In this document: positions 1 to 64,000 of the stretch, piece by piece
Numbering within the stretch: the stretch's first letter is position 1
Layout of the letters: each line of letters starts with the position of its first letter
NCBI GenBank assembly: GCA_963722305.1
Contig: CAVRKE010000001.1
Span: 437,549 to 501,548 of the forward strand
Length of the DNA stretch: 64,000 nucleotides
Source: Candidatus Levyibacteriota bacterium
GTDB taxonomy: Bacteria > Patescibacteriota > Microgenomatia > Levybacterales > UBA12049
Direction of reading: 5' to 3'
The notes under the pieces: generated by a model
Told to the model about the DNA's origin: nothing
Databases searched by the model: none
Seen by the model: the letters and a program-made list of their open reading frames with translations, nothing else
Program-made: the position numbers and the translations under genes

Positions 1-579
1 ACCTAACAGCCCTTGATAGAAAGTGGCTCTTGGCACACCGCCTTTATCCGGCGATGCTACCACCAGATTTTCCAAATGTTTCTTTTTAATAGCCGGAATT
101 AATGAATAACTGGCGTAAACATTGTCCCAGGGACGCTGGATAAAACCCTCTTCTTGTTCTGCGTGAATATCCAAAGTTAAAATTCTGTCAGCCCCGGTGT
201 GTTCGATTAAGGAAGCAATAACTGCGGAACTGATTGGTACTCTGGCCATTTCTTTTCTATCCTGCCTCGAATAGCCGAAATATGGCATGACGACAATTAC
301 CTCGCTTGAGGAAGCCCTTTTGGCCGCATCAATCATTAACAAAAGCTCAACGATGTGGTCGTTAACCGGCGGACAAGTTGGTTGGATGATAAAGACGTGG
401 CGTCTCCTCAGATTTGGGGCGATTTTAATTCTGATTTCTCCGTCGGCAAAAACGCTGACCGGATTGTTAATAGGTGATTTTAAAAGTTTAGCAATCTTTT
501 TCGCCAAGGGTTCGTTTGCACGACCCGTCAGAAGCACAAAATCCGTAGGGACCGAATTGTTTATCTGTGTGTTTACCAT
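1..579 (-). CDS. prs: Ribose-phosphate pyrophosphokinase (PRPP synthetase); 3' end lies beyond the window start
   Basis: My minus-strand translation from the ATG at 579: MVNTQINNSVPTDFVLLTGRANEPLAKKIAKLL...FADGEIRIKIAPNLRRRHVFIIQPTCPPVNDHIVELLLMIDAAKRASSSEVIVVMPYFGYSRQDRKE...SPDKGGVPRA. This matches the canonical Prs N-terminus and PRPP-binding motifs. The supplied + strand ORF 287..595 is the spurious opposite strand. Confidence 0.8.
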   Translation of the reverse strand, partial: MVNTQINNSVPTDFVLLTGRANEPLAKKIAKLLKSPINNPVSVFADGEIRIKIAPNLRRRHVFIIQPTCPPVNDHIVELLLMIDAAKRASSSEVIVVMPYFGYSRQDRKEMARVPISSAVIASLIEHTGADRILTLDIHAEQEEGFIQRPWDNVYASYSLIPAIKKKHLENLVVASPDKGGVPRATFYQGLLG

Positions 580-640
580 CAGAGTAACGTTTTGATATTA
601 CCAGGAATTGTCTTGATAATCAAGTTTTATTTAAACACGA

Positions 641-928
641 TTACTGCCCGCCGCCGCCCAAAAGCCCGGAAAGACCGCCTTGCATTGAGGCCAATTTTTT
701 GGCTGCAACTTCCTGAGATTTTTTAACCGCTTCATTGACCGCCTCTTTGACATCGTTGTCCGACCGACCGTTAACTTTAATTTCTTTGATTTTTTGGTCG
801 CCGGTAATCACAATTTGGACCCCGTTTTTATCAACGCTGACTTCTTCGGCCTGTAATTCTCTTTGGATTTGCATTGCCTGGTCGCGCATTTTTTTTAGTT
901 CTCCCAGTTGAGAAAATGGATTATTCAT
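641..928 (-). CDS. ybaB: YbaB/EbfC nucleoid-associated DNA-binding protein
   Basis: 95 aa with the typical YbaB sequence (MNNPFSQLGELKKMRDQAMQIQRELQ...) and a Gly-rich tail. Lies immediately downstream of dnaX, as in most bacteria. Confidence 0.85.
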   Translation of the reverse strand: MNNPFSQLGELKKMRDQAMQIQRELQAEEVSVDKNGVQIVITGDQKIKEIKVNGRSDNDVKEAVNEAVKKSQEVAAKKLASMQGGLSGLLGGGGQ

Positions 929-2431
929 TCATTTATCACCTCCTAGTGACACAGTTACGCTGACTTCTTTTCCGAATACTTTTGTTGCCGCTTCCTCCAA
1001 GAGCTTCAGATTTTTTGCTTCTTCCAATTTTTCTTTGTGGAAGTTTGACTTGGCAATAATCTTCAATTTGTTTTTTTGAATTTCATCCGCCGAGCAGCTC
1101 CGTAGCACTCCGGCAACAAGATGATTTTGAAGTTTCACTTCATTGATCAATTTTGTAAAAAAATTATTTGTTAAAACTTGATGTGAAGCGCGGGGAGATA
1201 CAAAATTTTCGTTGCTTTCATTATCTAAAATATGAGGGGTGACGCCGGAGGAAGAGCTCCCGGCAGCGCGGACTTCGTTCGCAGCGCCAGCAAGACTAGA
1301 AGGAGCACTGACGGGAAGGAAACCGGCGGCAGGACCCCGTCCTTGACCTTCTTTCTCTCCCCACTCCAGAATTGCCAACTCCAAAGGCATCTGTGGTAAA
1401 ACCGCGGTTTTTGTTTCCTGGTAAGCCACTGTTAAGATTTCAAACAACTGTTGTATCTCCAAAAGACTGAATTGAAAACTTCCCTCTTTTTTCTCCACCC
1501 CAACCTCTTGCAAAAGCAACAGATGTAACCTTTCCACCAGCTGCTCGATAAAGAATTTAAAATCCATTCCCTGCTTGACTAATTCTTTGCAAATCGTGAG
1601 CCCTTTTTTGACGTCTTTTTGCACCAAAGCGTCAAGCATTGCCGCCAAATTTTCCGAAATGCCCAAAGTATTAAACTTTTCATTCACCAAATCTGCCGTA
1701 ACGGTCTTTCTGCCGGCAAAAACCGCTACTTCTTCCAAGATTTTTGTCGCATCCCTAAAACTACCGTCGGCAATTTTGGCAATCTCCAAAAGCGCCTCTT
1801 TGTCGGCTTTTATTCCTTCCGCTTTCGTAATCCTTTGCATTGACCGAACTAATTCTTCGGCAGTGGCCCGGGTGAAATTTATCCTAAAGCAGCGAGAAGC
1901 AATCGTGGCCGGAACTTTATGTGGTTCGGTGGTACAAAGAATAAACAGCGCATGGCTGGGCGGCTCTTCCAAAGTTTTTAGAAGCGCATTGAACGCTTCG
2001 GTTGTCAACATGTGCACTTCATCAATAATGTAAACTTTTTTGCTGGCTTTGAACGGCGCCAGCTTAATTTTTTCTCGTAAATCCCTGATTTCATCAATGC
2101 CTCTGTTTGACGCTCCGTCAATTTCTAAAACATCCAAATTGTTTCCGTTGGCAATCGATAAACACTGTTCGCATTTATTGCACGGCTCAATCTCTTTTTC
2201 TGTCCGTTGCCCTTTTAAAGCTTTGTGTTTTTCGCAGTTTATAACCTTGGCGATAATTCTGGCGGTTGAGGTTTTTCCCAAACCTTTCGGTCCCGTGAAT
2301 AAAAAGGCATGGGCAAAACCGCCCTTGGAAAAAATTGAATAAAGATTACTCCTTACTTCCTCATTGTCCAGTTCTTCTATTTTTTGGGGCCTATACTTTC
2401 TGTAAAAAACCATAATGTCACTTCGCTCCAA
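929..2431 (-). CDS. dnaX: DNA polymerase III subunit gamma/tau; contains an in-frame MITE-like insertion
   Basis: Walker A in the context FTGPKGLGKTSTARIIAKVIN, the Cys zinc module CNKCEQC, and an AAA+ clamp-loader core. The linker region carries a 51-codon insertion ending ...NESNENFVSPRA, encoded by repeat copy 1188..1340. Confidence 0.9.
   Translation of the reverse strand: MERSDIMVFYRKYRPQKIEELDNEEVRSNLYSIFSKGGFAHAFLFTGPKGLGKTSTARIIAKVINCEKHKALKGQRTEKEIEPCNKCEQCLSIANGNNLDVLEIDGASNRGIDEIRDLREKIKLAPFKASKKVYIIDEVHMLTTEAFNALLKTLEEPPSHALFILCTTEPHKVPATIASRCFRINFTRATAEELVRSMQRITKAEGIKADKEALLEIAKIADGSFRDATKILEEVAVFAGRKTVTADLVNEKFNTLGISENLAAMLDALVQKDVKKGLTICKELVKQGMDFKFFIEQLVERLHLLLLQEVGVEKKEGSFQFSLLEIQQLFEILTVAYQETKTAVLPQMPLELAILEWGEKEGQGRGPAAGFLPVSAPSSLAGAANEVRAAGSSSSGVTPHILDNESNENFVSPRASHQVLTNNFFTKLINEVKLQNHLVAGVLRSCSADEIQKNKLKIIAKSNFHKEKLEEAKNLKLLEEAATKVFGKEVSVTVSLGGDK
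1188..1340. repeat. MITE-like dispersed repeat, copy A; in-frame inside dnaX
   Basis: Begins GCGCGGGGAGATACAAAATTTTCG. About 150 bp are near-identical to copy B (9643..9780), including ...GGGGTGACGCCGGAGGAAGAGCTCCCGGCAGCGCG...CAGGACCCCG. Confidence 0.7.
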
Positions 2432-2530
2432 TTTTCAATTCACAATTTTTAATTTTCAATACTCTAATTTTTAATAATTTAGATTTAGGATTTGATTAGA
2501 AATTAAGAATTAGAAATCAGAAATTTTTTA
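2430..2530. repeat. AT-rich short-period intergenic repeat tract of the TTAGAAAT/TTAGGAAT type
   Basis: caattttcaattcacaatttttaattttcaat...gatttaggatttgattagaaattaagaattagaaatcagaaatt; period about 7-8 bp. The same motif family recurs in many spacers. Confidence 0.5.
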
Positions 2531-2917
2531 TTATTCATGATGCAATCCCAGTAAGTGCATCAAACCGTGCTCGACCAGCTGGTCTACTTTATCGTCGACC
2601 AACATTTCGTCCCTTACCGCATCATTAATGACTTGCGGATAAGAAAGGACAATGTCACCAAGTCTTAAAAAATTATTCGGCATTTTGAGCGTCTCCCCTT
2701 CGGTTTGCGAAAACGATAAAATGTTTCTGGTTTTATCTTCGCCCTTATATTTTTTAGAGAGTTCGCGCATTTTCCGGTCTCCGACAATGGCCACCGAAAC
2801 TTCAACTGCTCCGCCTATCTCATTTTTATCAAGCACGTTTTTGATAACTTGTTTGATGCGTTTCCGGCTGACTTTATACCTGCTTTCCACAAAAATTAAA
2901 ACCGAAATTCTATCCAT
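2531..2917 (-). CDS. ybeY: rRNA maturation RNase YbeY
   Basis: 128 aa ending with the His triad EHGLMHLLGLHHE (H3xH5xH zinc site), with a matching size. Confidence 0.8.
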   Translation of the reverse strand: MDRISVLIFVESRYKVSRKRIKQVIKNVLDKNEIGGAVEVSVAIVGDRKMRELSKKYKGEDKTRNILSFSQTEGETLKMPNNFLRLGDIVLSYPQVINDAVRDEMLVDDKVDQLVEHGLMHLLGLHHE

Positions 2918-2929
2918 ATGTTATTTTCT

Positions 2930-3115
2930 TTAAGCGTTAGACATCCTCTTGGCTCTTCTTGCATCCTCGGCTTTTTGCTTGCGGGCCAGTGATGGCTTCA
3001 AATAAAACTCCCGCCTTTTTGCCTCCTGAAGAATCCCTTCGGACATTACCTTTCGGGAAAACTTGCGGATAAGTGCATCGTCGCTATCTCCCGGCTGTTT
3101 TTTAACTACTACCAT
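2930..3115 (-). CDS. rpsU: 30S ribosomal protein S21
   Basis: 61 aa basic protein (...IRKFSRKVMSEGILQEAKRREFYLKPSLARKQK...) matching the S21 consensus. Confidence 0.85.
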   Translation of the reverse strand: MVVVKKQPGDSDDALIRKFSRKVMSEGILQEAKRREFYLKPSLARKQKAEDARRAKRMSNA

Positions 3116-3120
3116 AAAAT

Positions 3121-3204
3121 AAAAACACCTCCTTCGATTAATTATTCATTACAAATGATAAATGATTAATCTGTCTTAATTAATCACTAATCATTAATCC
3201 TTAA
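3121..3204. repeat. AT-rich short-period repeat tract (TAATCAC/TAATCAT, 7-mer period)
   Basis: aatgataaatgattaatctgtcttaattaatcactaatcattaatccttaatcattc. A very similar tract lies at 4478..4540. Confidence 0.5.
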
Positions 3205-3531
3205 TCATTCCGTCTGGGATATCGGTCCCATTAAATGGAAATGCACGTGTCTGACAATCTGCGCGCCCCCACCATTTACCGAAACCCGATAGCCTTTTCC
3301 GTCTTCCAGTTTCTTTTCCACAATCATTTCGTTAAGGATGAGTTTAACTTTAGCGGCCAAATCGGAATCGTTAAATTCCAAATAGTCTTCAATGTGTTTT
3401 TTGGGTACCACCAGAAGGTGAATCGGTTTAAATGGACGGATGTCCGGAAAAACCATCACTTCGTCATCTTCGTAAGTAAACTCTTTGGGAATTACTCTGT
3501 CTCTTATTTTGCAAAAAACACAATCCGGCAT
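3205..3531 (-). CDS. HIT-family (histidine triad) nucleotide hydrolase
   Basis: Histidine triad HVHFHLM near the C-terminus; 108 aa. Confidence 0.8.
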   Translation of the reverse strand: MPDCVFCKIRDRVIPKEFTYEDDEVMVFPDIRPFKPIHLLVVPKKHIEDYLEFNDSDLAAKVKLILNEMIVEKKLEDGKGYRVSVNGGGAQIVRHVHFHLMGPISQTE

Positions 3532-3556
3532 AATTTTGAATTATAAATTTTGAATT

Positions 3557-4459
3557 TTAAATTGTTTTAAGTACCTCTATTATAACACTCAACGGCAATT
3601 TGGTCGGCTTCATTTTGGGATTTTTTGGACTGCCGTTTAACAGCATCTTTCGTGAGACATGCAAAAACCAGGTGGCCTGCGGATCCATTTTGCTCAGTTT
3701 TTCCGAGACTAGGCTTAAATCAACACCTTTATCTTCATCGCTTCTATTTGGCCTGGCTTTAATGCGCAAGTAGCCTTTTCGCGGGTCACGTCTGACTACC
3801 ACCACGTATCCCATCATCTGGGCCAGTTTGACGACCGAATCATTGATGCTTTCAATCCCCAAGCCTTTCCCCCATCTGGTCTTAAACTCAATTCCCTTTT
3901 CCTTAATTTCTTTTTCCGCCCAAATTTTATTTTCAAAATCGTGCAACAGCGCATCCAAACACTGGGAAATAAAATCTACATAATACTGGTCGCTGTTTGG
4001 CCTTTGCAATTTTAATCCATCCAAAATATTTACAACTGAGAAATCATGATAGTCTGCCAATGGTTCGCTTCTAAAGATTTCCTGAAAATGGTCAACTGCC
4101 AAAACGTAATTGACCATTCTTTGCAGGGCTTCCAGTCTTTCCGGATTAACCGAAGGCTGATGTGCCATCAGGTCTTTTTTAACAAAATCAAAAGTCAGGG
4201 TGGTTCCGCAAACTTTAATACTTTGGGTTTGATGATGGTCCAAGGGTCCCATTCCGGTATCAACTTGCATATATTCATCTTCCCCGTGTTTTTCAATAGC
4301 AAAATCTTCAGTCTGGCCTTTTGGTAACGGGCCGATGCGCTCTCCCGCAGGAACAAATTTAACTTCGGCATCTTCCCAGCCGGTTAAAAATTTTTTAATC
4401 AGCCAGACAGAGGTGATGGCGTCCATGTCCGGTGATGTATGTGTAACTACGTATCTCAT
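3557..4459 (-). CDS. DHH-family phosphoesterase (NrnA-like nanoRNase/pAp phosphatase)
   Basis: N-terminal HTSPDMDAITS and the GPLDHHQ (DHH) motif; ~300 aa with a DHHA1-like C-terminus. Confidence 0.65.
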   Translation of the reverse strand: MRYVVTHTSPDMDAITSVWLIKKFLTGWEDAEVKFVPAGERIGPLPKGQTEDFAIEKHGEDEYMQVDTGMGPLDHHQTQSIKVCGTTLTFDFVKKDLMAHQPSVNPERLEALQRMVNYVLAVDHFQEIFRSEPLADYHDFSVVNILDGLKLQRPNSDQYYVDFISQCLDALLHDFENKIWAEKEIKEKGIEFKTRWGKGLGIESINDSVVKLAQMMGYVVVVRRDPRKGYLRIKARPNRSDEDKGVDLSLVSEKLSKMDPQATWFLHVSRKMLLNGSPKNPKMKPTKLPLSVIIEVLKTI

Positions 4460-4477
4460 GATTTACGATTTATGATT

Positions 4478-4540
4478 TAAGGTTTATGAAGTTTTCATTA
4501 ATCACTAATCCTTAATCATTAATCCTTTCGCTATTGTACC
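4478..4540. repeat. AT-rich short-period repeat tract (TAATCAC/TAATCCT)
   Basis: ttcattaatcactaatccttaatcattaatcctttcg; same flavour as 3121..3204. Confidence 0.45.
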
Positions 4541-4565
4541 TTTTCTGGGCTTCAAAAAAAAGTGC

Positions 4566-5318
4566 CTAAACCATACTCCAAGATAACTCAAAAACTGCTT
4601 TTTGCGCCGAAGACAGCGGTTCGCTTTGGATTATCACACCAATAATGTCTTTTTTATAATCGAGCATGGCGATTTTGTCGTCATAGATATAAGTCTCCGG
4701 ACTAAAACTCCTATTTTTGGGCAGCAGCCTAGTCTCCCTTAGACTTCCCTTGTCCGTAGATTGCAAAAGTCTACCTTTCTTATTGTTCACTGCCAGAACC
4801 CGAATGAAAATTCCTTTTCTCTTTCTAATTTCGATGAACTGGTTATGAAACTGTTTGGAAAAAAAATTATTTTCCGTTTCCTGGTTTGTCCAAAGCAGTA
4901 TTTCTTTTTTGGCGCTTAAGATATCTTTCTCAACTGCCGAAAGACCATTAATTCCCTCAAAAACCCGCACCTTCGGCCGCACATCCGAAGCGTTGTATAC
5001 TGCCTGTAAATCGGCCAATTTTTCCTTTAATTCAAGCTCCTGCCGCCCGATTGCCCTTTGTTTGGCCGAAAGCATCCTTAAAAGTGTTTTTGGCTCGACT
5101 GTCACTATTTTCTTTTTATAATGATGTAAATCTTCTTCAATCAGTTGTTTTTGCAGTAAGGTTTCCGCTATTAAGTAAGCGGTGGAACGCCTGATCCTGG
5201 CTTTTCTGGCTATTTCGTTAATTGTGGCAGGCCCGATTTTAAAACAAATCAGAAAAAATTTGCTTTCTTTAGCCGATAATCCAAATTGGCTTAATGAATC
5301 TTGTATTAGTTTATCCAT
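4566..5318 (-). CDS. TrmB-family HTH transcriptional regulator
   Basis: N-terminal winged-HTH (LSAKESKFFLICFKIGPATINEIARKARIRRSTAYLIAETL) followed by a coiled coil and a C-terminal domain. This architecture is typical of TrmB-like regulators. Confidence 0.5.
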   Translation of the reverse strand: MDKLIQDSLSQFGLSAKESKFFLICFKIGPATINEIARKARIRRSTAYLIAETLLQKQLIEEDLHHYKKKIVTVEPKTLLRMLSAKQRAIGRQELELKEKLADLQAVYNASDVRPKVRVFEGINGLSAVEKDILSAKKEILLWTNQETENNFFSKQFHNQFIEIRKRKGIFIRVLAVNNKKGRLLQSTDKGSLRETRLLPKNRSFSPETYIYDDKIAMLDYKKDIIGVIIQSEPLSSAQKAVFELSWSMV

Positions 5319-5466
5319 AGTAAGTAGACGTATTATAACCTTAATTTAAGCTCATGTCTAATAAAATTGGAATAATTGTTACTTGTAGCTGACTTAAGCC
5401 TGAACCACTCTTGCTTATTCTCAAGTTTTGACTAATCAAAAACAATCAGCTAAACTTTAACAGCAG

Positions 5467-6360
5467 ATGAAAATTTTAGTTATCACCGGCGGCGATTCTT
5501 CGGAAAGAGAAATTTCTTTGCTTTCGGCAAATGAAGTCAAAAATGCACTGTTAAAAGATAAATATGAAGTTGAACTTTACGACCTACGACAAGGTTACGA
5601 ACCGCTAAAGAAAATAGGCAAAGAATTTGATGTCCTCTTCCCTGTTCTGCACGGAGAGGAAGGCGAAGGTGGAATGCTGCATGAATTTTTGGCTAAGCTG
5701 AACAAGCCCGTTGTTGGCAGTAAAAATTATCAGGGTTTCAGAAATGCCTGGTATAAAATTCCGCTGAAAAAGTTTTGTGATGCAAATAATATTTTGACTC
5801 CGCCATGGCAGCTTATCGAAAAACCGGAAGATATAATTGGTTTCGGCTTTCCCTGTGTTGCCAAAACCTCCAGCGGCGGCTCATCAAGGGAGGTATTTAT
5901 TTTAAAATCCAAAGCGGATTTAGACAAAAACAGTCAGGAAATTTTCCAATATCAAGATTTGTTTGTCGAAAAATATATTCCGGGTACGGAAGTAACGGTT
6001 GGAATTTTCAACGATAAAGCTTTACCGGTGATTGAGATTATTCCGCCAAACGGAGGCTGGTTTGATTATAAAAATAAGTATTCGGGAGAAACACAAGAAA
6101 TTCTTAACGCTCCGTCTTTAAGCGAAGACGTCAGAAGAAAAATTCAGGAAATTGCCTTGCGGTTACACCGTCATTTCGAGCTTGGTTCATATTCCAGAAT
6201 TGATTTTATGGTGGACGAAAACGGTAATCCGTATGTGATGGACATAAACACTATTCCCGGGCTAACCAGCACCAGCTTATTGCCAAAAGAAACCGGCATG
6301 CCTTTTGGGCAGTTCGTTAACCTCTTGGTTAAACTTTCCCTTGACAACAATCCTGATTAA
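5467..6360 (+). CDS. ddl: D-alanine--D-alanine ligase
   Basis: N-terminal KILVITGGDSSEREISLLSA and ATP-grasp core motifs (VLHGEEGEGG, FVEKYIPGTEVTVG, RIDFMVDENGNPYVMDINTIPG). Confidence 0.85.
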   Translation: MKILVITGGDSSEREISLLSANEVKNALLKDKYEVELYDLRQGYEPLKKIGKEFDVLFPVLHGEEGEGGMLHEFLAKLNKPVVGSKNYQGFRNAWYKIPLKKFCDANNILTPPWQLIEKPEDIIGFGFPCVAKTSSGGSSREVFILKSKADLDKNSQEIFQYQDLFVEKYIPGTEVTVGIFNDKALPVIEIIPPNGGWFDYKNKYSGETQEILNAPSLSEDVRRKIQEIALRLHRHFELGSYSRIDFMVDENGNPYVMDINTIPGLTSTSLLPKETGMPFGQFVNLLVKLSLDNNPD

Positions 6361-6386
6361 AGGGATATAATAATTGTAGCTGCCCT

Positions 6387-6785
6387 ATGAATCCTAAAAG
6401 CATTAACGATTTGGACCCAAAACTCAAAGAAACTTATGAAAGAGTCATGGGAACTTCTTTTAGTCCTCGTTCTGCTCCTCCCCAGCGTCCTCTACAAACA
6501 ACCGTTGTCCAGCAGACCGAAACAATTTCTCCCCAACCGTTAACGCCTGCCCAAACAATTCCCCAACAACCGGTTGCCAGCGGTCCGGAGATGGTTGCTT
6601 CTCCACAAGGACCAAAAATGGGAGATCCGTTTACAGAGGTTGAGGCACCTCCGGCGACCATCTTAATCAAAGCCACTAAAACCCAAAAAAAACTGCCCTT
6701 GATGCCAATATTTGTGTTCGTTGGAGGCGTAATTTTCTTTATTGTTTATGCGCTAGTGTGGGCTAAGGTTTTCGGACTTTTTTAG
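6387..6785 (+). CDS. Hypothetical Pro/Gln-rich protein with a C-terminal transmembrane anchor
   Basis: Low-complexity PQ-rich segment, then a hydrophobic tail IFVFVGGVIFFIVYALVWA. No recognisable catalytic motif. Confidence 0.35.
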   Translation: MNPKSINDLDPKLKETYERVMGTSFSPRSAPPQRPLQTTVVQQTETISPQPLTPAQTIPQQPVASGPEMVASPQGPKMGDPFTEVEAPPATILIKATKTQKKLPLMPIFVFVGGVIFFIVYALVWAKVFGLF

Positions 6786-8050
6786 GCTTTGAGCTTTTTT
6801 AAAACTGCATCAAAAGAAAGCATCTCTATCTTATCGCTTGCTCTTTCTTTCCATTCAATCTTATCCCCAGCTTCTTGCCCTGAACCTTGCTGAAGGGTTT
6901 TTGGACTAACCACCAAGCGAACCGGAATGCCGATTAAATCCGCATCGGCAAATTTTTGCCCGGGAGGAGCCTCTCTGTCGTCATACAAAACTTCAATACC
7001 GGCTTTTTCTAAATTTTGATAAATTTCATCCGCTTTTTGATTACTTTGAATTGAAATTAAATGAGCTGAATATGGCGCTACGCTTTTCGGCCAGATGATG
7101 CCCTTGTCGTCATGGAAAAGCTCAACCAGCGTTCCGATCATGCGCGTAATCCCGATGCCGTATGCGCCGAAATGGACCAATTTCCTAGCTCCGTCTTTAT
7201 CGGTGTAATAAACGCCCATTTTCTGTGAATAAACTGTCCCGTACTTAAAGATGTTACCAACCTCAATCGCTTTCGCTTCCTTAACTATGCAATCCTTGCA
7301 ATCAGGGCATTTATCGCCCGCTTTGACAGTGGCAATTTCTTTATTCTCGGCAAACTTACAGTCGCACGAGCTTTTGCAGTCGCAATAGAAAATTGTATCT
7401 TCACCCTGATCGCAAAGCACTTGGAATTCATGGGTATGCGAGTCTGTGAATACTCCGCCGGCTGCTTCAACTATTTTGACTGCAAAACCCAAGCGCCTAA
7501 AGATTTTGATATAAGCATCCGCCACTTCCCAATAATATTTATCTAAACCTTCGGCCGTGGTATGAGCGCTATATAAATCCTTCATTAAAAATTCCCGGCC
7601 CCTTAAAATTCCCGACTTAGCCCGTGGTTCGTCCCTGAATTTGGTGGAAAAATGGTAAACCCTTACCGGCAAATCCTTGTAGCCTGAAATTTTTCTGCGG
7701 ATAATATCTAAAACAATTTCTTCATGCGTAAATGAGAGCGCGTATTCCTTATTATCTATTTTAAACTGGTACATAACACTGCGGGCGCTGTCCCAACGGC
7801 CGGTTTCGTTCCAGATTTCTTTGGGATGCAGCAAAGGCATTAACATTTCGTTGGCGCCGGTTGCATCCATTTCTTCCCTGATAATTTGTTCGATTTTTTC
7901 TTTGACCCTATATCCCAATGGCAAAAGCGTAAATGAACCGGCCATCAGTTTGTCGATGAAACCCGCCTTGATAAGAAGTTTGGCATTAGTGGAAACTTCC
8001 TCTTTTGGGAAATCGCGGACAGTTTTACCGAATAATTTCGAATATCTCAT
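6782..8050 (-). CDS. proS: Proline--tRNA ligase, bacterial-type core without the INS editing domain; carries a Cys-rich insertion
   Basis: LLIKAGFIDKLMAGSFTLLPLGYRV...FTHEEIV...TKFRDEPRAKSGILRGREFLMKD...HTHEFQVL matches ProRS class II motifs. It is only 422 aa, and the insert CDCKSSCDCKFAENKEIATVKAGDKCPDCKDC has four Cys pairs where the editing domain would sit. Confidence 0.85.
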   Translation of the reverse strand: MRYSKLFGKTVRDFPKEEVSTNAKLLIKAGFIDKLMAGSFTLLPLGYRVKEKIEQIIREEMDATGANEMLMPLLHPKEIWNETGRWDSARSVMYQFKIDNKEYALSFTHEEIVLDIIRRKISGYKDLPVRVYHFSTKFRDEPRAKSGILRGREFLMKDLYSAHTTAEGLDKYYWEVADAYIKIFRRLGFAVKIVEAAGGVFTDSHTHEFQVLCDQGEDTIFYCDCKSSCDCKFAENKEIATVKAGDKCPDCKDCIVKEAKAIEVGNIFKYGTVYSQKMGVYYTDKDGARKLVHFGAYGIGITRMIGTLVELFHDDKGIIWPKSVAPYSAHLISIQSNQKADEIYQNLEKAGIEVLYDDREAPPGQKFADADLIGIPVRLVVSPKTLQQGSGQEAGDKIEWKERASDKIEMLSFDAVLKKLKA

Positions 8051-8083
8051 TTCCTAAAGTATAGCATTTTTAAAATACTATAA

Positions 8084-8902
8084 CTAGGAGATAGCTTTGA
8101 CAAATTTTTTAATCAGTTTTGCGTTTCCGGCAATTACCTGCTTTGAAGTAAAATCAACTTTTTCTCCGTTATGATTAGCAATCATTCCTCCGGCTTCCTC
8201 AACAATTAGAAATCCGGCGGCGTTATCCCACGGTTTTAGATTGCGATTTAGATATAAATCCGCTCTCCCTGCCGCAACGTCGCACAGCGCCAATACAGCA
8301 CTCCCCATTAACATAAGCCAGGGAGTTTGCGGCAACTTCAGTATTGTTTCCAAATTAAGTCTCGTTCCTTTTGGATCGTAGTTATTGTCTGTATAAATAG
8401 TTGCTTTTGCAATCTCCGTCTGATTACTGACGTGAATTTTCTTGTCATCAACAAACGCTCCTTTTCCTTTTTCGGCATGAAAAAATTCATTTCTGAAGGG
8501 ATTTAAAATCATGCCCACCTGTAATTCGCCTCTCTCAACATAAGCAAGCGAAATTCCGGAAAAATTTCTTTCATATCTAAAATTGACAGTTCCGTCAATC
8601 GGATCCATTACCCATAAGCGGTCAACCGATAGCAGGTCTTTAGTGCCCGACTTTGTCTCTTCCGACAAAATTGCGTGTCCCGGAAAATTTTCTTGAATTG
8701 TTTTTTTAAGTATTTTTTCGACTTCTAAATCTGTGGCGGTAACAAAATTTAATCTTCCCTCATGTTTAGCAACGATTCCTTTTGTCGGATCGGCATTTCT
8801 GACAACTTTTCCGGCTGCAAATATTGCGTCTTTTATCGGTTGCAAATTCATGTGTTTATTATAACACTCTCTACCCTTTAACCTCGTGGCCGCCGAAGAC
8901 AT
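8084..8902 (-). CDS. suhB: Inositol monophosphatase-family protein (SuhB/IMPase)
   Basis: Metal-binding motifs WVMDPIDGTVNF and ...GSAVLALCDVAAGRADLY. Confidence 0.8.
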   Translation of the reverse strand: MSSAATRLKGRECYNKHMNLQPIKDAIFAAGKVVRNADPTKGIVAKHEGRLNFVTATDLEVEKILKKTIQENFPGHAILSEETKSGTKDLLSVDRLWVMDPIDGTVNFRYERNFSGISLAYVERGELQVGMILNPFRNEFFHAEKGKGAFVDDKKIHVSNQTEIAKATIYTDNNYDPKGTRLNLETILKLPQTPWLMLMGSAVLALCDVAAGRADLYLNRNLKPWDNAAGFLIVEEAGGMIANHNGEKVDFTSKQVIAGNAKLIKKFVKAIS

Positions 8903-9908
8903 TTCTTAAAGCGTTAAGCATTCTGGCGGTAAATGAATTTTGGATTTTCTGGTCTGTTTGCGATTTTGTTCTGTAATTAAGAGAACTTTCGATAACTTGA
9001 GTCTGAACACCTTCTTTTTTTGCTTCTTTCACCGTCCAGCGCGCTTCACCCGACTCGCTGATCGGACCCTCCATATTTTTCAATTTTGGGCTTTGCGTTA
9101 AAGCGTCCGCTACCCGATCGAGCATAAATCCGGAAACCAAACTCCCCTTTTGCCAAAGCGCTGCAACTTTTTGCAGATTAAACTTATACTGCGATTTTTC
9201 CAAGACTGCGAATCCTTCGCCCAAAGACTGCATTATTCCGTACTCAATGCCGTTATGCACCATTTTGACAAAATGCCCTGCTCCGCCTTCACCGAAAAAT
9301 GCATGTCCGCCGTTTGGTTTGGCTAGTGAATCTAGAATTGGTGTGATGTATTGATAGGCTTTTTTTGAACCGCCAACCATTAAGGAATAACCGTTTTCAA
9401 AGGCAACCACTCCTCCACTGACGCCAATACCCAAGAATTCAATTCCCAAATCACGAAGGTACTGATATCGTTTTTCCGAGTCAGAGAAATGCGCATTTCC
9501 GCCGTCAACGACAATGTCGCCTTTTTGTAAGTATTTTCGAACTTCGTCTAGAACACTCTGCGTTGGCTCGCCCGCCGGAAGCATTAACCACAAGACCCGC
9601 GGTTTGGGAAACACTGAGATTAATTCCTGAATAGTTTTGAAAGCGCGGGGAGATACAAAATTTTCGCTGCTAGTTGCATTTTCTTTAAGGGGTGGCGCGG
9701 GTGGAAGGGCTCCCGACAGCGCGTAGTCAGTGAGTCGTGAACGAGCACTGGCGGGAGGGAAACCCGAGACAGGACCCCGCAGTGATTTAATGAAGTCCTG
9801 ACTAACTTTGAAAGTCCGGTTCCAGACAACAATTTCGTGCCCTTCTTCGTACAGTTTTTGGGCGATGCGTGAACCCATTTTCCCAAGACCTAATATTCCA
9901 ATCTTCAT
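8871..9908 (-). CDS. gnd: 6-phosphogluconate dehydrogenase (decarboxylating, short form) with an in-frame MITE-like insertion
   Basis: Rossmann N-terminus MKIGILGLGKMGSRIAQKL, KPRVLWLMLPAGE, IVVDGGNAHF, and a 6PGDH C-terminal domain. A ~45-aa insertion ...PPAPPLKENATSSENFVSPRA is encoded by repeat copy 9643..9780. Confidence 0.8.
   Translation of the reverse strand: MKIGILGLGKMGSRIAQKLYEEGHEIVVWNRTFKVSQDFIKSLRGPVSGFPPASARSRLTDYALSGALPPAPPLKENATSSENFVSPRAFKTIQELISVFPKPRVLWLMLPAGEPTQSVLDEVRKYLQKGDIVVDGGNAHFSDSEKRYQYLRDLGIEFLGIGVSGGVVAFENGYSLMVGGSKKAYQYITPILDSLAKPNGGHAFFGEGGAGHFVKMVHNGIEYGIMQSLGEGFAVLEKSQYKFNLQKVAALWQKGSLVSGFMLDRVADALTQSPKLKNMEGPISESGEARWTVKEAKKEGVQTQVIESSLNYRTKSQTDQKIQNSFTARMLNALRNVFGGHEVKG
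9643..9780. repeat. MITE-like dispersed repeat, copy B; in-frame inside gnd
   Basis: GCGCGGGGAGATACAAAATTTTCGCTGCT...GGGGTGGCGCGGGTGGAAGGGCTCCCGACAGCGCG...CAGGACCCCG; near-identical to copy A. Confidence 0.7.
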
Positions 9909-10225
9909 ACAACCTCTGTTCCGGGAGAAACTTGGGCGGCAGGTTCTAAAAGAACCGTTTTGCCTTCAAAATCAATCGCCATTAACATTCCCTGACTCTC
10001 TTCGCCTTTAAACTTCCTATATTCTAAATTAACGATGAACGGTAGGTTTTTGCCGACCAATTCTTCGGGAGTAAAGGATTCCGCAATGCCCGAAACAATC
10101 TGCCGCTGAAACTCACCAAAATCAACCTGCAGTTTCAACAGCTTATCGGCGCCTACCACTTTCTCACAAGCAGTAATTTTCCCGATTCTTATTTCTACCT
10201 TTTTGAATTCCTCGAATGTAATCAT
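9905..10225 (-). CDS. tRNA-binding protein (CsaA/Trbp111-like EMAP/OB-fold domain)
   Basis: MITFEEFKKVEIRIGKITACEKVVGADKLLKLQVDFGE...GMLMA is a classic Myf/tRNA-binding domain. Confidence 0.75.
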   Translation of the reverse strand: MITFEEFKKVEIRIGKITACEKVVGADKLLKLQVDFGEFQRQIVSGIAESFTPEELVGKNLPFIVNLEYRKFKGEESQGMLMAIDFEGKTVLLEPAAQVSPGTEVV

Positions 10226-10319
10226 AAATTAATTACTAATTATTCTAATTGATCTAATTACTCTAATCAAACCCCAAATCCCAATTATTTAGAAATTAGG
10301 AATTAGGAATTAGAAATTT
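10226..10319. repeat. AT-rich short-period repeat tract (CTAATTNNNC and TTAGGAAT flavours)
   Basis: ttaattactaattattctaattgatctaattactctaatcaaaccccaaatcccaattatttagaaattaggaattaggaattagaaatt. Confidence 0.5.
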
Positions 10320-11780
10320 TTACCCTATCCACTTTCTCCCGTCTTTTTCAATCAGCACGTTTGCTTCTTTTGGTCCCCAGGTGCCGGGCTCATAAACGGC
10401 TATTTCTTCCTGCTCACTTTCTCCGGCGGAGCTGGATCGCGCTTCGCTTGACCAACTGTTTAGAATTTCCGTAATTAACCTCCATGAACTTTCCAATTCA
10501 TCGCTCCGGTTAAACAGCATTTGGTCGCCGGCAAAAATATCCAAAAGAATTCTTTGGTAGGCCTCAAGTCCTTGGGTACCGAAATCCTCTTTGTAATTAA
10601 ATTTCATATCGACCGACCCAAGTCCCAGTTTTGCCCCCGGTTTTTTAGCAATAAATCTAAGCTTTATTCCCTCGTTTGGCTGAATCCTAAACGTAATCAC
10701 ATTACCGATCTCCGGACAACCGTATTCTTTAAATAGAATGTGACAGGTCTGAATAAAAACGACGGAGATTTCGACTATTTCCTTGGGCATTTTTTTGCCT
10801 GCCCTAACGTAAAACGGCACACCGGAAAACCTTGGAGTATCAATAAATAACTTCATTCCGACAAAGGTTTCCGTTTGCGACTTAGAAGCAACGTCTTTTT
10901 CCTGACGGTATCCCTTATATTGTCCTTTCACCACCGATTTGCCTTCGACACATTTGATTGAATCGATGACTTGAGCTCTGGCGTCACGCAGGTCTTCTTT
11001 GGTAAAGCTTCTTGGTTGTTCCATTGCCACTGCGGCCAAAAGCTGCATTAAATGATTTTGCGCAATGTCTCTTAGCTCTCCGATGCCATCAAAAAACTTC
11101 CCCCTGGCGCCAACTCCTTCTTCTTCGGCAAAAGTGATTTGCACATGGTCAATAAAATTTTTATTCCAGACCGGCTCAAAAATTCCGTTGGCAAAACGAA
11201 AAGCCAACATATTCTGCACCGTTTCTTTACCAAGGTAATGGTCCACCCGGAAAATTTGTTTTTCCTCAAAAATCTCGGCCAATTTTTTGTCCAAATTCCT
11301 GGCAGTCTCCAAATCTTTACCAAACGGCTTTTCGATTACTACTCTGGTCCACTTACTCTTTCCAAAGTCTTTAGAGTCATACCCACATCCTTCGGATAAT
11401 TTTGTTTCAACTAATTTATTTAAAATAATTTGGTAATGATCCGGCGGAGTGGCCAGGTAGAAAAAACGGGTGATGCAGGCGCCCATTTTCGCATCAATTT
11501 CCTGCAGTTTATTAGACAATTCTCGATAACCTTTCTCTTCTTCGAAACTTCCCGATTGATAAAAAAGGTGCTTAGCAAAATTTTCCCATTTTGGATCATC
11601 TTTTTGATTTTGAAAGTAATTACGGAATTCTTCTTGACTAATGTCACGCCTGGAAAAACCGATAATAAAAAACTGTTCCGGTAATTGTCCTTCTTTGAAA
11701 AGACTAAATAGCGCCGGAATTAGCTTATTTTGCGCCAGATCGCCGGTGCCCCCAAAAATTATCATGATGAATGGTGTCAT
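10320..11780 (-). CDS. zwf: Glucose-6-phosphate 1-dehydrogenase
   Basis: IFGGTGDLAQNKLIPALF, RVVIEKPFGKDLETA and DHYLGKE are the G6PD signature motifs. Confidence 0.9.
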   Translation of the reverse strand: MTPFIMIIFGGTGDLAQNKLIPALFSLFKEGQLPEQFFIIGFSRRDISQEEFRNYFQNQKDDPKWENFAKHLFYQSGSFEEEKGYRELSNKLQEIDAKMGACITRFFYLATPPDHYQIILNKLVETKLSEGCGYDSKDFGKSKWTRVVIEKPFGKDLETARNLDKKLAEIFEEKQIFRVDHYLGKETVQNMLAFRFANGIFEPVWNKNFIDHVQITFAEEEGVGARGKFFDGIGELRDIAQNHLMQLLAAVAMEQPRSFTKEDLRDARAQVIDSIKCVEGKSVVKGQYKGYRQEKDVASKSQTETFVGMKLFIDTPRFSGVPFYVRAGKKMPKEIVEISVVFIQTCHILFKEYGCPEIGNVITFRIQPNEGIKLRFIAKKPGAKLGLGSVDMKFNYKEDFGTQGLEAYQRILLDIFAGDQMLFNRSDELESSWRLITEILNSWSSEARSSSAGESEQEEIAVYEPGTWGPKEANVLIEKDGRKWIG

Positions 11781-11843
11781 AGTTAAGAAATTATAGAACT
11801 TGAGATGCTAAATATAAAGGGCTATTCTTAAAATAAGCTTTGA

Positions 11844-12548
11844 CTAAACTGACTGATCGGTAATCAGAGTAACTTTTCTCGCAATTTTTTCTTGACTTAA
11901 AAATCGCGCCGGAATTTCGGTGATTGAACCGGGTTTGAAGATTAACTTTAAGGCTTTCTTTTTATCATTGCCAAAAGCTATCACGATTATTTGGTCCAGT
12001 TTCGCCAGTCCCGAAAAAGTCAGCGTAATTCTTTCTTTACACTCTCCCGGAAAATCAGCGAAACAGGTTACTAAGTCAGTGTTATTTGACATTTGAAATT
12101 GGGCACTAGTCATTCCGACCGGTATGCCCGCTGTGTGTCCGTCCGTTCCGATCCCCAAAATCCCCACGCTTTTGGGAAAATGGTTAAACAAAAATCTGAC
12201 GGTTTCATCATAGTCTTTCACTGTTTGCTCGAAATTTTTATTTTCTAAAATCGGATAAAATTTTGTGTTCGATTTTTGTAAATACGACAACAGTTGAGTA
12301 TTTTTTATCATTTCCTCGTTCGTTTGGAATTTGTGATTTGTCATTTGTGATTTGGAGAAATATCTTTCGTCCACCATTGCCACCGCTCCGGGGTTGATTT
12401 TTTTCTCCTTTGCTAATTTTTGATACAAATCTTTCGGAGTGGAACCGCCTGACAAAAACAGCACCGTATTTTTCAACACTAATTTATAAAGCAGCTGTTT
12501 ACAAACCTGAACGCTCTCCTCGGGATTTCTGACATTGATTATTTTCAT
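11844..12548 (-). CDS. pgl: 6-phosphogluconolactonase (SOL/NagB superfamily)
   Basis: LSGGSTPKDLYQKL motif and a NagB/Pgl fold size. Sits adjacent to zwf and gnd. Confidence 0.65.
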   Translation of the reverse strand: MKIINVRNPEESVQVCKQLLYKLVLKNTVLFLSGGSTPKDLYQKLAKEKKINPGAVAMVDERYFSKSQMTNHKFQTNEEMIKNTQLLSYLQKSNTKFYPILENKNFEQTVKDYDETVRFLFNHFPKSVGILGIGTDGHTAGIPVGMTSAQFQMSNNTDLVTCFADFPGECKERITLTFSGLAKLDQIIVIAFGNDKKKALKLIFKPGSITEIPARFLSQEKIARKVTLITDQSV

Positions 12549-13666
12549 TTTGGAATTAGGGGCTGGCCGGTAAAAATCCTGAAGAGATCGTGAAGCGTAA
12601 TTAGGGCGATTAAACCAAGCAAAATTGCCATTCCGATCGCGTGTGCATATCCTTCAATTGTCTGATTAACTTTCTTGCGGAAAATTCCTTCGATTAAAAT
12701 AAACAATAACCTTCCGCCGTCGAGTGCCGGAATCGGCAAAACATTAATGATTGCCAGATTTAAAGATAACAACGACACAAAAGACAGCACCGCAAACGGC
12801 CCGATACTAACAACTGTTCCGGTAAGCTCCGCTATCCCCACCGGTCCGGCCACATCGGAAGGGATGGAACCCTTGGTAAAAATTTGCACCACAATCATTA
12901 CCAAACCGTTAATAATTAAATCTGTTTCGTGCAAAGCTTCTCCTGTTCCGACAAACGGCGCCTGGTACCAGGGATATTTTTTAATGGTCGAGTTTTGTGA
13001 AATTGCTACTCCCATCGGTCCCTCATTGGAAGGATATTTGACTCTCGGTGTTATTTCGACAGTTTTGAGCTTTGAGTTTTGGTTTTTGACCTCAAGTGTC
13101 AGCTTCTGACCAAGATGTTTTTTGGTAATGCTAATTAGCTGGTCTGTGCTGGTTATTGCAGCTCCGTTGATTGACAAAACCGTGTCCCCTACTTTTAGGC
13201 CCGCTTTTTCTGCCGGAGAATTTGGGGCTACTACATCAACACCAACCTTATTACCGGGAATTGGCACACCAACCAGCGAAAATAAAAAGGAAAGTATTAC
13301 TACCGCCAGGGCGAAATTCATAAATACCCCGGCAAAAACCACTACCGCCCTTTGCCAAACCGGCCTTGAGAAGAACGCTCTATCCTCGTCTTTACTTTTT
13401 AACTTTAAACTTTCAACTTTTAAACTTGGTTTGCCCGCTCCTGCTTGGTCTTCCCCGTAAAGTTTGACAAATCCGCCAATCGGTAACCAGTTTATGGAAT
13501 AAATTGTTTCGCCGATTTTTTTGCCAAAGGCGCGGGGCGGAATTCCAAAACCAAATTCTTCAACTTTTATGCCGAAGATTTTGGCGGTAATAAAATGGCC
13601 TGCTTCATGCACCAGTACCAAAACCGAAAGAATGAGGATAAAAACGATTATCGTAACTACTAACAT
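12545..13666 (-). CDS. rseP: RIP zinc metalloprotease RseP (site-2 protease)
   Basis: HEAGHF (HExxH) in the first TM helix, a PDZ domain, and the C-terminal LDGG motif (ALDGGRLLF). Confidence 0.85.
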   Translation of the reverse strand: MLVVTIIVFILILSVLVLVHEAGHFITAKIFGIKVEEFGFGIPPRAFGKKIGETIYSINWLPIGGFVKLYGEDQAGAGKPSLKVESLKLKSKDEDRAFFSRPVWQRAVVVFAGVFMNFALAVVILSFLFSLVGVPIPGNKVGVDVVAPNSPAEKAGLKVGDTVLSINGAAITSTDQLISITKKHLGQKLTLEVKNQNSKLKTVEITPRVKYPSNEGPMGVAISQNSTIKKYPWYQAPFVGTGEALHETDLIINGLVMIVVQIFTKGSIPSDVAGPVGIAELTGTVVSIGPFAVLSFVSLLSLNLAIINVLPIPALDGGRLLFILIEGIFRKKVNQTIEGYAHAIGMAILLGLIALITLHDLFRIFTGQPLIPK

Positions 13667-13701
13667 TATTTAGAGAGTATAGCAGAATAAAGAAGATAAT
13701 C

Positions 13702-14406
13702 TCAAGCCGTTTTGGGAAAAGGGATAATTTCTCTGTATTGCGCTACATTTTGATATCTCCCGCCAAATCTTACCCGGCTTAAAATCTTATCCCCACCATT
13801 AAAACCTCCTGACATTCCGTTCATTTCTCGCGCAATTATGTGTCTTGCAAGCGCTAGCGACAATTCGTCTCCATATACTCCTTCAAAGAAATCGCATGTA
13901 TCCGGATCTTTAAAAGCTTTTGCATAAATTCCGTCTTCTCCGCGTGCCAGACTAAATATACCGTTCCCGTTGTCAAAGGCAAATATTCTTCCTTCTCCTT
14001 TAGAGATGCCAATTTGGGTTGGATAAATAATTCCCACTGTCATTAACGCTTCAGGATTGCCTAAGGGATCCGAAATTGTTACTACGGCACCCGGAGTTTG
14101 TCTGGCTACGCCCATAAATAAATCTACTATTCCTCCTGCCTGAAATTCAGCTAGAATTTCTTGTTGTGCCAGAAGAATTTCAGTCGACTTTGCTGACTTT
14201 TCATGTCTCATAGATCTTCTGACTGCCATTGCCGCTTCATTGGCTTCTCTGTCATCTATTCTGTGCGCCATCATGGGGTGTTTTTTGGTCAGCTTAACTC
14301 CATTTTCAATTAGAGGAACGGACCTCGCTCCTTTATGCGCCATTAAATGATGTCCGCGTTTGTGAGCCAACTCGTAGAACTTTTCTGCTTCTGTTGCTCT
14401 TGCCAT
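13702..14406 (-). CDS. Hypothetical protein, no function recognised; occupies the position where pyrH usually lies between frr and tsf
   Basis: 234-aa ORF with plausible coding character. It lacks the UMP-kinase GGGN motifs. I recognise no motif. Confidence 0.4.
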   Translation of the reverse strand: MARATEAEKFYELAHKRGHHLMAHKGARSVPLIENGVKLTKKHPMMAHRIDDREANEAAMAVRRSMRHEKSAKSTEILLAQQEILAEFQAGGIVDLFMGVARQTPGAVVTISDPLGNPEALMTVGIIYPTQIGISKGEGRIFAFDNGNGIFSLARGEDGIYAKAFKDPDTCDFFEGVYGDELSLALARHIIAREMNGMSGGFNGGDKILSRVRFGGRYQNVAQYREIIPFPKTA

Positions 14407-14456
14407 ATGTAGCCGGAATTATACACTAGAGGACGCTTTATGTAAAGCCAGGGGGG

Positions 14457-15011
14457 TTATATCGCCATCAGTTCTTCTTCTTTTTTCTTACCCATTGCTT
14501 CCAGTTCCGCAATGGTTTCGTCGGTTATTCTTTGGATTTCTTTTTCGGCGTGGAACATTTCGTCTTCGGAAATTGTTTTGTCGTTGAGCTGTTTTTTATA
14601 ATCATTGATGGCTTCATGCCGCACTTGTCTGATTTGGATTTTCCCGCCTTCCAGTTTTTGGTTAACCAAACCCACTAATTGCTGTCTTCTTTCTTCGGTC
14701 AGGGGCGGAATCGAAATCCGGATAATTTGCCCGTCAATCACCGGCGTCAAACCGATATTCCCTTCCATTAATCCCTTGTGGATTTCACCGATAATTGATT
14801 GGTCATACGGGGTAATCACAATTGTCTGCGAATCCTGGGCCGCGATTTGCGCCAGCTCGACCACTTTTAATTTTTGCGTACCGCCGTAGGCGGCGATTAC
14901 CACATTTTCGACCAGTGAAGGCGATGCCCTGCCGGTCCTAACCGTTCCCATGTCAATTTTTATGATATCGACCACCTTCTGCATATTCTGTTTAACCAAA
15001 TCCAAATTCAT
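14457..15011 (-). CDS. frr: Ribosome recycling factor
   Basis: 184 aa; MNLDLVKQNMQKVVDIIKIDMGTVRTGRASPSLVENVVIAAYG... is the canonical RRF sequence. Confidence 0.9.
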   Translation of the reverse strand: MNLDLVKQNMQKVVDIIKIDMGTVRTGRASPSLVENVVIAAYGGTQKLKVVELAQIAAQDSQTIVITPYDQSIIGEIHKGLMEGNIGLTPVIDGQIIRISIPPLTEERRQQLVGLVNQKLEGGKIQIRQVRHEAINDYKKQLNDKTISEDEMFHAEKEIQRITDETIAELEAMGKKKEEELMAI

Positions 15012-15240
15012 AACAGATAAATAATAACAACTAATTAGTGAAAATACAATTGAAAAAATATCAAGGGGTGACGGAGGAAGACAATCTGCTTACAAATGAA
15101 TCGAAAGCCGTCAGATCAAACACTGAATTTATCTAGAGTTTAAAAAAGGCTTTCGTTTAGCGAGCGAGATTTTATGAAATTAAAGCCTGGCGAGCGTCAT
15201 TTGTGAAGCATGATTGCGACCGACGGCAGGACCCGAATTT

Positions 15241-15693
15241 TTAGATTTCGAACCTGGAGAAATCCTGAATGCGGATATTTTCACCCAACTTACCGATAGT
15301 TTGTTTGACTAATTCCTCGATGGTTACCGAGCCATCCCTAATATATTCCTGTTTTAAAAGCGCCTCAACGTTTTTTGGACTCATTGCCGCAATTTGCATC
15401 GCAATTTCGTGGACTAAATGTTTAAAATCATCGGTTCTGGCGACAAAATCGGTTTCACACAGCACTTTAACCAACACCCCGACTTTGCCGTTTTGATGGA
15501 TGTAACTTTCCACCAGTCCCGACGCGGTTTCGCGGTTGGCTTTTTTCTCGGCTCTTTCCACGCCTTTTTTCTTAAGGATTGCAATCGCTTTTTCGTAATT
15601 GCCTTTGGCCTCTTCCAAAGCACTGCGGCAATCCGCGATTGAAACTTGCGTTTCTTCCCTTAACTTTTTAATTTGTCCAATGTCAATTTTCAT
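15241..15693 (-). CDS. tsf: Elongation factor Ts (short form)
   Basis: N-terminal UBA-like IKKLREETQVSIADCRSALEEAKGNYEKAIAILKKKG and the core motif LVKVLCETDFVART. Confidence 0.85.
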   Translation of the reverse strand: MKIDIGQIKKLREETQVSIADCRSALEEAKGNYEKAIAILKKKGVERAEKKANRETASGLVESYIHQNGKVGVLVKVLCETDFVARTDDFKHLVHEIAMQIAAMSPKNVEALLKQEYIRDGSVTIEELVKQTIGKLGENIRIQDFSRFEI

Positions 15694-15719
15694 AATTCTA
15701 TTTTAACATTTATTTAATG

Positions 15720-15837
15720 TGAAGAGGATAAGATTTTCGCAATTCGCACCTTTATACCTTAATAAAAAACGGAATCGCAATAACATAAATTACGAATAAG
15801 AAAATTTTATCATCGAGCAAGTTAGCGACCTCAGCGC
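15720..15837. repeat. MITE-like dispersed repeat, copy G (degenerate)
   Basis: ...GATTTTCGCAATTCGCACCTTTATACCTTAATAAAAAACGGAATCGCAATAACATAAATTACGAATAAGAAAATTTTATCATCGA...GACCTCAGCGC aligns with copy E (46427..46535) and has the same right terminus. Confidence 0.5.
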
Positions 15838-15842
15838 TAAGT

Positions 15843-16763
15843 CTATTCTTTCTTTTTGCTCCTTGTCCCAACTTTTGATTTTTGAACTTTGACTTTTGCC
15901 TTAGGTTCTTTTTTATCGACGGGTTTTTGAATTTTTGCTTTTACCTTCGCAGGTTTTTCACCTTCCGGAATTTCAGTCCCCTTCGGGGATTTCGTCTCCT
16001 TCGGAGCTTCGGCTTTCGCCTCAATTTTCGGCAGCTTTTGCTGCTTAACTCCTTCCACCCAGGCATCCATGATGGCCGAAACAATCAATTTAATTGAGCC
16101 AACCGCGTCATCATTGGAAGGAATCGGATGGTCGATTAAATACGGGTCGGCGTTGGTGTCAACCATCGCAACCGTCGGAACACCGACACTTGAAGCTTCT
16201 CTGACCGCCAAATTTTCCAAGTGCGAATCAACAATAAACAGACAATCGGGTTTTTGTTGCATGCCGACAATTCCTTGGTAGAACGAATCCAGCCTTTGTC
16301 TTTCTTTTTCCCATTGCCCGATTTCTTTTTTTGTATACTTGGCTTTTTCTTCCGGATTTCTAAGTTTTTCTTCCAGGTCCGTCAGTTTTTTAAAATTTTT
16401 GGAAACCTCGCCAAAATTGGTTAACACTCCGCCAATCCATCTTTGGGTAATATAAAATAGTTTGCTAACGCTGTTAAATTTATCATCTTTGAGTAATTCT
16501 TTTACTCTAGTGATTTCCTCATCAATAATTGGTTTTGCCTGTCTTTTTGTTCCCACCACCAGCAAACTCTCTCCTCTTTCGCCCAAACGCCTCACGAATT
16601 CAATCGCTTCGTCCAAGCCTTCCTTGGTTTTGGTCAGGTCAATAATCTGGATATTGTCGCGGTTTTCAAAAACAAAATCCCGCGATTTCGGATTTGAGCG
16701 TGTGACCTGATGGCCAAAATGGCAACCGGCCTCAAGAAGTTCTTCAAGTGTAATTTGTTTCAT
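15843..16763 (-). CDS. rpsB: 30S ribosomal protein S2 with a Lys/Pro-rich C-terminal extension
   Basis: MKQITLEELLEAGCHFGHQVTRSNPK... is the canonical S2 N-terminus. The last ~60 aa are KPEAK-rich. Confidence 0.9.
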   Translation of the reverse strand: MKQITLEELLEAGCHFGHQVTRSNPKSRDFVFENRDNIQIIDLTKTKEGLDEAIEFVRRLGERGESLLVVGTKRQAKPIIDEEITRVKELLKDDKFNSVSKLFYITQRWIGGVLTNFGEVSKNFKKLTDLEEKLRNPEEKAKYTKKEIGQWEKERQRLDSFYQGIVGMQQKPDCLFIVDSHLENLAVREASSVGVPTVAMVDTNADPYLIDHPIPSNDDAVGSIKLIVSAIMDAWVEGVKQQKLPKIEAKAEAPKETKSPKGTEIPEGEKPAKVKAKIQKPVDKKEPKAKVKVQKSKVGTRSKKKE

Positions 16764-16904
16764 AAAGTTTTGTGTTCCTTATTCCCTCGGCTCCGCTCGG
16801 GACCTAAGGGACCGCCACCCGGACGAAGCTTTTAAACTCAGGAACATCTGTCCGGATGTGAGTGATTGCCCTATTATATCTAAAGCTGCGAACAGATGCA
16901 AGAC

Positions 16905-17030
16905 TAAATTCCTAATTGCTCTAATTGACCTAATTATTCTAATCAAATCCCAAATCGTTAATCTTTAATCATTTGGCCATTGGTCATTGATTAGAAATTA
17001 AGAATTAGAAATTAGGAATTATCCTTCCTT
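16905..17030. repeat. AT-rich short-period repeat tract at the left edge of the surface-protein island
   Basis: cctaattgctctaattgacctaattattctaatcaaatcccaaatcgttaatctttaatcatttggccattggtcattgattagaaattaagaattagaaattaggaatt. Confidence 0.5.
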
Positions 17031-17084
17031 CCACCCTTGACAATCTTTTCCCAATCTACTACCTTTAGTTCATAAGCTATTATT

Positions 17085-18392
17085 TTGATGAGAAAAACTC
17101 TTCTTAAATTTTTATTGTCTGCCCTCTTTTTACTGGTCGCCTTCTCATTCTTTTCGCAAAAAACAATTGGCAACGGTAGTGGTAGCTCCGCTAGTGATAA
17201 CACTTGTACCGGGACTAATAATGTTTGCAAACAATACTCTGCTACCGGTTACACCGATTGCACTCTAGATGATAATAATGGCACCTCTAGTCAAGGCGCT
17301 TCTTGCGGTGCTTCCGACGAACAAAATGGCATTCGCTGTTACACCTGCACCGGCTGCGGTAAAGCGCCTGTCACCTGTGGCAACGGACAAACAAATGTTA
17401 ACGGAAAATGTGTGCCAAACTGCCCGACAAGTGGCACAAGCCCCACTGCCTATTGTAGTTATGGCACTCCGACTGACCCCCAAGCAAAAGCCTTAACTCA
17501 ATACACCTGCGATTATCAAGCCGGTGGCAGCAGCAGCATGATATGTTATGGCTGCAATACTGGATATAACCTGGTCAATAACGTCTGCACTAAACCGCCT
17601 GTAAATAATCCCACCCCCACTCCTACTTCTAAGCCCACTCCTACATCTACCCCCACTCCCACTTCTATGCCAACCCCTACTGCTAACCCTACTCCCACCC
17701 CAACCCTTACCCCTACTCCAACCGTCACTCCCACGCCGACTCTTACTCCTACCCCGACTCTTACTCCCACTCCCACCATCCCTCCTACACATACAATTTT
17801 AAATCTGACTGTCGGGCTGGACGGAATTGGCCATGTCGGCGACCGGGCCAACCCGGACTGGACTGCAAAATATAATGCCGCCGGCTCCAACCAAAATCCA
17901 CTCACCAATCCGCGGACTTTTACGATTAACGTTAGTGGTACCAACTACACCACCTCACTAAGTTTTGACCAAACCAACGGCGTTTATACGGGCACCGCTG
18001 ATTTAGGTACGGCTTTTACCACCGGCGATTATATTGTTAAGATTTCCACCGACGGGCATTTGGTAAAAGCAGTCACGGGCTCTGTCAGCGGCGGGCTAAT
18101 GCATATTGTCTCCGGAGTTTCTACTAATACCGCTCCCCAAGTCAACTTGGTTACCGGAGATATTACGGGAGACAACAGTACAACCCCCGACAATAAACTT
18201 GATGTTTTAGATTATAATATTCTTATCAGTTGTATTAAGGACCCTGATATCAATGATTTTGATAATCAGGCAACTTGCGACGAAAATGCAAATTATATTA
18301 AACGATCTGATTTGGAAGACAACGGCGTAGTTGATAAATACGATTATAATTTATTTATCCGGGAATATTCGGAAGTACAAAATGGGGATTGA
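17085..18392 (+). CDS. Secreted Cys-rich protein with a Pro-Thr linker and a C-terminal dockerin-like Ca-binding repeat pair
   Basis: Signal peptide; ~150-aa Cys-rich N-domain; a (PTPT)n linker of ~60 aa; C-terminal [27 protein letters not shown] and [21 protein letters not shown] segments resembling two dockerin repeats. Confidence 0.5.
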
Positions 18393-18533
18393 GCGAAGCC
18401 GAGTCTGACTCGGCGAAAGCAAAATTCTGAGCGAACGAAGTGAGTCGAAGAACTGATATAATGATAAAGGATTAATAATGAATGAATTCTTTAATCTGTA
18501 ATCAAAAATCATTAATCAAAAAAGGACTGCCCT

Positions 18534-19175
18534 ATGAAAGACGAAAAAAGTAATTTGAGCGAAGCGGAGTCCAGCTCAGCTGGACAAAAGCAAACCGCCT
18601 GGATGCCGCAAAAAACCCTGATTTTAATTATTGTGCTGGCAATAATCACCGCTGTACTGCTTGTTTTGGCTTTATACACAAAAATCCCTACCAAAAGCGC
18701 TCATATTGTCACTACCAAAACCCCGGTCGTTGTTGTCCATGCTTATACCACTTTGACTATTGCCCAAGCGGTTGCTTCCAATTCTGCCTATGGGCATACT
18801 TATGCAGCCGACATTAATATTTCCACCAAATCGAACAAAGTAACCGCAGTGCAACTGCAAATAGCTTATAACCCAAATAGTGTCACTATTACCGATATCA
18901 CTGCCGGCTCCTTTTTTAACAATCCCGATATACTGTTTGAAAAAATCGACCCGGAAGCCGGAATCATTACCTATTCACTCGGTGTCGGTCTTGGCCAAAA
19001 ACCGGTTAGCGGCAGCGGAACCGTTGCAACCATTAAGTTTATTCCCATATCCGGCCAAAAATCTGTTGTCCTCAGTGTTTTGCCAACCAGCGAAGTTGCC
19101 GCCCAAGGTGAAGTGAAATCCGTCTTAAAATCAGCTTCCAAAGCAACCCTACAACTGGTCTCCCCTACACAGTAG
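18534..19175 (+). CDS. Membrane-anchored protein with a cohesin-like beta-sandwich domain
   Basis: N-terminal TM helix. The domain TLTIAQAV...AVQLQIAYNPNSVTITDITAGSFF...IDPEAGIITYSLGVGLGQKPVSGSGTVATIKF fits a cohesin-like pattern. Sits directly downstream of the dockerin-like gene. Confidence 0.4.
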   Translation: MKDEKSNLSEAESSSAGQKQTAWMPQKTLILIIVLAIITAVLLVLALYTKIPTKSAHIVTTKTPVVVVHAYTTLTIAQAVASNSAYGHTYAADINISTKSNKVTAVQLQIAYNPNSVTITDITAGSFFNNPDILFEKIDPEAGIITYSLGVGLGQKPVSGSGTVATIKFIPISGQKSVVLSVLPTSEVAAQGEVKSVLKSASKATLQLVSPTQ

Positions 19176-19244
19176 ACTGGATTACTTGAAGTTAGAAACT
19201 CTTGATCTTTTTGATTTTGATTATTTGAAGATTTGAAACTTTGA

Positions 19245-19613
19245 TTACTTGAAGTTTTGCCAGTTATTTTTAAGGTTCGAGAGCTTTTTGCCTAATCTAT
19301 TATATCTTTCAATCAATTCGTCAACATATCCCGGCTTTTTGATATAACCTTTGTGTTTCGATAAGAGTAAATGATTAATCATTTCATTGGATTCTCCAAT
19401 GCAATCTCTAATATATCTTTGAAAGTCTTTTATCGATTCTCTTCTTGCATAACCCTCTGCTATTTGTGCAGGTATAGACCTCGAGGCTCTTCTCATCTGA
19501 TCAGACAAAAGGAATTTTTCAGAAGACGGATAGGTCTTAAGAAGTTCTTCTATTTCAAGCGATAATTGAAAAGATTCTTTATAGACTTCAAGATCTAAAA
19601 AACTTGTAATCAC
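19245..19613 (-). CDS. Four-helix-bundle protein (Avd-like / 23S rRNA intervening-sequence protein family)
   Basis: LEVYKESFQLSLEIEELLKTYP...LSDQMRRASRSIPAQIAEGYARRESIKDFQRYIRDCIGESNEMINHL matches the TIGR02436/PF05635 pattern. Confidence 0.7.
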   Translation of the reverse strand: MITSFLDLEVYKESFQLSLEIEELLKTYPSSEKFLLSDQMRRASRSIPAQIAEGYARRESIKDFQRYIRDCIGESNEMINHLLLSKHKGYIKKPGYVDELIERYNRLGKKLSNLKNNWQNFK

Positions 19614-19774
19614 TATTTAATTCTAGCCCTCAAGTTATCAATTTATCAAGTATTCATGTTCAAGAATATCTAATTTCTAACGTCAAAATATCTAGCACAA
19701 GAATCTCACACTTCCAACTTCAAAAACTCCAAAGAAATATTGCATTAATTCAATATTTCTTCTATTATTACTTT

Positions 19775-20482
19775 ATGCCCGAAATCGCTCAACAAGACAT
19801 CGCTTATCAACCTGCAGCCAAGGGATATGCTTTTTCGAACAATTCCCGCACCCCCATCAGTGAACAACCGCCGAGGAAAAAATCCAATCCGTTTTTACTG
19901 CTATTTTTTGAAATCTTGGGGCTTCTGGCAATATTTGCCATATTTTTGGTGATTCTGAATTTCTTCGGCGTCATTTCCCTTTCCGCGATTTATCCAAAAA
20001 GCTTAGGTTTTCTCCCGCACGTAAACCAATCAACCAACACCAGCTCAAAAACGCAAAACAATCCGACTAACACCAGCAACCAGTATTTTAGTCCTGTTAA
20101 TTTTATAAAACTGCAAAATCAAGCTACGGATAGCAAAATGCAGGCATATCTAGCCTACGCTGTCCGTTTTACCAAACCCAGTCAAAGTGTTACTTCCAAC
20201 GACTACACATCTGCCGGAGTTTTTTCCGGCTACGATAGTAAAACTATCCAGGTTGTTACCAAAGATGGCGTTTTAAATTTAAATTTTGACCAAAATACCC
20301 TTTTCCAAAAATACTCTGCACCACCATCAAACGGCACCGGCGTTATCGCACCGTCTTCTTCTTCATCGACAGATTTCTTTAAAAACGTTGCTTTTGGCAG
20401 TGTCATCCAAGTCTTTTATTCCAAAGCTGATTTGAAAGCAACCCAGGTAAACTATAGTGAGTTAACAAAACCCGTCCTTTAG
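19775..20482 (+). CDS. Single-pass membrane protein with C-terminal 'domain X', shared with the 21907..22830 protein
   Basis: TM helix LLLFFEILGLLAIFAIFLVILNFF. The C-terminal ~90 aa (FSGYDSKTIQVVTKDGVLNLNFDQNTLFQKY...VFYSKADLKATQVNYSELTKPVL) are ~65% identical to the C-terminus of 21907..22830. Confidence 0.45.
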   Translation: MPEIAQQDIAYQPAAKGYAFSNNSRTPISEQPPRKKSNPFLLLFFEILGLLAIFAIFLVILNFFGVISLSAIYPKSLGFLPHVNQSTNTSSKTQNNPTNTSNQYFSPVNFIKLQNQATDSKMQAYLAYAVRFTKPSQSVTSNDYTSAGVFSGYDSKTIQVVTKDGVLNLNFDQNTLFQKYSAPPSNGTGVIAPSSSSSTDFFKNVAFGSVIQVFYSKADLKATQVNYSELTKPVL

Positions 20483-20533
20483 CTTGACTTTAAAAACTAA
20501 AGGGAATAGCATTAGCTTAAAGAAAGGGGCAAA

Positions 20534-21910
20534 ATGATAGCAGAGAGATTAACGATGGAAAAGCCAATAGAAAAAACGACGGGACCAGCACCAAGACCTT
20601 TCGGCCCACCCGAGTTAAGAGTTATGCTTGGTAAAGTGCAAGATAAAGGCACGGTGCCGACGGTCCCGGAATTTGGACAAGAAGCATTACAGAAACCAAA
20701 ATCGGATATGCCGGCGCAAACAATCGGAGAACGACCTTCCTGGGGAGGAAGCGCCATACCAACGGCACAAGAGGCAACAGAAGCATTAGATAGTGTTAAA
20801 GAAGGAACCCTCGCGCACAAGAAAGCAAAAGTCACTTTAGAAACTGCGCAGGCGATTAAGAACTCCGAGATTCCTCTGGATCAATTGAACATGGGAGTAT
20901 CTACCCCAGTTAAAGAAACACCAACTAAAACAGACGATGGTCATGACAATACAGGCGGACGACGCGGACAACATCGAGGAAAATTTGCTATCGCTATGGG
21001 AGCATTAGCAGCAGTGACTGTTGCTGCCTGCAACCGCCTTGGCATTACCTGGCCGCTTGGTCAACCTTCTCCGGCTCCATCAGCAACTCCGGCTGCCGAA
21101 GTCAGCCCGGTTGCAACCGAAACGCCCGGGGCATCGGTTGTAGTAACCGAACCGCCTAGCGCTTCTGCATCAGCCTCAGTCGGACCTTCCCAAACCAAAT
21201 CTCCAACTGCAGAGATAACCACCTCTCCCGAACAACAAAGCGCACTAAAGAAAGCTATTAACGAATGGAATAATAAAGGAACCTATGATAGCAAAGAACC
21301 ACAATTATTTCATAACAGTCCTGCAGACAATTCTGTCCTACATTTAGATTGCTTAGCTTCTGAAGCACAAGTTAATACACAAACAGATCCTTTTTACTCA
21401 GGAGTATTTCTAGGTTATGCTATTGTTGATAATCACGCGATTGTTATCATGGGCGAGAAAGATATTAACCAGAATCCTTATGCCATCGCGCTCAATGGCG
21501 GCAATGTTAAAGATCCTGATGTTTATGTAAAGATTGCTAATAATATAGCCTACTTTAGCAATATTAATGGAAAACAAAAAATCAATTTTTACAATTTTCC
21601 TGAAGCCGCAAGTGAATTCGATAAATACATAGGTCAAACCGTTATCTTTAATCCTAATACTCCTTTAGTAGGACAACCACCAGACTCAAGCTGGGATAAT
21701 TATGTAAACGAAATTAAAGCACAACAAGGTATCTCAAATAAGTTAAATCATTTAGCCGCCTTTGCGGGGCACAATGGTTCCTACACCGATGCTCCATATT
21801 ATCAGGAATTATTGTCCGCCGGCGTAATTATATCTGATGCTTCTAAAATAGCGAGTCTTAAATTACCTCTTCCATATCTGGAAGATATCTATACCAAAAC
21901 TGCCTCATGA
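20534..21910 (+). CDS. Hypothetical membrane/surface protein; paralog of 22882..24129
   Basis: Shares with 22882..24129 the N-terminus MI(A/T)ER..., an internal hydrophobic segment (AACNRLGITWPLG vs AGCQFFGISLPIG) and a P/S/A-rich linker. The upstream 50 bp are also conserved. Confidence 0.45.
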   Translation: MIAERLTMEKPIEKTTGPAPRPFGPPELRVMLGKVQDKGTVPTVPEFGQEALQKPKSDMPAQTIGERPSWGGSAIPTAQEATEALDSVKEGTLAHKKAKVTLETAQAIKNSEIPLDQLNMGVSTPVKETPTKTDDGHDNTGGRRGQHRGKFAIAMGALAAVTVAACNRLGITWPLGQPSPAPSATPAAEVSPVATETPGASVVVTEPPSASASASVGPSQTKSPTAEITTSPEQQSALKKAINEWNNKGTYDSKEPQLFHNSPADNSVLHLDCLASEAQVNTQTDPFYSGVFLGYAIVDNHAIVIMGEKDINQNPYAIALNGGNVKDPDVYVKIANNIAYFSNINGKQKINFYNFPEAASEFDKYIGQTVIFNPNTPLVGQPPDSSWDNYVNEIKAQQGISNKLNHLAAFAGHNGSYTDAPYYQELLSAGVIISDASKIASLKLPLPYLEDIYTKTAS

Positions 21911-22830
21911 AATTTAAAAAAATTATTATTGCGGCAATATTAATAGCTATTGGAGCACTTCTCGTAAACAAACCTGTTAACGTTAACGCTGAAGTCTATG
22001 GCGCGTATTACGGCTGTACTGGAACCACCACCAACACTTATAACGCTTGGGCTTGCCAAATATCTTATCCCTACGATCCAACTACGCCATACGCTATATG
22101 CTTAACTAATAATGTAAGCAACAAACTAACCTGTATTCCAGACCCTGATCATGGCACCGGTGATGCTGATACTGTTAATCTCTGTGGAGCATGCGGCACT
22201 ATTGGTAAAACCTGTAGTCCTCAAACACTAAGTCCTGGATCAGATTGCAATATAGCAAACATAACCCAGTTAAACGAACCGCAATGCGGTGGACATATTA
22301 GCGCCGCACAAATCTGGCAAGGCACAGGTTGTGGAGTCACTTGCTCGGGGTACTATTGGTGCAACTCGGATGGACTCGCCTATGATACTCATTATACAGG
22401 TAGCGGAGGAAGTGGCTCATGCACCAATAATGGAGTACGCGACCCGGCCGGAGACTCTCTTTGTGGCGGTGGCGGTCCCGACACCTGCACGGTTAGTTTC
22501 AGCGGCTTGCCTGCGAATCCAACTGCAGGTCAGGCTTATACTATTTCCATATCCGACGCCGTATTTTCCGGCTATGATGCTCATACAATTCAGGTGGTTA
22601 CATCCGATGGTGTTTTAAATTTAAGTTTTGACCAAACTACCCTTTTCCAAAAATACGCAGCGATCAAACAACCGATTACTAACGGACCTGTTGGCCCAAC
22701 TCCTTACGCATCTTCGCAGGATTTTTTCAATAATGTTTCCTTTGGCAGCACTCTTTTAGTATTCTACTCAAAAACAAACCTTACGGTTAGTCAAGCAAGT
22801 TATATTGAATCCATAAAACCTATCCTTTAA
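21907..22830 (+). CDS. Secreted Cys-rich protein with C-terminal 'domain X'
   Basis: Signal peptide; the Cys-rich domain (...GCGVTCSGYYWCNSDGLAYDTHYTGSGGSGSCTNNGVRDPAGDSLCGG) is homologous to the N-terminus of the 24156..27239 protein; C-terminus is paralogous to 19775..20482. Confidence 0.5.
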   Translation: MKFKKIIIAAILIAIGALLVNKPVNVNAEVYGAYYGCTGTTTNTYNAWACQISYPYDPTTPYAICLTNNVSNKLTCIPDPDHGTGDADTVNLCGACGTIGKTCSPQTLSPGSDCNIANITQLNEPQCGGHISAAQIWQGTGCGVTCSGYYWCNSDGLAYDTHYTGSGGSGSCTNNGVRDPAGDSLCGGGGPDTCTVSFSGLPANPTAGQAYTISISDAVFSGYDAHTIQVVTSDGVLNLSFDQTTLFQKYAAIKQPITNGPVGPTPYASSQDFFNNVSFGSTLLVFYSKTNLTVSQASYIESIKPIL

Positions 22831-22881
22831 CTTGACTTTTGAAGCTCAGAGGAATAGCATAAGGCTTGGAAAGGGGCCAAA

Positions 22882-24129
22882 ATGATAACAGAACGTATGG
22901 AGGGACAAGGAGATCAAGTCAAATTACCGACAATAGGAAAACGGCCATTAGAACGGGTAGTAAGGCCCGTAGGCCAAGCAGCCAAAAAAACAAGGGAAGA
23001 TACAACGGCTGCCTGGGCACCTCCAGTTGCTGAAGCGACCGAAAATGTCGCAAATTATCAACCTGGAACTTTAGGGAGACAAAAAGCCGAAAGTACTCTT
23101 GAAATCAGTAGAATCCTTGAGACTACAGGTATTTCTGCAGGAAGACAACATCCAACGGAGAAAGCACCAACTTCTCAAGCAGTAGTCAAAACAGAAGACG
23201 CAGATGCGACGCGACCAAAGGATCGCCAGCGCGGTTTTAGAAGATTTACTAGAACTGCTGGCCTAGTAGCTACGTCTATAATTGTGGCTGGTTGTCAGTT
23301 TTTTGGTATTTCCCTACCAATAGGAAACTCTTCTGCTCCAAGCTCGGAACCATCCGGAGGAATAGTCGAACCAAGCCCAAGCGGCGGAATGCCCAGTGAA
23401 TCAGCGGGAATTAGTGAGCCACCCAGCGCTTCTCCAAATGCCAGTGCTTCCCAACCAGCGTCGCAAAGTCCCGAAGCTTCAGCATCAGCTGAAACCCAAA
23501 AGCAATTGGAACAAGCAGTCAAAGATTGGTTAAACGGAACCACCAAAACCCCAGAACCCCTTACTATTGGAACCAACAAACTTCCCTTTCATATAGGACA
23601 AGCAGCTACATATATCGAGAATACAAAAAATGACCCCGATGGAATGTGCTCTTATACCGTGGACCTACTTGGAGAACAAACTATCAATAATCATTTAGAA
23701 ATTTATGGAGGCATACAAAATGACGATAATGTAAGACATGTATTAATATTTAATCTGGGTAAAATGCAGGAAAAGTTGGAGCTTGAAACATTTGCTTCAA
23801 ACAATCTAAAAGATAATAGTACTTGGGGCTTTTTTCAACTGCCGGATGCAATAACAGTACTTGCTAAATACAACGGAAAGGCTATACAAATATATGCATC
23901 GATAGGACTCTTTGATACAGCTACTTTGCAAAAGCTCGACTATGATGCCGAGATTAACTCCGGAGTGCCAACTACTGCTGCTATTGCTCAATGGCAAGCA
24001 AATACAGCTTGGAAGGGCTCTAAAGAGACCAAACCACCGGCTAATGTCGATATTGATAAGGTACTTACATCCTTTGACATAACAAAACTATCTCAGTCTA
24101 AAAATATAATGCTTCCAGCGTTACAATAA
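22882..24129 (+). CDS. Hypothetical membrane/surface protein; paralog of 20534..21910
   Basis: See 20534..21910. Same domain order; second member of the tandemly duplicated cassette. Confidence 0.45.
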   Translation: MITERMEGQGDQVKLPTIGKRPLERVVRPVGQAAKKTREDTTAAWAPPVAEATENVANYQPGTLGRQKAESTLEISRILETTGISAGRQHPTEKAPTSQAVVKTEDADATRPKDRQRGFRRFTRTAGLVATSIIVAGCQFFGISLPIGNSSAPSSEPSGGIVEPSPSGGMPSESAGISEPPSASPNASASQPASQSPEASASAETQKQLEQAVKDWLNGTTKTPEPLTIGTNKLPFHIGQAATYIENTKNDPDGMCSYTVDLLGEQTINNHLEIYGGIQNDDNVRHVLIFNLGKMQEKLELETFASNNLKDNSTWGFFQLPDAITVLAKYNGKAIQIYASIGLFDTATLQKLDYDAEINSGVPTTAAIAQWQANTAWKGSKETKPPANVDIDKVLTSFDITKLSQSKNIMLPALQ

Positions 24130-24155
24130 ATATTTATTTTGCTATAATAATCTAT

Positions 24156-27100
24156 ATGCCCGATAAATTGTTACTTAGGGTTTTTTTAACAAGCCTCACT
24201 TTTATTTTATTCTCATTTCTAATTAGCTCTCCTGTAAGTGCTACATACCTCTGCACAGGAACAGCTACCAGCTATTGGAATAGTTACGGAGCCTGTAATG
24301 TAGTTAATGGAATTCCAGCATGTCCAGTTCCTCAACGAATAAACGTATCAAAGGCTTGTACTCAAGATTATACAACCGGAACTTGCGGAGCCTGCTTAGT
24401 CACTCCCATTTACCAAAGTTGCAGCGTTACAGACAATAATTGTGGGGTATTTGATACCCATCTTGCTAATGACCCTGAATGCGGTGCAGGCGCTGGCAAT
24501 TTTTGGATTACCAATGGCTGTAGAGTAACTTGTAGCGGATTATATTGGTGCTCAGGAGGTCTTGCCTACACGACGCATCTTACCGGCAGTGGGGCAAGCG
24601 CAGCCTGTACCAGTACCGGAGTACGTGCTCCGGCTGCCGACCATCTTTGCGGCGGAGCTCCCACTCCTACTCCTATTCCAAGTTGCACAGTTACCTGGAG
24701 TAACTTTCCTTCCGGCAATCTTACTCCCAACGCTGTATATTCAGGAGTTAAAATAAATAAAGTGAACGCTAGTCCCACCTGGAGTCAAGTTAGTGTCTAT
24801 AGAGACAATAGCACGGCCCGCGAAACAGGATTAGTAAACGGCTCTCCTTTTACATTTAGTTTTAATTCCGGAGCCGCCGGCTCTCACACTTTTAAATTTT
24901 ACAACCTTGATGCTTCCGGATACAGCAGTGGAACAGGACCGGATGCAAATGCCGTTTTGTGCAACGGCAGCCAAAGCTTTGTAACGGGGCCTGTGAACGG
25001 AGCGTGCTCTTCGCCCGCGACTCACTATACTTGCGCTACGGGCACTTCGGTGAATAATAAAAAAAATGGTACCACTTCTTACACTTGGACATGTAACGGC
25101 TCGGGCGGCGGCACCAATGCAGCCTGCACCGAAGCGATTGTGAACGGCGTCTGCGGCGCAACCCATTATCTTTGCACTGCCGGCACAAGCGCTAATAATG
25201 TCAGCGGGGCCACTTCTTACACCTGGAATTGCAATAGTCCAAATGGCGGCACCAATGCAGCCTGTACCGAAACGAAAACATACAACGCAACTGTCAACGT
25301 TTACGTTGATTATAATGCTAATGGAGTTCAGGATGCAGGCGAACCGTTATATACCGGCAGCGCAACGATTAACTATAGCGGCGGTACATCGACCGGCAGT
25401 CCGCAAACTTTTGCCGGCGGCACAACCACCATTTCCAATATCCTTGGTGGGCAAGATGAAAGTATCACCTTAAGCGGCCTGCCCGCGGGATGGACAATAA
25501 CTACCGCCAAAACCGCTACGGCTGCAGACCCGGGTGACAACAGCACTGTCACTGTCAATTTCGGCATCCAACCGCCGGCTCCAGATTGTGGTAACCCACC
25601 ACAAGGAACACTTACCGCCACTTCCCCAATTTATTTAGGGGGAGGCTCACAGGGAACTTCCAACCTAAACATTACCTGTGCTATACCACCGGGGGCCAGC
25701 GGCAGTCTTAATTATTCTTGGTCGGTAGTTGAAGACCCGTTGGACCCAACTCCACCGTACCCTTTAAGCAATTTCGGAACTATTAATAACGTTAATGCTG
25801 CCGGCACAACCTATACCTCTCCGGCCATCGGCACAACCATGTATCCGTTTACCGTTGATGCGGCCGTCACCGTTTGTAACCCCGGCGCAAACCCGACTCA
25901 AAATCCGACTGAATGCACCAGCAGGACTGCGCCGATTATTGTCAATCCCCTATTCACGGTTTCCGGTTCCGTCTTTGTTGACACCAACAAAAATAAACTC
26001 AAAGACGCGGGGGAAAGTAATTATGACACCCCGACCTTTTCCATTTCACCCAGCCCCGACCCTCTGGCCGGAACAACTATCACTACTCCCGGCGATGGCA
26101 CTTACACGATTAGTAATCTGCCGGCTTTACCTTCCGGTTCATTCTACACGCTCTCCTATACTAATCCTCCAACTGCGCCCAATGAATACACCGTCATTTA
26201 TCCGGTCGGCACTCCCCCGTCTTTTGCAATTAACACAGGTGTAAACTGCAATGCCACCACTTTTAACGGTGGCGTTTGCTCCAGCGGAAATATCAGTAAC
26301 CTTAATTTTGCAGTCACTAATTCGCACCCTTGGATCCAGACAATCGGCGGGGATATTTACGAAGCGGGTGGAATCAGTAATGCAATTATGCCCAGCGCTA
26401 ATGTTCCCAGCCAAAGCGGTGGACCAAGCGGCAAGTTGTCTGTCCCCAGTTCGGCGGTTAATTATGTTCCTGCCGACAACACCATCCACTCTTCCGGAAT
26501 AGTCTACCAGGGCAGTTCAACTACTAATTTCGGCGGAGGACAGGCAAATGCCAATAATTGGTTGGTTGGCGGAGTTTCCTATCCCGAACCGATTCAATTC
26601 TCGCCGCCAAACACGGTCCTAAGCTCTTATAGCCACATCAGCCAATTGGTTAGTGATGCCGGAATTACGCCGACAAATCTCACTCCTTATTGCAGTGGCG
26701 GTTTGAATAACTGCGATTTGCAAGCCGGAATGCCTGCCGGAGTTTATTCAGTTAACATTCCCGCCAATGGGACGTTAACCCTTAAGGCCACCAAAAATCC
26801 TTTCACTAATGGCGCTTACGTCATTTTGGTTTCCGGAGATGCAACCACCAAAGTGAATATCGACAGTAACATCAGTGTCACAAGCGGCAACACTTTACTC
26901 CTGACCAGCCAAACCGATATTCATGTTGACCCGTCGGTCGGAGTAAGTAGCCCCCTTGATTACACTTCAAATATTGAAGGATTTTATTCAAGCGACAAAA
27001 ACTTCATTATTGATCATGACCTATCCAAAACCTGCACACACGAGGATGAAAAACTCAATATCCAGGGCGCCATTGTTGCCAACGCTGCTTTAAACGGTGG

Positions 27101-27239
27101 CAGTTTCCAAATTAACAGGGACATGTGCGCAGACGATACTTCCCCGGTGGTGACGGTTAAATCAAGGCCTGATTTTGTCTTGAATGCTCCGAAGTTTTAT
27201 CTTCAGACCACGGTTGTCCAAAAAGAAGTAGCACCATAA
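24156..27239 (+). CDS. Large (1027 aa) secreted Cys-rich surface/adhesin-like protein with tandem repeats and SdrD-B/Cna-B-like domains
   Basis: Signal peptide; N-terminal Cys-rich domain related to 21907..22830; two tandem ~42-aa repeats (CxxPATHYTCATGTS...TSYTWTCNGSGGGTNAACTE); two segments (TVNVYVDYNANGVQDAGEPLYTG and VSGSVFVDTNKNKLKDAGESNYD) resembling SdrD-B/Cna-B fold repeats. Confidence 0.6.
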   Translation: MPDKLLLRVFLTSLTFILFSFLISSPVSATYLCTGTATSYWNSYGACNVVNGIPACPVPQRINVSKACTQDYTTGTCGACLVTPIYQSCSVTDNNCGVFDTHLANDPECGAGAGNFWITNGCRVTCSGLYWCSGGLAYTTHLTGSGASAACTSTGVRAPAADHLCGGAPTPTPIPSCTVTWSNFPSGNLTPNAVYSGVKINKVNASPTWSQVSVYRDNSTARETGLVNGSPFTFSFNSGAAGSHTFKFYNLDASGYSSGTGPDANAVLCNGSQSFVTGPVNGACSSPATHYTCATGTSVNNKKNGTTSYTWTCNGSGGGTNAACTEAIVNGVCGATHYLCTAGTSANNVSGATSYTWNCNSPNGGTNAACTETKTYNATVNVYVDYNANGVQDAGEPLYTGSATINYSGGTSTGSPQTFAGGTTTISNILGGQDESITLSGLPAGWTITTAKTATAADPGDNSTVTVNFGIQPPAPDCGNPPQGTLTATSPIYLGGGSQGTSNLNITCAIPPGASGSLNYSWSVVEDPLDPTPPYPLSNFGTINNVNAAGTTYTSPAIGTTMYPFTVDAAVTVCNPGANPTQNPTECTSRTAPIIVNPLFTVSGSVFVDTNKNKLKDAGESNYDTPTFSISPSPDPLAGTTITTPGDGTYTISNLPALPSGSFYTLSYTNPPTAPNEYTVIYPVGTPPSFAINTGVNCNATTFNGGVCSSGNISNLNFAVTNSHPWIQTIGGDIYEAGGISNAIMPSANVPSQSGGPSGKLSVPSSAVNYVPADNTIHSSGIVYQGSSTTNFGGGQANANNWLVGGVSYPEPIQFSPPNTVLSSYSHISQLVSDAGITPTNLTPYCSGGLNNCDLQAGMPAGVYSVNIPANGTLTLKATKNPFTNGAYVILVSGDATTKVNIDSNISVTSGNTLLLTSQTDIHVDPSVGVSSPLDYTSNIEGFYSSDKNFIIDHDLSKTCTHEDEKLNIQGAIVANAALNGGSFQINRDMCADDTSPVVTVKSRPDFVLNAPKFYLQTTVVQKEVAP

Positions 27240-27242
27240 ATC

Positions 27243-27359
27243 AAAGAAGATTCCAATTGTTAATCAATTAACAATTCACAATTTTCAATTTAGATTGAAT
27301 TTTACAATGATGCAATGAAACATTTATTGAAAATTGAGAACTGAAAATTGAAAATTAGG
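27243..27359. repeat. AT-rich short-period repeat tract at the right edge of the surface-protein island
   Basis: aagaagattccaattgttaatcaattaacaattcacaattttcaatttagattgaattttacaatgatgcaatgaaacatttattgaaaattgagaactgaaaattgaaaattagg; includes the hairpin AATTGTTAAT-CA-ATTAACAATT. Confidence 0.5.
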
Positions 27360-28694
27360 TTATGGTGTGGGGAATTTGGCGGTTAAGGCCCTGACCTCTT
27401 TGGCAATGGCGAGCAACTGCTTGTTTCTGACCACTTCGCTTCTGAATTTCTGCATGAAAGCGGACCGTTCTTCTTTAGTCGCCGGCAATTGGTAATGTTT
27501 GACTTCTTCAATAACTTCATTCATCCACTTGGCGATTTTGACCATTTCCTTTTCCTTCATGCCCCTGGTGGTGATGGCCGGTGTCCCCAGACGGATTCCC
27601 GACGGATAAAAGGGCGGATTAGTGTCGTTTGGCACACCGTTTTTATTCATGACGATACCTGCTACTTCCAGTGCAAGCGACGCCACTACGCCATTGACGT
27701 TTTTGTTTCTTAAATCGATGAGCAAAAGATGATTATCCGAGCCTCCGCTGACAAGATTAAAACCGTATTTGGTAAGTTCTTGGGCCAGTTTTTGTGAGTT
27801 TTTAATAATTTGGGCCGAATATTTTTTGAAAGCCGGTGTCGCTGCTTCTTTTAGAGCGACGGCGATCGCCGCGGTTTGGTTATCATGCGGTCCGCCTTGG
27901 ATTCCGGGAATGATGGCACTATCGATTTTTTTGCCTAGCTCCGGGTCTTTTTTTAAACCCTTGTTTGTCACCATGATGAGCGCTCCCCTTGGGCCCCTGA
28001 GCGTCTTGTGCGTCGTAGTGGTAACGATGTCGGCGTATGGCACGGGCGAGGGATGGACGCCGGCGGCGATGAGCCCCGCAATATGGGAAACATCCGCTAA
28101 AAGATAACATGGTGAACCTTTAAGTTTTCCGACTCTGTCGGCAATTTCGGCAAATTTTTTAAAGTCGATAATGCGCGGATAGGCGGTATAACCGCAGACA
28201 ATAATGTCCGGTTTTTCTTTGAGCGCCTGCTTTTCAATCGCCGCAAAGTCTAGTCTTCCGTCATCACCTAACGTATAAAGAGTCGACTGCCAGAATTTTC
28301 CGGTGGCCGATTGGGGTTGGCCGTGGGTCAAATGACCGCCGAAAGCCAGCGAAAGTCCCATGATTTTGCCTTTTAGAGGTTCTAACACTGCCACATAAAC
28401 TGCCAAATTCATCGCCGAACCACTAAGCGCCTGGACGTTAACAAACGGCACACCGAATAACTTTTTCGCCCGCTCCTGGGCCAGAATTTCTACTTCGTCG
28501 GCCACCGCATTACCCTGATAATATCGCTTGTGCGGATAGCCTTCGGAATATTTGTTGTTCAGAACCGTTCCTAATGCTTCTAAGACTTCTTTGGAGGCAT
28601 AATTTTCCGAGGCAATCATTTCCAGGACTTCTCTCTGACGCTTTTCTTCCTTTTTAATTAAATTGAAAACGGCAGGGTCCTTGGTCTTAAGCAT
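27360..28694 (-). CDS. glyA: Serine hydroxymethyltransferase
   Basis: PLP-lysine motif TTTTHKTLRGPRGA and the length and overall pattern of SHMT. Confidence 0.9.
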   Translation of the reverse strand: MLKTKDPAVFNLIKKEEKRQREVLEMIASENYASKEVLEALGTVLNNKYSEGYPHKRYYQGNAVADEVEILAQERAKKLFGVPFVNVQALSGSAMNLAVYVAVLEPLKGKIMGLSLAFGGHLTHGQPQSATGKFWQSTLYTLGDDGRLDFAAIEKQALKEKPDIIVCGYTAYPRIIDFKKFAEIADRVGKLKGSPCYLLADVSHIAGLIAAGVHPSPVPYADIVTTTTHKTLRGPRGALIMVTNKGLKKDPELGKKIDSAIIPGIQGGPHDNQTAAIAVALKEAATPAFKKYSAQIIKNSQKLAQELTKYGFNLVSGGSDNHLLLIDLRNKNVNGVVASLALEVAGIVMNKNGVPNDTNPPFYPSGIRLGTPAITTRGMKEKEMVKIAKWMNEVIEEVKHYQLPATKEERSAFMQKFRSEVVRNKQLLAIAKEVRALTAKFPTP

Positions 28695-28784
28695 TGCAAA
28701 CCCATTTTAAAATGAAAATTGTCTTGACGCAAGGGGCAAAATGCGCGATAGAGCATGATATCCTTTAGGATAGACTTGAGTTTT

Positions 28785-29297
28785 TTACTTCTCGAGGTCG
28801 AGGAATTTGAATTTGTAACCTCCGGAGGAGTAGTCTTCTTCGGAAATCACTTTTTTGAAGTTTGAATAGTCCGGGAAAAAAGTGTCGGCGCCGTAGTCCC
28901 CTTCCACAATTGTCAAATACAGCCTGTCAACCAGATTTTTCTCCAGCGCTTCTTTAAAAATTTGCCCGCCGCCGAAAATAATGATGTTGTCCGAGCCGGG
29001 AGCTTTTTTGGCTTTTTCAATTCCCTCTTCCAAAGAATGGACAATGATACACTTGGCTCTTTGCTCTTCGGTTTTGACAAACTCGGAAAACTGGTAATCG
29101 CCGTGCGTGATAATAATGCTGGTATTGCTCGGAATCACGCGGCCGATTGATTCAAAAGTCCGCCTTCCCATTACCAAAGGATGTCCGGAAATAATCTGAT
29201 GCATGCGTTTAAAATCCTCAGGGATGTGAAACAGCAAGTCATTATTCTTTCCGATTCCCCTCTTTGAGTCAAGCGCAACGATAATTGAAACTTTCAT
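28785..29297 (-). CDS. folA: Dihydrofolate reductase
   Basis: MKVSIIVALDSKRGIGKNNDLLFHIPEDFKRMHQIISGHPLVMGRRTFESIG is the DHFR signature. Confidence 0.85.
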   Translation of the reverse strand: MKVSIIVALDSKRGIGKNNDLLFHIPEDFKRMHQIISGHPLVMGRRTFESIGRVIPSNTSIIITHGDYQFSEFVKTEEQRAKCIIVHSLEEGIEKAKKAPGSDNIIIFGGGQIFKEALEKNLVDRLYLTIVEGDYGADTFFPDYSNFKKVISEEDYSSGGYKFKFLDLEK

Positions 29298-29299
29298 AC

Positions 29300-29361
29300 C
29301 TAAATCATTATAGCATTAGTCATTAATTAAAAATTAAGAATTAGAAATTGAAAATTGAAAA
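29300..29361. repeat. AT-rich short-period repeat tract (TTAGAAAT/TGAAAAT)
   Basis: cattaattaaaaattaagaattagaaattgaaaattgaaaattatttt. Confidence 0.45.
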
Positions 29362-30030
29362 TTATTTTGAGTCCCGTTTGAGCCACCTAACGCCAACGTA
29401 GACTAATGGGGTTTCGATGACCGACATAAAACATTTGAGCAGCCAATATGGCAAAATTATGCCGGAAAGAAATGAAAAGTTGGCCGCAAATGACAAATTA
29501 AGAGCATAAAAAGCCAAAGTCATAAATAAAGTTGTGTCGAAGAATTCCGAAAGAAAATTAGAAGCATTGGTCCTTAGCCAAAGCTTACGCTTGCCAAGCC
29601 TTTGTCTGATTTTATAAAAAATGAACACGTCCGAAAGCTCACCAACGGCAAAGGCAATTAGACTGGCGGCGGAGATGCGCGCCGAAAAGGTAAAAATCGC
29701 TTCATATGACTTTTCCAAGGGCATAAATCTGGCCGTGGCCGGAAGCGAAACCGCCAACAGTGAGAACAGGAAAAGGAAAAAAATCATTACCAAGCCCGAC
29801 CTGACCACGCTTTGCGCCTTATCTTTGCCGAAAACTTCGGTAATGACATCGTTAATCGCGTAAACCAACGGCACCAACAGTATTCCGACTCCGGTACTTA
29901 GCTGGAATGAGCCGATGGTTAAAAGAGGAATGGTTTTGCTACCCATTAGCTCCGACAACAGAATGCAGGCAACGTAGAAAGAAACTAGAAAGTCTAATTT
30001 TTGAATCTTAAACACCGTGTGAGTGTACAA
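29362..30030 (-). CDS. Queuosine-precursor transporter-like membrane protein (YhhQ/DUF165 family)
   Basis: Multi-TM protein whose motifs LLVPLVYAINDVITEVFGKDKAQSVV and LPYWLLKCFMSVIETPLVYVGVRWLK resemble the YhhQ family. Confidence 0.5.
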   Translation of the reverse strand: MYTHTVFKIQKLDFLVSFYVACILLSELMGSKTIPLLTIGSFQLSTGVGILLVPLVYAINDVITEVFGKDKAQSVVRSGLVMIFFLFLFSLLAVSLPATARFMPLEKSYEAIFTFSARISAASLIAFAVGELSDVFIFYKIRQRLGKRKLWLRTNASNFLSEFFDTTLFMTLAFYALNLSFAANFSFLSGIILPYWLLKCFMSVIETPLVYVGVRWLKRDSK

Positions 30031-30243
30031 AATGAACTTTCATTTTGTCAAGGATTAACTTTGGCACTTATCACCGCAAAACATGTACAAAGGCTAAGTC
30101 TTAAACTCATACTTGATATCAAGGGATAGGTGCGTTAACTTTAAAAGAATATAGAAACTAATCCCCCAACCACACAGCACTTAAGATTAAGTTATCTAGG
30201 TATCTAATGTTTAACGCTCAGCTTCCCCATATTATCATCCCCT

Positions 30244-30269
30244 GTTTCCATGTATCGATACATGGAAAC
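30244..30269. promoter_or_regulatory. Perfect 26-bp palindrome GTTTCCATGTATCGATACATGGAAAC immediately after the stop of the TrpR-like gene
   Basis: Self-complementary 13+13 bp. The core GTATCGATACAT recurs upstream of the same gene at 30707..30720. Confidence 0.5.
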
Positions 30270-30273
30270 ACGA

Positions 30274-30663
30274 TTATCTAAACCAACTCTTCACAAAAGT
30301 TGAGCCCTTCGCGGGTATTTTTGACTTTAGATATTTTTCTCTTTCTTTTTTCATTTGAGTCCTAACCCTCTCTATTGCTAATGCCAATCCCCCACGCTCT
30401 CCTTCCAAGATAGATTTAATCTTTGAAACAGTTTGCGTGCTTGTTTTAGAAGTTCTTGCAACATCACGAAGCTTCATTCCGTCATACAAAAGATTTGCAA
30501 TGTGCCAACGTCTTTTTAGCATTCTTAGCTCTGAGGGCATTAAAATATCTTTTATAAAAAGTTTAATTTCATCTGTATTTTTAAGACTTCCGATTATTTC
30601 GTATAAGAAATGTATATCTCTAAAATATTCTTTTCCCTCGATTTCCCTTTTAGCTTTTGACAT
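30274..30663 (-). CDS. TrpR-related YerC/YecD-family DNA-binding protein
   Basis: LMPSELRMLKRRWHIANLLYDGMKLRDVARTSKTSTQTVSKIKSIL is the HTH of the Trp-repressor-like family. Confidence 0.6.
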   Translation of the reverse strand: MSKAKREIEGKEYFRDIHFLYEIIGSLKNTDEIKLFIKDILMPSELRMLKRRWHIANLLYDGMKLRDVARTSKTSTQTVSKIKSILEGERGGLALAIERVRTQMKKEREKYLKSKIPAKGSTFVKSWFR

Positions 30664-30706
30664 AATATCAATATATCAAATTTCTGGAATTTTGTCCTCC
30701 GTCTCA

Positions 30707-30720
30707 GCGTATCGATACAT
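30707..30720. promoter_or_regulatory. Candidate operator: palindromic core CGTATCGATACAT upstream of the TrpR-like gene
   Basis: It is 44-57 bp upstream of the start codon at 30663 and has the same core as the downstream 26-bp palindrome. Confidence 0.35.
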
Positions 30721-30782
30721 TAAGATAATTAAACTTAAGCTAAATTGACTACTTTGTGAAAGCTTATTGAAGAAATGTAAAT

Positions 30783-31214
30783 TTATGCTATTTTTAACGC
30801 TGCTTGTATGGCATTAAACACGTTCGGCAATAATTTTCCGTCCTTTTGCAGTCGCGGCAGCTTCGAGATACTAACCCACATCGGCGTGACCTCATCGTTC
30901 CCTTTAAGTTTTCCCGAAAAATTGCTGATTCTAAAAATCCTCCACTCAAAGTTGACTGTTTCTCCGCCTTTCCGCGGAATATCGGCATGAAATAAATTAC
31001 CCGGAAATTCGGAAAAATCTTCTTTTTTTGCGGATAAACCCGTTTCTTCACTAAACTCCCTGACAGCAGCATCCAGGCAGCTTTCTCCCTCTTCAACCCT
31101 GCCTGACGGAAGCCCAATCATTCCGGTTAAATGAGCCGAACCCTCTTCCTCTCTGACTAAAATGACTTTACTGTCTTTAGTAGCAACAATTCCCACTGAA
31201 TTGGTAGATTTCAT
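30783..31214 (-). CDS. NUDIX hydrolase
   Basis: Nudix box GRVEEGESCLDAAVREFSEETGL. Confidence 0.75.
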   Translation of the reverse strand: MKSTNSVGIVATKDSKVILVREEEGSAHLTGMIGLPSGRVEEGESCLDAAVREFSEETGLSAKKEDFSEFPGNLFHADIPRKGGETVNFEWRIFRISNFSGKLKGNDEVTPMWVSISKLPRLQKDGKLLPNVFNAIQAALKIA

Positions 31215-31216
31215 GT

Positions 31217-32218
31217 TTAGAAGCCTCCGACCACCGTCACTTCGGCCTTGATGGAGTCGTAAGGATTGTAATTGACCAGTTCAAAATCTTCAATCTTAAA
31301 GTCGTCGATATTTTTGACTTTAGGATTAATTTTCATCTGCGGGAACGGCCGCGGCTTTCTTTTGAGCTGTTCTTTAACCTGTTTCATGTGGTTTGAATAA
31401 ATATGCACGTCGCCGAAAGTATGGACAAATTCCCCCGGCTTTAAACCGGTAACTTGCGCAATCATCATTGTAAACAGCGCGTATGAGGCGATGTTGAACG
31501 GAACTCCCAAAAAAACGTCGGCACTGCGGTGGTATAGTTGTAAAGACAGCCTGCCCTTATTGACATTGAATTGATAAAGCGTGTGGCAAGGAGGCAAAGC
31601 CATTGATTTTCCCGGTAGCGCCATTTCATAAATAAACTCCGGGTTCCAGGCCGAAACCACAATTGATTTACGAAACGGTGTGGTTTTTAACTCGTTAATC
31701 GCCCACGCCAACTGGTCAATGGTCCGGCCGTCGGAGGTCCTCCATTTTCGCCACTGCACTCCGTAAACGTTTCCCAAATCTCCCCATTTCTTGACAAACG
31801 GATCGTCGGCAGGCAAGCTTTTTATTTTTTCGATGAACTCGTCCTGAGAAAGTATTTTGTCTTTTAGAATTTCTTCGTCCGCTGAATTTTTAATTTTTAA
31901 TTTTAAATTTTTAATTTGGGCTACTTTGTAGCCCTTATATGCCCACTCATTCCAGATGCGGACATTCCTGTCCACCAGATATTTAATGTTTGACTCTCCT
32001 CTAATAAACCACAACAGCTCTTCAATTATGCCCCTTAAGAAGACTTTTTTAGTAGTTAAAAGCGGAAAGCCTTTTGACAGATCAAAGCGCATCTGTCTGC
32101 CAAAAACGCTTTTAATCCTTACACCCGGATTATTAAACACCGGTTTATAGATTCCGTTTTTGAGGATATCTTCTAAAAGCTCCAGATATTGATATTCTTC
32201 ACTTCTTATTTTCGCCAT
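31217..32218 (-). CDS. thyA: Thymidylate synthase (ThyA type)
   Basis: Active-site region [12 protein letters not shown]...[35 protein letters not shown]. Confidence 0.9.
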
Positions 32219-32278
32219 TTGTGCTTATCTAAGTTACTACTATTTTTTGAAAAATTCAAGAGAGATTTTTAAATATTT

Positions 32279-32316
32279 GCGCGGGGAGTCCTGTCTTCGC
32301 AGGACGACCTCAGCGC
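32279..32316. repeat. Minimal MITE-like element, copy C (termini only)
   Basis: GCGCGGGGAG-tcctgtcttcgcagga-CGACCTCAGCGC: both family termini flank an internal 16-bp palindrome. Confidence 0.55.
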
Positions 32317-32317
32317 A

Positions 32318-32851
32318 TTACACCTGTTTTTCTCTTTTGGTGGCTGAGACTCTCCCACCTTGCCATTGTCCCCGGTATTGAGAGCCCACCCCTTTTATTT
32401 CGTGGAAAATAATGTGGGCAAACCTGGCTCCCATTTCAATTTCCACCGTAATCGGCCCTTCGTTTTTGAGGCCAAATGTCAGCTCACCTTGATAGCCGGG
32501 CTGCACCGGGCCGGTTCTTAGGAAAAGTCCTGAACGGAAAGTGGTGGTCCGCGGTAAAATAATTGCCGATAGATTAACCGGCAGATTTATTTTTTCGATG
32601 GTTTTGACTAAGAAAAAATCGCCGGGTTTGATCTTGATAATTTTGTCTTTAGGATATTTTTTGAGCAAAGTGATATCGGCAGTCTGGCGGTGGGTTTCGC
32701 CAAGGAATGCCTTGCCGGAAATTTTATACACCTCACCCAGGCGCAGATCAAAGCCGGCCCCTTCCGGATTAGTCAGTTCCCTTTCCGACAATCCTTCAAC
32801 CATTTTTTTGGTTTTAACCAGTTTTAATAAATATTTTGGACTTAAAATCAT
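32318..32851 (-). CDS. dCTP deaminase/dUTPase-superfamily protein (second dcd-like paralog)
   Basis: GAGFDLRLGEVYK...IKPGDFFLVKTIEKINLPVNLSAIILPRTTTFRSGLFLRTGPVQPGYQGELTFGLKN is the dUTPase/dCTP-deaminase fold. The gene is flanked on both sides by MITE copies. Confidence 0.7.
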   Translation of the reverse strand: MILSPKYLLKLVKTKKMVEGLSERELTNPEGAGFDLRLGEVYKISGKAFLGETHRQTADITLLKKYPKDKIIKIKPGDFFLVKTIEKINLPVNLSAIILPRTTTFRSGLFLRTGPVQPGYQGELTFGLKNEGPITVEIEMGARFAHIIFHEIKGVGSQYRGQWQGGRVSATKREKQV

Positions 32852-32863
32852 ATTTTAATTAAT

Positions 32864-32974
32864 GCGCGGGGAGATACAAAATTTTCGCAGTTTTCACTCG
32901 AACTCCCGAACGTCAGGCTTATCTATTAGGACCTTGAGCTGAAAACGAGAAAATTTTCGTATCGACCTCAGCGC
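32864..32974. repeat. MITE-like dispersed repeat, copy D (complete, intergenic)
   Basis: GCGCGGGGAGATACAAAATTTTCG...GAAAATTTTCGTATCGACCTCAGCGC shows the imperfect terminal inverted repeats. Confidence 0.7.
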
Positions 32975-33633
32975 ACTTTACTAAAAATTTCTTTCTGCAC
33001 TTTTTCTATCGTTTTTTCCGCGTCAATAACCGTGAACTCTTGGGGAAATTCCCCCAAAAGCCAGTCGTAGCCTTTTTTAACCATGGTCATCTTTTCCGTA
33101 TTTTCGTAAAGCTCTTTTTCTTTAGTCGAGTCATGACGACGCGAAAGCCCGGTTGCAACCGAAACCTGAAGGTAAAAAGTGACATCCGGAACAATAAACT
33201 GGTTATACATTGACAAAACGCTTTGCGCCACTGCCTGAACCATCGCTTCGTTTTGATAATCAACGCTGTCTTTATCCGCAATTCCGTAAGCCACTGATGA
33301 CCAAAAGTAGCGGTCGGATATAACCGTCTCGCCTTTTTCCAGATGATTGAGAATTTCCAGCTGCTGGATTTGCCTGTCCGCCGAAAATAAGTATTGAAAG
33401 GAAACCATTGGCACTTCCACTTTCCCCTGCAGCGCGTTTCTGATAAATTTACCGATTTCGCTGTCGGTCGGGTTTTTGGTTAAGAAAACTTTTCTACCCT
33501 GTTTGGTGAGGTTTTGAGCCAGAAGCTGTGACTGGACTGTTTTGCCGCTACCGTCAATCCCCTCCAAGACAATTAGCTTTCCGGGATAAGGGTTGCGCTT
33601 AAAATCAAGGTCAAAGCTGACGTGGTAGTTCAT
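32968..33633 (-). CDS. tmk: Thymidylate kinase
   Basis: P-loop LIVLEGIDGSGKTVQSQLL and the DRY-like SDRYFWSS motif. The annotated 3' end overlaps repeat copy D by a few bp. Confidence 0.85.
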   Translation of the reverse strand: MNYHVSFDLDFKRNPYPGKLIVLEGIDGSGKTVQSQLLAQNLTKQGRKVFLTKNPTDSEIGKFIRNALQGKVEVPMVSFQYLFSADRQIQQLEILNHLEKGETVISDRYFWSSVAYGIADKDSVDYQNEAMVQAVAQSVLSMYNQFIVPDVTFYLQVSVATGLSRRHDSTKEKELYENTEKMTMVKKGYDWLLGEFPQEFTVIDAEKTIEKVQKEIFSKVR

Positions 33634-33744
33634 AATTTAATTTTTAATTGTAAATTGTCAATTTTTAATTAAGGTTAATATACCACACGCTTGTGTCTTT
33701 GGAAATTGGCAATATTTGTGCTAAAATAGCAAGATTGTAAAACT

Positions 33745-34761
33745 ATGAGACCAGAAGTGAGACCATCAATACCGCAAAAATTAGCTAAGGGAATCGAAAA
33801 CGCTAAATGTGCTGCTGTCGAAAACGTATTTATTCCAGCTGCTGCATGGATTATGAGAACCCCTGCCACCCGCTGGGCCGAAATGATCGGAGGCGAACAA
33901 ACTGTTGAATTCGCTCCTGATTTTTGGGATAAGTTTATTCCTGCCGCTAAAGAGGGTTGCATACCTGTAATTGTATCCGGCCCGCATGCTTCGGATACGG
34001 AAATGTTACCAATGGCTTTTGCGATAAGAGATATTTTAAATGTTTATAACGAACACGCTCCTCAAGGTAAACGGCTAAAAGGCATTTTAATGATAACCGC
34101 AGCCTCTCTAGCTGAAGGCGGCCAACGCCCGGGAGAAGAAATAATTTTAAGCGCAATCCAGCCCACGTTTCTTAAAGACCGCTATGTTGAACCTTTGTTT
34201 ACGGAGACAGATAACGACAAAAACAGGAGACGTATGGAAAAACATCCCCATAAATTCGCCGCTGATTTAGGCTCGCTTATAAGTAGCGGAGAATATGGCG
34301 TTTTCGTCTTCGCGGAAAGCACTACCGACTCGGGAAGATTAGATAACAAAGGGAAGCGCAAAGGAATGCGACAGTTTAGACAAGGCTCTGTCAGTACTCA
34401 TATTATTACGATTGAAGAAACAACACAAAGAAATGCTGTAGTTTTACCGGTAGCCGCAATCGGTGGAGAGAAAGTTTATGACCACGCAAGGGCAAGACCT
34501 TCTTTAAGAATGGTTTTTGCAGGACTTTGGAGCCGTAATATTCCAAAAGTTATTCATTTAAAATTCTTAACGCCTAAAAAATCAAACGAAGAGCCCTTAA
34601 AATCTATGGTTGCAAATGAAAAAACTATTAAAGCTGGTACGCAAAAAGGAAGGGTAATTGAAAATCATTTCGCCTTAATTATTGCTGCTGAAACACCTGA
34701 AGAAATGCAAGGTATTTATAAAAAACAATTAGAAAATAAAGATTCGGAAACTACAGTCTGA
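33745..34761 (+). CDS. Hypothetical protein; weak resemblance to a lysophospholipid-acyltransferase (PlsC-like) fold
   Basis: FAESTTDSGRL (vs FPEGTRS) and VVLPVAAIGG (vs VPIVPV) are suggestive. Motif I is atypical (GPHASD). Confidence 0.3.
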   Translation: MRPEVRPSIPQKLAKGIENAKCAAVENVFIPAAAWIMRTPATRWAEMIGGEQTVEFAPDFWDKFIPAAKEGCIPVIVSGPHASDTEMLPMAFAIRDILNVYNEHAPQGKRLKGILMITAASLAEGGQRPGEEIILSAIQPTFLKDRYVEPLFTETDNDKNRRRMEKHPHKFAADLGSLISSGEYGVFVFAESTTDSGRLDNKGKRKGMRQFRQGSVSTHIITIEETTQRNAVVLPVAAIGGEKVYDHARARPSLRMVFAGLWSRNIPKVIHLKFLTPKKSNEEPLKSMVANEKTIKAGTQKGRVIENHFALIIAAETPEEMQGIYKKQLENKDSETTV

Positions 34762-35328
34762 CTATTTTTCCTCGTCGATTTTGGATTCGCCGGGTCCTTT
34801 CTGGTTTAAATATTTGGCAGATTTTTTCTTGTAATACGGCACTTCTGCCGGAGAAGAAAGTTGTTCAAAAGATATCGAACAGATTCTCATATTAGGATAA
34901 AGTGCTACGGGTAATTTTCCCATATTTGCCAGCTCTAACGTGATATGGCCTTTAAAGCCGCATTCAATGTTGGCGGCTGTAGAATGGATGACAATCCCCA
35001 GTCTTCCGATACTTGAACGGCCCTCAAGCCTTCCGGTTAAGTCGTCCGGCACTTCAATTCTCTCAACCGTTGTTCCCAGCACAAAATCTCCGGGTTGCAT
35101 AATAAACGGTTTCCCCTCCTCAACCGTTATTTCTTTGGTAAATTCGGCGGCCGAATTTTTGCGCGGGTCAATTACTCCGTGCACGCCCGCTTCGAAAACT
35201 CTGAACGTATTCCCTAAACGCAAGTCGATGGAACACGAACCCAACTGGACAGCCAAATCGGGAAAAGGCTGAATAATTATTTTTTTTGAGGCCAAGGCTG
35301 TTTTTAAATCCCTATCTGAAAGCAGCAT
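34762..35328 (-). CDS. dcd: dCTP deaminase
   Basis: SIDLRLGNTFRVF...GRLEGRSSIGRLGIVIH...ISFEQLSSPAEVPY matches canonical Dcd. Confidence 0.85.
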   Translation of the reverse strand: MLLSDRDLKTALASKKIIIQPFPDLAVQLGSCSIDLRLGNTFRVFEAGVHGVIDPRKNSAAEFTKEITVEEGKPFIMQPGDFVLGTTVERIEVPDDLTGRLEGRSSIGRLGIVIHSTAANIECGFKGHITLELANMGKLPVALYPNMRICSISFEQLSSPAEVPYYKKKSAKYLNQKGPGESKIDEEK

Positions 35329-35378
35329 AAACTATTCCCTAGTTTAACACTTGAGGCCAAACTTTGCAAAAAGCGCTC

Positions 35379-36194
35379 TCATTGAAGCGGAGGGACTTTG
35401 CCCTGGTAATTCAAAATAAAGCTGCCTTCCGCATCATCAAACTGTACTGCAAAAATAGGCTTTCCTGCTGCCAAAACACTGGATATTCTTTCCATCTGAG
35501 ATCTGTACTGCTCGACTAAATCACTAAGCTCCAAACCTTCTATCCCCAAATGTTCATGTACCCTTCCCAAGAATGCGACATTTCTATCGTCATCGACCAC
35601 AAAATTCATTTCGCCCGTTTCGGGGTCGAAAGAGTTTACCGACCACATTTGTCCACGGATAATCAATACTGCGTCTTCTTTGTGACTTCCTTGTAAAACA
35701 ACTTCCTCATGCGGATTAGTCATCACTACTTCATGAATTGCTTTTACATCCTGTGCACTTAAATTTTTATGAAGGTTAGAGATTTTGTAGGCGTTATTTA
35801 CATAACCGCAGCCGGAAATATCTCCTTCGTGTTTTTGATGGTTATCGTCGTGCACGCCAAACGGAGAATCCGATTCTCTTGAATTAATTACGGCAGATGC
35901 AATCTTAGGTACTAAATTGTCGTTAGAAATGTCTATGCCCTTTTTGTTAAGAGCCCCTTTTACTATCATTGCCACGCCTTCTTCTCCACCGAACATTCTA
36001 ATATACCCTTTGTGCTGTTCGTCTTGGCTTTGCTCCGGGGTGAATCTTCCGTCACCACAAACTACTTTTTTGTTACTTGCCTTAACTTTATTTCTTTTTA
36101 TAAATTTTTCCGCCCTTTCTTTGGCGGCAATAATATCCGGAGTCATAGTTTTTTCTGCCCTATGCTGGTGTCTTGAACGATGCCGTTTCTCCAT
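35379..36194 (-). CDS. Hypothetical protein
   Basis: 271-aa ORF with CGDGR and H...GCG motifs faintly reminiscent of beta-carbonic anhydrase zinc ligands. Not confidently assignable. Confidence 0.35.
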   Translation of the reverse strand: MEKRHRSRHQHRAEKTMTPDIIAAKERAEKFIKRNKVKASNKKVVCGDGRFTPEQSQDEQHKGYIRMFGGEEGVAMIVKGALNKKGIDISNDNLVPKIASAVINSRESDSPFGVHDDNHQKHEGDISGCGYVNNAYKISNLHKNLSAQDVKAIHEVVMTNPHEEVVLQGSHKEDAVLIIRGQMWSVNSFDPETGEMNFVVDDDRNVAFLGRVHEHLGIEGLELSDLVEQYRSQMERISSVLAAGKPIFAVQFDDAEGSFILNYQGKVPPLQ

Positions 36195-36252
36195 AAAAAA
36201 GAATTATACAAAATCCGGATTAATTGAACAAGAGGCTGGTTAGTATAATTAG

Positions 36253-36324
36253 TGGGTAGCGATGGAGTCGAACCATCCGCCTCTTCTTTATCAGAGAAGC
36301 GTTCTACCGATGAACTAGCTACCC
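36253..36324 (-). tRNA. tRNA-Ile (anticodon GAU)
   Basis: I folded it manually: acceptor GGGTAGC/GCTACCC, D stem GTTC/GAAC, anticodon stem CTTCT/AGAAG with loop CTGATAA, T arm GATGG-TTCGACT-CCATC, discriminator A. No encoded CCA. Confidence 0.8.
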
Positions 36325-36377
36325 GAATGTTGTGTATTATCTCAAAAACCTTGAACTTTTAAAAGATTGGGTTAGTT

Positions 36378-36450
36378 GAGGCGCGAAGGGGACTCGAACC
36401 CCTGAATGACTGTTCTGCAAACAGCTGTGTTAGCCGCTTCACCACCGCGC
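36378..36450 (-). tRNA. tRNA-Cys (anticodon GCA)
   Basis: I folded it manually: acceptor GGCGCGG/TCGCGCC, anticodon stem GCTGT/ACAGT with loop TTGCAGA, T arm AGGGG-TTCGAGT-CCCCT. Confidence 0.8.
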
Positions 36451-36554
36451 CACGTAAAATTTCTTTAAAATTAACGTGGCTGAAACGTTTAAATTCTATT
36501 TATTACGTTTCGCCACAAGCTCAAGTATAGCAAATCGGAGATGGTTTTGAAAGA

Positions 36555-37262
36555 TTATCTAATCGGTTTTTGGTTGGCGGGAGGTGGTTTTCGCAGCCAA
36601 ATCGTCCAAAAATAACCTTTCGCATAGACCGAAAATGCTGCTCCCGGCGTCTCCTGCCAACGCCTGAATGAAGTTAAAGCCTTTAGTTTGGTAGAAAAAA
36701 CAATCTTTCCTTTTTTGGCCAGGCGCAAACCTAAATCGACATCCGGACTCATGGTGAATTTTTCATCGATGCCGCCGATTTCGTCATAAACTTTTTTGCG
36801 GGCCATCATGTTAAAGCCGGTCATGTGCGGTTTGCCGACTAAGAAATTGAAGCCGATGAACACTTCGTAGAGCTTGCGGTAGAGAAAGTCCAAGAACCGG
36901 TTTCCGCTTTTAACGTAAGCCGTCCCGGTGGCCGCCATCACCTTTTCGTCTTTGAAAATTTCCTTGATGGTTGCCAGCCAGTCCGGGAAAACCACCGTAT
37001 CGGCATCGGTATTGGCGATTATTTCGTAAGTTGCGCTGTCCATGCCCTTTTTGACGGCAAACGTATTCCCCTGCTTGATCTCTTGAACCACCCGCGCGCC
37101 GAAACTCTTCGCAATTTCCGCGGTTTTGTCGGTGGAATTATTATCGACCACAATAATTTCGTAATCATCTTTGGGAAAATCCTGAGTAGTGATAGCGGTT
37201 AAACAATGCGGTAAATCTTTTTCTTCGTTATAAGCGGCAATAACCACTGAAATTAATTTCAT
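36555..37262 (-). CDS. Family 2 glycosyltransferase
   Basis: MKLISVVIAAYNEEKDL... and the DxD region (NTDADT) form the GT-A fold signature. Confidence 0.8.
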   Translation of the reverse strand: MKLISVVIAAYNEEKDLPHCLTAITTQDFPKDDYEIIVVDNNSTDKTAEIAKSFGARVVQEIKQGNTFAVKKGMDSATYEIIANTDADTVVFPDWLATIKEIFKDEKVMAATGTAYVKSGNRFLDFLYRKLYEVFIGFNFLVGKPHMTGFNMMARKKVYDEIGGIDEKFTMSPDVDLGLRLAKKGKIVFSTKLKALTSFRRWQETPGAAFSVYAKGYFWTIWLRKPPPANQKPIR

Positions 37263-38392
37263 CTTATCTGTTTATACAGGTTTTCAAATTTTTTCGCAAT
37301 CTCATCAAGCGAAAATTGTTCAGCTTTAACCCTTGCGTTTCTACCCATTTTCGCTCCTAAATTTTCATCCCGCAGAAGCATATCTAAATGAGCGTTGAAT
37401 ATCTGTTCGTCTTTTTCGACCAAAAATCCGTCTTTGCCCGACTCGATAAACTGCTCAAACACCCTGTCTCTAACCGCCAACACCGGCAGTCCTGAGGCCA
37501 TGGCCTCAGGAACAATCATTCCTTCGGTTTCGGTTTGCGAAGCGAAAACAAAGACGTCGGCTCCGTTATAAATTTGCGGAATTTCATTATACGGAATCAT
37601 TCCCAGCAAGAAAATTTTATTTCCGATTTTTAAACTGTTTATTAATTTTTGGATGTTCTCTTTTTCCGGCCCGTCACCCGCGATTGCAAAATAGACATTG
37701 GGGTGGTCTTTTGCGAATTTGGCAAAGGCTTTAATCAAAAAATCCAGTGATTTCTCTTTAGCCAGTCTGGCAACACATAAAACAATTTTGTCATTCTCAG
37801 AAAGTTTCAATTTCTCCCGAAGGTCATTATTCTTAACCGGTTTGAATTTGGCAATATTGACGCCGTTGGGAATAACCGTAATCGGCTTTCTGACTCCGAA
37901 ACTAATTAACTCATCTTTAACATACTGGGCCGGCGCAATAATGTGAGTACAAACATTGCAATATAATTTGACCATTTGCTCCATGGCTTTGGGCTTAATC
38001 ACTCTGCCATTGAGAATATAGTGCGTGTATTTATTCCACCTGGTATTGTAAGTAAAAACATAAGGCTTGCGTTTGAGCTTAGCCAAGGTGAGGCCTAAAG
38101 ACGGTGTTGCCCCGCCGGAAAAGCCATGAATAATATCAACGTCCAACTGTAAAACTTTTTGCAGAATTTTGTCCGGAAACATATAGGAAACCCGCAGTTC
38201 CGGATTTTTCCACAAACGCACCGAGCGTAGCCTTAAAACGTTGGAACAGGTGTCTTTAAATTTTGGGTAGGCCGGAGCAACAATATAAACTTGATGATCT
38301 CTGCTAACTAAAGAGCTTCTTAGTTCCTCAACCGTGGTGGCAACACCGTTAATTTGCGGCGGATAAGCATCGGTAAAAAAAGCTATGCGCAT
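37259..38392 (-). CDS. Family 4 glycosyltransferase (GT-B, 'group 1')
   Basis: MRIAFFTDAYPPQINGVATTV... and the C-terminal motif FVFASQTETEGMIVPEAMASGLPVLA. Confidence 0.8.
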   Translation of the reverse strand: MRIAFFTDAYPPQINGVATTVEELRSSLVSRDHQVYIVAPAYPKFKDTCSNVLRLRSVRLWKNPELRVSYMFPDKILQKVLQLDVDIIHGFSGGATPSLGLTLAKLKRKPYVFTYNTRWNKYTHYILNGRVIKPKAMEQMVKLYCNVCTHIIAPAQYVKDELISFGVRKPITVIPNGVNIAKFKPVKNNDLREKLKLSENDKIVLCVARLAKEKSLDFLIKAFAKFAKDHPNVYFAIAGDGPEKENIQKLINSLKIGNKIFLLGMIPYNEIPQIYNGADVFVFASQTETEGMIVPEAMASGLPVLAVRDRVFEQFIESGKDGFLVEKDEQIFNAHLDMLLRDENLGAKMGRNARVKAEQFSLDEIAKKFENLYKQIR

Positions 38393-39280
38393 ATTGGATA
38401 ATTTCTAGAGCCTATTATAGCAGGAATTGGTTTTGAAGACGACTTTGCCACCAAAAATACGTTCGGCTACGCTCAGTATTTTTGTGGTGAGCGGAGTCGA
38501 ATCCACCAAAAAACCACCCTTCGGCTTCGCTCAGGACCTCGCTTGCGCTCGACCCCGTGTGCCTTGAGATGGTTTAAAAATGAAAAGTAACTAGAGGGTG
38601 CTGAATAGCGCCCTCCAACCAAAAAGTGGTAGGAAACCCCTCCTCCGCTAAAGCTTCGGAAGGGCAAGTGAATAAGTGAGATTTACAAGAGTTATTCTCT
38701 CTTGGTGTTACGAGTTAATTGGTATTGAAAACTAAAAGTGTGAACCTTTAATCTTTTGCCAACTTCGCCGTTCATCCCCTATTCCTACTCTGTAAATTGG
38801 GACGCGCCCAATTTAATTTTAGAAAGGAGGTGATCCATCCCCACCTTCGGGTAGGGATACCTTGTTACGACTTAAGCCTTATCGCCGATTTTTATCTCTA
38901 TCGCAAAAAGCAATATTCGATAACTACCGACTTTACTGCCTTGACGGGCGGTGTGTACAAGACCCGAGAACGTATTCACCGCAGCATGCTGATCTGCGAT
39001 TACTACCGATTCCGACTTCATGAGGTCAGGTTGCAGACCTCAATCTGAACTGAGGCGAAATTTAAGGGATTGGCTTGCCGTTGCCGGCTTGCAACCCGTT
39101 GTTTTTCGCCATTGTAGTGTGTGTGTAGCCCAGGGTATAAGGGCCGTGCTGACTTGACGTCTTCCGCTCCTTCCTTCCCAATAAAATTGGGACCGTCTCC
39201 AATGAATATTCAACATTGGACGCGGGTTGCGCTCGTTTCCCCACTTAAGGGAACACCTCACGGCACGAGCTGACGACCAT

Positions 39281-40061
39281 ATTCTTCCATGTATTTCTAC
39301 AGGTATGGACTATACCTTCTTCCTTTCTTTAAGGAAGCCAACCGTCTGAATATCTAATTAGACATTCTCACCTTACCTTAATAAGGATCAGTCTCTACGG
39401 GGCAAGTTTTACAGAATAAAGCTTTACTCTTGGTAAAACCTCATCTCTAAAATGCTTTTTCAGATAAAGAACATAAGTTCTTGCAACGGTATATTGGTAC
39501 AAACTCATATTGGCTTTGCCAAACATTAATTGATCTCTTAAAGCATCTTCTTTGCTTGAATAAGCAATTCTAATGCCTGATCTATGCTTGGTATCTATAT
39601 GTCCATCTCCATCAATTCTACCTGCTAAATAAGCAAGTTGATATTTTAAGGGAATGGACAATTCTCCAGTTTTTGTAGACATAAATAAACGTGTCAAAAT
39701 CCTATTATTAATATAAATTTGAACGGCTGTTTGTTTACGCTTACTTTTTCCATCTGGCTGATAAATCCTTTTCTTTATTGGATAGTCTAATTTTACTCTT
39801 AAAAGAAATTTGTTGAATTTATCAATCAGTTTTAGATTAACTGAAGTAAGTCCAATTGAACTTGATCGCCAATAACCATCTGCTAACCAAAGACCTAAAA
39901 TGTAAAAGTCTTCGGCTGATTTAAAAGCAAACTTGCTTCCCACGGTATTACCCATTAATAATATAATACTACATTATTAGCTAGGGCTTCACCGTTTTGG
40001 GTTGGTTATTTCTCCCAGATATTACTACCTGAGCGGCCATCTTCCCGATTAATTCGGGACT
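39281..40061 (-). other. Intervening sequence (intron-like insertion) in 16S rRNA at about E. coli position 1055-1060; encodes a LAGLIDADG endonuclease
   Basis: Exon sequence ...ACAGGTGCTGCATGG (+ strand 40064..40078) resumes as GTCGTCAGCTCGTG... at + strand ~39276. The intervening ~780 bp contain ORF 39395..39955. Confidence 0.6.
39395..39955 (-). CDS. LAGLIDADG homing endonuclease encoded inside the 16S rRNA insertion
   Basis: Two LAGLIDADG motifs: FYILGLWLADGYW and LAYLAGRIDGDGHI. Same strand as the rRNA. Confidence 0.8.
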   Translation of the reverse strand: MGNTVGSKFAFKSAEDFYILGLWLADGYWRSSSIGLTSVNLKLIDKFNKFLLRVKLDYPIKKRIYQPDGKSKRKQTAVQIYINNRILTRLFMSTKTGELSIPLKYQLAYLAGRIDGDGHIDTKHRSGIRIAYSSKEDALRDQLMFGKANMSLYQYTVARTYVLYLKKHFRDEVLPRVKLYSVKLAP

Positions 40062-40187
40062 AGCCATGCAGCACCTGTGCAATCATCCTTACGGATTTGC
40101 TAATCTTTCAAAAAGCATAAACGATTGCATGTCAAACCCTGGTGAGGTTCTTCGTTTTGTCTCGAATTGAACCACACGCTCCACCGG

Positions 40188-40247
<60 letters not shown>

Positions 40248-41024
40248 CCTGCTTAACGTGTTAACTTGCGCCTCATCCTCCGAGGGAGGAGAAAGCTAGC
40301 AGGCATTGTTTACGGCTAGGACTACACAGGTATCTAATCTGTTTCGCTACCCTAGCTTTCGTGCCTCAGCGTCAGGAATATTCCAGATGCTTGCCTTCGC
40401 CTTTGGTGTTCCAGTTAATATCAACGCATTTCACTGCTACACTAACTGTTCCAGCATCCCTAACAATCCTCAATCCCGATAGTTTCTTTCCCAGTTCCGA
40501 AGGTAAGCTTCGGTATTTAAGAAAAGACATATCGGGACGCCTACGCACACTTTACGCCCAATGAATCCGGATAACGCTTGCCTCCTACGTATTACCGAGA
40601 CTTCTGGCACGTAGTTAGTAGAGGCTTATTCTATAGTCCGTGAAGGGACTATCAAAAGGAGTTTACAACCCTAAGGCTGTCTTCCTCCACGCGGCGTCGC
40701 TGGGTCAGGCTTTCGCCCATTGCCCAATATTCCTAGTTGCTGCCATCCGTAGATGTACTGCCCGTGTCTCAGTGCAGTTGTGGCTGATCGACCTCTCAGT
40801 CCAGCTACCCGTCATCGCCTTGGTGGGCTTTTACCCCGCCAACAAGCTGATAGGACGCAGGCTCATCTCTTGGCGCAAAGTTAATTGCTTTACAATAAAT
40901 TGATTATGGACTATTACCCACTCTTTCGAGAGGCTATGGTCCACCTAGAGGTAGATTCCTACGCGTTACTCACCCGTCTGCCAGTTACTTGTCTTGCGAC
41001 AAATCCCTTTGACTTGCATGCTTA

Positions 41025-41067
<43 letters not shown>

Positions 41068-41312
41068 AAAAAAAATTGATGTTAGATTTTCTTTTAGGAA
41101 TTAATCTAACAAAAAATTCCTACCACTTTTTGGTTGAGAAACTTGTTTCGAAACCAACCCTCCAGCAATCGCTCCGTGAGCCGCAGTAGAAATCTACTAA
41201 GGCGAACGGTAAGATGCGGACGGGTTGATTAAAACAGCTTCTAATTACAAAAAGCTCCTTCTCATTCTGTGCTGTATGTGATAACGAATTTTTAAAGTGC
41301 GATTGGCTATTA

Positions 41313-41339
41313 AAACGAAAAATCCCGCCAAAGGCGGGC
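41313..41339 (-). terminator. Rho-independent terminator (minus strand) downstream of the 41444..41821 gene
   Basis: Minus-strand reading CCCGCC-TTT-GGCGGG followed by ATTTTTCGTTTT. Confidence 0.5.
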
Positions 41340-41443
41340 CGCTAGGTCCAAAATCTTTGGTGCATTCGTTTACATAGCTTTAATCATTATAGCTATTCTG
41401 AGGCTTTTGTCAAGGATTAGAATGGGGATTTTAGAAAGCTAAC

Positions 41444-41821
41444 TTATCTTCCAGGAACGCTCGGAGCAGCTGTTGCCGGTGTGTTATCAATGGCCGAAAA
41501 ATTATCAACAGTGAATGTTCCTGAAACGGGATTTTTCGGAGGAATTCCAATACTGGCTTTACCACCTTCACCACCATAATCAACACAGGTGGCATAAAAA
41601 ATCGTAACTTGTTCTTTTAAAGAGGGTGTTTGAGTTACTATTGGAGAATCTTTTACATAACAAGTTGCACCTTTCTCCTGGTTTCCGTCACCAACGGCTA
41701 ATGTTGCCTGATAATTTGCTTCACTTGCTAAAATCGGCCGAGGAAGAGCTGCTCCACTAAGCCCACTAAAAGCTATTGCTGCGCAAGATATTAATCTACT
41801 AAATTCTCCTCCAATTTTCAT
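41444..41821 (-). CDS. Small secreted hypothetical protein
   Basis: N-terminal signal peptide (MKIGGEFSRLISCAAIAFSGLSGAALPRPILA), 125 aa. Confidence 0.4.
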   Translation of the reverse strand: MKIGGEFSRLISCAAIAFSGLSGAALPRPILASEANYQATLAVGDGNQEKGATCYVKDSPIVTQTPSLKEQVTIFYATCVDYGGEGGKASIGIPPKNPVSGTFTVDNFSAIDNTPATAAPSVPGR

Positions 41822-41900
41822 AGAGGCCTATATTACTAGCAAGACCCGCATTTGTCAAGGATGTAAATAAGAATTTTCTGATATATGCTAAACTAAATTT

Positions 41901-42740
41901 ATGGCGGGTTTATCCCAAGATTATCAACGGATTGAAGTTGAAAGCGCCCCGAACACCAAAGCTTATTGTTGGACAGTTGGCAATGAACAAAACCCTCCCC
42001 TTCTTTTGATGCCTGGATTTACCGGTACACATGTTGATTTAATGAAACTGGCCGGACTTTTGACATCGAGATATTTTGTGATTGTTCCCGACATGCCAGG
42101 CTGGGGCGAATCGCCAAAGTTTAACAAAGAACTGACGATTGAAAACTACACTCTTTACATAAAGTCACTTCTTGAACAATTGAAGATTTCTAAAATCACC
42201 TATGTTGGCCACTGCATGGGCGCAACTTTAGGCATTGAACTGGGAATAAAAATTCCTGAGAAATTAGAACAGATTTTTTTAATCAGTACTCCAAATTTAG
42301 GCAACACTCTTTACCACAAACTGCTGCTGTTCGCCGCCGACACTGCAGTGAAATTTCCAAAATCGGTCAGGCCTTTATTTTATCTTTGGCGAAACCGCTT
42401 TTCTGCTGCACTGGTCAACATTTTCGTGATTAGAATTCGCGGTAAAATGCACAAACTGAAGCTAATCTGGCATTACGTTGTCGTCCAGGGTGAGCCGGAT
42501 GAAAACTCCATTGAAGAAGCCTGGCGCGATATGATTCATTTTGACTACGCAAAAATAAAAAACGTGAAAATTCCCGTACATTTAGTCCATGGCAATGAAG
42601 ACTTGCTGATTCCCAGAAGCAGGGTTCGCGAAGTTCTTGAATTTCAGCCAAAAGCGACAATTGATTATGTCAAGGATTGTGGCCATATGCCGCCTGTCGA
42701 AAACCCCGAAGGTGTCGCCGAGGCTATTTTGAGGTATTGA
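41901..42740 (+). CDS. Alpha/beta-fold hydrolase with a Cys in the nucleophile elbow (G-H-C-M-G)
   Basis: LLLMPGFTGTHVD...IVPDMPGWGESPK...YVGHCMGATLG...VHGNEDLLIP...GHMPPVENPE is the typical alpha/beta hydrolase layout. Confidence 0.7.
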   Translation: MAGLSQDYQRIEVESAPNTKAYCWTVGNEQNPPLLLMPGFTGTHVDLMKLAGLLTSRYFVIVPDMPGWGESPKFNKELTIENYTLYIKSLLEQLKISKITYVGHCMGATLGIELGIKIPEKLEQIFLISTPNLGNTLYHKLLLFAADTAVKFPKSVRPLFYLWRNRFSAALVNIFVIRIRGKMHKLKLIWHYVVVQGEPDENSIEEAWRDMIHFDYAKIKNVKIPVHLVHGNEDLLIPRSRVREVLEFQPKATIDYVKDCGHMPPVENPEGVAEAILRY

Positions 42741-42758
42741 AAATTTCCAAGAATAAAT

Positions 42759-43427
42759 TTAAATGGCTTTTCTTCCCTCGGAGCGTCCATTAAGATGAGG
42801 CATGGCAATTCTACCATCCAAATCAGGCACTATAACTATTGTCCCATCAACCGCACAAATGACTCCGATGGCATGATTATCATAAGATGAACCTATCAAG
42901 CGTGAGGAGTGGAAATTTGAATCAAAAGTTTTTCCTGTTAATAATTTGCTAAAAAGCGAGCCAATAATATACGTAGCCAGTCTCTGGCCGGTTCTTCCTT
43001 GTTCGTCAAACAGTCTTTTTAACTCTGTTTCTGTTAAATTGGGATTAGGATTGTCCCCCATTTCAACATCAATTGTTCCTCCCCGATTGTCGTAATTTAT
43101 AATTTCTCTGATTGCTGATTCTCTCCAAAGTATTCCGCTCGGAGCAGACTTATGGGGAATAAGCTTGCCCAGCAAAACTAATCCTTCCGGAGTCATAACC
43201 TTATCCGGAACTAAGAGAACATGTTTTCCTTGCTGTTTTAGTTCTTCTAATCCCAAAGCGCTTCGGTCACAAGAAGGAACTTCAAACCGATGCCCTCCCA
43301 AATTATTTCCCCAGGAATTCCATATTGTTTGCCAAGTCGCGTCAACAAGTTCGGGAGTTAATAATCCGGTTGTATATTCACTAATTGCCCTGACTAAGGG
43401 ATCTTGAGGTAAAACTCCTTCTGTCAT
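42759..43427 (-). CDS. Hypothetical protein
   Basis: 222-aa ORF with plausible coding character. I recognise no motif. Confidence 0.35.
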   Translation of the reverse strand: MTEGVLPQDPLVRAISEYTTGLLTPELVDATWQTIWNSWGNNLGGHRFEVPSCDRSALGLEELKQQGKHVLLVPDKVMTPEGLVLLGKLIPHKSAPSGILWRESAIREIINYDNRGGTIDVEMGDNPNPNLTETELKRLFDEQGRTGQRLATYIIGSLFSKLLTGKTFDSNFHSSRLIGSSYDNHAIGVICAVDGTIVIVPDLDGRIAMPHLNGRSEGRKAI

Positions 43428-43480
43428 GCGGGAATTATATAGGCCTTTTCGCCCGTTGTCAAATTAATGAGTTTATTTCC

Positions 43481-44074
43481 TTACTTTTCCAAAAGGAGCA
43501 TGGTCCAGGCGAAGGGAAATCTTTTGGCCAAGATGCGAACTTTCGCGTTTTTTTTGACTAATTTTGGAAAACCAAACATTGTCCAGTGGTTAATATGTTC
43601 AATGTCATTGCCAAACCGCGACCAGTTTTTACCTCGCAGAAGCTGTGCCAGCATAAAAAACGGCTCGTTCGGCACGGAAATCACCAGATATTTATTCGAC
43701 ACTCTAACTAATTCCTTTAAAGCATTTTGAGGCTTTTCCAAATGTTCCAAAACTTCGGTACACAACACTAAATCGAATGCGTTGTCTTTGTACGGCAACT
43801 CATAAATACTGCCCTGGATTATTTTGATGTCGGGATAAGTTGTTTTACCAAGCACAATCGCCTCTTTTGCATACTCAACTCCCTCCAGTTTTTTACCGAT
43901 CCCCTTTTCTTTTAAACGGTTAAGCGTAAAACCTTCTCCACAGCCGACATCCAAAATCGAATCGACTTTTTTGGCGGCAGTGAGACTAGTGAGATGCCGG
44001 AAGAAATTCCACAGCAGCAATCTCTGAATCGGATTGCGATGGGTATGCTTTTTGTAATTGTCCGTTTGTTTCAT
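43481..44074 (-). CDS. Class I SAM-dependent methyltransferase
   Basis: SAM motif I ILDVGCGEGFTL. The start was moved to the internal Met (MKQTDNYKK...) to avoid a 79-bp overlap with the upstream gene. Confidence 0.65.
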   Translation of the reverse strand: MKQTDNYKKHTHRNPIQRLLLWNFFRHLTSLTAAKKVDSILDVGCGEGFTLNRLKEKGIGKKLEGVEYAKEAIVLGKTTYPDIKIIQGSIYELPYKDNAFDLVLCTEVLEHLEKPQNALKELVRVSNKYLVISVPNEPFFMLAQLLRGKNWSRFGNDIEHINHWTMFGFPKLVKKNAKVRILAKRFPFAWTMLLLEK

Positions 44075-44700
44075 TATTTTAGGTTTTGAACGGCGTGATA
44101 AGAGACTATACCAAGTGAAATGATAACATTCAAGCTTTTGTTGACCCCCCACATCGGAATTTCGGCGATAGCATCACAAGCTTTGAGAGTTTCTTTTGAA
44201 CAGCCTTCTGTTTCGTTACCCACCACAAAAGCAATCGGTAGTCTATAGTCGATTTCCGTATACGGAACGCTTTTTTTGTCCTGTTCTACAGCGATAACTT
44301 GAATATCCTTAATCTTTAATCTTAAATCTTTAATCGCATGTTTCGCCGAAGGCGAATACTGCCATTTGACCCATTCGGTGGTGTTTATCGAAGCTTTTTT
44401 AATCCGCGTATTCGGCGGTGTTTCCGTCACTCCACACAGAAATATTTTTTTGACGCCCAAAGCGTCTGCTAACCGAAAAATTCCGCCGGTATTATAAGTG
44501 TCCAGAATATTATCCAGAATAAAATAAATTTCCCTTCTTTTGATTTTTTTTAAATCCTCTTTCGTCGGCTCTGAATTTCGAAGTTCCGCCGCCTTTAACT
44601 TAACTTGTGCTGAGCTTATCGAATGTATCATGCTTGCTATTATACTAAAACAAGAGTAGAATTCCCAATTTCTAATTACTAATATCAAATCAAGTCTCAA
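44074..44700 (-). CDS. SpoU/TrmH-family RNA 2'-O-methyltransferase
   Basis: YFILDNILDTYNTGGIFRLADALG...VVGNETEGCS...IPMWGVNKSLNV are the SPOUT motifs. The N-terminal ~25 aa of the ORF may not be translated. Confidence 0.7.
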   Translation of the reverse strand: MRLDLILVIRNWEFYSCFSIIASMIHSISSAQVKLKAAELRNSEPTKEDLKKIKRREIYFILDNILDTYNTGGIFRLADALGVKKIFLCGVTETPPNTRIKKASINTTEWVKWQYSPSAKHAIKDLRLKIKDIQVIAVEQDKKSVPYTEIDYRLPIAFVVGNETEGCSKETLKACDAIAEIPMWGVNKSLNVIISLGIVSYHAVQNLK

Positions 44701-44760
44701 TTCTTAAATTTCAAAAATAAAACATTGAAGCATTTATTAAAAATTAAAAATTAGAAATTT
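44701..44760. repeat. AT-rich short-period repeat tract
   Basis: aaatttcaaaaataaaacattgaagcatttattaaaaattaaaaattagaaatttgagc. Confidence 0.4.
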
Positions 44761-44787
44761 GAGCTTGGAACATGTATAATACCAGTT

Positions 44788-46371
44788 ATGCCGCCAGATT
44801 TAACCAATAATTCTCTTTCTCCTATGGCCGATGCCCTGGTCAAGGCTTTTGAAATCAGGCCGACTGTCAATTCCGAGAAGAAAATTACCGTCAATATCCT
44901 CGTCTCCAAAGTCGCCGCCTGGTACGAAAAATTCAGAACCGCCATGGATTACGGCAACGAGGAAACCATACTAAGGCGCGCCATCGAAAGAATTTTAAAA
45001 AGAATGCTCTTTTTGGACGAGGAACCCAAATCCTTGGCCCAAGACTTGGTGCGGGAATTGGTTTGGGCCGGATACTTTGAAGATGCCACTGTGCCGGAAT
45101 CAATTGTTTCAGAGGTTGCCTCATCAATTAAGCTCTATTTAAAGCTGAAAGAAACTATTCTTAGCAAAAAGACTGTCCCCAACGAAAACGTTACCGAATG
45201 CATAATTCAGCTTCTCTCCTGTGAAATCCACTATATCTTAAAACCGAACAAAGAAAAGGAAGCAATGTCCAATTTTATGTTCCGCATTTTCCGAAACAGC
45301 GTTGATATCACCGATGATTCAAAGCAAACCCGCGATGTCCAGGTTTTTATTGCCGTCAGGAAAAATTTCGCCCGGGACGATATTGCCTTTTTAAGGTATC
45401 AGCTGTTTTCGCAAATTTTCGGAAAACTGACCGAGCAAAACTTTAATCACGTGATCGCAAACTTTGCCAGCGCCTACAAAGAAGTCAAATATCAGCTCAA
45501 TTACCCCCGGAAAGACCGTATTTTTAACCATGTCAAGAAAAAAACTCCGGCCTTTTTGGTGCTTTACGATATCTTAATGCAAAACAGAGGGCAAATCAGG
45601 GCCTTAGTCAAAAACAATGAGGAATTTAAGGATAACGTCTTTGCCGACTGTGAAAAAAGATATCGAAGTATCAGAAGCAAAATCACCACCGCCATTATCC
45701 GCAGCTTCGTCTTTATTCTGGTAACCAAAGCGGTTATTGCCCTGGCGTTTGAAGGCACTTTTGAAAACCTGTTTTACGGAAAAATCCAATGGGGCTCGAT
45801 GGGCTTAAACATTATTGTTCCTCCCTTGTTGATGGTTTTTGCGGGAGTTTTAATTAGAACTCCAAATTCCAAAAATTCGGAAAAGATATTTGCCGACATG
45901 CAACGAATTTTGTTTGAGGAAAACCCCCAGCTTATCCCAACGCTATCTTTAAAGCTTAAACCCGATAAAACCGGCAGCGCCAAGGATTTTATCTTTTCGG
46001 TGCTGTGGATTTTAATTACCGTTTTGCTTTTTGGTCTGGTTGTCACTATTCTTAACAAACTCCAATTTAATCCTTTAAGCCAAGTAGTTTTCCTTTTCTT
46101 TATTGCCATTATTTCTTTTTTGACCTACCGCATTTACCAAACAGCCAATATCTATACGGTTATTTCCAGGCAAGGAGTGGTTGGCACAATCGTTGATTTT
46201 TTCTTTGTCCCGGTAATTAGGGTCGGCCGAAAACTGACCGAAGGAATTGCCCAGATTAATTTTATTTTGATTATTGTCGATTTTATAATTGAAGCTCCCT
46301 TCAAGGGTCTGGTCGGATTTTTTGAACAATGGTTCCTGTTTGTGGCTAATAAAAGAGAAGAACTGGAGTAA
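44788..46371 (+). CDS. Hypothetical polytopic membrane protein (527 aa)
   Basis: Soluble N-terminal half, then several hydrophobic helices (VFILVTKAVIALAF, IIVPPLLMVFAGVLI, FIFSVLWILITVLLFGLVVTIL, VVFLFFIAIISFLTY). No motif recognised. Confidence 0.4.
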   Translation: MPPDLTNNSLSPMADALVKAFEIRPTVNSEKKITVNILVSKVAAWYEKFRTAMDYGNEETILRRAIERILKRMLFLDEEPKSLAQDLVRELVWAGYFEDATVPESIVSEVASSIKLYLKLKETILSKKTVPNENVTECIIQLLSCEIHYILKPNKEKEAMSNFMFRIFRNSVDITDDSKQTRDVQVFIAVRKNFARDDIAFLRYQLFSQIFGKLTEQNFNHVIANFASAYKEVKYQLNYPRKDRIFNHVKKKTPAFLVLYDILMQNRGQIRALVKNNEEFKDNVFADCEKRYRSIRSKITTAIIRSFVFILVTKAVIALAFEGTFENLFYGKIQWGSMGLNIIVPPLLMVFAGVLIRTPNSKNSEKIFADMQRILFEENPQLIPTLSLKLKPDKTGSAKDFIFSVLWILITVLLFGLVVTILNKLQFNPLSQVVFLFFIAIISFLTYRIYQTANIYTVISRQGVVGTIVDFFFVPVIRVGRKLTEGIAQINFILIIVDFIIEAPFKGLVGFFEQWFLFVANKREELE

Positions 46372-46426
46372 ATTTCTAATTTCTAATTCTTAATTTCTAA
46401 TCAAATCCAAATATTTAAATTTAAAA
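46372..46426. repeat. AT-rich short-period repeat tract (opposite orientation, ATTTCTAAT)
   Basis: atttctaatttctaattcttaatttctaatcaaatccaaatatttaaatttaaaa. Confidence 0.45.
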
Positions 46427-46535
46427 GCGCGGGAAGATACAAAATTTTCGAATTCGCGTTTTATACTTTAGTAAAAAACGGGCTAGCGATAATATAAATT
46501 GCGGATGAGAAAATTTTCGTATCGATCTTAAGCGC
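46427..46535. repeat. MITE-like dispersed repeat, copy E (intergenic)
   Basis: GCGCGGGAAGATACAAAATTTTCG...GAAAATTTTCGTATCGATCTTAAGCGC. Confidence 0.65.
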
Positions 46536-46585
46536 ACCGCTGGCCTCTCTTGACAACTCTTGAGCATTGTGAACTATAATTAACT

Positions 46586-47035
46586 ATGACCGCCACCGGA
46601 CACGCCATAATTGGAACCGTCATCGCCGCCAAAATTGGCAATCCCGCTCTGGCCATCCCGATTGCCCTGGCTTCGCATTTTTTAGCCGATGCCCTACCCC
46701 ACTGGGACACCGGCACAAACAGAGAAAAGAAAAGTAAAACAAGATTTGTTGCCGAAACTTTCATTGATATCGCTGCCGGTTTTATTTTATCCTGGATTTT
46801 GATTGTTTGGCTCTTCCCGTCAACCAACCTCTTGTATGTATTTATCGTCATTATTGTTTCACAATTGCCCGACTGGTTAACCGCCCCGTATTTATTCTTA
46901 AACTGGAATTTTCCCCCATTTACCTGGATTTATGAATTACAAAAAAAATTCGACACCGAAAAACAGCTTCCCTGGGGACTAATAAATCAGGTGGTAGTAT
47001 TAATTGCCATTATTTTCCTCGCCAAAATGTTGTAA
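46586..47035 (+). CDS. Small polytopic membrane protein (DUF457/YdjM-like metal-dependent hydrolase family suspected)
   Basis: ASHFLADALPHWD and 3-4 TM helices; 149 aa. Confidence 0.4.
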   Translation: MTATGHAIIGTVIAAKIGNPALAIPIALASHFLADALPHWDTGTNREKKSKTRFVAETFIDIAAGFILSWILIVWLFPSTNLLYVFIVIIVSQLPDWLTAPYLFLNWNFPPFTWIYELQKKFDTEKQLPWGLINQVVVLIAIIFLAKML

Positions 47036-47044
47036 AATAGACTA

Positions 47045-47734
47045 GTGGAAAATCAACCTGCCGATCAATTCCGAGTACCGGTCCAATCACAGAATTTTGT
47101 GGCCGCGAATACCAACCCTAATCCGGCCCAACCCGCAAATCGGCCAAAACCAAAACCTAATCTGAAATTATTTCTGATTGTCATTGTGGTTTTACTCTTA
47201 ATTACTCTTTCGACCGAAGCTTATTTGCTTGGGAAACAAAGCGCGCCAGCCTCTCGAAATGCCACCGTTGCCCAAACCATGAACTCTTTCGGCGCCGTCA
47301 ATTCCAACTTGACCCCTACTCCGACGTTGATACCGACTCCGATCGCCTCACCAACCTCTGAATTAGTCGGAGAAGTTGTTTGGAATATTCAAAAAACAAA
47401 TCTGACCCCCACAGAAATGGCAATAGAGAATGCTTTTGTTACTTATAAGGCTACCCCTACCGCCGAATTCGATAGCAACCGCCGACTGGCGGTAACAAGT
47501 GTTGAGGTCTCAACCATTTCCGCTAATTTCGCCATCACAGACATGGAACTCGTTGATGCCAATAATAAAGTTATCCCTACCGACGGATTTGCATATTATC
47601 TTTATAAGGCAAATAGTTTGTGGAATATTATGACCGGAAGCGAAGGAGATTTTTGTCAAACAATCAAAACTTTTCCCAGCGACCTTCTTACCGATAATCT
47701 AAAGGCATATTTGGGTGGCTGTTTCCCCAAATAA
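47045..47734 (+). CDS. Pro-rich single-pass membrane protein, member 1 of a three-gene tandem paralog array
   Basis: Pro/Gln-rich N-terminus, one TM helix (LFLIVIVVLLLITL), a PTPTLIPTP linker and a C-terminal globular domain. Confidence 0.4.
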   Translation: MENQPADQFRVPVQSQNFVAANTNPNPAQPANRPKPKPNLKLFLIVIVVLLLITLSTEAYLLGKQSAPASRNATVAQTMNSFGAVNSNLTPTPTLIPTPIASPTSELVGEVVWNIQKTNLTPTEMAIENAFVTYKATPTAEFDSNRRLAVTSVEVSTISANFAITDMELVDANNKVIPTDGFAYYLYKANSLWNIMTGSEGDFCQTIKTFPSDLLTDNLKAYLGGCFPK

Positions 47735-47781
47735 ATATTAGGTTCGTTGACATGCTGACAATTTCCTGAAAGAATAAACTA

Positions 47782-48585
47782 ATGGAACAAAATATTGTCC
47801 TGAGTCCTGAACCGTTAGCGCCCGTCCAGCCGGCTCCTCAATCAACGCAAACTCTTGAATCAAAAAATCCCCTTTCCAGGTGGTTACTTATTTTTACCGG
47901 CCTTGTTCTCTTGGCTATTCTTTTTTCAGGAGTTTACTTCTTAGGCATTTATCAGGGAATGAACCAAAAACCAACCTCAAAAACCCCGATTGCTCAAGCC
48001 GTAGCTAAAACCACACCAACCCCAACTTTGATACCACTAGCAACAACTTCGGAAACACTGACCGCTACCGACACCGCCGGTTGGAAAACGTATACATCAA
48101 GTTCCGAGGGCTTGAGCTTTAAATACCCTCAAGAGTGGACGCTGGATGACGTTCCTTGCGTAAATGCAGCTACTCAACAGAAAGCCGAATGCGTTCAGCT
48201 ACACTCACCTAAGGATAAAAACGGTGTGCCGATGACGGTATATTATCAATACAATGATCCGGGTCAAGATTATGCCGGAGGACTTAAAGTCGAAGAAATT
48301 CAATCATTAAATGTTACAAACAGTAAAAAACCTTTATTTCTAATTATTGCTTCGGATCAAGGTGATCAAACAAGTCAAATTATTTTATATGATAAACAAG
48401 TTTCCTTAGGCGATACAATTTCTAATTTAGCAATTACCAGCCAAACAAATAATTCCGTGTTAATTAAAATGATTGCGTATCTTCAGACAGGAGTCCAAAA
48501 TTCTTTGCCATACACCCTAACGGAACTGAAAAGTCATCCCTATTATAATGACGCAATAGCTATTTTTAAAAGTCTCTCGTATTGA
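47782..48585 (+). CDS. Pro-rich single-pass membrane protein, member 2
   Basis: Same architecture (PLAPVQPAPQ..., TM, TPTPTLIPLATTS, then WKTYTSSSEGLSFKYPQEW). Confidence 0.4.
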   Translation: MEQNIVLSPEPLAPVQPAPQSTQTLESKNPLSRWLLIFTGLVLLAILFSGVYFLGIYQGMNQKPTSKTPIAQAVAKTTPTPTLIPLATTSETLTATDTAGWKTYTSSSEGLSFKYPQEWTLDDVPCVNAATQQKAECVQLHSPKDKNGVPMTVYYQYNDPGQDYAGGLKVEEIQSLNVTNSKKPLFLIIASDQGDQTSQIILYDKQVSLGDTISNLAITSQTNNSVLIKMIAYLQTGVQNSLPYTLTELKSHPYYNDAIAIFKSLSY

Positions 48586-49391
48586 CTGAAACTTTAAATT
48601 TATACCGTATGGAAAACCAAACGCAACCAACAATTCAACCGCTTACGCCGGTTCAACCCCCGGCTCCTCAGCCGTCTGAACCGCCGATGAAACTCAAAAA
48701 ACCGCTGCCGAGATTACCGTTGATAATTACCGCTGTTATGCTGGTTTTGGCCATTTCTCTGCCGTTTGGCGGCTATTTATTGTTGGGAAGACTAGGTATT
48801 CATCCAAAACCGTCAACCGTAACTATCAAAATAACCGCTCCAAGCCCAACTCCTACCTCAATTAAAAATCTAGGGAAAATTTCAGTTATTTCATTGAATC
48901 CTAAGTCGACTTCATCAGGTTCATGGAAAACATATACCAATACCGAATTTGGCTTCGCAATAAAATATCCCGCGCAAGGAGATATCGTACTAAATATACC
49001 CGATAGTGCGTATAATCCCGATAAAACTTACATTGGTGATTGTGGGGACACTATAAAAGAAACCACAGATCCAATCCTTACTCATGTAAGTATTGACAGC
49101 CTTTTTACTATAGCAATTTACAATTCAACAAAATCGATAGCTGACTGGATTAAAGATCAACCTGTGGATTTTAGGCCAGATTTATCTTATTACATACCCT
49201 TTTCCGGCGTTAATGCCGATGAGGCCTACCGTGAAAAAACAGGTCTCAGTTTAATGAATTTCGCGTTTTATAGAAAAAACAACCACATTATTATCCTATC
49301 TAATGTTCAAAATCTGGCAGATGGATGCATAAACTACGACACAAAAATATATAACTGGGATATCCCAACTAGTTTTAAATTCGTCCAGTAG
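48582..49391 (+). CDS. Pro-rich single-pass membrane protein, member 3
   Basis: Same architecture (QPLTPVQPPAPQPSEPP..., TM, APSPTPTS, then WKTYTNTEFGFAIKYP). Confidence 0.4.
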   Translation: MTETLNLYRMENQTQPTIQPLTPVQPPAPQPSEPPMKLKKPLPRLPLIITAVMLVLAISLPFGGYLLLGRLGIHPKPSTVTIKITAPSPTPTSIKNLGKISVISLNPKSTSSGSWKTYTNTEFGFAIKYPAQGDIVLNIPDSAYNPDKTYIGDCGDTIKETTDPILTHVSIDSLFTIAIYNSTKSIADWIKDQPVDFRPDLSYYIPFSGVNADEAYREKTGLSLMNFAFYRKNNHIIILSNVQNLADGCINYDTKIYNWDIPTSFKFVQ

Positions 49392-49404
49392 TTTTCGCGG
49401 GGGC

Positions 49405-51531
49405 TTATTCCTCCGAAGCGGTAGGTTGTGCGGAAGCTCCTGCTGTTTTTTCTTTTAATTTATCCTGACTTTTTCCCTCGACTGCGCTCGGGATTTCGCT
49501 TCGCTCAACTTTTGGATTCTTAATATCTTCTAACTTCCAGGCGGCGAAGGTACATTTTGGGTAATTAGAACAACCATAAAATCGGCGGCCTTTTTTAGTC
49601 TTTTTGAGTATAATTTTTGCACCATCTTTGGGGCAGATTAAGTTAGTTTCTACCACAAAAGGCTTGGTAAATTTGCAGGCCGGAAAGTTTTCGCAAGCCA
49701 GGAATTTCCCAAATCGACCGATTCTAATTATCAAATGTCCTTGGTCTTGCGGACAAATTTCGTCAGTCTTCTCCACCTCAATCTTAACCCGAGCCGCATC
49801 TTTAACGTTTTCCAAAGTTTGGGCAAACGGCGTATAAAATTCTTTAATTACCGGCACCCATTTTTTTTCGCCGCTAGCAATTTGGTCCAAACCGTCTTCC
49901 ATTGCGGCAGTAAACGGAATATCATCAACGGTTGAAAAATTGGCTACCAGAAAATCATTAACCGCAATTCCTACCGTTGTCGGTTGGAACCTTCCTTCAA
50001 CTCTTTCGATATATTGCCTGCCCTCAATCGTTGAAATAATCGTGGCGTAAGTTGAGGGCCGGCCAATTCCCTCTTCCTCCAAAGCGGCGATTAAAGACGC
50101 ATCGTTATACCTTGGCGGCGGTAGAGTTTCATGCTCTTTTTCTTCGATTTTTGAGGCTGATAAAACATCTGCAACTGCAAATTCAGGCAAGATGTTATCA
50201 TTTAAAGCCTGAACATTTACTTTGAGGAATCCGTCGAAAATCAGCACCGAACCGTTGGCTTTTAGTCTGTAAACTTTATTTTCGCTGTCAACCATTACCG
50301 TTGTCGACTCCACCACGGCATCGCTCATTTGCGACGCTACCGCCCTTCTCCAAATTAGCTCGTAAATTTTAGCGTAATCCCTGCCAATTTGAGTAGCCAC
50401 TTCTTCGGTTAAAACCTGCACTTTTGTTGGCCTAATTGCTTCGTGTGCTTCCTGCGCTAATTTTTGTTTGGCCTTGTAAAATCTTGAGCTTTCGGGAATA
50501 TATTTGCCGCCGTAAGTTTTGGCAACATAATTTCTAATTGACGTAACCGCCGATTGAGCCATCGAAACCGAATCGGTTCTATGGTAAGTAATGTAACCTT
50601 CTTCGTACAGTTTTTGCGCCAAACTCATGGTGCGCTTGCCGGAAAAACCGAATCTTCGCGAAGCATCTTGTTGTAAGGTTGAGGTCGTAAACGGCGCCAA
50701 AGGTGCTCGTTTGCTTTCTTTCTTGAGGACATCGGCCACAATCAGTTTTTGAGTAGACAGATCCGCAACAATCTGCTTGGCTTTTTCTAAATTGTCAATT
50801 GTGGTTTTGCTAAAAGTATATTCGCCGTCATAAAGTTTGAGCTTTTCGGAAATTTCAATTTTACTCTGATTGATTTCGATTAGCTCAAACTCCGTTCCTT
50901 CAGATTTGAGATTTGGGATTTGGGATTTGGGATTTACCATCAGCGTACTGATAGTGTAGTATTTTTCCTTTTTAAACTTTTCGATTTCCCTTTCCCTTTC
51001 GACAATCAATCTTAAAGCCACCGACTGGACTCGGCCGGCAGACAGCCCACGTCTGACTTTTTGCCACAAAATTGGCGACAGTTTGTAACCAACCAATCTA
51101 TCCAAAACTCTGCGGGCGGTTTGGGCGTCAACCAAATTTACATCCACTTCCCGCGGGGTTTTTAGTGCTTCGTCAATTGCTTCTTTAGTGATTTCGTGGA
51201 AAACAATTCTTTGGAACTTTTTGCTCTTGTCTGCTTTTTGCAAAACGTCCTGAACATGCGCCGCAATCGCTTCTCCTTCTCTGTCAGGGTCGGTGGCCAG
51301 GATGATATTTTCGGCACTCTTTCCGGCGGCTTTTAATTCGGCTAAAACTTTTTTCTTATCCTCCATCATGACATATTCCGGCGTAAAATCATGCTCGACA
51401 TCAATCCCCAGGGTTGACTTTGGCAAATCCATAATATGCCCCATCGAAGCTTTAATTTGGTAATCCTCGCCTAAGAAACGCGAAATAGTTTTGGCTTTTG
51501 TTGGAGATTCGACTATTACCAAGTTTTTCAT
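49405..51531 (-). CDS. topA: DNA topoisomerase I
   Basis: TOPRIM N-terminus MKNLVIVESPTKAKTI, the GYITYHRTDS active-site Tyr region, and C-terminal C4 zinc ribbons (CPKDG...C..C, C...C). Confidence 0.9.
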   Translation of the reverse strand: MKNLVIVESPTKAKTISRFLGEDYQIKASMGHIMDLPKSTLGIDVEHDFTPEYVMMEDKKKVLAELKAAGKSAENIILATDPDREGEAIAAHVQDVLQKADKSKKFQRIVFHEITKEAIDEALKTPREVDVNLVDAQTARRVLDRLVGYKLSPILWQKVRRGLSAGRVQSVALRLIVEREREIEKFKKEKYYTISTLMVNPKSQIPNLKSEGTEFELIEINQSKIEISEKLKLYDGEYTFSKTTIDNLEKAKQIVADLSTQKLIVADVLKKESKRAPLAPFTTSTLQQDASRRFGFSGKRTMSLAQKLYEEGYITYHRTDSVSMAQSAVTSIRNYVAKTYGGKYIPESSRFYKAKQKLAQEAHEAIRPTKVQVLTEEVATQIGRDYAKIYELIWRRAVASQMSDAVVESTTVMVDSENKVYRLKANGSVLIFDGFLKVNVQALNDNILPEFAVADVLSASKIEEKEHETLPPPRYNDASLIAALEEEGIGRPSTYATIISTIEGRQYIERVEGRFQPTTVGIAVNDFLVANFSTVDDIPFTAAMEDGLDQIASGEKKWVPVIKEFYTPFAQTLENVKDAARVKIEVEKTDEICPQDQGHLIIRIGRFGKFLACENFPACKFTKPFVVETNLICPKDGAKIILKKTKKGRRFYGCSNYPKCTFAAWKLEDIKNPKVERSEIPSAVEGKSQDKLKEKTAGASAQPTASEE

Positions 51532-51664
51532 AATATGTTCTCTATGAACAAAATTGTAGTCTAAATTATACAGTAGTTGTCAAGAGGCAAACGCCACGCG
51601 ATGCTGGGCGCGGAGCGCGGCACGCATCAAGGGTCAAAAAATTTTGACCCGCAGATCCTGAGCG

Positions 51665-52873
51665 TTAGCGAATGGATTGAAAAAGGCCGTCGGAGTTTTT
51701 GATGATTCCTTTTATTTCCATCATCGAAAGCAAACTGCCAATTTGAGATGGATCGAGATTTGAGCGCCTGACGATTTCGTCAAAACCGAGTCCTTCGTTT
51801 TCCAATAGTTGCATTATTCTGAGTTCATTTTTTGATAGATTCTGAAACTTCGGGTTTGTTTTTTCCATTCTTAATTCATAATTCTTAATTCCTAATTCTT
51901 TTTGAATGTCCTGCGCGGACGTCACCAACTTTGCTCCCTTCTCTATTAATTTAAGTGGTGCGACTGATAATGAAGAAGTCACCGGCCCCGGCACCGCAAA
52001 CACCGGACGGTGAATTTTGAACGCCTCATCGGCCGTAATTAATGCTCCGCTGTCAATTGCTCCTTCGGTTACCAAAACTCCGTCCGAGATGCCGGCCACA
52101 ATCCTATTTCGGGCCGGAAACGAACCCATTGAAGGCGGCTCTCCCGGCTTATATTCCGAAACCACTGCCCCACCGCAATCCAAAATTTCTTCGTAAAGTT
52201 TTTGGTTTTCTCGGGGGTATGCCATATCTACACCGTTTCCTAAAACAGCAATCGTTTTCCCGTGTGCGTTGATGGCTGACTGATGTGCCACACCATCTAC
52301 GCCATAAGCCATTCCCGAAACAATCGTTAAACCGGCTCTGGCTAAATCTCCTGCGAACATTTCGGTAATTTCTCTACCGTAGTTGGTAATACGCCTTGTC
52401 CCGACGATTGCAATGAAAAGAGAATTTTTATTGGCGCGGGAAGATACAAAATTTTCGCTGCTTTCATTCGAACCTTCAGACTTCAGGTTTAACTTTTTAG
52501 AACCTTGAGCTGAAAGCGAGAAAATTTTCGTATCGACCTCAGCGCCACGAAAAATATTAATGTTCCCTTTTGCGTATAAGCCAATTGGCGGATTGGGAAT
52601 TTGTTTAAGAAGCGGCGGGTATTCTGCGTCGAGAAGGCAGATGAATTTGATTTTTTGTTTTTGAAGCCTTAACTGATATTCTGCAAAATTAAACTGTTCT
52701 CGAAACTGGGTAAATTTTGCTGTAAGAGCCGGTTTTAGAATATCGATTAGTTTTGACTCGTCTGCCTTCCAGGCATTTCCCAATGAACCGAAATTCTTAA
52801 GCAACAAATCCAGTTTTTTCGGCCCAATCCCCGGCGCTTGAGAAAATCCTAAATAATATTCTTGTTCGCTCAT
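51665..52873 (-). CDS. dprA: DNA-processing protein DprA (Smf) with an in-frame MITE-like insertion
   Basis: The true N-terminus is MSEQEYYLGFSQAPGIGPKK; the ORF track starts 29 codons earlier. Rossmann-like core GTRRITNYGREITEMFAGDLARAGLTIVSGMAYGVDGVAHQ. The insertion ...SEGSNESSENFVSSRANKNS is encoded by repeat copy 52434..52545. Confidence 0.85.
   Translation of the reverse strand: MSEQEYYLGFSQAPGIGPKKLDLLLKNFGSLGNAWKADESKLIDILKPALTAKFTQFREQFNFAEYQLRLQKQKIKFICLLDAEYPPLLKQIPNPPIGLYAKGNINIFRGAEVDTKIFSLSAQGSKKLNLKSEGSNESSENFVSSRANKNSLFIAIVGTRRITNYGREITEMFAGDLARAGLTIVSGMAYGVDGVAHQSAINAHGKTIAVLGNGVDMAYPRENQKLYEEILDCGGAVVSEYKPGEPPSMGSFPARNRIVAGISDGVLVTEGAIDSGALITADEAFKIHRPVFAVPGPVTSSLSVAPLKLIEKGAKLVTSAQDIQKELGIKNYELRMEKTNPKFQNLSKNELRIMQLLENEGLGFDEIVRRSNLDPSQIGSLLSMMEIKGIIKNSDGLFQSIR
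52434..52545. repeat. MITE-like dispersed repeat, copy F; in-frame inside dprA
   Basis: GCGCGGGAAGATACAAAATTTTCG...GAAAATTTTCGTATCGACCTCAGCGC, with both termini intact. Confidence 0.7.
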
Positions 52874-52940
52874 TAGACTTATGATATACGATTTAAGATT
52901 TATGAACAAATATAGTCTGGTAGGTTCTAAAACGAAGTGC

Positions 52941-54004
52941 AACACTTGAGGTAAAATCAATTACCGAAAGGAGGTGTTGCGCTATGTATAATCATTTAAC
53001 TCTTGTAGAGCGGGAAGAGCTTTATGCGCTTAAGCATGCAGGACTAAGTCTGGGAGATATTGCAGATAAATTAGGACGAAACAAAGGCACTCTGTCTCGT
53101 GAACTCAAAAGAAACAGAACATATACCAAGGGATTGGAGAAAACTTCAGCCGTATATATTCCCTGCCGTGCACAACAAAAAGCTGATAAGAGAGCAGCTA
53201 TTCAACGCTCTCAAGCATCCTGGAAAGGACCGGAGGTCTACTCTTATGTTAAAAAGAAACTAATAGAGAAACAGTGGTCTCCTGAAACAATTGCCGGAAG
53301 ATTGTCAAAAGATCATCCCGATCTTTCAATTGTCCATGAAACTATTTATCAGGCAATCTACAAACCACAGAACAAGCAATTTAAGCTCTGGCAATATCTA
53401 ACAGTAAAACGCAAGAAAAGAATGAAAAAGCTGGGAAGAAGGGTTAATAGAGATAGCCGTATTCCTGAAGCTATTTCGATTGATAGTAGACCCAAATCGA
53501 TTGACACAAGATTACAACTTGGCCATTGGGAGACAGATAATGTGATAGGCCGCCAAACTGACAAGACTGCCCTGTCAGTAACGGTTGAAAGAAAACTAAG
53601 GCTTACTGTTATGTCAAAGCTAGCTGCTAAAACAGCAGATGAAAAAACTAAGAAACTGTTTGCTAGAATGAGTCGTTTTCCTGACAAAATCAGAAAAACT
53701 CTGACTGCTGACAATGGAGCTGAAAATACCAAACATAAACAAATTACGGAGAGCTTAGACATGTCTGTATATTTCTGTCATGCATATCACTCCTGGGAAA
53801 AAGGAACGGTTGAAAATATGAATGGAAGAATCAGGCGTTTTATTCCTAAAGGCATAAGCATGGATCTAATTACCGAAAGAGACGTTGCTTTAATTGAATG
53901 GGAACTGAATAATACGCCCAGAAAATGTTTGGATTGGAAAACACCACTTGAAGTTTTAGGAGAAATCATGCAGAATACAAAAACCTCAAATCGTTGCACT
54001 TCGA
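52941..54004 (+). mobile_element. IS30-family insertion sequence
   Basis: Terminal inverted repeats CGAAGTGCAACACTTGAGGT (52943..52962) and the reverse complement of AACCTCAAATCGTTGCACTTCG (53977..54002) bracket the transposase gene. Confidence 0.6.
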
Positions 54005-54009
54005 GCTAG
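52984..54009 (+). CDS. IS30-family transposase
   Basis: N-terminal HTH (LTLVEREELYALKHAGLSLGDIADKLGRNKGTLSRELKRNR) and a DDE core with HWETDNVIG. Confidence 0.85.
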   Translation: MYNHLTLVEREELYALKHAGLSLGDIADKLGRNKGTLSRELKRNRTYTKGLEKTSAVYIPCRAQQKADKRAAIQRSQASWKGPEVYSYVKKKLIEKQWSPETIAGRLSKDHPDLSIVHETIYQAIYKPQNKQFKLWQYLTVKRKKRMKKLGRRVNRDSRIPEAISIDSRPKSIDTRLQLGHWETDNVIGRQTDKTALSVTVERKLRLTVMSKLAAKTADEKTKKLFARMSRFPDKIRKTLTADNGAENTKHKQITESLDMSVYFCHAYHSWEKGTVENMNGRIRRFIPKGISMDLITERDVALIEWELNNTPRKCLDWKTPLEVLGEIMQNTKTSNRCTSS

Positions 54010-54022
54010 AATGTACCTCTGC

Positions 54023-54051
54023 TTGACAGCTAAAATTGTTAACCCTATAAT
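54023..54051 (+). promoter_or_regulatory. Consensus sigma70-type promoter TTGACA-N17-TATAAT driving the 54058 small gene
   Basis: TTGACA at 54023..54028, a 17-nt spacer, TATAAT at 54046..54051. The start codon is 7 nt downstream. Confidence 0.55.
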
Positions 54052-54057
54052 ATTGGA

Positions 54058-54480
54058 ATGGAAGAAGGCCAACCTTATCCAAGTGCTTATGATCGGGGCA
54101 AAACACATAGTATACAAGCAAGGACAATTGAACATAACAATATGGCAGTTGGCAGTCTCCCCAACATCATCCGCTATGTTTCAAGAAGAGATGAAATCAG
54201 GGTTCTCCCACCAAAAATTTTGTCAGAATTTATAAGTGTAGGCGGAGCCCCTCTTTTTGAAGTAACTTTAAAACACGGATATTTTCAAAGAGAAACGTCT
54301 CTATGCTTAACTTCTACGGAAATTGTAAGATTGGTAGGTTGGGTTGACCAAGGCCGTAGTTGGCGAACAAACAAGGGCTTTTTAAGAGTACAACGAGTTT
54401 CCGATGCTATTGTAGAAAGAATCAGGCGTACTCCTGGTATTGTAAATTTCGATGAACATGCCCCTCTCGGCAATCCTTAA
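54058..54480 (+). CDS. Small hypothetical protein (140 aa); paralog of 55772..56212
   Basis: Shares GG(A/L)PLF(E/N)VTL...E(I/L)...(R/K)L..WV..G..WR(T/S)...FL(R/K) with the 55772 protein, and a conserved downstream CTTTACTTCATTGACA box. Confidence 0.45.
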   Translation: MEEGQPYPSAYDRGKTHSIQARTIEHNNMAVGSLPNIIRYVSRRDEIRVLPPKILSEFISVGGAPLFEVTLKHGYFQRETSLCLTSTEIVRLVGWVDQGRSWRTNKGFLRVQRVSDAIVERIRRTPGIVNFDEHAPLGNP

Positions 54481-54671
54481 CCGTAGTGCAGAAAACCAAC
54501 ATCGTCATCAATCACTATGCATAAACCTTTACTTCATTGACAGAACCCCCCTTCACCACCGCAAACCCCAAATAATAATCCCGTTCTTCCATTAAATTAA
54601 TAATATATGATTTGCAATTCATGAACAATGCAACTGTATAAGTTACGAAACATATTCGACATTTCGTAACT

Positions 54672-55736
54672 ATGGATCATTACGCCAGAGCATACCCAAT
54701 CTTTAGTAGAATACGAGGACTTGAGGAGGTGAAAAAAGTGGTAGCAAGTCTTAAAAGGTTCTCTAAAGATGAAATAGCTAAAGAAAGACTTAGAATCATT
54801 GAGTTCTACGATCTACATGGCGAGAAAACAACACGTGAAGCATTTAAGGTTGGCAGAGATACTATTTGGATATGGAAGAAACGGTTAAAAGAGAGTCACA
54901 ATAGTATTTCCTCATTAATCCCAACACTAACAACGCCTAAAACCAGAAGAACTATGATAACTAACCCAAAGGTAATCTTGTATGTTAAATCCTTGCGGGA
55001 AAAACACCCAAGACTTGGAAAAGAGAAGATTAAACCTCTTTTAGATAAGTATTGTCTTAAAGAAGGACTTCCGGCTATAGAAGTATCAACCATCGGTAAG
55101 GTAATCAAGAGAAATAACTTCTTTTTTCAACAGTCAGGCAAGATTTACCATAATCCCGGTAGCGGCTTTGCTAAAAGAAAGAGAACAAGGCGAATAAGAG
55201 TAAGATATGCTCCTAAACCTACCAAGATAGGATATGTTGAAATGGACACTGTTTTAAGGTTTGTGGATGGTATTCGATACTACTTCTACCAGGCAGTTGA
55301 TGTTAAAGGTAAATTTGCCTTCTCCTTAATGTACAAACACTTAAATAGCCAGAATACGGTAGATTTCTTCAAGAAACTTGAGGTAGTGTATCCTTACAGG
55401 ATTAAGACTGTCCAAACAGATAATGGTCTTGAATTCCTGGGAGACTTTGAGGATTATCTTAAAAAGCATCAAATCTCCCAAGTATTTATCTATCCCCGCT
55501 GCTGTAGAATCAACGGGGTTGTGGAAAGATTCAATAGAACCATTCAGGAAGAGTTTATTGACAATAATCTGGAATACATCCATAACCCCGTACTTTTTAC
55601 TGGAAAACTGATTGATTATCTGATATTCTACAATACAGAAAGAGTGCATAAGTCTTTGGGGTTAATTTCTCCAATGGACCACCTCATTCTAAAAGAAGGA
55701 TTGTCGAATAACTCCGTAACCTATACAGCAACTTGA
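54672..55736 (+). CDS. IS481-family (rve integrase core) transposase
   Basis: N-terminal HTH plus DDE core VQTDNGLEFLG...ERFNRTIQEEF...YNTERVHKSLGLISP. Element termini were not confidently identified. Confidence 0.75.
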   Translation: MDHYARAYPIFSRIRGLEEVKKVVASLKRFSKDEIAKERLRIIEFYDLHGEKTTREAFKVGRDTIWIWKKRLKESHNSISSLIPTLTTPKTRRTMITNPKVILYVKSLREKHPRLGKEKIKPLLDKYCLKEGLPAIEVSTIGKVIKRNNFFFQQSGKIYHNPGSGFAKRKRTRRIRVRYAPKPTKIGYVEMDTVLRFVDGIRYYFYQAVDVKGKFAFSLMYKHLNSQNTVDFFKKLEVVYPYRIKTVQTDNGLEFLGDFEDYLKKHQISQVFIYPRCCRINGVVERFNRTIQEEFIDNNLEYIHNPVLFTGKLIDYLIFYNTERVHKSLGLISPMDHLILKEGLSNNSVTYTAT

Positions 55737-55761
55737 CAATTACATTCATCTCTGATATTAT
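55733..55761 (+). promoter_or_regulatory. Near-consensus promoter TTGACA-N17-TATTAT driving the second small gene
   Basis: The TTG of the -35 box was picked as the ORF start in the six-frame track. The more plausible start is the ATG at 55772. Confidence 0.5.
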
Positions 55762-55771
55762 AGGCCGCAAT

Positions 55772-56212
55772 ATGACAGACGGCCCATTTAAACCCTCTCC
55801 ACAAGATGTCGCCAACGCGGCAATATCTATTGATTTACAAAGAAGAATGGATACACACGATCAAATGGCAGGCCAATATCTTGGTGATACCATTTACACT
55901 CTCCAAGAAGGAATTATCGCTGTTGGGAAACCAAGCTTATTACCAACGAATTTATCATTTGGCGGCTTACCGTTATTCAATGTGACTTTAACCAGAACTA
56001 GAGAGAATCCTCAAGGCGGAGCACCCTTAATCGACTCTATTGAATTAACAGCTCCTAAAGTTTTACGACTGGCAGACTGGGTTGCTTATGGACTTGGTTG
56101 GCGAAGCGATGAACGATTTTTAAAAACCCTAACTGTCACCATGGGAATCTTAGCATCGGTGCGTCAAGCCGTTGGAGGAGATTCATCTGATTCAGCAGCC
56201 CCGCAGAATTAA
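55772..56212 (+). CDS. Small hypothetical protein (146 aa); paralog of 54058..54480
   Basis: See 54058..54480. Start reassigned to the internal Met (MTDGPFKP...). Confidence 0.45.
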   Translation: MTDGPFKPSPQDVANAAISIDLQRRMDTHDQMAGQYLGDTIYTLQEGIIAVGKPSLLPTNLSFGGLPLFNVTLTRTRENPQGGAPLIDSIELTAPKVLRLADWVAYGLGWRSDERFLKTLTVTMGILASVRQAVGGDSSDSAAPQN

Positions 56213-56381
56213 CAATCCTTCCTCGAGCTCATCGTTTTGTTCACAGGCTAGTTCATTCCCTATGTTCTATGGCTAAATTTTCTCCATGGAATTTACCCCC
56301 AATCCCGTCTTTACTTCATTGACAACAATCCCCCAAAAATGAAATACTAAGATTAACAAAAGCTCTGCCTTTTGATCCATT

Positions 56382-58064
56382 ATGCTGCTCAATGATGATC
56401 AATTAAAAAAATTGCTCTTGGAACATCGCGTTGTCGATGAAGCAAAACTGGCCGTAATCGAAAATTATGCCCGGAACACCAACTCCACCCTCTCTGACGC
56501 TTTAGTCGAAAATAACGTTATTGCCGATGAAGACCTAGGCTTAATGATTGCCAACTATCTACGGCTCCCATTTGTTAATTTAGCCAAAATCCAAATCCCG
56601 GAAGACGCTTTTCATATTGTTCCGGAAAGAATTGCCAGACGCCAAAAAGTAGTGGCTTATGCCAAAGACGGAAACGGCGTCAAACTGGCTATGGCAGACC
56701 CGCATAACATCCTGGTTCAGGAAATGATTGCCAAAAAAATCGGCCTATCCGTGACCGCTACGATGGCCACCGAAAGGGACATCTACGGGGTGATCAGAAT
56801 TTACCGCCGCGATTTGCAAAAAACACTTGACCGACTGATTAAGGAAAGTTTTTTAATTACCGGCAGCCAAGACAGCGCGCCGGTCGGAAAAATTGTGGAC
56901 CTAATTATAGATTATGCCTACCAAGATAAAGCCTCTGATGTTCATATCGAACCCGAAGAACAAGAATCGTTAATTAGGTTTAGAATTGACGGAATTTTAC
57001 ACGATTTTGCCACTGTCCCTAAGAATTTGCATGAGCAGATAATCACCAGAATTAAGGTCCTCTCAAGGCTTCGAACCGATGAGCATTTGGCGCCGCAGGA
57101 CGGAAAAATGCAGATGAAGCTGGAGGAAGAAAATCTTGACATCCGTGTTTCCCTGGTGCCGATTGTCGAAGGAGAAAAGGCGGTCTTAAGGCTTTTGGCT
57201 TCAAAATTCAGGCAGTTTTCGCTAATGGACCTTGGCATGTCGGAAAAAGATTTACAAAAAATGATTAAGGCTTACGGTAAGTCTTTCGGCATGATTTTAT
57301 CCACCGGGCCAACCGGCTCCGGAAAGACTACTTCAATTTATGCCATTTTGAAGATTTTGAACACCCGGGAGAAAAATATCACTACCATTGAAGACCCGGT
57401 CGAATACAAAATTAAAGGCGTTAACCAAATCCAAACCAATACCAAAGCCGATTTGACTTTTGCCTCCGGTTTAAGGTCGATTTTAAGACAGGACCCCAAT
57501 ATTATCTTTGTCGGAGAAATCAGAGATAACGAAACTGCCAATATCGCCGTTAACGCTGCCTTAACCGGCCATTTGGTCGTCTCGACCCTGCATACCAATG
57601 ACGCCGCCACTGCCCTACCAAGACTGACGGATATGAAAGTCGAACCGTTTTTGGTGGCTTCTACCGTCAATATAATAGTAGCCCAAAGGTTGGTCCGTAA
57701 GATTTGTGATAACTGCAAAACGCCGGTTAAAATCCCCTACCGCGATTTAGCCGCACATTTATCTCCGGCGACAATCAGCGCGCATTTTGGCGAGGAAGCC
57801 AGAGAACTTCAAGTTTACCAGGGACAAGGCTGTAAAGTCTGCCACATGTCAGGCTTTCAGGGACGAGTCGGTGTATTCGAAGTATTGGAAGTCAGCGAAA
57901 AAATCCGCAAACTGATTGTCGAAAAAAACGATTCGGACGTTATCTTAAAAAAAGCCATCGAAGAAGGCATGACCACGATGCTTGACGATGGACTGGATAA
58001 AGTTGCCAAAGGCGTCACCACTCTTAGTGAAGTCTTAAGAGTGACTAAAACCGAAACAGCATGA
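56382..58064 (+). CDS. pilB: Type IV pilus assembly ATPase PilB (GspE family)
   Basis: GspII_E N-domain, Walker A GPTGSGKTT, Asp and His boxes, and the tetracysteine CDNC...CKVC motif. Confidence 0.9.
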   Translation: MLLNDDQLKKLLLEHRVVDEAKLAVIENYARNTNSTLSDALVENNVIADEDLGLMIANYLRLPFVNLAKIQIPEDAFHIVPERIARRQKVVAYAKDGNGVKLAMADPHNILVQEMIAKKIGLSVTATMATERDIYGVIRIYRRDLQKTLDRLIKESFLITGSQDSAPVGKIVDLIIDYAYQDKASDVHIEPEEQESLIRFRIDGILHDFATVPKNLHEQIITRIKVLSRLRTDEHLAPQDGKMQMKLEEENLDIRVSLVPIVEGEKAVLRLLASKFRQFSLMDLGMSEKDLQKMIKAYGKSFGMILSTGPTGSGKTTSIYAILKILNTREKNITTIEDPVEYKIKGVNQIQTNTKADLTFASGLRSILRQDPNIIFVGEIRDNETANIAVNAALTGHLVVSTLHTNDAATALPRLTDMKVEPFLVASTVNIIVAQRLVRKICDNCKTPVKIPYRDLAAHLSPATISAHFGEEARELQVYQGQGCKVCHMSGFQGRVGVFEVLEVSEKIRKLIVEKNDSDVILKKAIEEGMTTMLDDGLDKVAKGVTTLSEVLRVTKTETA

Positions 58065-59119
58065 AAACCGAAAATATTAGTCTTTCTACCAATGACAAAC
58101 TGGCGATAATCAGCAATTTGGCCACCATGCTTAAGGCCGGAATTCCAATTTTAGAAGCGGTCCAATCGCTGCAAGAAGATTCAAAAGGCAACCAGAAGAA
58201 GGTCCTCGATACCTTAGCCGAAGATTTAATCCAGGGGAAAGGGGTTAATTTTACCTTTGCCCGTTTTCCCAGAGTTTTTGACCAAGTAACGGTCAATGTT
58301 ATTAAAGCCTCCGAGAACGCCGGTACGCTCGATACCACCTTAAATGATTTAAAAGCCAGCATTAAAAGAGACATTGAGTTTAACGACAAAATAAGGGAAG
58401 CCATGGTCTACCCGGTTTTAATTTTTATCGTTTTTATCGGCATTTCTTTAATGATTTTGACTTTCGTCATCCCGAAAATCGCGGTTGTTTTTAAAAACTT
58501 AAACGTAAACATGCCGTTTGTCACTAAAGTAATGATTTTTATGTCAAACCTAATCTTGCAGCAAACGATTCCGGTCATCATTGCCCTGGTGGCGATTATT
58601 TCCGGTTTGGTCTTTTTCTACAAAAAACAAAAAAAGAATATTTTTAACCTAATTTCAAAACTGCCGTATATTTCCGACTTAACCAAAAAAATTGATGTTA
58701 CCCGGTTTGCCAGAACTCTTTACCTTTTATTAAGCTCCGGCATTCCCATCACCTCCGCTTTACAACTCAGCGAAGAGGTAGTTCTGCGAAAAGACGTCAT
58801 TAAAGCGATTAAGCATTTGTATGAAGTTGTCCTTTCCGGTAAGAAAATTTCCGGCGGCTTAAAAGACTACAGAAATATCTTTCCGACAATTTTAATTAAA
58901 ATCACCGAAGCCGGAGAAAAAACCGGCACTTTGGATAAATCGATGCAGGAAGCCTCCGAATACATGGATTACGAAGTTGAGGGCTCACTCAAAACCGTTG
59001 TCACCTTAATTGAACCTGTAATGTTAATTCTCGTCGGTATTGCTGTCGGCGGAATGATCATGTCGATTATTTCTCCAATTTACGGCATGGTGGGACAACT
59101 CGGAGGCGCAGGTGGATAA
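58061..59119 (+). CDS. pilC: Type IV pilus platform protein PilC (GspF family)
   Basis: Two GspF repeats with the characteristic AGIPIL/SGIPIT motifs, and 3-4 TM helices. Confidence 0.85.
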   Translation: MKTENISLSTNDKLAIISNLATMLKAGIPILEAVQSLQEDSKGNQKKVLDTLAEDLIQGKGVNFTFARFPRVFDQVTVNVIKASENAGTLDTTLNDLKASIKRDIEFNDKIREAMVYPVLIFIVFIGISLMILTFVIPKIAVVFKNLNVNMPFVTKVMIFMSNLILQQTIPVIIALVAIISGLVFFYKKQKKNIFNLISKLPYISDLTKKIDVTRFARTLYLLLSSGIPITSALQLSEEVVLRKDVIKAIKHLYEVVLSGKKISGGLKDYRNIFPTILIKITEAGEKTGTLDKSMQEASEYMDYEVEGSLKTVVTLIEPVMLILVGIAVGGMIMSIISPIYGMVGQLGGAGG

Positions 59120-59195
59120 AATGCAATCTCTAGACCAAAAAGGGCTTATCCGGCATTATTGTAAATTCAAACAGTTGCTACTAAACAGGAAGCTG

Positions 59196-59672
59196 ATGAA
59201 TAATGCTGGGTTCACTATTCTGGAAGTAGTTTTGGCAATGGCGGTACTGGCAATTCTGATGGGGATAGCCGCCATGAACTTATTGGGATTGGCCAACCGA
59301 ACCTACCAAAATACTACTGCCCAAACTTTATATGCCGATTTAAAGTCACAGCAAGTCAAAGCGATGAACGGCGACACTCAAGGCTCGGGAACAACCGGAG
59401 CTTACGGTGTTTATTTTCAAGCAAATCAATATATCCTTTTTCAGGGAAACACTTATTTATCCTCTAACCCGACAAACTTTACGGTAAAAATTCCCGATGA
59501 TGTCACCTTTACCAACATTACTTTTCCTAACTCGCAAATAATTTTTGCTTCCGGATCCGGGGCGTTTGCCAATTTTGCTACCAACCACAATTCAGTAACC
59601 ATTTCCGCCATTAACGGCACTACTCAAAAAACTGTGACTTTGAACCGTTTCGGAGTAGTAACGTCGAACTGA
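59196..59672 (+). CDS. Prepilin-type N-terminal cleavage/methylation-domain pilin
   Basis: Class III signal MNNAG|FTILEVVLAMAVLAILMGIA. Start moved to the internal Met preceded by AGGAAG. Confidence 0.7.
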   Translation: MNNAGFTILEVVLAMAVLAILMGIAAMNLLGLANRTYQNTTAQTLYADLKSQQVKAMNGDTQGSGTTGAYGVYFQANQYILFQGNTYLSSNPTNFTVKIPDDVTFTNITFPNSQIIFASGSGAFANFATNHNSVTISAINGTTQKTVTLNRFGVVTSN

Positions 59673-59726
59673 GGCTCGAGCGAGCAGAGCGAAGCGAGAT
59701 CCCGAGCGTAGCCGAGGGAGAAATAC

Positions 59727-62723
59727 TTGAATAAAATGAAAGCAAAACTAAAACTAAACTTAAAAATCTTAAAACTGCACAGTAATTTAGGACAATCTTT
59801 AATTGAGCTTTTAATGGTCATCGGCCTGGCTTCGGTCATTCTGCCGACAGTATTTATGGCAGTAATGTCTGCGCAGGAAGGAAGAGTTCAACAAAGAAGC
59901 CGCATGCAGGCACTATCTTTACTGCGCGAGGCTGAAGACGCCACCAGGTCCTACCGTGACAACGACTGGAAGACTTTCGCAGTTGACGGTACATATCATC
60001 CGACTGCTTCCGGTAATGCCTGGATATTAGCCCCAAACGCGGAAGTAATTAACGGTTTTACCAGACAAGTGGTAATTACCGATGCTTACAGAGACGCCAA
60101 CGGAAATGCTTCTTCTAGCGGAACGCTTGACAATTCAACCAAACTGGTAACAATCACGGTTTCATGGAGCACTATATTTCCTTCTTCTGTCCAATCGCAA
60201 ATGTATTTAACCCGCCATGACAATTTGGCTTATACGCAAACCACTGTGGCTGATTTTAACGCAGGAGTTTTGTTTCAATCGCAGACGACGAGAATCAACA
60301 ATGATGATGGTGATGTAATATTAGGCAATAACAATAAAGCCAAGTGGTGTTCACCGGCTTTTTCCTCGGCCACCATCAACCTGCCCGACGGGCCGCCGGT
60401 GGCGGTGGCCGCCACTGCCAGCGCCGTTTCAAATGATATTCCCAACGATGTTTTTACCGCTACCGCACCTTATGCCACCAGTTCGGTAAAACTGGCCTAT
60501 TTGAATGTCAGCGCCGACACCGATCCGCCAATTGCCACACTTGAGGGAACTTTTACGCTGGATTCCACTAAGTATAGCAGCCCGTCATATTTTCCGACAA
60601 ACATCGGCGGTCTTGATAATAATTTTCGCACTAACGACGTCAAATACTATAAATCTTCCGGGGGGAAACTTTATGCGCTTCTGGCAACCGATAATCCAAA
60701 CAAAGAAGTAGTCGTTGTCCAAATCAATGACGGAACTTCACCAACTTTTCAGGATCCTGTCAACAAAATTTACAAATACTGGACTTACTTCAATACAAAA
60801 ATCTATGCCCCGCCTCCACCAACTCTAGTCAATGCGGATTTTGAAACCAATAATATTTCGCCCTACACAACGGTAATCAATAGCGGTTCGGGATCTACGG
60901 TAAGCTCACCCGTACACTCCGGCACTTATGCCGCTAAGGTCACGACTACCAAAAACAGCGTCAGCGGCGTTGGTGGAGGCGGCGGTTGTTCGGGAGGCAA
61001 AAGAGTTTCGGTCAATGCTAATACCACCTACACCTGGTCCGGTTATGTCAATGTGCCAACTAGCGGCAATTCAAAATTTAAAGATGCCAGAATTAGAGTA
61101 GTTTACTATTCTGCTTGCACCGGAGGCTCAACGGTCAGCACCAACGACAGTAATACCATTACCACTACCGGTTCCGCTTGGACACAAGTAACCGGCGCTG
61201 CCAATTCCGGTACCGCCACTTATGCCGAAATTCAGTTATTGCTGGAATCATCATCCAACGGAACGACTTCTACCGCTTATTTTGACGATATTGCGATGAG
61301 CGCTGCCACCAGCTTTAACGACCAGTCCCCTTTTGGTTATGGAGCATCGGCAATTACCATTCTTGGCAACACCGGCTACGTTGATTCGGGAGGATATTTG
61401 TATGCTTTCGATTTAAGTAATATTGACGCTAAATCACCCACTGTTGAGTTGGACCAGGTTGGCTGCCGGATTTTACTTGACGGTTATGATTGTCAACCGG
61501 GAAACGGAACCGATAAGAAGTACAGCTCCGGAGAAACCGGAACCAACTGGAGCACTACAACCTCCCCTGCTCATAATAATTGCTCTGACGGTGGAAATAT
61601 TGAGATCAACGCAGACCATCAACTTTCCGGCGTACAAACCAGCGACGGCAAAAAATATATTTATGTCGCGGTTGGTGCCGGAACCAATCCTGAATTAGAT
61701 ATTGCTGAAGTCACCACTCCTCCAGGCAATTTGAGCGCCACCACTTGCGGAAGAGGCAACGATACCGGCTGGAAAGTCACTGGCACCTTAGACTTTGACA
61801 ACTATTCTGATCCTCAGGGAAGATTTTCGACTGAAGAAGCAGCCAATTCGGTTTACGCTAAACAGGATGCAACCGGCTCAAGGGCTTATATGTCATCGAA
61901 TGGCGGAATTATTTCCGGCAACGGCATCCCTGACAGCGACCAATTCTATATTATAGATACAACCAATAAATCAGCGCCACAATTTTTGTATACTTGGCCT
62001 TCAACACAATTGAACCCTCCCGCTCCAACTCCGCCGCATTACGCCAACACGGCGGGAACTGGTTATTACAACGGTAACTCAACCAATATTGAACTTTATC
62101 CCAGGCGCGCCCTAACAGTTTTGAATGGCGGACGCGCGGTTTTAATCGGACAGGACGGTATTCCCAATGACGGCATTGAACCGGACGAATATCAAGTGCT
62201 AAACCTGGATAATGAACAGTCCCCCATATTTTGCAACGGCTTGAATTTTCTGCCGGGATTCAACGATATGACTTCCGTCACCGAGGCTAATAACGACAGT
62301 TATGTTTATTTGGTCGCCAACACGATGGACCACCAACTGAAAATTATCCAGGGTGGTCCGGACAGCGGAATATATATCAATGCCGGACAAATTACCTCAA
62401 GTAACTTTGATGCCGGAAAAGCAACAGCCTTTAATGGTTTTAATGCCACAGTTGTGCAAAATCCGCCGACCACCAGTGTGCAATTTCAAGTGGCAGTGGG
62501 CGGAGACGACAATGCCAACTGCGCGACCGTCAATTATCAATACGTCGGCCCCGATGGAACCGCTAACACCCAATTTGCCACCACCAGTGCTGCAATTCCC
62601 CTTTCCGGTCCTTCGGGCTACCAAAATCCGGGCAGGTGCTTTAGCTATAAAGCGTTTTTAACCACCACCGACAACAATCAAACGCCAATTTTAGATGACT
62701 TTACGGTCAATTATTCACCATGA
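59727..62723 (+). CDS. Giant (998 aa) pilin-like protein with a prepilin N-terminus and a CBM4/9-like carbohydrate-binding module
   Basis: N-terminal ...LGQSLIELLMVIGLASVILPTVFMAV is a pseudopilin helix. Residues ~365-530 (NADFETNNISPYT...SPVHSGTYAAKVT...YTWSGYV...YFDDIAMS) resemble CBM_4_9. Confidence 0.6.
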   Translation: MNKMKAKLKLNLKILKLHSNLGQSLIELLMVIGLASVILPTVFMAVMSAQEGRVQQRSRMQALSLLREAEDATRSYRDNDWKTFAVDGTYHPTASGNAWILAPNAEVINGFTRQVVITDAYRDANGNASSSGTLDNSTKLVTITVSWSTIFPSSVQSQMYLTRHDNLAYTQTTVADFNAGVLFQSQTTRINNDDGDVILGNNNKAKWCSPAFSSATINLPDGPPVAVAATASAVSNDIPNDVFTATAPYATSSVKLAYLNVSADTDPPIATLEGTFTLDSTKYSSPSYFPTNIGGLDNNFRTNDVKYYKSSGGKLYALLATDNPNKEVVVVQINDGTSPTFQDPVNKIYKYWTYFNTKIYAPPPPTLVNADFETNNISPYTTVINSGSGSTVSSPVHSGTYAAKVTTTKNSVSGVGGGGGCSGGKRVSVNANTTYTWSGYVNVPTSGNSKFKDARIRVVYYSACTGGSTVSTNDSNTITTTGSAWTQVTGAANSGTATYAEIQLLLESSSNGTTSTAYFDDIAMSAATSFNDQSPFGYGASAITILGNTGYVDSGGYLYAFDLSNIDAKSPTVELDQVGCRILLDGYDCQPGNGTDKKYSSGETGTNWSTTTSPAHNNCSDGGNIEINADHQLSGVQTSDGKKYIYVAVGAGTNPELDIAEVTTPPGNLSATTCGRGNDTGWKVTGTLDFDNYSDPQGRFSTEEAANSVYAKQDATGSRAYMSSNGGIISGNGIPDSDQFYIIDTTNKSAPQFLYTWPSTQLNPPAPTPPHYANTAGTGYYNGNSTNIELYPRRALTVLNGGRAVLIGQDGIPNDGIEPDEYQVLNLDNEQSPIFCNGLNFLPGFNDMTSVTEANNDSYVYLVANTMDHQLKIIQGGPDSGIYINAGQITSSNFDAGKATAFNGFNATVVQNPPTTSVQFQVAVGGDDNANCATVNYQYVGPDGTANTQFATTSAAIPLSGPSGYQNPGRCFSYKAFLTTTDNNQTPILDDFTVNYSP

Positions 62724-63238
62724 AAATAATTCATAATTCAAAATTCATAATTCATAATTCCCGTAAGGGCTTTACGCTGATTGAACTCGCCATTTATATG
62801 GGGATTTTAGCCATTTTGCTTTTGGTTCTTTCAAGTTTTTTCAATAGCGCCATGGATACCTTGCTTTCGTCCCAGGCAACTTCCCCCACCGAACAGGACT
62901 CTAAATTTATTTTGAACCGGCTTTTTTATGATATTACCAACGCGGACAGCCTGACAATGCCCGTCAACCCCGGCGATTCGGGCCAAACCATGCAGCTTGT
63001 CCACAACGGCATCACCTATACCTATACCCTAACCGGCAATAATTTAACTTTGGCGGACAATGTCGGTACCGATGTTTTAAACAGCCCGCAGACAACAATT
63101 TCCAATTTGAGTTTTAAACGCATCGGCTATGCGGGAGAAATTCCAACCGTGCAAATCCAGTTTACAATCACCAGCGTCACCACAGCCAAATCGGGCAAGG
63201 ATTCGCAAAATTTTGAAACAACCGTTAGTTTAAGATGA
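62720..63238 (+). CDS. Prepilin-type pilin/pseudopilin
   Basis: Leader MKIIHNSKFIIHNSRKG|FTLIELAIYMGILAILLLV. Confidence 0.65.
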   Translation: MKIIHNSKFIIHNSRKGFTLIELAIYMGILAILLLVLSSFFNSAMDTLLSSQATSPTEQDSKFILNRLFYDITNADSLTMPVNPGDSGQTMQLVHNGITYTYTLTGNNLTLADNVGTDVLNSPQTTISNLSFKRIGYAGEIPTVQIQFTITSVTTAKSGKDSQNFETTVSLR

Positions 63239-63642
63239 TATCAAAAATTAAAAATTTAAATTTAAAAATTAATAATTCAGGCGGGCAGGCCCTAATCAGT
63301 TTGATATTTTTCTCTTTGGCCGCGATGGCGATTGCCACCGCCGCCATTATCGCCACACTTTCATCGACTATTGCCTCGAGTAAGTTACAAAGCGGCACTT
63401 TGACTTTTTCCGAAGCCGAATCCGGCGCCGAAAATGCCTATCTTCGGCTCCTGCGAAACCCTAATTATAAAGGCGAAACCATGACTATCAACGGCGCCAC
63501 CGTTGTTGCCACTGTTTCCGGCTCAACCAACATTACTATCAACTCTCAAGCTAGTTCCGGAACATTTATCAGAACCGTGCAAGTAATATTGCAATACACT
63601 AATGGTAAATATGTTATACAATCATGGAAGGAGGTATTTTAA
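63235..63642 (+). CDS. Minor pilin-like protein (prepilin-like N-terminus without Glu5)
   Basis: ...NNSGGQALISLIFFSLAAMAIATAAIIA is a hydrophobic pilin-like helix. Confidence 0.45.
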   Translation: MISKIKNLNLKINNSGGQALISLIFFSLAAMAIATAAIIATLSSTIASSKLQSGTLTFSEAESGAENAYLRLLRNPNYKGETMTINGATVVATVSGSTNITINSQASSGTFIRTVQVILQYTNGKYVIQSWKEVF

Positions 63643-63644
63643 GA

Positions 63645-64000
63645 GTGGCAGCTAAAAAATTACCAACCGGCATACTTTTTATCGACGCGAATCGGATTGA
63701 TATTTATAGCGCAACCAAAAATGCGGTTTTTTCCTTGGATATTCCCCAAGAAATTATTAAATATTGCGAAGTCCTGGACAGAGAAAAACTGCATCTTTTA
63801 GTAAAATCTTTTATTGAAACCAACAAACTTCCCCCTTCTTCCTTGATTGTAATTTTGGCAAAACCGATTTTATTCCAAAAAGATTTTGTGAAAGCTCAGG
63901 AAGGTGAAGCCGAAGACCAGCAGAAACTGCAAGCGCAGGAATTTGTCGATAACGTACCGTTTGAATCTGTCGGCAGCAAAATCGTGCCATTGGAAAAAGG
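63645..64000 (+). CDS. Hypothetical protein (partial; GTG start, runs off the window end); probably part of the pilus operon
   Basis: The strong SD GGAAGGAGG lies 9 nt upstream of the GTG. The open frame continues to the window end. Not present in the ORF track. Confidence 0.4.
   Translation, partial: MAAKKLPTGILFIDANRIDIYSATKNAVFSLDIPQEIIKYCEVLDREKLHLLVKSFIETNKLPPSSLIVILAKPILFQKDFVKAQEGEAEDQQKLQAQEFVDNVPFESVGSKIVPLEK

Follow-up and report, generated by a model that had tools for sequence, protein, structure and literature searches.

Hairpin-forming palindromic elements inserted in frame into core genes of Levybacteria-like bacteria: a probable counterpart of Rickettsia palindromic elements in another phylum

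In-frame insertion of palindromic repeats into genes has been viewed as unusually common in Rickettsia (PMC10969869). REPINs, mobile palindromes of a different kind, are nearly always extragenic, with only 14 of 1,067 16-mers overlapping genes in SBW25 (PMC3116915). Here we describe repeats from a window (the whole stretch of DNA analysed, 64,000 nucleotides) of a Levybacteria-like bacterium and from related loci. We consider it very probable that they are non-autonomous, hairpin-forming palindromic mobile elements of this CPR (Levybacteria-like) lineage, functionally equivalent to Rickettsia palindromic elements (RPEs). This is an RPE-like phenomenon in a phylum new for it, and we found no report of RPE-like elements in Levybacteria-like bacteria in the searchable literature. 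An earlier reading of the window made from its letters alone (the sequence-only reading) had proposed a dispersed inverted-repeat family with RPEs as the nearest precedent, and the in-frame genic copies, hairpins and insert-free orthologues described below bear this out.

All seven stretches which that reading had listed as dispersed copies are present at the positions it gave, each in plus orientation (Table 1). The left-end core GAGATACAAAATTTTCG occurs five times at no more than one mismatch, against a mean of 0.58 in shuffled sequences, none of which (0/100) reached five. The left end is shared as had been claimed, but its variable base is the eighth, GCGCGGG(G/A)AGATAC and not GCGCGG(G/A)GAGATAC. 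Nor does the common left end make the copies a single uniform family: they comprise three full elements (109-112 nt), one degenerate full copy, one mini-element (38 nt) and two A+B chimeras. The mini-element consists of the outer ends GCGCGGGGAG...CGACCTCAGCGC enclosing a short hairpin. It and the element at 32864 lie, as previously noted, on either side of the dcd-like gene at 32318-32851, and the right end of the latter element supplies the stop codon of tmk (TGA, read as TCA on the plus strand at 32968-32970).

Table 1. Repeat elements of the window and the genes they enter or adjoin (window positions)
Feature	Positions	Strand	Remarks
dnaX (DNA polymerase III gamma/tau)	929..2431	-	insert at residues ~364-415, hypervariable linker before C-terminal domain
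Family-A left arm in dnaX linker	1188..1232	+	minus strand encodes ...DNESNENFVSPRA
Family-B GC-rich palindrome joined to A left arm, dnaX	1236..1340	+	encodes RGPAAGFLPVSAPSSLAGAANEVRAAGSSSSGVTP...
gnd (short-type 6-phosphogluconate dehydrogenase)	8871..9908	-	insert at residues ~43-88, loop after helix 2, Rossmann domain
Family-A left arm in gnd	9643..9685	+	encodes ...ENATSSENFVSPRA
Family-B palindrome joined to A left arm, gnd	9690..9780	+	encodes LRGPVSGFPPASARSRLTDYALSGALPPAPP...
Decayed family-A copy, rpsB-tsf spacer	15720..15837	+	core subfamily as in 46427 copy; left end degenerate
Mini-element, 38 nt, between thyA and dcd-like gene	32279..32316	+	-22.6 kcal/mol, z -3.7
Full family-A element, 111 nt, intergenic, dcd-like gene/tmk	32864..32974	+	hairpin -39.3 kcal/mol, z -4.95
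tmk	32968..33633	-	last codons and stop overlap right end of 32864 element
Full family-A element, second core subfamily, intergenic	46427..46535	+	z -4.81
dprA	51665..52960	-	insert in loop before first strand of Rossmann-like domain, ...NIFR(insert)NKNSLFIAIVGTR
Full family-A element in dprA	52434..52545	+	minus-strand translation (G)AEVDTKIFSLSAQGSKKLNLKSEGSNESSENFVSSRA

Family A (about 110 nt) has asymmetric, conserved ends, 5'-GCGCGGGGAG-ATAC-AAAATTTTCG ... GAAAATTTTCG-TAT-CGACCTCAGCGC-3', around a core that varies in sequence and is self-complementary in every case. The ends form imperfect terminal inverted repeats of about 24 nt (GCGCGGGGAGATACAAAATTTTCG / CGAAAATTTTCGTATCGACCTCAGCGC), and the outer stem conserves several asymmetries: a bulged A, a G.T pair, a tandem G-A, and GGGGAG opposite GACCTC. 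The copies at 1188-1340 and 9643-9780 retain the left ~45 nt of family A, followed by a different GC-rich palindrome of about 95-105 nt, family B, with the motif GGGGTG...CAGGACCCC. Family B also occurs free-standing (L001, 6247-6337), and besides B at least two more families that form chimeras with A were found in orthologues. Left ends of these other families, GCG(C)GGGG, are similar to that of A, and their right ends are GACYTCAGCG-like in one family and CAGGACCCCGC in B. The A+B chimera was seen again in other genomes (L028/L035, L013, L015), and its occurrence in several unrelated genes and genomes indicates that it acts as a mobile unit. Comparable minis are found in L012 (1300-1338) and L005 (7125-7161).

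Of 185,579 GTDB species genomes, 3 contain the exact left end, and Rickettsia is not among them. The search of related genomes that the sequence-only reading had proposed yielded about 40 full-length copies in the window and in 37 metagenome, two GTDB and one JGI loci; 37 copies are distinct and 35 were aligned (alignment A4). A single sampling project supplied many of the metagenome loci, and near-duplicates occur among them; the orientation counts given below are therefore partly dependent. Copies within ORFs account for 15 of 39 distinct copies. Others lie in short AT-rich spacers, and many intergenic copies are 5-20 nt from gene ends; the orthologous rpsB-tsf spacer of L020 carries an A copy too. 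Orthologues without the insert exist for gnd (P0138, P0144, P0146, P0203, P0238) and dprA (P0243, P0245, P0249, P0251, P0252), and for topA the window's own gene serves as the insert-free comparison to L009. It had been anticipated that the segments might prove to be ancestral, conserved parts of the proteins, such as low-complexity linkers, and the dnaX linker is indeed long in all close relatives (455-513 aa). This explanation is next to impossible and we regard it as refuted, since the same DNA is found in spacers and in unrelated proteins of the host and related genomes, insert-free gnd, dprA and topA genes exist, and codon positions carry no signature of protein-level selection.

In the window the genic copies lie within dnaX, gnd and dprA, as claimed, in the same orientation and in the same frame at the shared left arm (GAA AAT TTT GTA TCT YCC CGC GC, read as ENFVS(P/S)RA). 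The peptide end had been given as SSENFVS(P/S)RA, of which ENFVS(P/S)RA is shared, the exact tails being NESNENFVSPRA in dnaX, TSSENFVSPRA in gnd and ESSENFVSSRA in dprA. All three hosts had been called essential genes, but essentiality of gnd and dprA is not a given. At related loci from peat metagenomes, elements lie in frame in topA, argS and a GT4 glycosyltransferase gene as well as in gnd, dnaX and dprA. The in-frame element nearly always reads AEVDTKIFSLSAQGSKKLNLKSEGSNESSENFVSPRA; 13 of 15 distinct coding copies are in the AEVDTKIF...ENFVSPRA frame, and the other two are reversed and located at a prepilin leader. As delimited, the inserts measure 153 nt in dnaX and 138 nt in gnd, each a multiple of three, and 112 nt in dprA, which is not, so that the true boundary of the latter must be 1-2 nt off. 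The database entry for dnaX, P0001 (494 aa), starts at an ATG six codons downstream of the ORF start (M7, window 2413), and the start codon of dprA is probably about 30 codons downstream of the listed TTG.

The inserts add floppy loops of 37-50 residues. In a structure model of Gnd, the only protein modelled, insert residues 47-85 have pLDDT below 50 while the rest forms a confident Rossmann fold, and the insert is accordingly modelled as disordered; the loop that receives the dprA insert is variable between orthologues. The genic inserts are presumably translated, judging from their intact reading frames. Variable sites of the peptide number 11, 10 and 13 at codon positions 1, 2 and 3, and because substitutions favour none of the three positions, the peptide appears to be a passenger that the host tolerates, without selection at the peptide level.

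The full copies in the window fold end to end as stable hairpins, with z-scores of -4.3 to -5.0, in agreement with the fold that the sequence-only reading had suggested predicting, and copies align over their full length and not merely over the short 24-mer first recognized. In alignment A4, 98.0% of cells are paired compared with 94.8% in shuffles (0/500), and double changes affect 9 pairs (1/500 shuffles) and 31 cells (0/500 shuffles); slid controls gave 36-53% paired. Even the outermost two bases covary (GC..GC, TT..AA, GT..AC, AC..GT, AT..AT), and flanking bases frequently lengthen the palindrome by 1-4 mutually complementary nucleotides. Counted on the element-sense strand, G.T oppositions outnumber A.C oppositions by 129 to 5. 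Whole-length hairpins with covariation, wobble pairs gathered on one strand and the many intergenic copies close to gene ends would also be expected of a duplicated structured RNA family (a small RNA, or a stabilizer or terminator hairpin acting in cis in mRNA), with the protein inserts as a side effect. We consider this improbable: intergenic copies have no preferred orientation with respect to the genes beside them (12 opposite, 11 same), transcription of genic copies uses the strand that folds less well, promoter-like or terminator-like signals were not called at the elements, and Rfam gave no match (best E 0.18, far under the gathering score).

No direct repeat was found beside the approximately 37 distinct full-length copies, although a target duplication of 1-2 nt could hide in the terminal GC; no pair of filled and empty sites close enough for exact boundaries was found among the loci compared. 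The flanks are AT-rich and contain no fixed tetra- or pentanucleotide target. Neither in the window nor in 42 loci did we find a parent IS carrying these ends, no locus contained a left-end/right-end pair around a transposase, and no mobilizing enzyme was found; a RAYT (Y1 HUH) gene was absent among the roughly 60 window ORFs scanned (all except five ORFs at 58061-63642), and TnpA and TnpB genes were not found in the window. No identical copies were seen, so no case is made for recent mobility.

The window does contain two DDE-type transposase genes adjoining dprA, one IS30-like (52984-54009) and one rve-type (54672-55736), whose ends are unrelated to those of the repeats; the IS30-like element has 25-nt inverted repeats, GGTAGGTTCTAAAACGAAGTGCAAC, unlike those of family A. 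IS30-family elements insert preferentially at palindromic hot spots and at their own ends, which would suit re-used sites and chimeras. These genes and the ~24-nt terminal inverted repeats are what one would look for in a conventional MITE, that is, an internally deleted derivative of a DDE-transposase IS whose cut-and-paste movement depends on a protein that binds the double-stranded repeats. Such an origin is unlikely given terminal bases that covary instead of being fixed, the excess of G.T over A.C, the orientation bias described next, and the lack of target duplications and of a transposase between paired ends reported above. The earlier term "miniature inverted-repeat element" is supported by the terminal repeats but, in the strict sense of a MITE, not by the results on target duplication and parent IS.

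Of the 26 copies flanked by 3 kb or more, 25 have negative GC skew on the element-sense strand, and 20 of 25 copies still do when co-oriented genes alone are counted; within the window the skew is negative throughout and all seven copies are in plus orientation. With GC skew as a proxy for replication direction, the element-sense strand is nearly always the C-rich one, a hint that the elements may move as single strands in step with the fork. If the usual skew rule applies, the strand that folds better lies on the leading-strand template and not on the exposed lagging-strand template, and a survival filter consequently fits at least as well as IS608-type targeting.

In gnd, one and the same codon position is occupied by at least four types of insert, besides chimeras retaining the A left arm, and the window chimera and full A copies have their junctions at an identical serine codon. 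Together with the complementary flanks, as expected of quasi-palindrome correction, this is compatible with a process that needs no dedicated transposase, in which template switching or gene conversion between palindromes replaces one ancestral insert in situ. As a complete account this seems to us quite doubtful, since it leaves unexplained how the elements first reached so many unrelated places (six host genes and many spacers), why the conserved asymmetries of the outer stem persist, and why the A+B chimera behaves as a mobile unit.

Under the mobile-element interpretation that we prefer, copies insert both into short AT-rich spacers and into genes; they would travel as single-stranded hairpins at the replication fork, with a structure-specific enzyme, encoded at some other locus, mobilizing them in trans. 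Inside genes they probably persist only if they meet a surface loop or a linker in the single orientation and frame that is open, and there they would be transcribed and translated as a disordered passenger of 37-50 residues (...ENFVSPRA) tolerated by the host protein. Sites such as the gnd loop may be re-used, or converted between families via their shared ends. Our leading guess, held tentatively, is that the enzyme is of HUH/Y1 type, as for IS200/IS605 and REPIN-RAYT. It is conceivable, and we offer it as speculation, that the elements are the visible part of an undescribed single-strand, fork-coupled mobile system of CPR bacteria, whose enzyme recognizes the asymmetric outer stem (GCGCGGGGAG / CGACCTCAGCGC, with bulged A, G.T pair and tandem G-A) and moves any hairpin between those ends. 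Such an enzyme would account for families and chimeras with common termini, minis, lack of target duplication, strand-locked orientation and loop re-use, and the elements would then continually furnish the core proteins of ultra-small genomes with new disordered loops.

RPE-type behaviour in Levybacteria-like CPR touches replication (dnaX), topology (topA), translation (argS), recombination (dprA) and central metabolism (gnd), which suggests that repeats able to persist by being translatable have evolved, or been tolerated, time and again in reduced genomes whose spacers are tiny. The inserts swell and distort CPR protein families, alignments and structure predictions, and the elements can provide stop or start codons, as for tmk in the window and prepilin in relatives. 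Strand-locked orientation and shared asymmetric ends offer a handle for tracing the mobilizing enzyme, a question that bears equally on RPEs.

Among known systems, REPINs/REPs (RAYT, Y1 HUH; PMC3116915, PMC3337134) are likewise ~100-nt hairpins of two inverted arms, GC-rich imperfect palindromes predicted to fold in ssDNA or RNA, without target duplication and mobilized in trans, as we propose here, and the minis are of REP size (38-39 nt). REPINs differ in their extragenic location, in a conserved GTAG-type 5' motif and in a flanked single-copy RAYT gene, neither of which was found for the Levybacteria elements; the arms of the latter are not free-standing REP hairpins, although whole-length hairpins and minis are present. 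IS200/IS605 elements, which transpose as single strands, and their miniature derivatives, PATEs (Ton-Hoang et al. 2010, cited in PMC3116915), share the lack of target duplication and have imperfect terminal hairpins in which bulges or mismatches are conserved, and their orientation is coupled to replication direction (judged here by the GC-skew proxy). They differ in having distinct left and right subterminal hairpins instead of one whole-length palindrome, and in requiring a fixed tetra- or pentanucleotide on the 5' side of the insertion. ORF-fusing MITEs (Correia/CREE, ERIC, Coxiella QMITE1; PMC5896051, PMC10969869) are also short elements with terminal inverted repeats, sometimes intragenic with open frames and able to give neighbouring genes stop or start codons, but they have direct target duplications (such as TA in Correia and 2-4 bp in QMITE1) and other sizes (QMITE1 is 300-400 bp long), and in-frame insertion, dominant in the Levybacteria elements, is occasional among them.

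Comparison with RPEs concerns functional class, as there is no evident sequence relationship, and the hosts are CPR/Levybacteria and Alphaproteobacteria, respectively. Unlike RPEs, the Levybacteria families have terminal sequences in common and form chimeras, and one loop (in gnd, or the dnaX linker) is held by different families in different lineages. In the account given by PMC10969869, which summarizes Ogata et al. (2000), RPEs are hairpin-folding repeats of ~100-150 bp that fall into several families within a genome and occur in spacers as well as in frame within unrelated housekeeping genes, using one preferred frame that yields a conserved peptide, inserted where the host fold tolerates them, and having, as far as that account goes, no known transposase and a small, reduced host genome; all of this resembles what we describe. 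The Levybacteria elements display the features of an RPE-like class, namely a dispersed repeat of ~100-150 bp, a hairpin spanning the whole element, preferred in-frame insertion, and a position compatible with the fold of the host protein.

All seven copies described in the sequence-only reading are present in the window, every one of them in + orientation, and the left-end core of their principal family (family A, GCGCGGGGAG...CGACCTCAGCGC, a palindromic repeat of ~110 nt) occurs there five times against an expectation of 0.58. Three copies, with two different cores among them, are full elements, one is a decayed full element and one a mini-element, and those in dnaX and gnd are chimeras in which ~45 nt of the family-A left arm is followed by a GC-rich palindrome of a second family, family B (GGGGTG...CAGGACCCC, ~95-105 nt). 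Using a profile built from the window copies, we gathered ~40 full-length copies from the window, a GTDB scan, a metagenome scan (37 loci) and the dnaX locus of a relative. In GTDB, one genome alone, a Candidatus Levyibacteriota MAG, has a convincing copy. A full family-A element is also present in L002 (CAZDTO010000017.1), which is assigned to 'uncultured Gammaproteobacteria' but is probably a mis-binned contig of the candidate phyla radiation (CPR); two further loci, L003 and L032, were rejected as chance 20-mer matches in unrelated genomes.

Location of repeat elements and associated features
Feature	Location	Strand	Remark
Family-A full elements	window, from 32864, 46427 and 52434	+	109-112 nt
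Family-A mini-element	window, from 32279	+	38 nt
Family A in rpsB-tsf spacer	window 15720-15837	+	decayed full element
Family A in rpsB-tsf spacer	L020 1259-1369
Family A on probably mis-binned contig	L002 3878-3990		full element
Family B	window 1236-1340, 9690-9780; L001 6247-6337; L017 7313-7403; L013 2765-2863; L028 480-570
gnd fragment with another insert	L015 441-614
Prepilin-like gene	L036 195-830; L025 667-1302		element immediately upstream; N-terminal methylation motif GFTLIE
IS30-like insertion sequence	window 52919-54017		25-nt inverted repeats, 80% complementary; directly upstream of dprA
HTH_38 + rve ORF	window 52984-54009		within IS30-like element
rve/rve_3 transposase ORF	window 54672-55736		650 nt beyond IS30-like element
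16S rRNA gene	window 38823-41073	-	2,251 nt, ~700 nt longer than model
LAGLIDADG homing-endonuclease ORF	window 39395-39955	-	inside 16S rRNA gene
dCTP-deaminase/dUTPase-fold gene 1	window 32318-32851		just under dCTP-deaminase threshold; bracketed by two element copies
dCTP-deaminase/dUTPase-fold gene 2	window 34762-35328		clear DCD; 2 kb from gene 1
6-nt-phased AT-rich repeats	window 2472-2525, 10265-10318, 16967-17020, 27303-27356, 29303-29356, 31885-31923, 33639-33677, 44713-44766, 46371-46426, 62723-62759, 63241-63277		either orientation
37-nt inverted copies	window 49470-49506, 59687-59723		89% complementary
Pro/Thr-rich array	window 17594-17793		18-nt period
ORF holding the array	window 17085-18392		435 aa; no Pfam match

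The host background is that of a CPR bacterium. The window has ~42% G+C and a GC skew that is negative across all 64 kb, and the closest relatives of its DnaX and Gnd are metagenome-assembled CPR bacteria (55-78% identity), the few named matches being Candidatus Levybacteria, Shapirobacteria and 'Patescibacteria group'. An intron or intervening sequence presumably accounts for the additional length of the 16S rRNA gene. Long 16S rRNA genes with a LAGLIDADG ORF are typical of CPR bacteria, in whose rRNA genes intervening sequences have been reported. The window contains other repeats as well. AT-rich repeats phased at 6 nt (ATTAGAAATTAAGAATTAGAAATT-like) occupy many intergenic spacers, one of them adjoining the element at 46427, and may be phased A-tracts, promoter-region repeats or another repeat family. 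A 37-nt sequence is present in two inverted copies, one supplying the topA 3' tail and the second situated in a spacer, and may be another small family contributing C-terminal residues. One ORF carries a Pro/Thr-rich tandem array (CCCACTCCTACT-like).

Full copies of family A are predicted to fold into imperfect hairpins over their whole length (-34 to -39 kcal/mol, z -4.3 to -5.0). When 35 distinct copies are aligned, standard pairs fill 98.0% of the cells in 31 pairs, as compared with 94.8% in shuffled alignments (0/500), and changes on both sides are found at 9 pairs (shuffles 1/500) and in 31 cells (shuffles 0/500), while sliding the partner by 1-3 columns as a control reduces pairing to 36-53%. 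Covariation extends to the two outermost bases (GC..GC, TT..AA, GT..AC, AC..GT, AT..AT). Nearly all copies retain an A4T4 block in each arm and the same asymmetry, in which GGGGAG faces GACCTC and which includes a G.T pair, a bulged A and a tandem G-A. Across the whole alignment the non-Watson-Crick oppositions on the element-sense strand (the + strand for the window copies) are 129 G.T against 5 A.C, so that the hairpin is better on this strand; this asymmetry is suggestive, the count being due in part to a few ancestral positions and to structure prediction made on that same strand. Mini-elements (in the window, in L012 and inside dnaX in L005) retain only the outer ~10-12 nt per side around an unrelated short hairpin, which suggests that the outer stem is what counts for propagation.

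It had been claimed that the copies in dnaX, gnd and dprA share one reading frame, and the shared left arm is indeed read on the - strand as ENFVS(P/S)RA in all three. A scan for spanning ORFs found 21 full-length matches in an open frame of >= 450 nt; when only distinct copies were counted, by a stricter ORF-based criterion, 15 proved to be coding, of which 13 have the preferred orientation. The host genes, identified by Pfam/NCBIfam, are gnd, dnaX, dprA, topA, argS and a GT4 glycosyltransferase gene, and in these six all copies run opposite to the element sense and read (G/S)AEVDTKIFSLSAQGSKKLNLKSEGSNESSENFVSPRA. Two oppositely oriented copies fall within a prepilin-like leader, right before GFTLIE, where the element may provide the leader peptide and start codon (MLELKARKFSHRLQRQSGFTLIE). 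In addition, the stop codon (TGA) of tmk falls within the right end of the copy at 32864. A word-index search for host proteins with the 40-aa element peptide as query returned no match.

Comparison of orthologues bears out the proposal that these segments are insertions rather than ancestral protein sequence, since insert-free forms of both gnd and dprA exist. Close Gnd orthologues of 297-305 aa have no insert, and most DprA orthologues (~360-376 aa) are likewise insert-free, the A peptide being present in those of the window and L011. The window topA lacks an insert that its 67% identical orthologue in L009 possesses. The dnaX linker is hypervariable, with recognisable pieces of the same families across relatives and a full A copy in L004. 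Exact insertion boundaries were sought in filled and empty topA and in the ybeY-dnaX spacer of three genomes, but these sequences have diverged too far to fix them. In the coding frame, intergenic members of the same subfamily are interrupted by stops and indels. Among 12 coding copies, variable sites are spread evenly over codon positions 1, 2 and 3 (11, 10 and 13), on which ground selection at the peptide level was rejected; no protein-level selection on the element peptide is detectable, and the peptide is conserved because its DNA is conserved. In the AlphaFold model of the window Gnd, the Rossmann fold is confident and the insert (residues 47-85) has pLDDT < 50. We conclude that this repeat family is mobile and constrained to form hairpins, and that it persists within genes only at sites where it can be translated and is tolerated, its peptides being predicted to be translated.

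Single sites have been occupied by different variants. In gnd, one codon has been re-used by several families: orthologues carry a full A peptide, a B peptide of the RGP type ((L)RGPxxGFxPxSA...) or chimeras, which always keep the A left arm. Family B stands alone in a spacer of L001 and is joined to the A left arm in several genes, and the A+B fusion recurs in other genomes (L028/L035, L013). The re-use and the chimeras may reflect an insertion machinery with a site or structure preference, or recombination between dispersed copies via their shared ends. The rpsB-tsf spacer is another such case, as the copies of the window and L020, whose tsf genes are 79% identical, belong to different core subfamilies. 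Alignments of Gnd and DnaX relatives (A3, A1) contain at least two further insert families at the gnd loop and dnaX linker, the first LKSLSDFDKFSNASVPAKLGIRS...TAPRA (LKSLSDF...TAPRA type in Gnd) and the second RQTHVSDDAR...QTRSLNESR (RQTHVSDD...TRSLNES type). The gnd fragment of L015 has an insert of the first family whose right terminus, GGCGACTTCAGCGAT, is related. The ...PRA tail of these inserts suggests a left end of GCGCGGGG type. Two other DprA orthologues from CPR bacteria (P0246 and P0248; DprA alignment A5, columns 133-186) have a different insert in another loop (..VIPAQAGIQEYGSRI.. / ..FPVIPDSIRQLSPQWGNSEIDSRFLGNDK..) that resembles a translated repeat from a further family.

With respect to their 5'-side neighbour genes, intergenic copies show no preferred orientation (12 opposite, 11 same), which argues against a cis-acting role in mRNA. 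Among the 26 copies flanked by at least 3 kb, 25 have a negative GC skew on the element-sense strand; skew is only a proxy here, and a single sampling project supplied many of the loci, with near-duplicates among them. Flanks were divided by gene orientation to take out coding-strand skew; skew is negative in 20/25 cases over co-oriented genes (mean -0.041) and in 31/33 over opposite genes (mean -0.127), which puts the replication-associated part at about -0.08. The seven window copies all fit this orientation. With most genes carried by the G-rich strand, the orientation also helps to account for the almost invariable antisense placement of genic copies relative to the element. The bias could equally stem from a survival filter that removes strong hairpins from the template of the lagging strand, as the usual skew rule places the better-folding strand on the leading-strand template.

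We infer that a single-stranded, structure-recognised substrate, which would be processed at the replication fork, fits the elements better than cut-and-paste by a DDE transposase as a MITE, because direct duplications are absent, the termini covary, the bulge and mismatch are conserved, the mini-elements are REP-sized and orientation is strand-locked. Cut-and-paste fits less well, since no direct target duplication is visible at the flanks, which often prolong the palindrome by 1-4 nt, and both transposase genes of the window, IS30-like and rve-type, belong to elements with unrelated ends. The description of the family as miniature inverted-repeat elements holds for the inverted repeats but is not borne out for a MITE in the strict sense, as neither a direct target duplication nor, in the window and the loci scanned, a parent insertion sequence was found. 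Pairs of left and right ends 0.7-3.6 kb apart were also rejected as parents, as the genes between them are ordinary ones (a dcd-like gene in the window, a LysM-M23 peptidase gene in L018). The single-strand reading is weakened in that no IS200/IS605 TnpA- or RAYT-like enzyme was found in the window, that the element flanks show no fixed target motif, and that a survival filter could equally produce the strand bias. Single-stranded, structure-recognised substrates have precedents in IS200/IS605 TnpA and the RAYT-REPIN system (PMC3116915, with Ton-Hoang 2010 as cited therein).

Rfam has no family matching the elements, no plasmid or other database similarity was found, and full-text searches on MITEs or palindromic elements in CPR bacteria (candidate phyla radiation, Patescibacteria, Levybacteria) turned up nothing relevant to such repeats, the one paper retrieved, on diversity-generating retroelements, naming both topics only incidentally. 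A terminator or promoter role was rejected, with no consensus sites called at the elements. Coxiella QMITEs, suggested by GC content and style, differ in size (QMITE1 300-400 bp; QMITE2 150-190 bp, with direct repeats) and are also ruled out by the host, a CPR bacterium. Unlike REPINs, the Levybacteria element is not confined to extragenic positions, and neither GTAG nor, in the window, a RAYT gene was found. The Rickettsia palindromic elements (RPEs), named as the closest precedent from sequence inspection, match in function point for point: in size, hairpin, several families and unknown transposase, and in having spacer copies as well as in-frame genic copies in one frame at fold-compatible positions (PMC10969869). 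We therefore class the elements as RPE-like in-frame palindromic elements in a phylum unrelated to Rickettsia, which in their asymmetric termini shared across families and their replication-strand polarity may exceed the known RPE-like kind.

Follow-up and report, generated by a model that had tools for sequence, protein, structure and literature searches.

Two neighbouring genes on the forward strand of the 64-kb stretch of DNA analyzed here (hereafter the window) probably encode a minimal, non-cellulosomal cohesin-dockerin system by which a protein is tethered at the cell envelope. The upstream gene specifies a putatively exported protein ending in an X-module and a dockerin (protein 1), and the downstream gene a membrane protein with a single cohesin (protein 2). 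A six-frame scan with the HMMs of both families turned up a single dockerin and a single cohesin in the window. The evidence below establishes what the modules are, how the domains are ordered, and that the gene pair is conserved.

Head, stalk, and X-dockerin of protein 1

The gene for protein 1 (17085..18392, + strand) comprises 435 codons when read from a TTG at 17085 to a TGA stop at 18390-18392. The ATG at 17088 is the probable start, giving a protein of 434 aa as in an independent assembly. A second assembly was identical over 5,854 bp, including the insertion in dockerin loop 1 described below, and the reading frame of protein 1 was intact in both. Residues 1-29 (17085..17171) were read off the sequence, on the basis of hydrophobicity, as a signal peptide or signal anchor, residues 5-23 being the most hydrophobic 19-mer of the protein. 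The N-terminus, ...SFFSQKS(L/F)A, is common to protein 1 and its closest relatives, and the signal peptide may be cleaved. Next come a Cys-rich cargo region (residues 30-170, 17172..17594) with 15 Cys and 20 Gly, and a Pro/Thr-rich linker (residues 171-234, 17595..17786) in which 24 of the 64 residues are Pro and 25 are Thr. Together with two C-terminal loop segments, these elements make up the architecture that the original prediction had described, each lying where it had been placed.

In a profile search of protein 1, the cargo region matched no Pfam or NCBIfam family, including any GH or CBM family of these collections. An exhaustive HMMER search of 1.84 billion representative proteins retrieved only three relatives of this region, namely one orthologue, one repeat protein of 3,265 aa, and one low-complexity protein, and a Pfam family was absent from all three. 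At the sequence level, the Cys-rich head appears to be a variable, fast-evolving part of the protein.

The C-terminal half consists of an X-module-like beta-sandwich (residues 235-351, 17787..18137), defined by the family alignment, the model, and Foldseek, and a dockerin module (residues 352-435, 18138..18389), recognized by homology to its family and by its predicted fold. Family members are homologous to protein 1 over this whole half (E 4e-64 to 6e-11), and nearly all of them carry the beta-sandwich directly N-terminal of the dockerin in the alignment. Two loop-helix segments occupy residues 359-384 and 409-428, with two invariant Cys (383 and 398) between the dockerin repeats. Loop 1 (18159-18212, + strand; DITGD[NSTTPD]NKLDVLD) and loop 2 (18309-18344, + strand) are each followed by a DYN-helix, and the DYN-helices are invariant across the family alignment. 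The second repeat is canonical, with D1, x3, N5, G6, D9, and D12 in its loop and a YNLFIREY helix. The first has the proper ends, DITGD...NKLDVLD and YNILISCI, split by a six-residue insert (NSTTPD) that is unique among the 32 aligned sequences. It also has Thr, not Asp or Asn, at loop position 3, while position 5 is Pro or Val in close relatives. Given the insertion and the Pro or Val of the relatives, loop 1 may be degenerate.

The Dockerin_1 (PF00404) search proposed in the original prediction gave no significant match for the window protein itself. The full-length sequence was not matched at E <= 1, and with an 83-aa fragment Dockerin_1 ranked first but stayed below threshold (E 0.27; 11.9 bits against a cut-off of 22.9). 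Half of the family (16 of 32 members) matched Dockerin_1 at E <= 0.01, with a best value of 4.3e-9, and individual relatives passed the cut-off with 36.1 and 30.6 bits. When a dockerin-only profile was searched against a set of 5.8 billion proteins, 66 of 120 among the matches listed had a precomputed Dockerin_1 match. The matches from this search were all fragments of <150 aa, which confirm the module and do not inform on cargo diversity; no further dockerin protein from the window's own contig of 608 kb was among them. Compared with the PDB, the family dockerin profile returned dockerins in 17 of 18 matches, with loops aligned to loops. Since its own Dockerin_1 score lies below the cut-off, the membership of the window dockerin rests on homology to members and on fold.

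A model of the C-terminal 201 residues (pTM 0.74 for the two-domain arrangement) places the X-module strands at model residues 3-123, with pLDDT mostly 81-94 and a disordered loop at 14-34. The dockerin helices lie at 140-149, 161-165/168-174, and 184-197 (pLDDT about 62-86), and the loop-1 insertion was modelled at lower confidence (about 62). The top three Foldseek matches in the PDB, 3kcp_A, 2b59_B, and 4wi0_B, each combine an X-module with a type II dockerin (E 8.5e-6 to 7e-5 over 193-205 columns, at an rmsd of 6-7 A for this predicted model), and these X-dockerin (XDoc) chains were the only three fold matches at E <= 0.001. An X-module profile compared with the PDB gave nothing significant, the best match being the X region of 4wi0_B (E 0.11), and the scattered weak Pfam matches of family members were to generic Ig-like families (CarboxypepD_reg, PEGA, and FlgD_ig). 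Because the best fold matches are dyads of an X-module and a type II dockerin, we describe the C-terminus of protein 1 as an X-dockerin rather than a bare type I dockerin. The likeness to a type I dockerin proposed originally is thus retained for the dockerin, on family and fold, and lost for the type, the dyad having its nearest counterparts among type II XDocs. We dropped a plain type I dockerin as a candidate, as a beta-sandwich precedes the dockerin and the two model as an X-dockerin dyad.

Loop 1 also bears on whether the dockerin has degenerated into a C-terminal cap that binds Ca or has a purely structural role, with cohesin binding lost and the adjacency to a cohesin gene a relic. The unique insertion, the Thr at position 3, and the sub-threshold Pfam score would all fit such decay. 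However, the window protein has (by construction) all 13 invariant columns of the dockerin alignment, which cover both DYN-helices, the two Cys, and the ligand residues of loop 2; this second loop is canonical; the reading frame is intact and identical in two assemblies; and the XDocs of CttA and ScaB bind despite insertions (PMC5301203). We therefore regard a loss of binding as improbable.

The membrane-anchored cohesin and its gene context

The gene for protein 2 (18534..19175, + strand) encodes a single-cohesin membrane protein of 213 aa. Its one strongly hydrophobic helix spans residues 29-47 by Kyte-Doolittle (mean 3.5) and residues 26-48 in the model (18609-18677, + strand), and is followed by a cohesin beta-sandwich at residues 72-207 (18747-19154, + strand), which is all-beta in the model with pLDDT >90 across most of the domain. 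The helix and the model agree with the membrane-anchored beta-sandwich, and the sequence strings quoted from it, in the original prediction. The suspected likeness to cohesins was likewise borne out. Pfam Cohesin (PF00963) matched at E 7.6e-9 with 36.3 bits, above the gathering cut-off of 24.1, over profile positions 10-130 of 139, and is carried by 25 of the 26 protein 2 homologues. The cohesin family profile retrieved only cohesins from the PDB, the best being the type II cohesins of ScaB, and the top 50 Foldseek matches of the domain in the PDB were all cohesins (best E 4.6e-8, target TM 0.73-0.76). With dockerin-like helices in one model and a cohesin sandwich in the other, structure prediction sided with the proposed nature of both domains. 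A reading in which both modules are spurious, their likeness to cohesins and dockerins arising from chance or composition, has a sole point in its favour, the low score that the dockerin of the window obtained against Pfam. It is effectively refuted by the HMM, profile, and fold results for the cohesin and for the dockerin family, and we consider it extremely improbable.

Type II cohesins have an extra alpha-helix and beta-flaps set into the sandwich, the helix being their hallmark. DSSP of the cohesin model assigned no alpha-helix within residues 72-207, and type I, type II, and non-cellulosomal cohesins score alike by fold against it. As modelled, the window cohesin differs from type II cohesins in being without their hallmark helix, and it may be of any of these kinds.

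The two genes are separated by a 141-bp spacer (18393..18533, + strand), which folds into a 7-bp hairpin without a T-run (18398-18414) and carries, about 8 nt ahead of the ATG at 18534, an AAGGA motif resembling a ribosome-binding site. A terminator scan found no + strand terminator-like site between the genes. The promoter and terminator counts of the scan were no better than those of shuffled sequence, so that it lends an operon no positive evidence; the two genes may nevertheless be co-transcribed.

Conservation of the pair in relatives

In ten of 13 cohesin-centred loci of relatives, all of them Levybacteria-like (L001, L004, and eight of 11 informative genome-scan loci), the cohesin gene is immediately preceded by a same-strand gene whose product ends in a dockerin, and this order is kept down to 34-40 % cohesin identity. 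The dockerin gene is likewise directly upstream of a cohesin at four loci reached from the dockerin side (L006, L007, L008, and L011). An rpsB-tsf-frr neighbourhood is common to the window, L004, L006, and L011, and the pair sits in a conserved cluster with other predicted surface proteins. The claim that such a pair is unusual in a reduced genome does not hold within its own lineage, as the pair recurs across Levybacteria-like genomes. The same recurrence strengthens the original idea of a cognate tethering pair, and the order conserved in ten of 13 loci would be most simply explained by a functional pair.

On the other hand, the dockerin neighbour is missing at three of the 13 cohesin loci, and a cohesin is missing at three of seven dockerin loci, these being a separate ArgRS-M16 peptidase locus. 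These unpaired loci indicate that adjacency is common rather than obligatory, and that the cohesin may serve several ligands. At L001, L008, and L012 there are two to three dockerin genes per locus, and dockerin proteins outnumber cohesins in the relatives; in L008, a cohesin and an XDoc are found in a single polypeptide, as in adaptor scaffoldins. These observations, the conserved locus with dockerin proteins and no cohesin, and the many dockerins that ScaE likewise binds (PMC5301203) all speak for genuine modules whose neighbours are not their main partners: the cohesin would be a general anchor for dockerins encoded elsewhere (e.g., the paralogues of the ArgRS-M16 locus), or the XDoc of protein 1 would bind the cohesin of another protein. 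Against this stands the gene order kept in ten of 13 loci and to such low cohesin identity, and a general anchor is compatible with the neighbour as one ligand among several. We consider main partners other than the neighbour unlikely.

In L001-L003, the gene immediately before the cohesin encodes a protein in which SLH domains (E 2.1e-22) are joined to the same XDoc, and this protein would bridge a wall polymer and the membrane anchor. The window cohesin, only about 23 residues from the membrane, may itself lie under the wall and not on the outer surface. Cohesin and X-dockerin proteins could thus act as staples between the cytoplasmic membrane and the wall or S-layer, the Cys-rich protein being an envelope component, as the cluster of predicted surface proteins around the pair would also allow. 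However, no SLH or other wall-binding domain was found in the window protein 1 by Pfam or NCBIfam, and its long Pro/Thr stalk and variable Cys-rich head are more in keeping with exposure and ligand binding than with a structural role, so that a structural staple appears a little less likely still than a cohesin serving mainly distant dockerins.

Known systems and the proposed tether

Ruminococcus flavefaciens has a gene cluster that encodes both the single-cohesin anchor ScaE and the non-enzymatic adhesin CttA, whose XDoc is bound by ScaE (PMC5301203, PMC4266597). The window pair resembles this system in that an envelope-anchored single-cohesin protein and its partner are encoded together (PMC5301203, PMC4266597). 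Like CttA, protein 1 is seemingly non-enzymatic, with N-terminal binding modules (putative here), a C-terminal X-module and dockerin, and insertions in the dockerin, and by analogy its role may be attachment rather than catalysis. There are also differences. ScaE has a covalent anchor made by sortase via LPXTG, whereas the window cohesin has an N-terminal transmembrane helix; CttA has CBMs and operates alongside a full cellulosome, whereas protein 1 has a Cys-rich cargo and no scaffoldin or glycoside hydrolase occurs in the 64 kb; and the fold search ranked the type II XDocs of Clostridium thermocellum and Acetivibrio cellulolyticus first, not CttA.

These type II XDocs, of C. thermocellum CipA (with SdbA/OlpB) and A. 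cellulolyticus ScaA (with ScaB), come closest in structure to the C-terminal 201 residues of protein 1, and an anchoring function may be shared by analogy. Their anchors have SLH domains and hold an enzyme-loaded multi-cohesin scaffoldin, unlike the window pair. Cohesins outside cellulosomes, those of Archaeoglobus fulgidus (2xdh) and Clostridium perfringens (2vo8/2jh2), are also among the fold matches of the window cohesin. PMC13487519, citing an earlier survey, gives the parent proteins of non-cellulosomal cohesins and dockerins as mostly non-catalytic. Compared with 2xdh and 2vo8/2jh2, the window modules are encoded side by side in a conserved arrangement, in which the cohesin has a membrane anchor and the dockerin an X module, and they come from the Candidate Phyla Radiation (CPR), unlike those of A. 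fulgidus or C. perfringens. Cellulosomes and amylosomes use the same plug-and-socket modules as the window pair. A cellulosome was rejected as a candidate: the window contains no scaffoldin with at least two cohesins and no dockerin-fused glycoside hydrolase, which places the pair outside the definition of a cellulosome (PMC13487519). Our search of the literature on cohesins and dockerins in CPR, Patescibacteria, Microgenomates, and Levybacteria returned no relevant description.

We propose that the X-dockerin protein is most likely tethered to the cell by the window cohesin, in the manner of CttA and ScaE. Protein 2 would sit in the cytoplasmic membrane through its single N-terminal helix, N-in and C-out, with a short linker (about 23 residues) leading to a single cohesin module on the outside of the cell. 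Protein 1 would be exported via the Sec pathway, and its X-module and dockerin dyad would fold around Ca2+ and plug into the cohesin of protein 2; support for this contact comes from the conserved adjacency of the two genes. The 64-residue Pro/Thr stalk would push the disulfide-rich N-terminal head out from the membrane, and the head is probably an adhesin or other surface-exposed binding module. The pair introduces no new mechanism.

More tentatively, the transmembrane single-cohesin and X-dockerin families of Levybacteria-like CPR might form a general non-covalent surface-mounting system, its X-dockerin proteins being equipped with Cys-rich heads, SLH domains, a protease, a CBM, or further cohesins. 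Adhesion to host or substrate would fall to the fast-evolving Cys-rich heads, and the toolkit would have been repurposed as an episymbiont attachment apparatus, not an enzyme scaffold.

Little is known of how CPR (Patescibacteria) construct their surface and become attached to hosts, and the surface proteins of these bacteria mostly lack annotation. A linked, conserved cohesin and X-dockerin pair gives one CPR lineage a concrete hypothesis of anchor and ligand that can be tested, and since both domains are small, expression and assay are possible without culturing the organism. The compact membrane cohesin and the disulfide-containing dockerin variant could also serve protein-display engineering. 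The pair extends the range of cohesins and dockerins to reduced genomes without cellulolytic machinery.

Domain architecture of the two proteins

Both genes named in the original prediction are present on the forward strand, with the architectures that it described. Protein 1 (17085-18392, +; 435 codons counted from TTG) is called in an independent assembly from the directly following ATG at 17088 (434 aa). It begins with a hydrophobic signal peptide (residues 1-29), which would be cleaved, and continues with a Cys-rich head (residues 30-170; 15 Cys and 20 Gly), a 64-residue PT stalk (residues 171-234; 24 Pro and 25 Thr), a beta-rich region (residues 235-351) and a C-terminal module (residues 352-435) carrying both loop-helix segments originally quoted as dockerin-like. 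In protein 2 (18534-19175, +; 213 aa), whose gene has an AAGGA motif about 8 nt 5' of its ATG, one strongly hydrophobic helix (residues 29-47; Kyte-Doolittle mean 3.5) precedes a beta domain that contains the strings read as cohesin-like.

The Pfam Cohesin profile matched protein 2 above its cut-off (36.3 bits versus 24.1; E 7.6e-9; profile positions 10-130 of 139), and precomputed PF00963 matches were found in 25 of 26 homologues, a count that includes the 100% self-match. Queried against the PDB, the cohesin family profile matched scaffoldin cohesin modules only (best E 2.3e-6). The AlphaFold model comprises a transmembrane (TM) helix (residues 26-48) and an all-beta domain (residues 72-207), with pLDDT mostly >90 and no intra-domain helix in the cohesin. 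Its best 50 Foldseek matches in the PDB were all cohesins (best E 4.6e-8, target TM 0.73-0.76), and scores were approximately equal across type I, type II and non-cellulosomal cohesins. The identification of protein 2 as a cohesin is thus solid.

The dockerin of protein 1 is also real, but a weak example of its family. Pfam Dockerin_1 did not match full-length protein 1 at E <= 1; on the isolated 83-residue tail it was the sole family listed (profile positions 7-54 of 57), below its cut-off (E 0.27; 11.9 bits versus 22.9), so that the profile search foreseen in the original prediction succeeded for the cohesin but not for protein 1 itself. For the post-linker half of protein 1, 31 homologues align across the whole segment (E 4e-64 to 6e-11), and Dockerin_1 matched 16 of the 32 aligned family sequences at E <= 0.01 (best 4.3e-9), with full-length relatives scoring 36.1 and 30.6 bits. 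In a wider protein search with a dockerin-only profile, 66 of the 120 matches listed carry PF00404, and 17 of the 18 PDB matches of this profile were dockerins, with the loops in register (best E 0.0036). With these matches set beside the sub-threshold score of the tail, we regard a chance resemblance to cohesin and dockerin as extremely improbable.

In the family consensus (LVTGDIxxDNxLNILDYNILLSC ... C ... DLxDNGxVNxFDYNLFLRE), an invariant D-Y-N helix comes after each of two EF-hand-like loops, and between the repeats stand two invariant cysteines that may form a disulfide. Loop 1 of protein 1 carries a 6-residue insertion found in no other of the 32 aligned sequences, and an independent assembly is identical to the window across 5,854 bp of this region, insertion included. 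Because of this insertion, and of the Pro or Val at position 5 of the loop in close relatives, loop 1 may be degenerating in this subclade, judging from the alignment. Loop 2 is canonical, and a dockerin degenerate to the point of not binding seems very unlikely.

Directly N-terminal to the dockerin, nearly all family members have a beta-rich region. The model of the 201-residue C-terminal segment of protein 1 (mean pLDDT 76.8, pTM 0.74) consists of a beta-sandwich (3-123) and helices at 140-149, 161-174 and 184-197. Just three PDB folds matched it at E <= 0.001, all chains of an X-module plus type II dockerin (XDoc): 3kcp_A (E 8.5e-6) and 2b59_B (E 2e-5) from CipA, and 4wi0_B (E 7e-5) from ScaA. 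Each alignment spans 193-205 columns and therefore covers both domains. By sequence profile, the beta-sandwich had no significant PDB match, the best being the X region of 4wi0_B (E 0.11). The C-terminus of protein 1 is accordingly modelled as an X-dockerin dyad. The predicted structures contain the cohesin sandwich and dockerin helices anticipated at the outset; the dockerin call held at family and fold level, and a bare type I dockerin was rejected, since a beta-sandwich precedes the dockerin and the fold matches are XDoc chains.

Gene pairing and genomic neighbourhood

Synteny was analyzed with HMMs built from the dockerin and cohesin families on six-frame translations of all fetched loci of relatives (numbered L001-L025). 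A dockerin-ending ORF lay directly upstream of the cohesin, on the same strand, in 10 of 13 cohesin-centred loci, namely L001 (with two such proteins), L004 (where the gene caller split an intact 506-codon frame) and 8 of the 11 informative loci of a species-representative genome scan. The exceptions, L020, L021 and L024, lie among different genes. Among dockerin-centred loci, four of seven (L006, L007, L008 and L011) had a cohesin immediately downstream; in the remaining three (L010, L012 and L013), which make up a separate conserved locus flanked by ArgRS and an M16 peptidase, one to three dockerin proteins occur without a cohesin. Unpaired loci would fit a cohesin that is a general anchor with its main ligands encoded elsewhere, a reading that we consider rather unlikely beside the conserved pairing. 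In the 64-kb window, the family HMMs found a single dockerin and a single cohesin.

No terminator-like site was found on the + strand of the 141-bp spacer between the two genes; a perfect 7-bp hairpin without T-run (18398-18414) follows the protein 1 stop codon, and the spacer fold z-score is -2.5. The 10-mer TGAGCGAAGC occurs nine times in the window with at most one mismatch (18390, 18556, 38524, 49498 and five 1-mismatch sites) versus 3.15 expected, none of 100 shuffles reached nine, and two copies flank the cohesin gene start. A 23S-rRNA-IVS/four-helix-bundle gene (19245-19613, -; Pfam E 2.7e-27) adjoins the cohesin gene, and such genes also adjoin the cohesin in L001 (6667-7023), L004 (5198-5560) and L011 (3313-3666 and 6857-7105), where their orientation and copy number vary.

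The window has its neighbourhood downstream of rpsB-tsf-frr in common with L004, L006 and L011. After the cohesin, the window carries tandem duplicated gene pairs (19775-24129, +). ORFs 19775-20482 and 21907-22830 have in common a C-terminal domain of about 90 aa (59% identity, E 2e-29), and ORF 20534-21910 is a paralogue of ORF 22882-24129 (26% over 345 aa, E 4e-24). Pfam assigned no family to these four ORFs, which look like membrane or surface proteins. In the following 1,027-aa protein (24156-27239, +), an SdrD_B-like repeat scores below the cut-off (E 6.5e-6; 26.8 bits versus 29.7). Large SdrD_B proteins also come after the cohesin cluster of L001, L006 and L008, suggesting that an island of surface-protein genes is conserved downstream of rpsB-tsf-frr.

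Cargo of the relatives and placement of the organism

The Cys-rich head of protein 1 belongs to no Pfam or NCBIfam family, and just three relatives were found in a set of 1.84 billion representative proteins, one being an orthologue of the same architecture. The region N-terminal to XDoc is highly variable between relatives, in which it can carry other Cys-rich modules with a recurrent C..GG.C...C...CC mini-motif, an fn3-like domain (L011), CBM96 (in a CBM96 plus dockerin protein of L012, 2653-6949) or SLH domains (L001, 3594-5819; E 2.1e-22). In L008 (4689-8651; also L009), proteins that combine a cohesin with XDoc resemble adaptor scaffoldins, and in L023 (2424-5815) a tandem pair of TM-cohesin genes lies ahead of an S8 subtilisin that carries a canonical dockerin. 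No glycoside hydrolase was seen in the cargo of protein 1 or its relatives. The SLH-XDoc protein points to a role of the system in stapling the envelope, which we judge unlikely.

A classical signal peptide is present in protein 1 and the relatives nearest to it. In the dockerin-bearing proteins of more distant relatives, a TM helix at the N-terminus precedes a conserved Gln-rich motif, e.g., ...PLTV(I/L)VSQQQQE(I/T)RQRAA (L001, 941-3310 and 3606-5822; L015, L017, L018, L022, L023, L025, L008 and L012). On sequence grounds, this motif may be a lineage-specific sorting or processing signal. Public gene calls split long, uninterrupted Cys-rich X-dockerin frames into short genes (L004, 2746-4263, 506 codons; L011, 3807-5981, 725 codons), and domain surveys based on them would under-count these proteins.

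Named relatives belong to Candidatus Levybacteria/Levyibacteriota and "Patescibacteria group". Levybacteria-type cohesins also occur in several species-representative MAG records, titled 'uncultured Gammaproteobacteria bacterium' (L015, L016, L021 and L022) and 'Candidatus Sulfotelmatobacter sp.' (L020), with the upstream X-dockerin gene in L015, L016 and L022; these titles are probably taxonomic mislabels or reflect contaminated bins. A 16S rRNA gene with an insertion and an inner LAGLIDADG ORF is typical of CPR (Candidate Phyla Radiation) bacteria. The window 16S gene (38823-41073, -) measures 2,251 nt versus the 1,533-nt Rfam model, an insertion of ~700 nt, and encloses a LAGLIDADG homing-endonuclease ORF (39395-39955, -; 186 aa, Pfam E 9.2e-14), which supports CPR placement. 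The cohesin protein is recorded on a 608,320-bp contig. That the genome is reduced, as the original prediction supposed, is a reasonable view.

A putative tethering system and known counterparts

From the observed modules, their order and their pairing, proteins 1 and 2 probably, though by no means certainly, form a minimal tethering system. Protein 2 would be a signal-anchored membrane protein, N-in and C-out, presenting one cohesin at a distance of ~23 residues from the membrane; protein 1 would be exported, its C-terminal XDoc would plug into this cohesin in a Ca-dependent manner, and the PT stalk would hold the disulfide-rich head away from the cell.

In function, the nearest analogue is the ScaE/CttA pair of R. 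flavefaciens. ScaE is a single envelope-attached cohesin, CttA is a non-enzymatic adhesin whose C-terminal XDoc carries insertions, and the genes of both lie in the sca cluster (PMC5301203, PMC4266597). In the model, the closest structural matches of the protein 1 C-terminus are the type II XDocs of C. thermocellum and A. cellulolyticus. Unlike these counterparts, which use sortase or SLH anchors, the window cohesin has a TM helix, and the pair differs further in its Cys-rich cargo without Pfam/NCBIfam family, the invariant cysteine pair of its dockerin and the absence of scaffoldin and glycoside hydrolase from the 64-kb window. Because of this last absence, the published definition of a cellulosome (PMC13487519) does not apply, and that interpretation was rejected. 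The pair belongs to the non-cellulosomal cohesin/dockerin proteins, which that source describes as widespread and mostly non-catalytic (PMC13487519). The mechanism is already known, and automatic Pfam matches on homologues are already in public databases; our literature search, of incomplete coverage, found no paper on paired cohesin and dockerin from CPR, Patescibacteria or Levybacteria. More tentatively, the cohesin/XDoc system could possibly be this lineage's general apparatus for surface mounting and host attachment.

Follow-up and report, generated by a model that had tools for sequence, protein, structure and literature searches.

Between rpsB-tsf-frr and glyA, the 64-kb window (the whole stretch of DNA analysed here) carries an island of cell-envelope genes, both conserved and fast-evolving, that belongs to an uncultured Patescibacteria (CPR) bacterium. 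Genes at the site follow the order rpsB-tsf-frr, cohesin, A, B, C, glyA, with the A-B pair present twice in this genome, as A1-B1 and A2-B2 (Table 1). The four open reading frames of the two pairs fall exactly where the original prediction had placed them, and a six-frame Hidden Markov Model scan of the window returned exactly two copies each of the X domain (the module common to A1 and A2), the B domain and the Cys-rich head.

Table 1 Features of the island, with window coordinates
Feature	Coordinates	Strand	Basis or remark
Secreted Cys-rich protein, PT-repeat linker, dockerin-like C-terminus	17085..18392	+	ORF; context gene
Membrane-anchored cohesin-domain protein	18534..19175	+	Pfam Cohesin E=7.6e-9, above cut-off; context gene
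23S rRNA intervening-sequence protein family gene, four-helix bundle	19245..19613	-	Pfam 23S_rRNA_IVP E=2.7e-27
A1, canonical A protein	19775..20482	+	ORF; orthologs P0002-P0009 share architecture
X of A1	20210-20479		residues 146-235
First copy of the duplicated unit (X, promoter of B, B and Cys-rich head)	20210..22551	+	repeat spacing 2342 nt; segment paralogy
Predicted B1 promoter and Shine-Dalgarno	20483..20533	+	-35 TTGACT 20484-20489; 17-nt gap; -10 TAGCAT 20507-20512; AAGGGG before ATG
B1	20534..21910	+	ORF; closest C-domain relatives P0019, P0020
B1 lipobox Cys166	21029-21031
B1 C-terminal globular domain	21224-21907		residues 231-458
A2, junction chimera	21907..22830	+	start overlaps B1 stop (ATGA)
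X of A2	22552-22827		residues 216-307
Second copy of the duplicated unit (X, promoter of B, B and Cys-rich head)	22552..24731	+	ends at AVYSG motif in C
Predicted B2 promoter and Shine-Dalgarno	22831..22881	+	-35 TTGACT 22832-22837; -10 TAGCAT 22855-22860
B2	22882..24129	+	ORF; closest relatives P0014, P0017
B2 lipobox Cys138	23293-23295
B2 C-terminal domain	23479-24126		residues 200-415
C, 1027-aa secreted protein	24156..27239	+	body 313-1027 conserved in relatives
Cys-rich head of C	24156-24725		residues 1 to about 190; source of A2 head

One A, one B and one C occupy the orthologous site in L001/2, L004/5, L007, L009, L011, L017 and L019, that is, in every related locus with a readable A-to-C stretch, bordered by S2/EF-Ts/RRF and SHMT wherever the contig includes those flanks. 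The cohesin gene upstream of A is syntenic in all relatives, and L011 additionally carries an ortholog, alike at the C-terminus, of the first gene in Table 1, whose product gives a sub-threshold match to Pfam Dockerin_1 (E=0.28). The ancestral order would have been dockerin-like secreted protein, membrane cohesin, A, B and C. The 23S rRNA intervening-sequence gene is a passenger between cohesin and A, found in some relatives too (L004, L006, L009), and B also occurs without A in L013, where the tandem paralogs P0014/P0017 follow rplL.

Architecture of A, B and C

A1 consists of a short N-terminal tail, a TM helix at residues 39-63, an N/S/T-rich stalk and an ectodomain of ~130 aa; AF2 returns the same helix and models the ectodomain (108-235) at a pLDDT of about 85-90. 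A is an N-in membrane-anchored protein that exposes nothing but a small beta-rich domain, carried outside the cell by a flexible stalk. X, originally described as a domain of ~90 aa with ~80% DNA identity between copies, is indeed shared by A1 and A2 (59% amino acid identity, E=2e-29), but the conserved unit is the longer ectodomain, of which A2 retains just the C-terminal beta-barrel part, and the DNA identity holds over only the first 114 nt of X, being 66% over the whole. All 27 family-invariant residues of X are kept in A2, and both copies have been held under purifying selection (dN 0.25, dS saturated).

The N-terminal parts of A1 and A2 had been reported to differ, that of A2 being Cys-rich. 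This is so, but the head did not arise independently in A2: its residues 1 to about 207, comprising a signal peptide and a 15-Cys head, are paralogous to residues 1 to about 186 of C (E=5e-26 against the C N-terminus, signal peptide included). The match to the window's own C (1e-24) compares with 1e-8 or worse for any orthologous C. C itself is a large secreted Cys-rich, SdrD-B-like protein without its own anchor; it has a single hydrophobic segment, at the N-terminus, and no second one, and its Pfam SdrD_B match is sub-threshold (E=6.5e-6, 26.8 bits vs a gathering score of 29.7).

B1 opens with a charged 165-aa N-terminal extension, followed by a hydrophobic segment with the lipobox VAAC, an S/T/P/A-rich stalk and the C-terminal globular domain. 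B2 has a 137-aa extension, the lipobox VAGC and a stalk ahead of its own C-terminal domain, which AF2 models (195-415) at pLDDT 94.5 and pTM 0.91 as an alpha/beta domain of ~220 aa with no PDB or Pfam match. The lipobox Cys is invariant after a positively charged n-region and a hydrophobic h-region in 8/8 aligned homologs, in variants of [LVI][ASTVI][GAS]C (VAAC, VAGC, VSGC, LAAC) that are slightly off-consensus in L004 (AAGC) and P0017 (LQGC). P0014/P0017 have classic, short lipoprotein signals of 21-32 aa; ahead of the Cys, island orthologs have 49-62 residues, and B1, B2 and L009 137-196. B as a whole has a lipoprotein-type signal, an S/T/P stalk and a ~220-aa domain, and may be lipidated.

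B1 and B2 are paralogs, as originally proposed, albeit distant ones (26% identity over 345 aa, E=4e-24). Their N-terminal extensions are specifically related to each other (E=3e-6 to 2e-10) and are absent from the proteins nearest to them by C-domain; their C-domains are each nearer to proteins of other genomes than to one another and fall into different deep clades of a 45-cluster family with 100% bootstrap. The C-domain of B2 is 36-40% identical to P0014/P0017 vs 22% to B1. The suggestion that the module is diversifying holds for B, which is hypervariable. In L017, A, the spacer and the 5′ part of B are 80-91% identical to L001/L007 and the B C-domain matches only L004; between P0019 and L011_B the N-termini are 66% and the C-domains 24% identical. 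Such mosaics document swapping of B C-domains between lineages by recombination at the locus.

The two 51-nt A-B spacers are identical at 36/51 positions, in agreement with their reported conservation, and a promoter scan identified TTGACT-N17-TAGCAT in both. This element begins 1-2 nt past the stop codon of A and recurs upstream of B in L001, L004, L005, L007, L009, L011 and L012. It adjoins the A stop wherever the gap holds no insertion and is retained even in those relatives in which an IS200 or RelB-type gene lies between A and B. The spacer is thus predicted to be B's own sigma-70-type promoter, orthologously conserved, a role that would explain its conservation in all relatives. This promoter, the lipoprotein-type signal of B and the C/A composition of A2 were absent from the earlier reading.

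A and B are small uncharacterised protein families with no matches in Pfam, NCBIfam, PADLOC or PDB and no invariant catalytic-type residue set. Foldseek ranks OB-fold proteins nearest to the A ectodomain as well as to the B core (Mpa, RMI, SNase, Csp, the LysRS N-domain, an AB5 B subunit and a YgiW-like lipoprotein), at E of at least 0.004 and query-normalised TM-scores of at most 0.28; these weak likenesses to OB-fold and small beta-barrel domains fall short of a membership-level match.

A tandem duplication with a chimeric junction gene

Paralogy between the two copies extends to every segment (X, promoter of B, B itself and Cys-rich head), in identical order and orientation, which supports the predicted tandem duplication of a two-gene unit encoding putative envelope proteins. 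Comparison of the two halves by blastn gave one significant alignment, of 20206-20544 with 22548-22892 (69% identity across 350 nt, E=5e-32), which takes in X and the spacer and reaches 11 nt into B; the PT/PS linkers, to which similarity might have been limited, contributed nothing that scored. A2 is a duplication-junction chimera of the 5′ part of the downstream C and the 3′ part of the upstream A, and no other protein with a head joined to X was found among 5.8 billion clusters.

The junction sites in A and C have the motif (D/N)AV(F/Y)SG in common. We postulate an unequal crossover between A, at a point immediately ahead of the X beta-barrel, and C, immediately behind the Cys-rich head; this would have duplicated [X - promoter - B - head] in tandem and yielded A1-B1, the new junction gene A2 (signal peptide and head of C fused to X) and B2, and left C intact. 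As the junction microhomology now amounts to just 13/18 nt, the site of the crossover is inferred. In events of the anti-Lepore type, unequal crossing-over duplicates a segment in tandem and leaves a fusion gene where the copies meet. The island resembles them in its multi-gene direct repeat, its junction gene with downstream 5′ and upstream 3′ parts, its intact flanks and the single copy in relatives, and differs in that non-homologous genes crossed at a short motif and the copies are ancient and since remodelled.

Age of the duplication and competing explanations

Given that the window is a metagenome-assembled contig, two strain haplotypes of a hypervariable locus might have been concatenated in the MAG, with no cell holding both cassettes, and an independent k=31 assembly indeed breaks at a graph branch inside A2. 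This Logan assembly of ERR11594402 recovers the region in two contigs (window 16726-22579 and 22550-30129), both 100% identical to the window and overlapping by exactly k-1 (30 nt, 22550-22579). The first already contains A1, B1 and the Cys-rich head, the last continuing in frame into the start of X2 for 9 codons, so that real reads carry both the chimera and a second X behind B1. The graph branches exactly at the shared 30-mer, a sequence present only once in the window. The duplicate copies have no exact match longer than 19 nt and are too diverged for k-mer collapse or mis-joining. Owing to the branch, the link between the two halves comes from the 608-kb MAG contig, whose sequence is that of the window itself and thus no independent check. 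On balance, we regard such an artefact as very unlikely. Even less credit attaches to the view that the unit was duplicated in situ only recently and that rapid diversifying selection then acted on B, despite the tandem order in one orientation, the 80% DNA identity at the start of X, the conserved spacers and the long N-terminal extension common to B1 and B2. Synonymous divergence between the copies is saturated in the second half of X, B and the head (pS 0.70-0.77, with values up to 0.96), the first half of X being the only exception. There, the A1-A2 value (0.47) is equalled by A1 against L001 (pS 0.48, nucleotide identity 0.83), so that the low pS reflects constraint and not recency or gene conversion; the spacer, for its part, is kept in all relatives as a predicted promoter. 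Orthologs from other genomes resemble X of A1 at least as much as X of A2 does. In a tree of ninety residues, X of A2 lies outside an A1+L004+L001 clade, which would fit either a duplication that predates those lineages or faster evolution of A2, the alignment being too short to favour one of the two. The duplication had originally been called recent; these data do not bear that out. The tandem segmental duplication did take place, but long ago, and as an event in a fast-changing locus it is of a common kind.

The deep separation of the B C-domains means that in-situ duplication calls for great age together with loss in every sampled relative, or for later C-domain replacement; inter-lineage recombination may explain C-domains from different clades. 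It also invites an alternative in which head-X-B2 was gained by horizontal transfer or recombination beside a resident A1-B1, with A2 shuffled from domains elsewhere. The affinity of the B2 C-domain to P0014/P0017, the position of A2's X outside the A1 clade and a locus that recombines between lineages and accepts insertions (IS200, RelB) are in keeping with it. Nevertheless, C next door is the top match of the A2 head and the only protein to match it, with its signal peptide, over the full length; a head-X gene was found in no other genome, and P0014/P0017 reside in a different context with no A; moreover, the three paralogous segments are ordered exactly as a tandem duplication would leave them and the B1 and B2 extensions are specifically related. 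We consider transfer improbable, though it deserves more weight than either artefact or recency. Lastly, tandem two-gene units with variable C-terminal domains and nearby mobile-element insertions superficially resemble polymorphic toxin loci, and the pairs could be imagined as a conflict module of the toxin/immunity, polymorphic-toxin or anti-phage defence kind. PADLOC gave 0 matches, however, neither Pfam nor NCBIfam any, and the sole PHROGs match is confined to a low-complexity linker (E=4e-4); together with the lack of conserved catalytic residues, the export or anchor signals on both partners and the fixed chromosomal site between housekeeping genes in all relatives, this makes a conflict role the most remote of the readings considered here.

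Possible roles and comparison with known systems

The explanation we favour, with moderate confidence, joins an old, junction-forming tandem duplication in an envelope island to an A/B/C surface assembly with X docking. Plausibly, A, B and C form a membrane-tethered assembly for display or adhesion, to a host or to a substrate. We infer that X could act as an autonomous docking module, borne by A1 on its TM stalk and, in A2, holding an extra Cys-rich head at the surface; the conserved partner bound there would be some envelope component, for instance B, C or a further X. Conservation is far stronger in X than in the B C-domain, which argues against recognition of the variable part of B by X.

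A bolder proposal, which we rate as rather unlikely, is that A/B/C constitute an unrecognised modular surface-display system of Patescibacteria, parallel to the adjoining cohesin-dockerin pair, with X as a new docking domain and the B C-domains conferring strain-specific surface or host specificity. If it were true, the natural chimera A2, an adhesin head on X, would show that X alone suffices to hold surface cargo. The parallel to cellulosome-type display lies in the membrane cohesin and the secreted Cys-rich protein with a dockerin-like end encoded in the island, and in the proposed logic of X, a small C-terminal module that would hold a secreted head on a tethered partner. Unlike that system, X and B have no sequence or fold similarity to cohesin or dockerin. 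Pfam detects neither cohesin (PF00963) nor dockerin (PF00404) in A or B, the only cohesin being the neighbouring gene.

C resembles SdrD/CNA-B-type Gram-positive adhesins in being long and secreted, in its weakly SdrD B-like repeats and in the variability of its N-terminal head; it differs in scoring below the Pfam gathering threshold and in lacking LPXTG or any other wall anchor. Bacterial lipoproteins are substrates of Lgt/LspA and occur in tandem paralogous clusters such as the lpl genes of Staphylococcus aureus. Compared with these, the 137-196 residues ahead of the signal segment in B1, B2 and L009 are very unusual (typically under 35 aa), and the globular domain has no Pfam or PDB relative, but B shares with them the n-region, h-region, lipobox, invariant Cys, flexible stalk and globular domain, as well as the arrangement in tandem paralogs (B1/B2 and P0014/P0017).

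Tandem cassettes and a probable chimeric junction gene

The four open reading frames lie exactly where the original prediction had placed them and form two tandem cassettes, A1-B1 and A2-B2, directly followed by C, a large gene for a secreted protein. A1 and A2 share 59% identity over their C-terminal 90 residues (E = 2e-29), the domain here called X, and B1 and B2 share 26% across 345 residues (E = 4e-24). Comparison of the two halves with blastn returned a single significant match (69% over 350 nt, E = 5e-32) spanning X, the 51-nt spacer and the start of B; low-complexity linkers contributed nothing to it, so the similarity cannot be put down to them, the alternative that the prediction had itself raised. 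Conservation of the spacers was borne out (36 of 51 positions identical), and the roughly 80% DNA identity claimed for X holds for its first 114 nt but falls to 66% over the whole domain. Six-frame HMM and BLAST scans of the window found X domains, B domains and Cys-rich heads (the N-termini of A2 and C) exactly twice each, while a search of the cassette region for repeats besides X and the spacer found none, and profile–profile comparison gave no relation between A and B. A DGR or silent-cassette mechanism was rejected, as only X and the spacer are repeated and both B copies carry promoters.

Positions of features at the locus, elsewhere in the window and in related loci
Feature	Sequence	Position (strand)	Length
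A1	window	19775-20482	235 aa
B1	window	20534-21910	458 aa
A2	window	21907-22830	307 aa
B2	window	22882-24129	415 aa
C	window	24156-27239	
Promoter-like site for C	window	24120-24148	
blastn match, first and second half	window	20206-20544 and 22548-22892	
First Logan contig	window	16726-22579	
Second Logan contig	window	22550-30129	
Overlap of Logan contigs	window	22550-22579	30 nt
Region before signal, B1	window	20534-21031	
Region before signal, B2	window	22882-23292	
Region before signal, B ortholog	L009	6424-7011	
IS200/IS605-type element	L001	6419-7308	
IS200/IS605-type element	L007	3260-4152	
IS200/IS605-type element	L008		
Antitoxin-gene insertion	L011	10580-11244	
Tandem B2-clade paralogs	L013	873-2728	
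PT-linker repeat	window	17594-17795	
Related stretch within C	window	24659-24729	
16S rRNA gene	window	38823-41073 (-)	2251 nt
Homing endonuclease ORF	window	39395-39955 (-)	

The prediction of a duplicated two-gene module was thus real and its description mostly correct, but it missed the most informative feature, the gene at the junction. Over residues 1 to ~207, which take in the signal peptide, A2 is a paralog of the N-terminal part of C from the same window (E = 5e-26; 15 cysteines in each head), and the A2 head has only a short motif in common with orthologous C proteins of other genomes. No protein other than A2 joining this head to X was found among 5.8 billion clusters. The paralogous segments run from the N-terminal part of A through X, promoter, B1 and head, then again through X, promoter, B2 and head, into the rest of C, which is the exact product of a tandem segmental duplication with breakpoints inside A and inside C. 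Judged from this layout, A2 is the junction chimera of such a duplication. The transition falls between residues about 208 and 216 ('...PANPTAGQAYTISISDAVFSGYD'), where both parents, A and C, carry (D/N)AV(F/Y)SG, a plausible microhomology at a crossover point whose exact position is inferred; the breakpoint in A removed the N-terminal helix of the ectodomain and retained the entire beta-barrel part.

An independent Logan assembly of ERR11594402 covers this region with two contigs 100% identical to the window, the first of which holds A1, B1 and the head, whose reading frame continues into the first nine codons of the second X, indicating that the chimera is present on real reads. The contigs overlap by exactly k-1 nucleotides (k = 31), marking a graph branch inside A2 at a 30-mer that encodes the family-consensus motif SDAVFSGYD; the branch could come from a co-occurring relative, or the duplication may be structurally polymorphic within the population. 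An in-situ tandem duplication would have yielded A1-B1, the chimeric A2, B2 and an intact C. We consider this account of the locus, an old tandem duplication with a chimeric junction gene, likely; the event itself is of an ordinary kind, a tandem duplication within a hypervariable island of surface-protein genes.

Age of the duplication and proposed remodelling of B

The duplication had been described as recent, which is wrong: synonymous sites are saturated and the B copies fall in separate clades. Between copies, pS stands at saturation in B (0.70-0.77), in the head (0.72) and in the second half of X (0.96). Only its first half is lower, with pS 0.47 and 79% nucleotide identity between A1 and A2, and is the part from which recency or gene conversion might be argued; between A1 and its ortholog in the related locus L001, the same segment shows pS 0.48 and 83% identity. 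Equal conservation in the ortholog marks this as constraint on a very conserved motif; recency and gene conversion are both rejected as its cause.

A word-indexed homolog search returned B1 as itself alone, low-complexity linkers having swamped the candidates, and was replaced by an exhaustive HMM search, which detected no more than 45 clusters with a B domain in 1.84 billion representatives. A neighbour-joining tree of the 45 (200 bootstraps) groups B2 with the homologs P0014 and P0017 and B1 with P0019, P0020 and others, the two copies being placed apart in 200/200 bootstraps; pairwise, B2 matches P0014 at E = 9e-54 and B1 matches P0019 at E = 8e-25. In the X tree, A2 falls outside the group of A1, L004 and L001. 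Pointing the other way, B1 and B2 have long extensions at their N-termini that show a specific relationship between the two copies (E = 3e-6 to 2e-10) and none to P0014. The trees and the shared extensions would be reconciled most simply by an in-situ duplication of old date and later remodelling of the B C-domains. Mosaic relatives show that B C-domains have been swapped among lineages with breakpoints near the stalk. From A through the spacer into the signal- and stalk-coding 5′ part of B, the DNA of L017 is 80-91% identical to L001/L007, whereas its B C-domain matches L004 only, at 69-75%; likewise, P0019 (locus L012) is 66% identical to the B of L011 in its N-terminal region and only 24% in its C-domain, which belongs to the B1 clade.

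In both spacers TTGACT and TAGCAT stand 17 nt apart, ahead of a purine-rich Shine-Dalgarno sequence and the ATG. Every relative has this element immediately before B: where A and B are uninterrupted it starts 1-2 nt past the A stop codon, and where mobile genes separate them it remains immediately upstream of B. The spacer is therefore B's own predicted promoter, kept by function. The A2 start overlaps the B1 stop (ATGA), so translation of A2 probably uses the B1 transcript. A promoter-like site is also present for C. The A-B spacer seems to be an insertion hotspot. In three loci the insert is an IS200/IS605-type element (Y1_Tnp, E = 1.7e-10) that ends in hairpins (AGCTTCGCAAGGCCAGGCCTTGCGAAGCT), sited exactly between the A stop codon and the B promoter and retaining a partial copy of the -35 region at its left end; in L011 it is a gene for a RelB-type antitoxin (E = 8.5e-6) together with about 317 nt.

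Protein families and a tentative docking role for X

In A, a short basic N-terminus leads into a transmembrane helix (residues 39-63), and an N/S/T-rich stalk then carries the ectodomain (108-235). AF2 models this ectodomain at pLDDT about 85-90 as one helix and a six- to seven-strand beta structure, for which Foldseek found only weak OB-like matches in the PDB. The close family has 27 invariant residues, many of them polar (SGYD, IQVV, NL, FD, TLFQK); all are present in A2, and some vary in the more distant ortholog from L019. In B, a lipobox whose Cys is invariant in 8/8 homologs follows a basic n-region and a hydrophobic h-region; a 39-65-residue S/T/P/A stalk then leads to a globular domain. 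Residues 195-415 of B2, modelled by AF2 on a 46-sequence alignment, reached pLDDT 94.5 and pTM 0.91, a very confident model without significant match among the solved (PDB) and viral (BFVD) structures searched with Foldseek (weak OB-fold matches, query-normalised TM-scores ≤0.28). No usable match to A1, B1, A2, B2 or C came from Pfam, NCBIfam, PADLOC or PHROGs, and a PDB sequence search with family profiles gave no match. The invariant residues of the B family are glycines only, none of them polar, and 45 of its 46 members have no Pfam domain, which speaks more for binding or structure than for enzymatic activity. The remaining member also has a Peptidase_M23 domain (E = 1.6e-7), a possible cell-wall hint. 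The sole hydrophobic segment of C is N-terminal; its body is conserved (31-37% identity to orthologs) and its head variable.

In B1, B2 and the L009 ortholog, 137-196 charged, probably disordered residues precede the lipoprotein-type signal, against about 50 in other orthologs, whose start 'ENMGE(S/I)(T/S)P' aligns with internal B1 residues from about 117 ('LNMGVSTPV'). These long-extension proteins may either be cleaved by signal peptidase II or be retained as type II membrane proteins.

The products of A, B and C are all predicted to be exported or membrane-tethered, in an order kept through divergence to L019, with putative anchors on A and B and none of its own on C. X has long been kept under purifying selection in two settings, on a transmembrane stalk in A1 and C-terminal to a secreted Cys-rich head in A2. 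Together these features fit X as an autonomous docking module, a role we put forward tentatively, as possible rather than probable. The partner of X would be a conserved envelope component, for instance C, a second X or a conserved stretch of B. On this view A2 would present one more adhesin-type head on the cell surface, and exchangeable B C-domains would confer variable surface specificity. Evolution and function combined, as worded here, make a statement that we hold to be somewhat favoured.

Patescibacteria are ultra-small and mostly episymbiotic, and to our knowledge little is known of their attachment machinery. What is new here is a conserved surface island at a fixed chromosomal address holding two uncharacterised protein families, together with the modular behaviour of the locus, seen in the A2 chimera, the lineage-swapped B C-domains and the conserved internal promoter. 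A2 is a ready source of hypotheses on the binding partner of X.

A variable island at a fixed address

The island, part of an uncultured Patescibacteria (CPR) genome, lies between genes for an M50 protease, RRF, EF-Ts and S2 and genes for SHMT, DHFR and ThyA, and related contigs share both this address and the gene order: a secreted Cys-rich protein whose end resembles a dockerin, a membrane cohesin (Pfam E = 7.6e-9), sometimes a 23S-rRNA-IVP, then A, B and C. Wherever A to C could be read (L001/2/3, L004/5/6, L007/8, L009/10, L011, L017 and L019), each relative has one A, one B and one C. Pattern scans for A added one locus from GTDB genomes and two from JGI metagenomes. Between genomes, identity is 75-88% for S2, EF-Ts and RRF, 43-46% for the cohesin protein, about 55% for A and about 20-25% for B; evolution of the island thus far outpaces that of the surrounding genome. 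A literature search combining Patescibacteria, cohesin and dockerin returned nothing relevant. The B family is not confined to the A-B-C island, since in L013 the lipoprotein paralogs P0014 and P0017 stand in tandem directly after rplL with no A gene.

Within the window, a long imperfect repeat with an 18-nt period encodes the (PTPT/S)n linker of the dockerin-like protein, and a short stretch of C is related to it. The 16S rRNA gene exceeds the 1533-nt Rfam model by an insertion of about 720 nt, of a kind typical of rRNA genes in CPR bacteria, and contains an ORF for a LAGLIDADG homing endonuclease (Pfam E = 9e-14).
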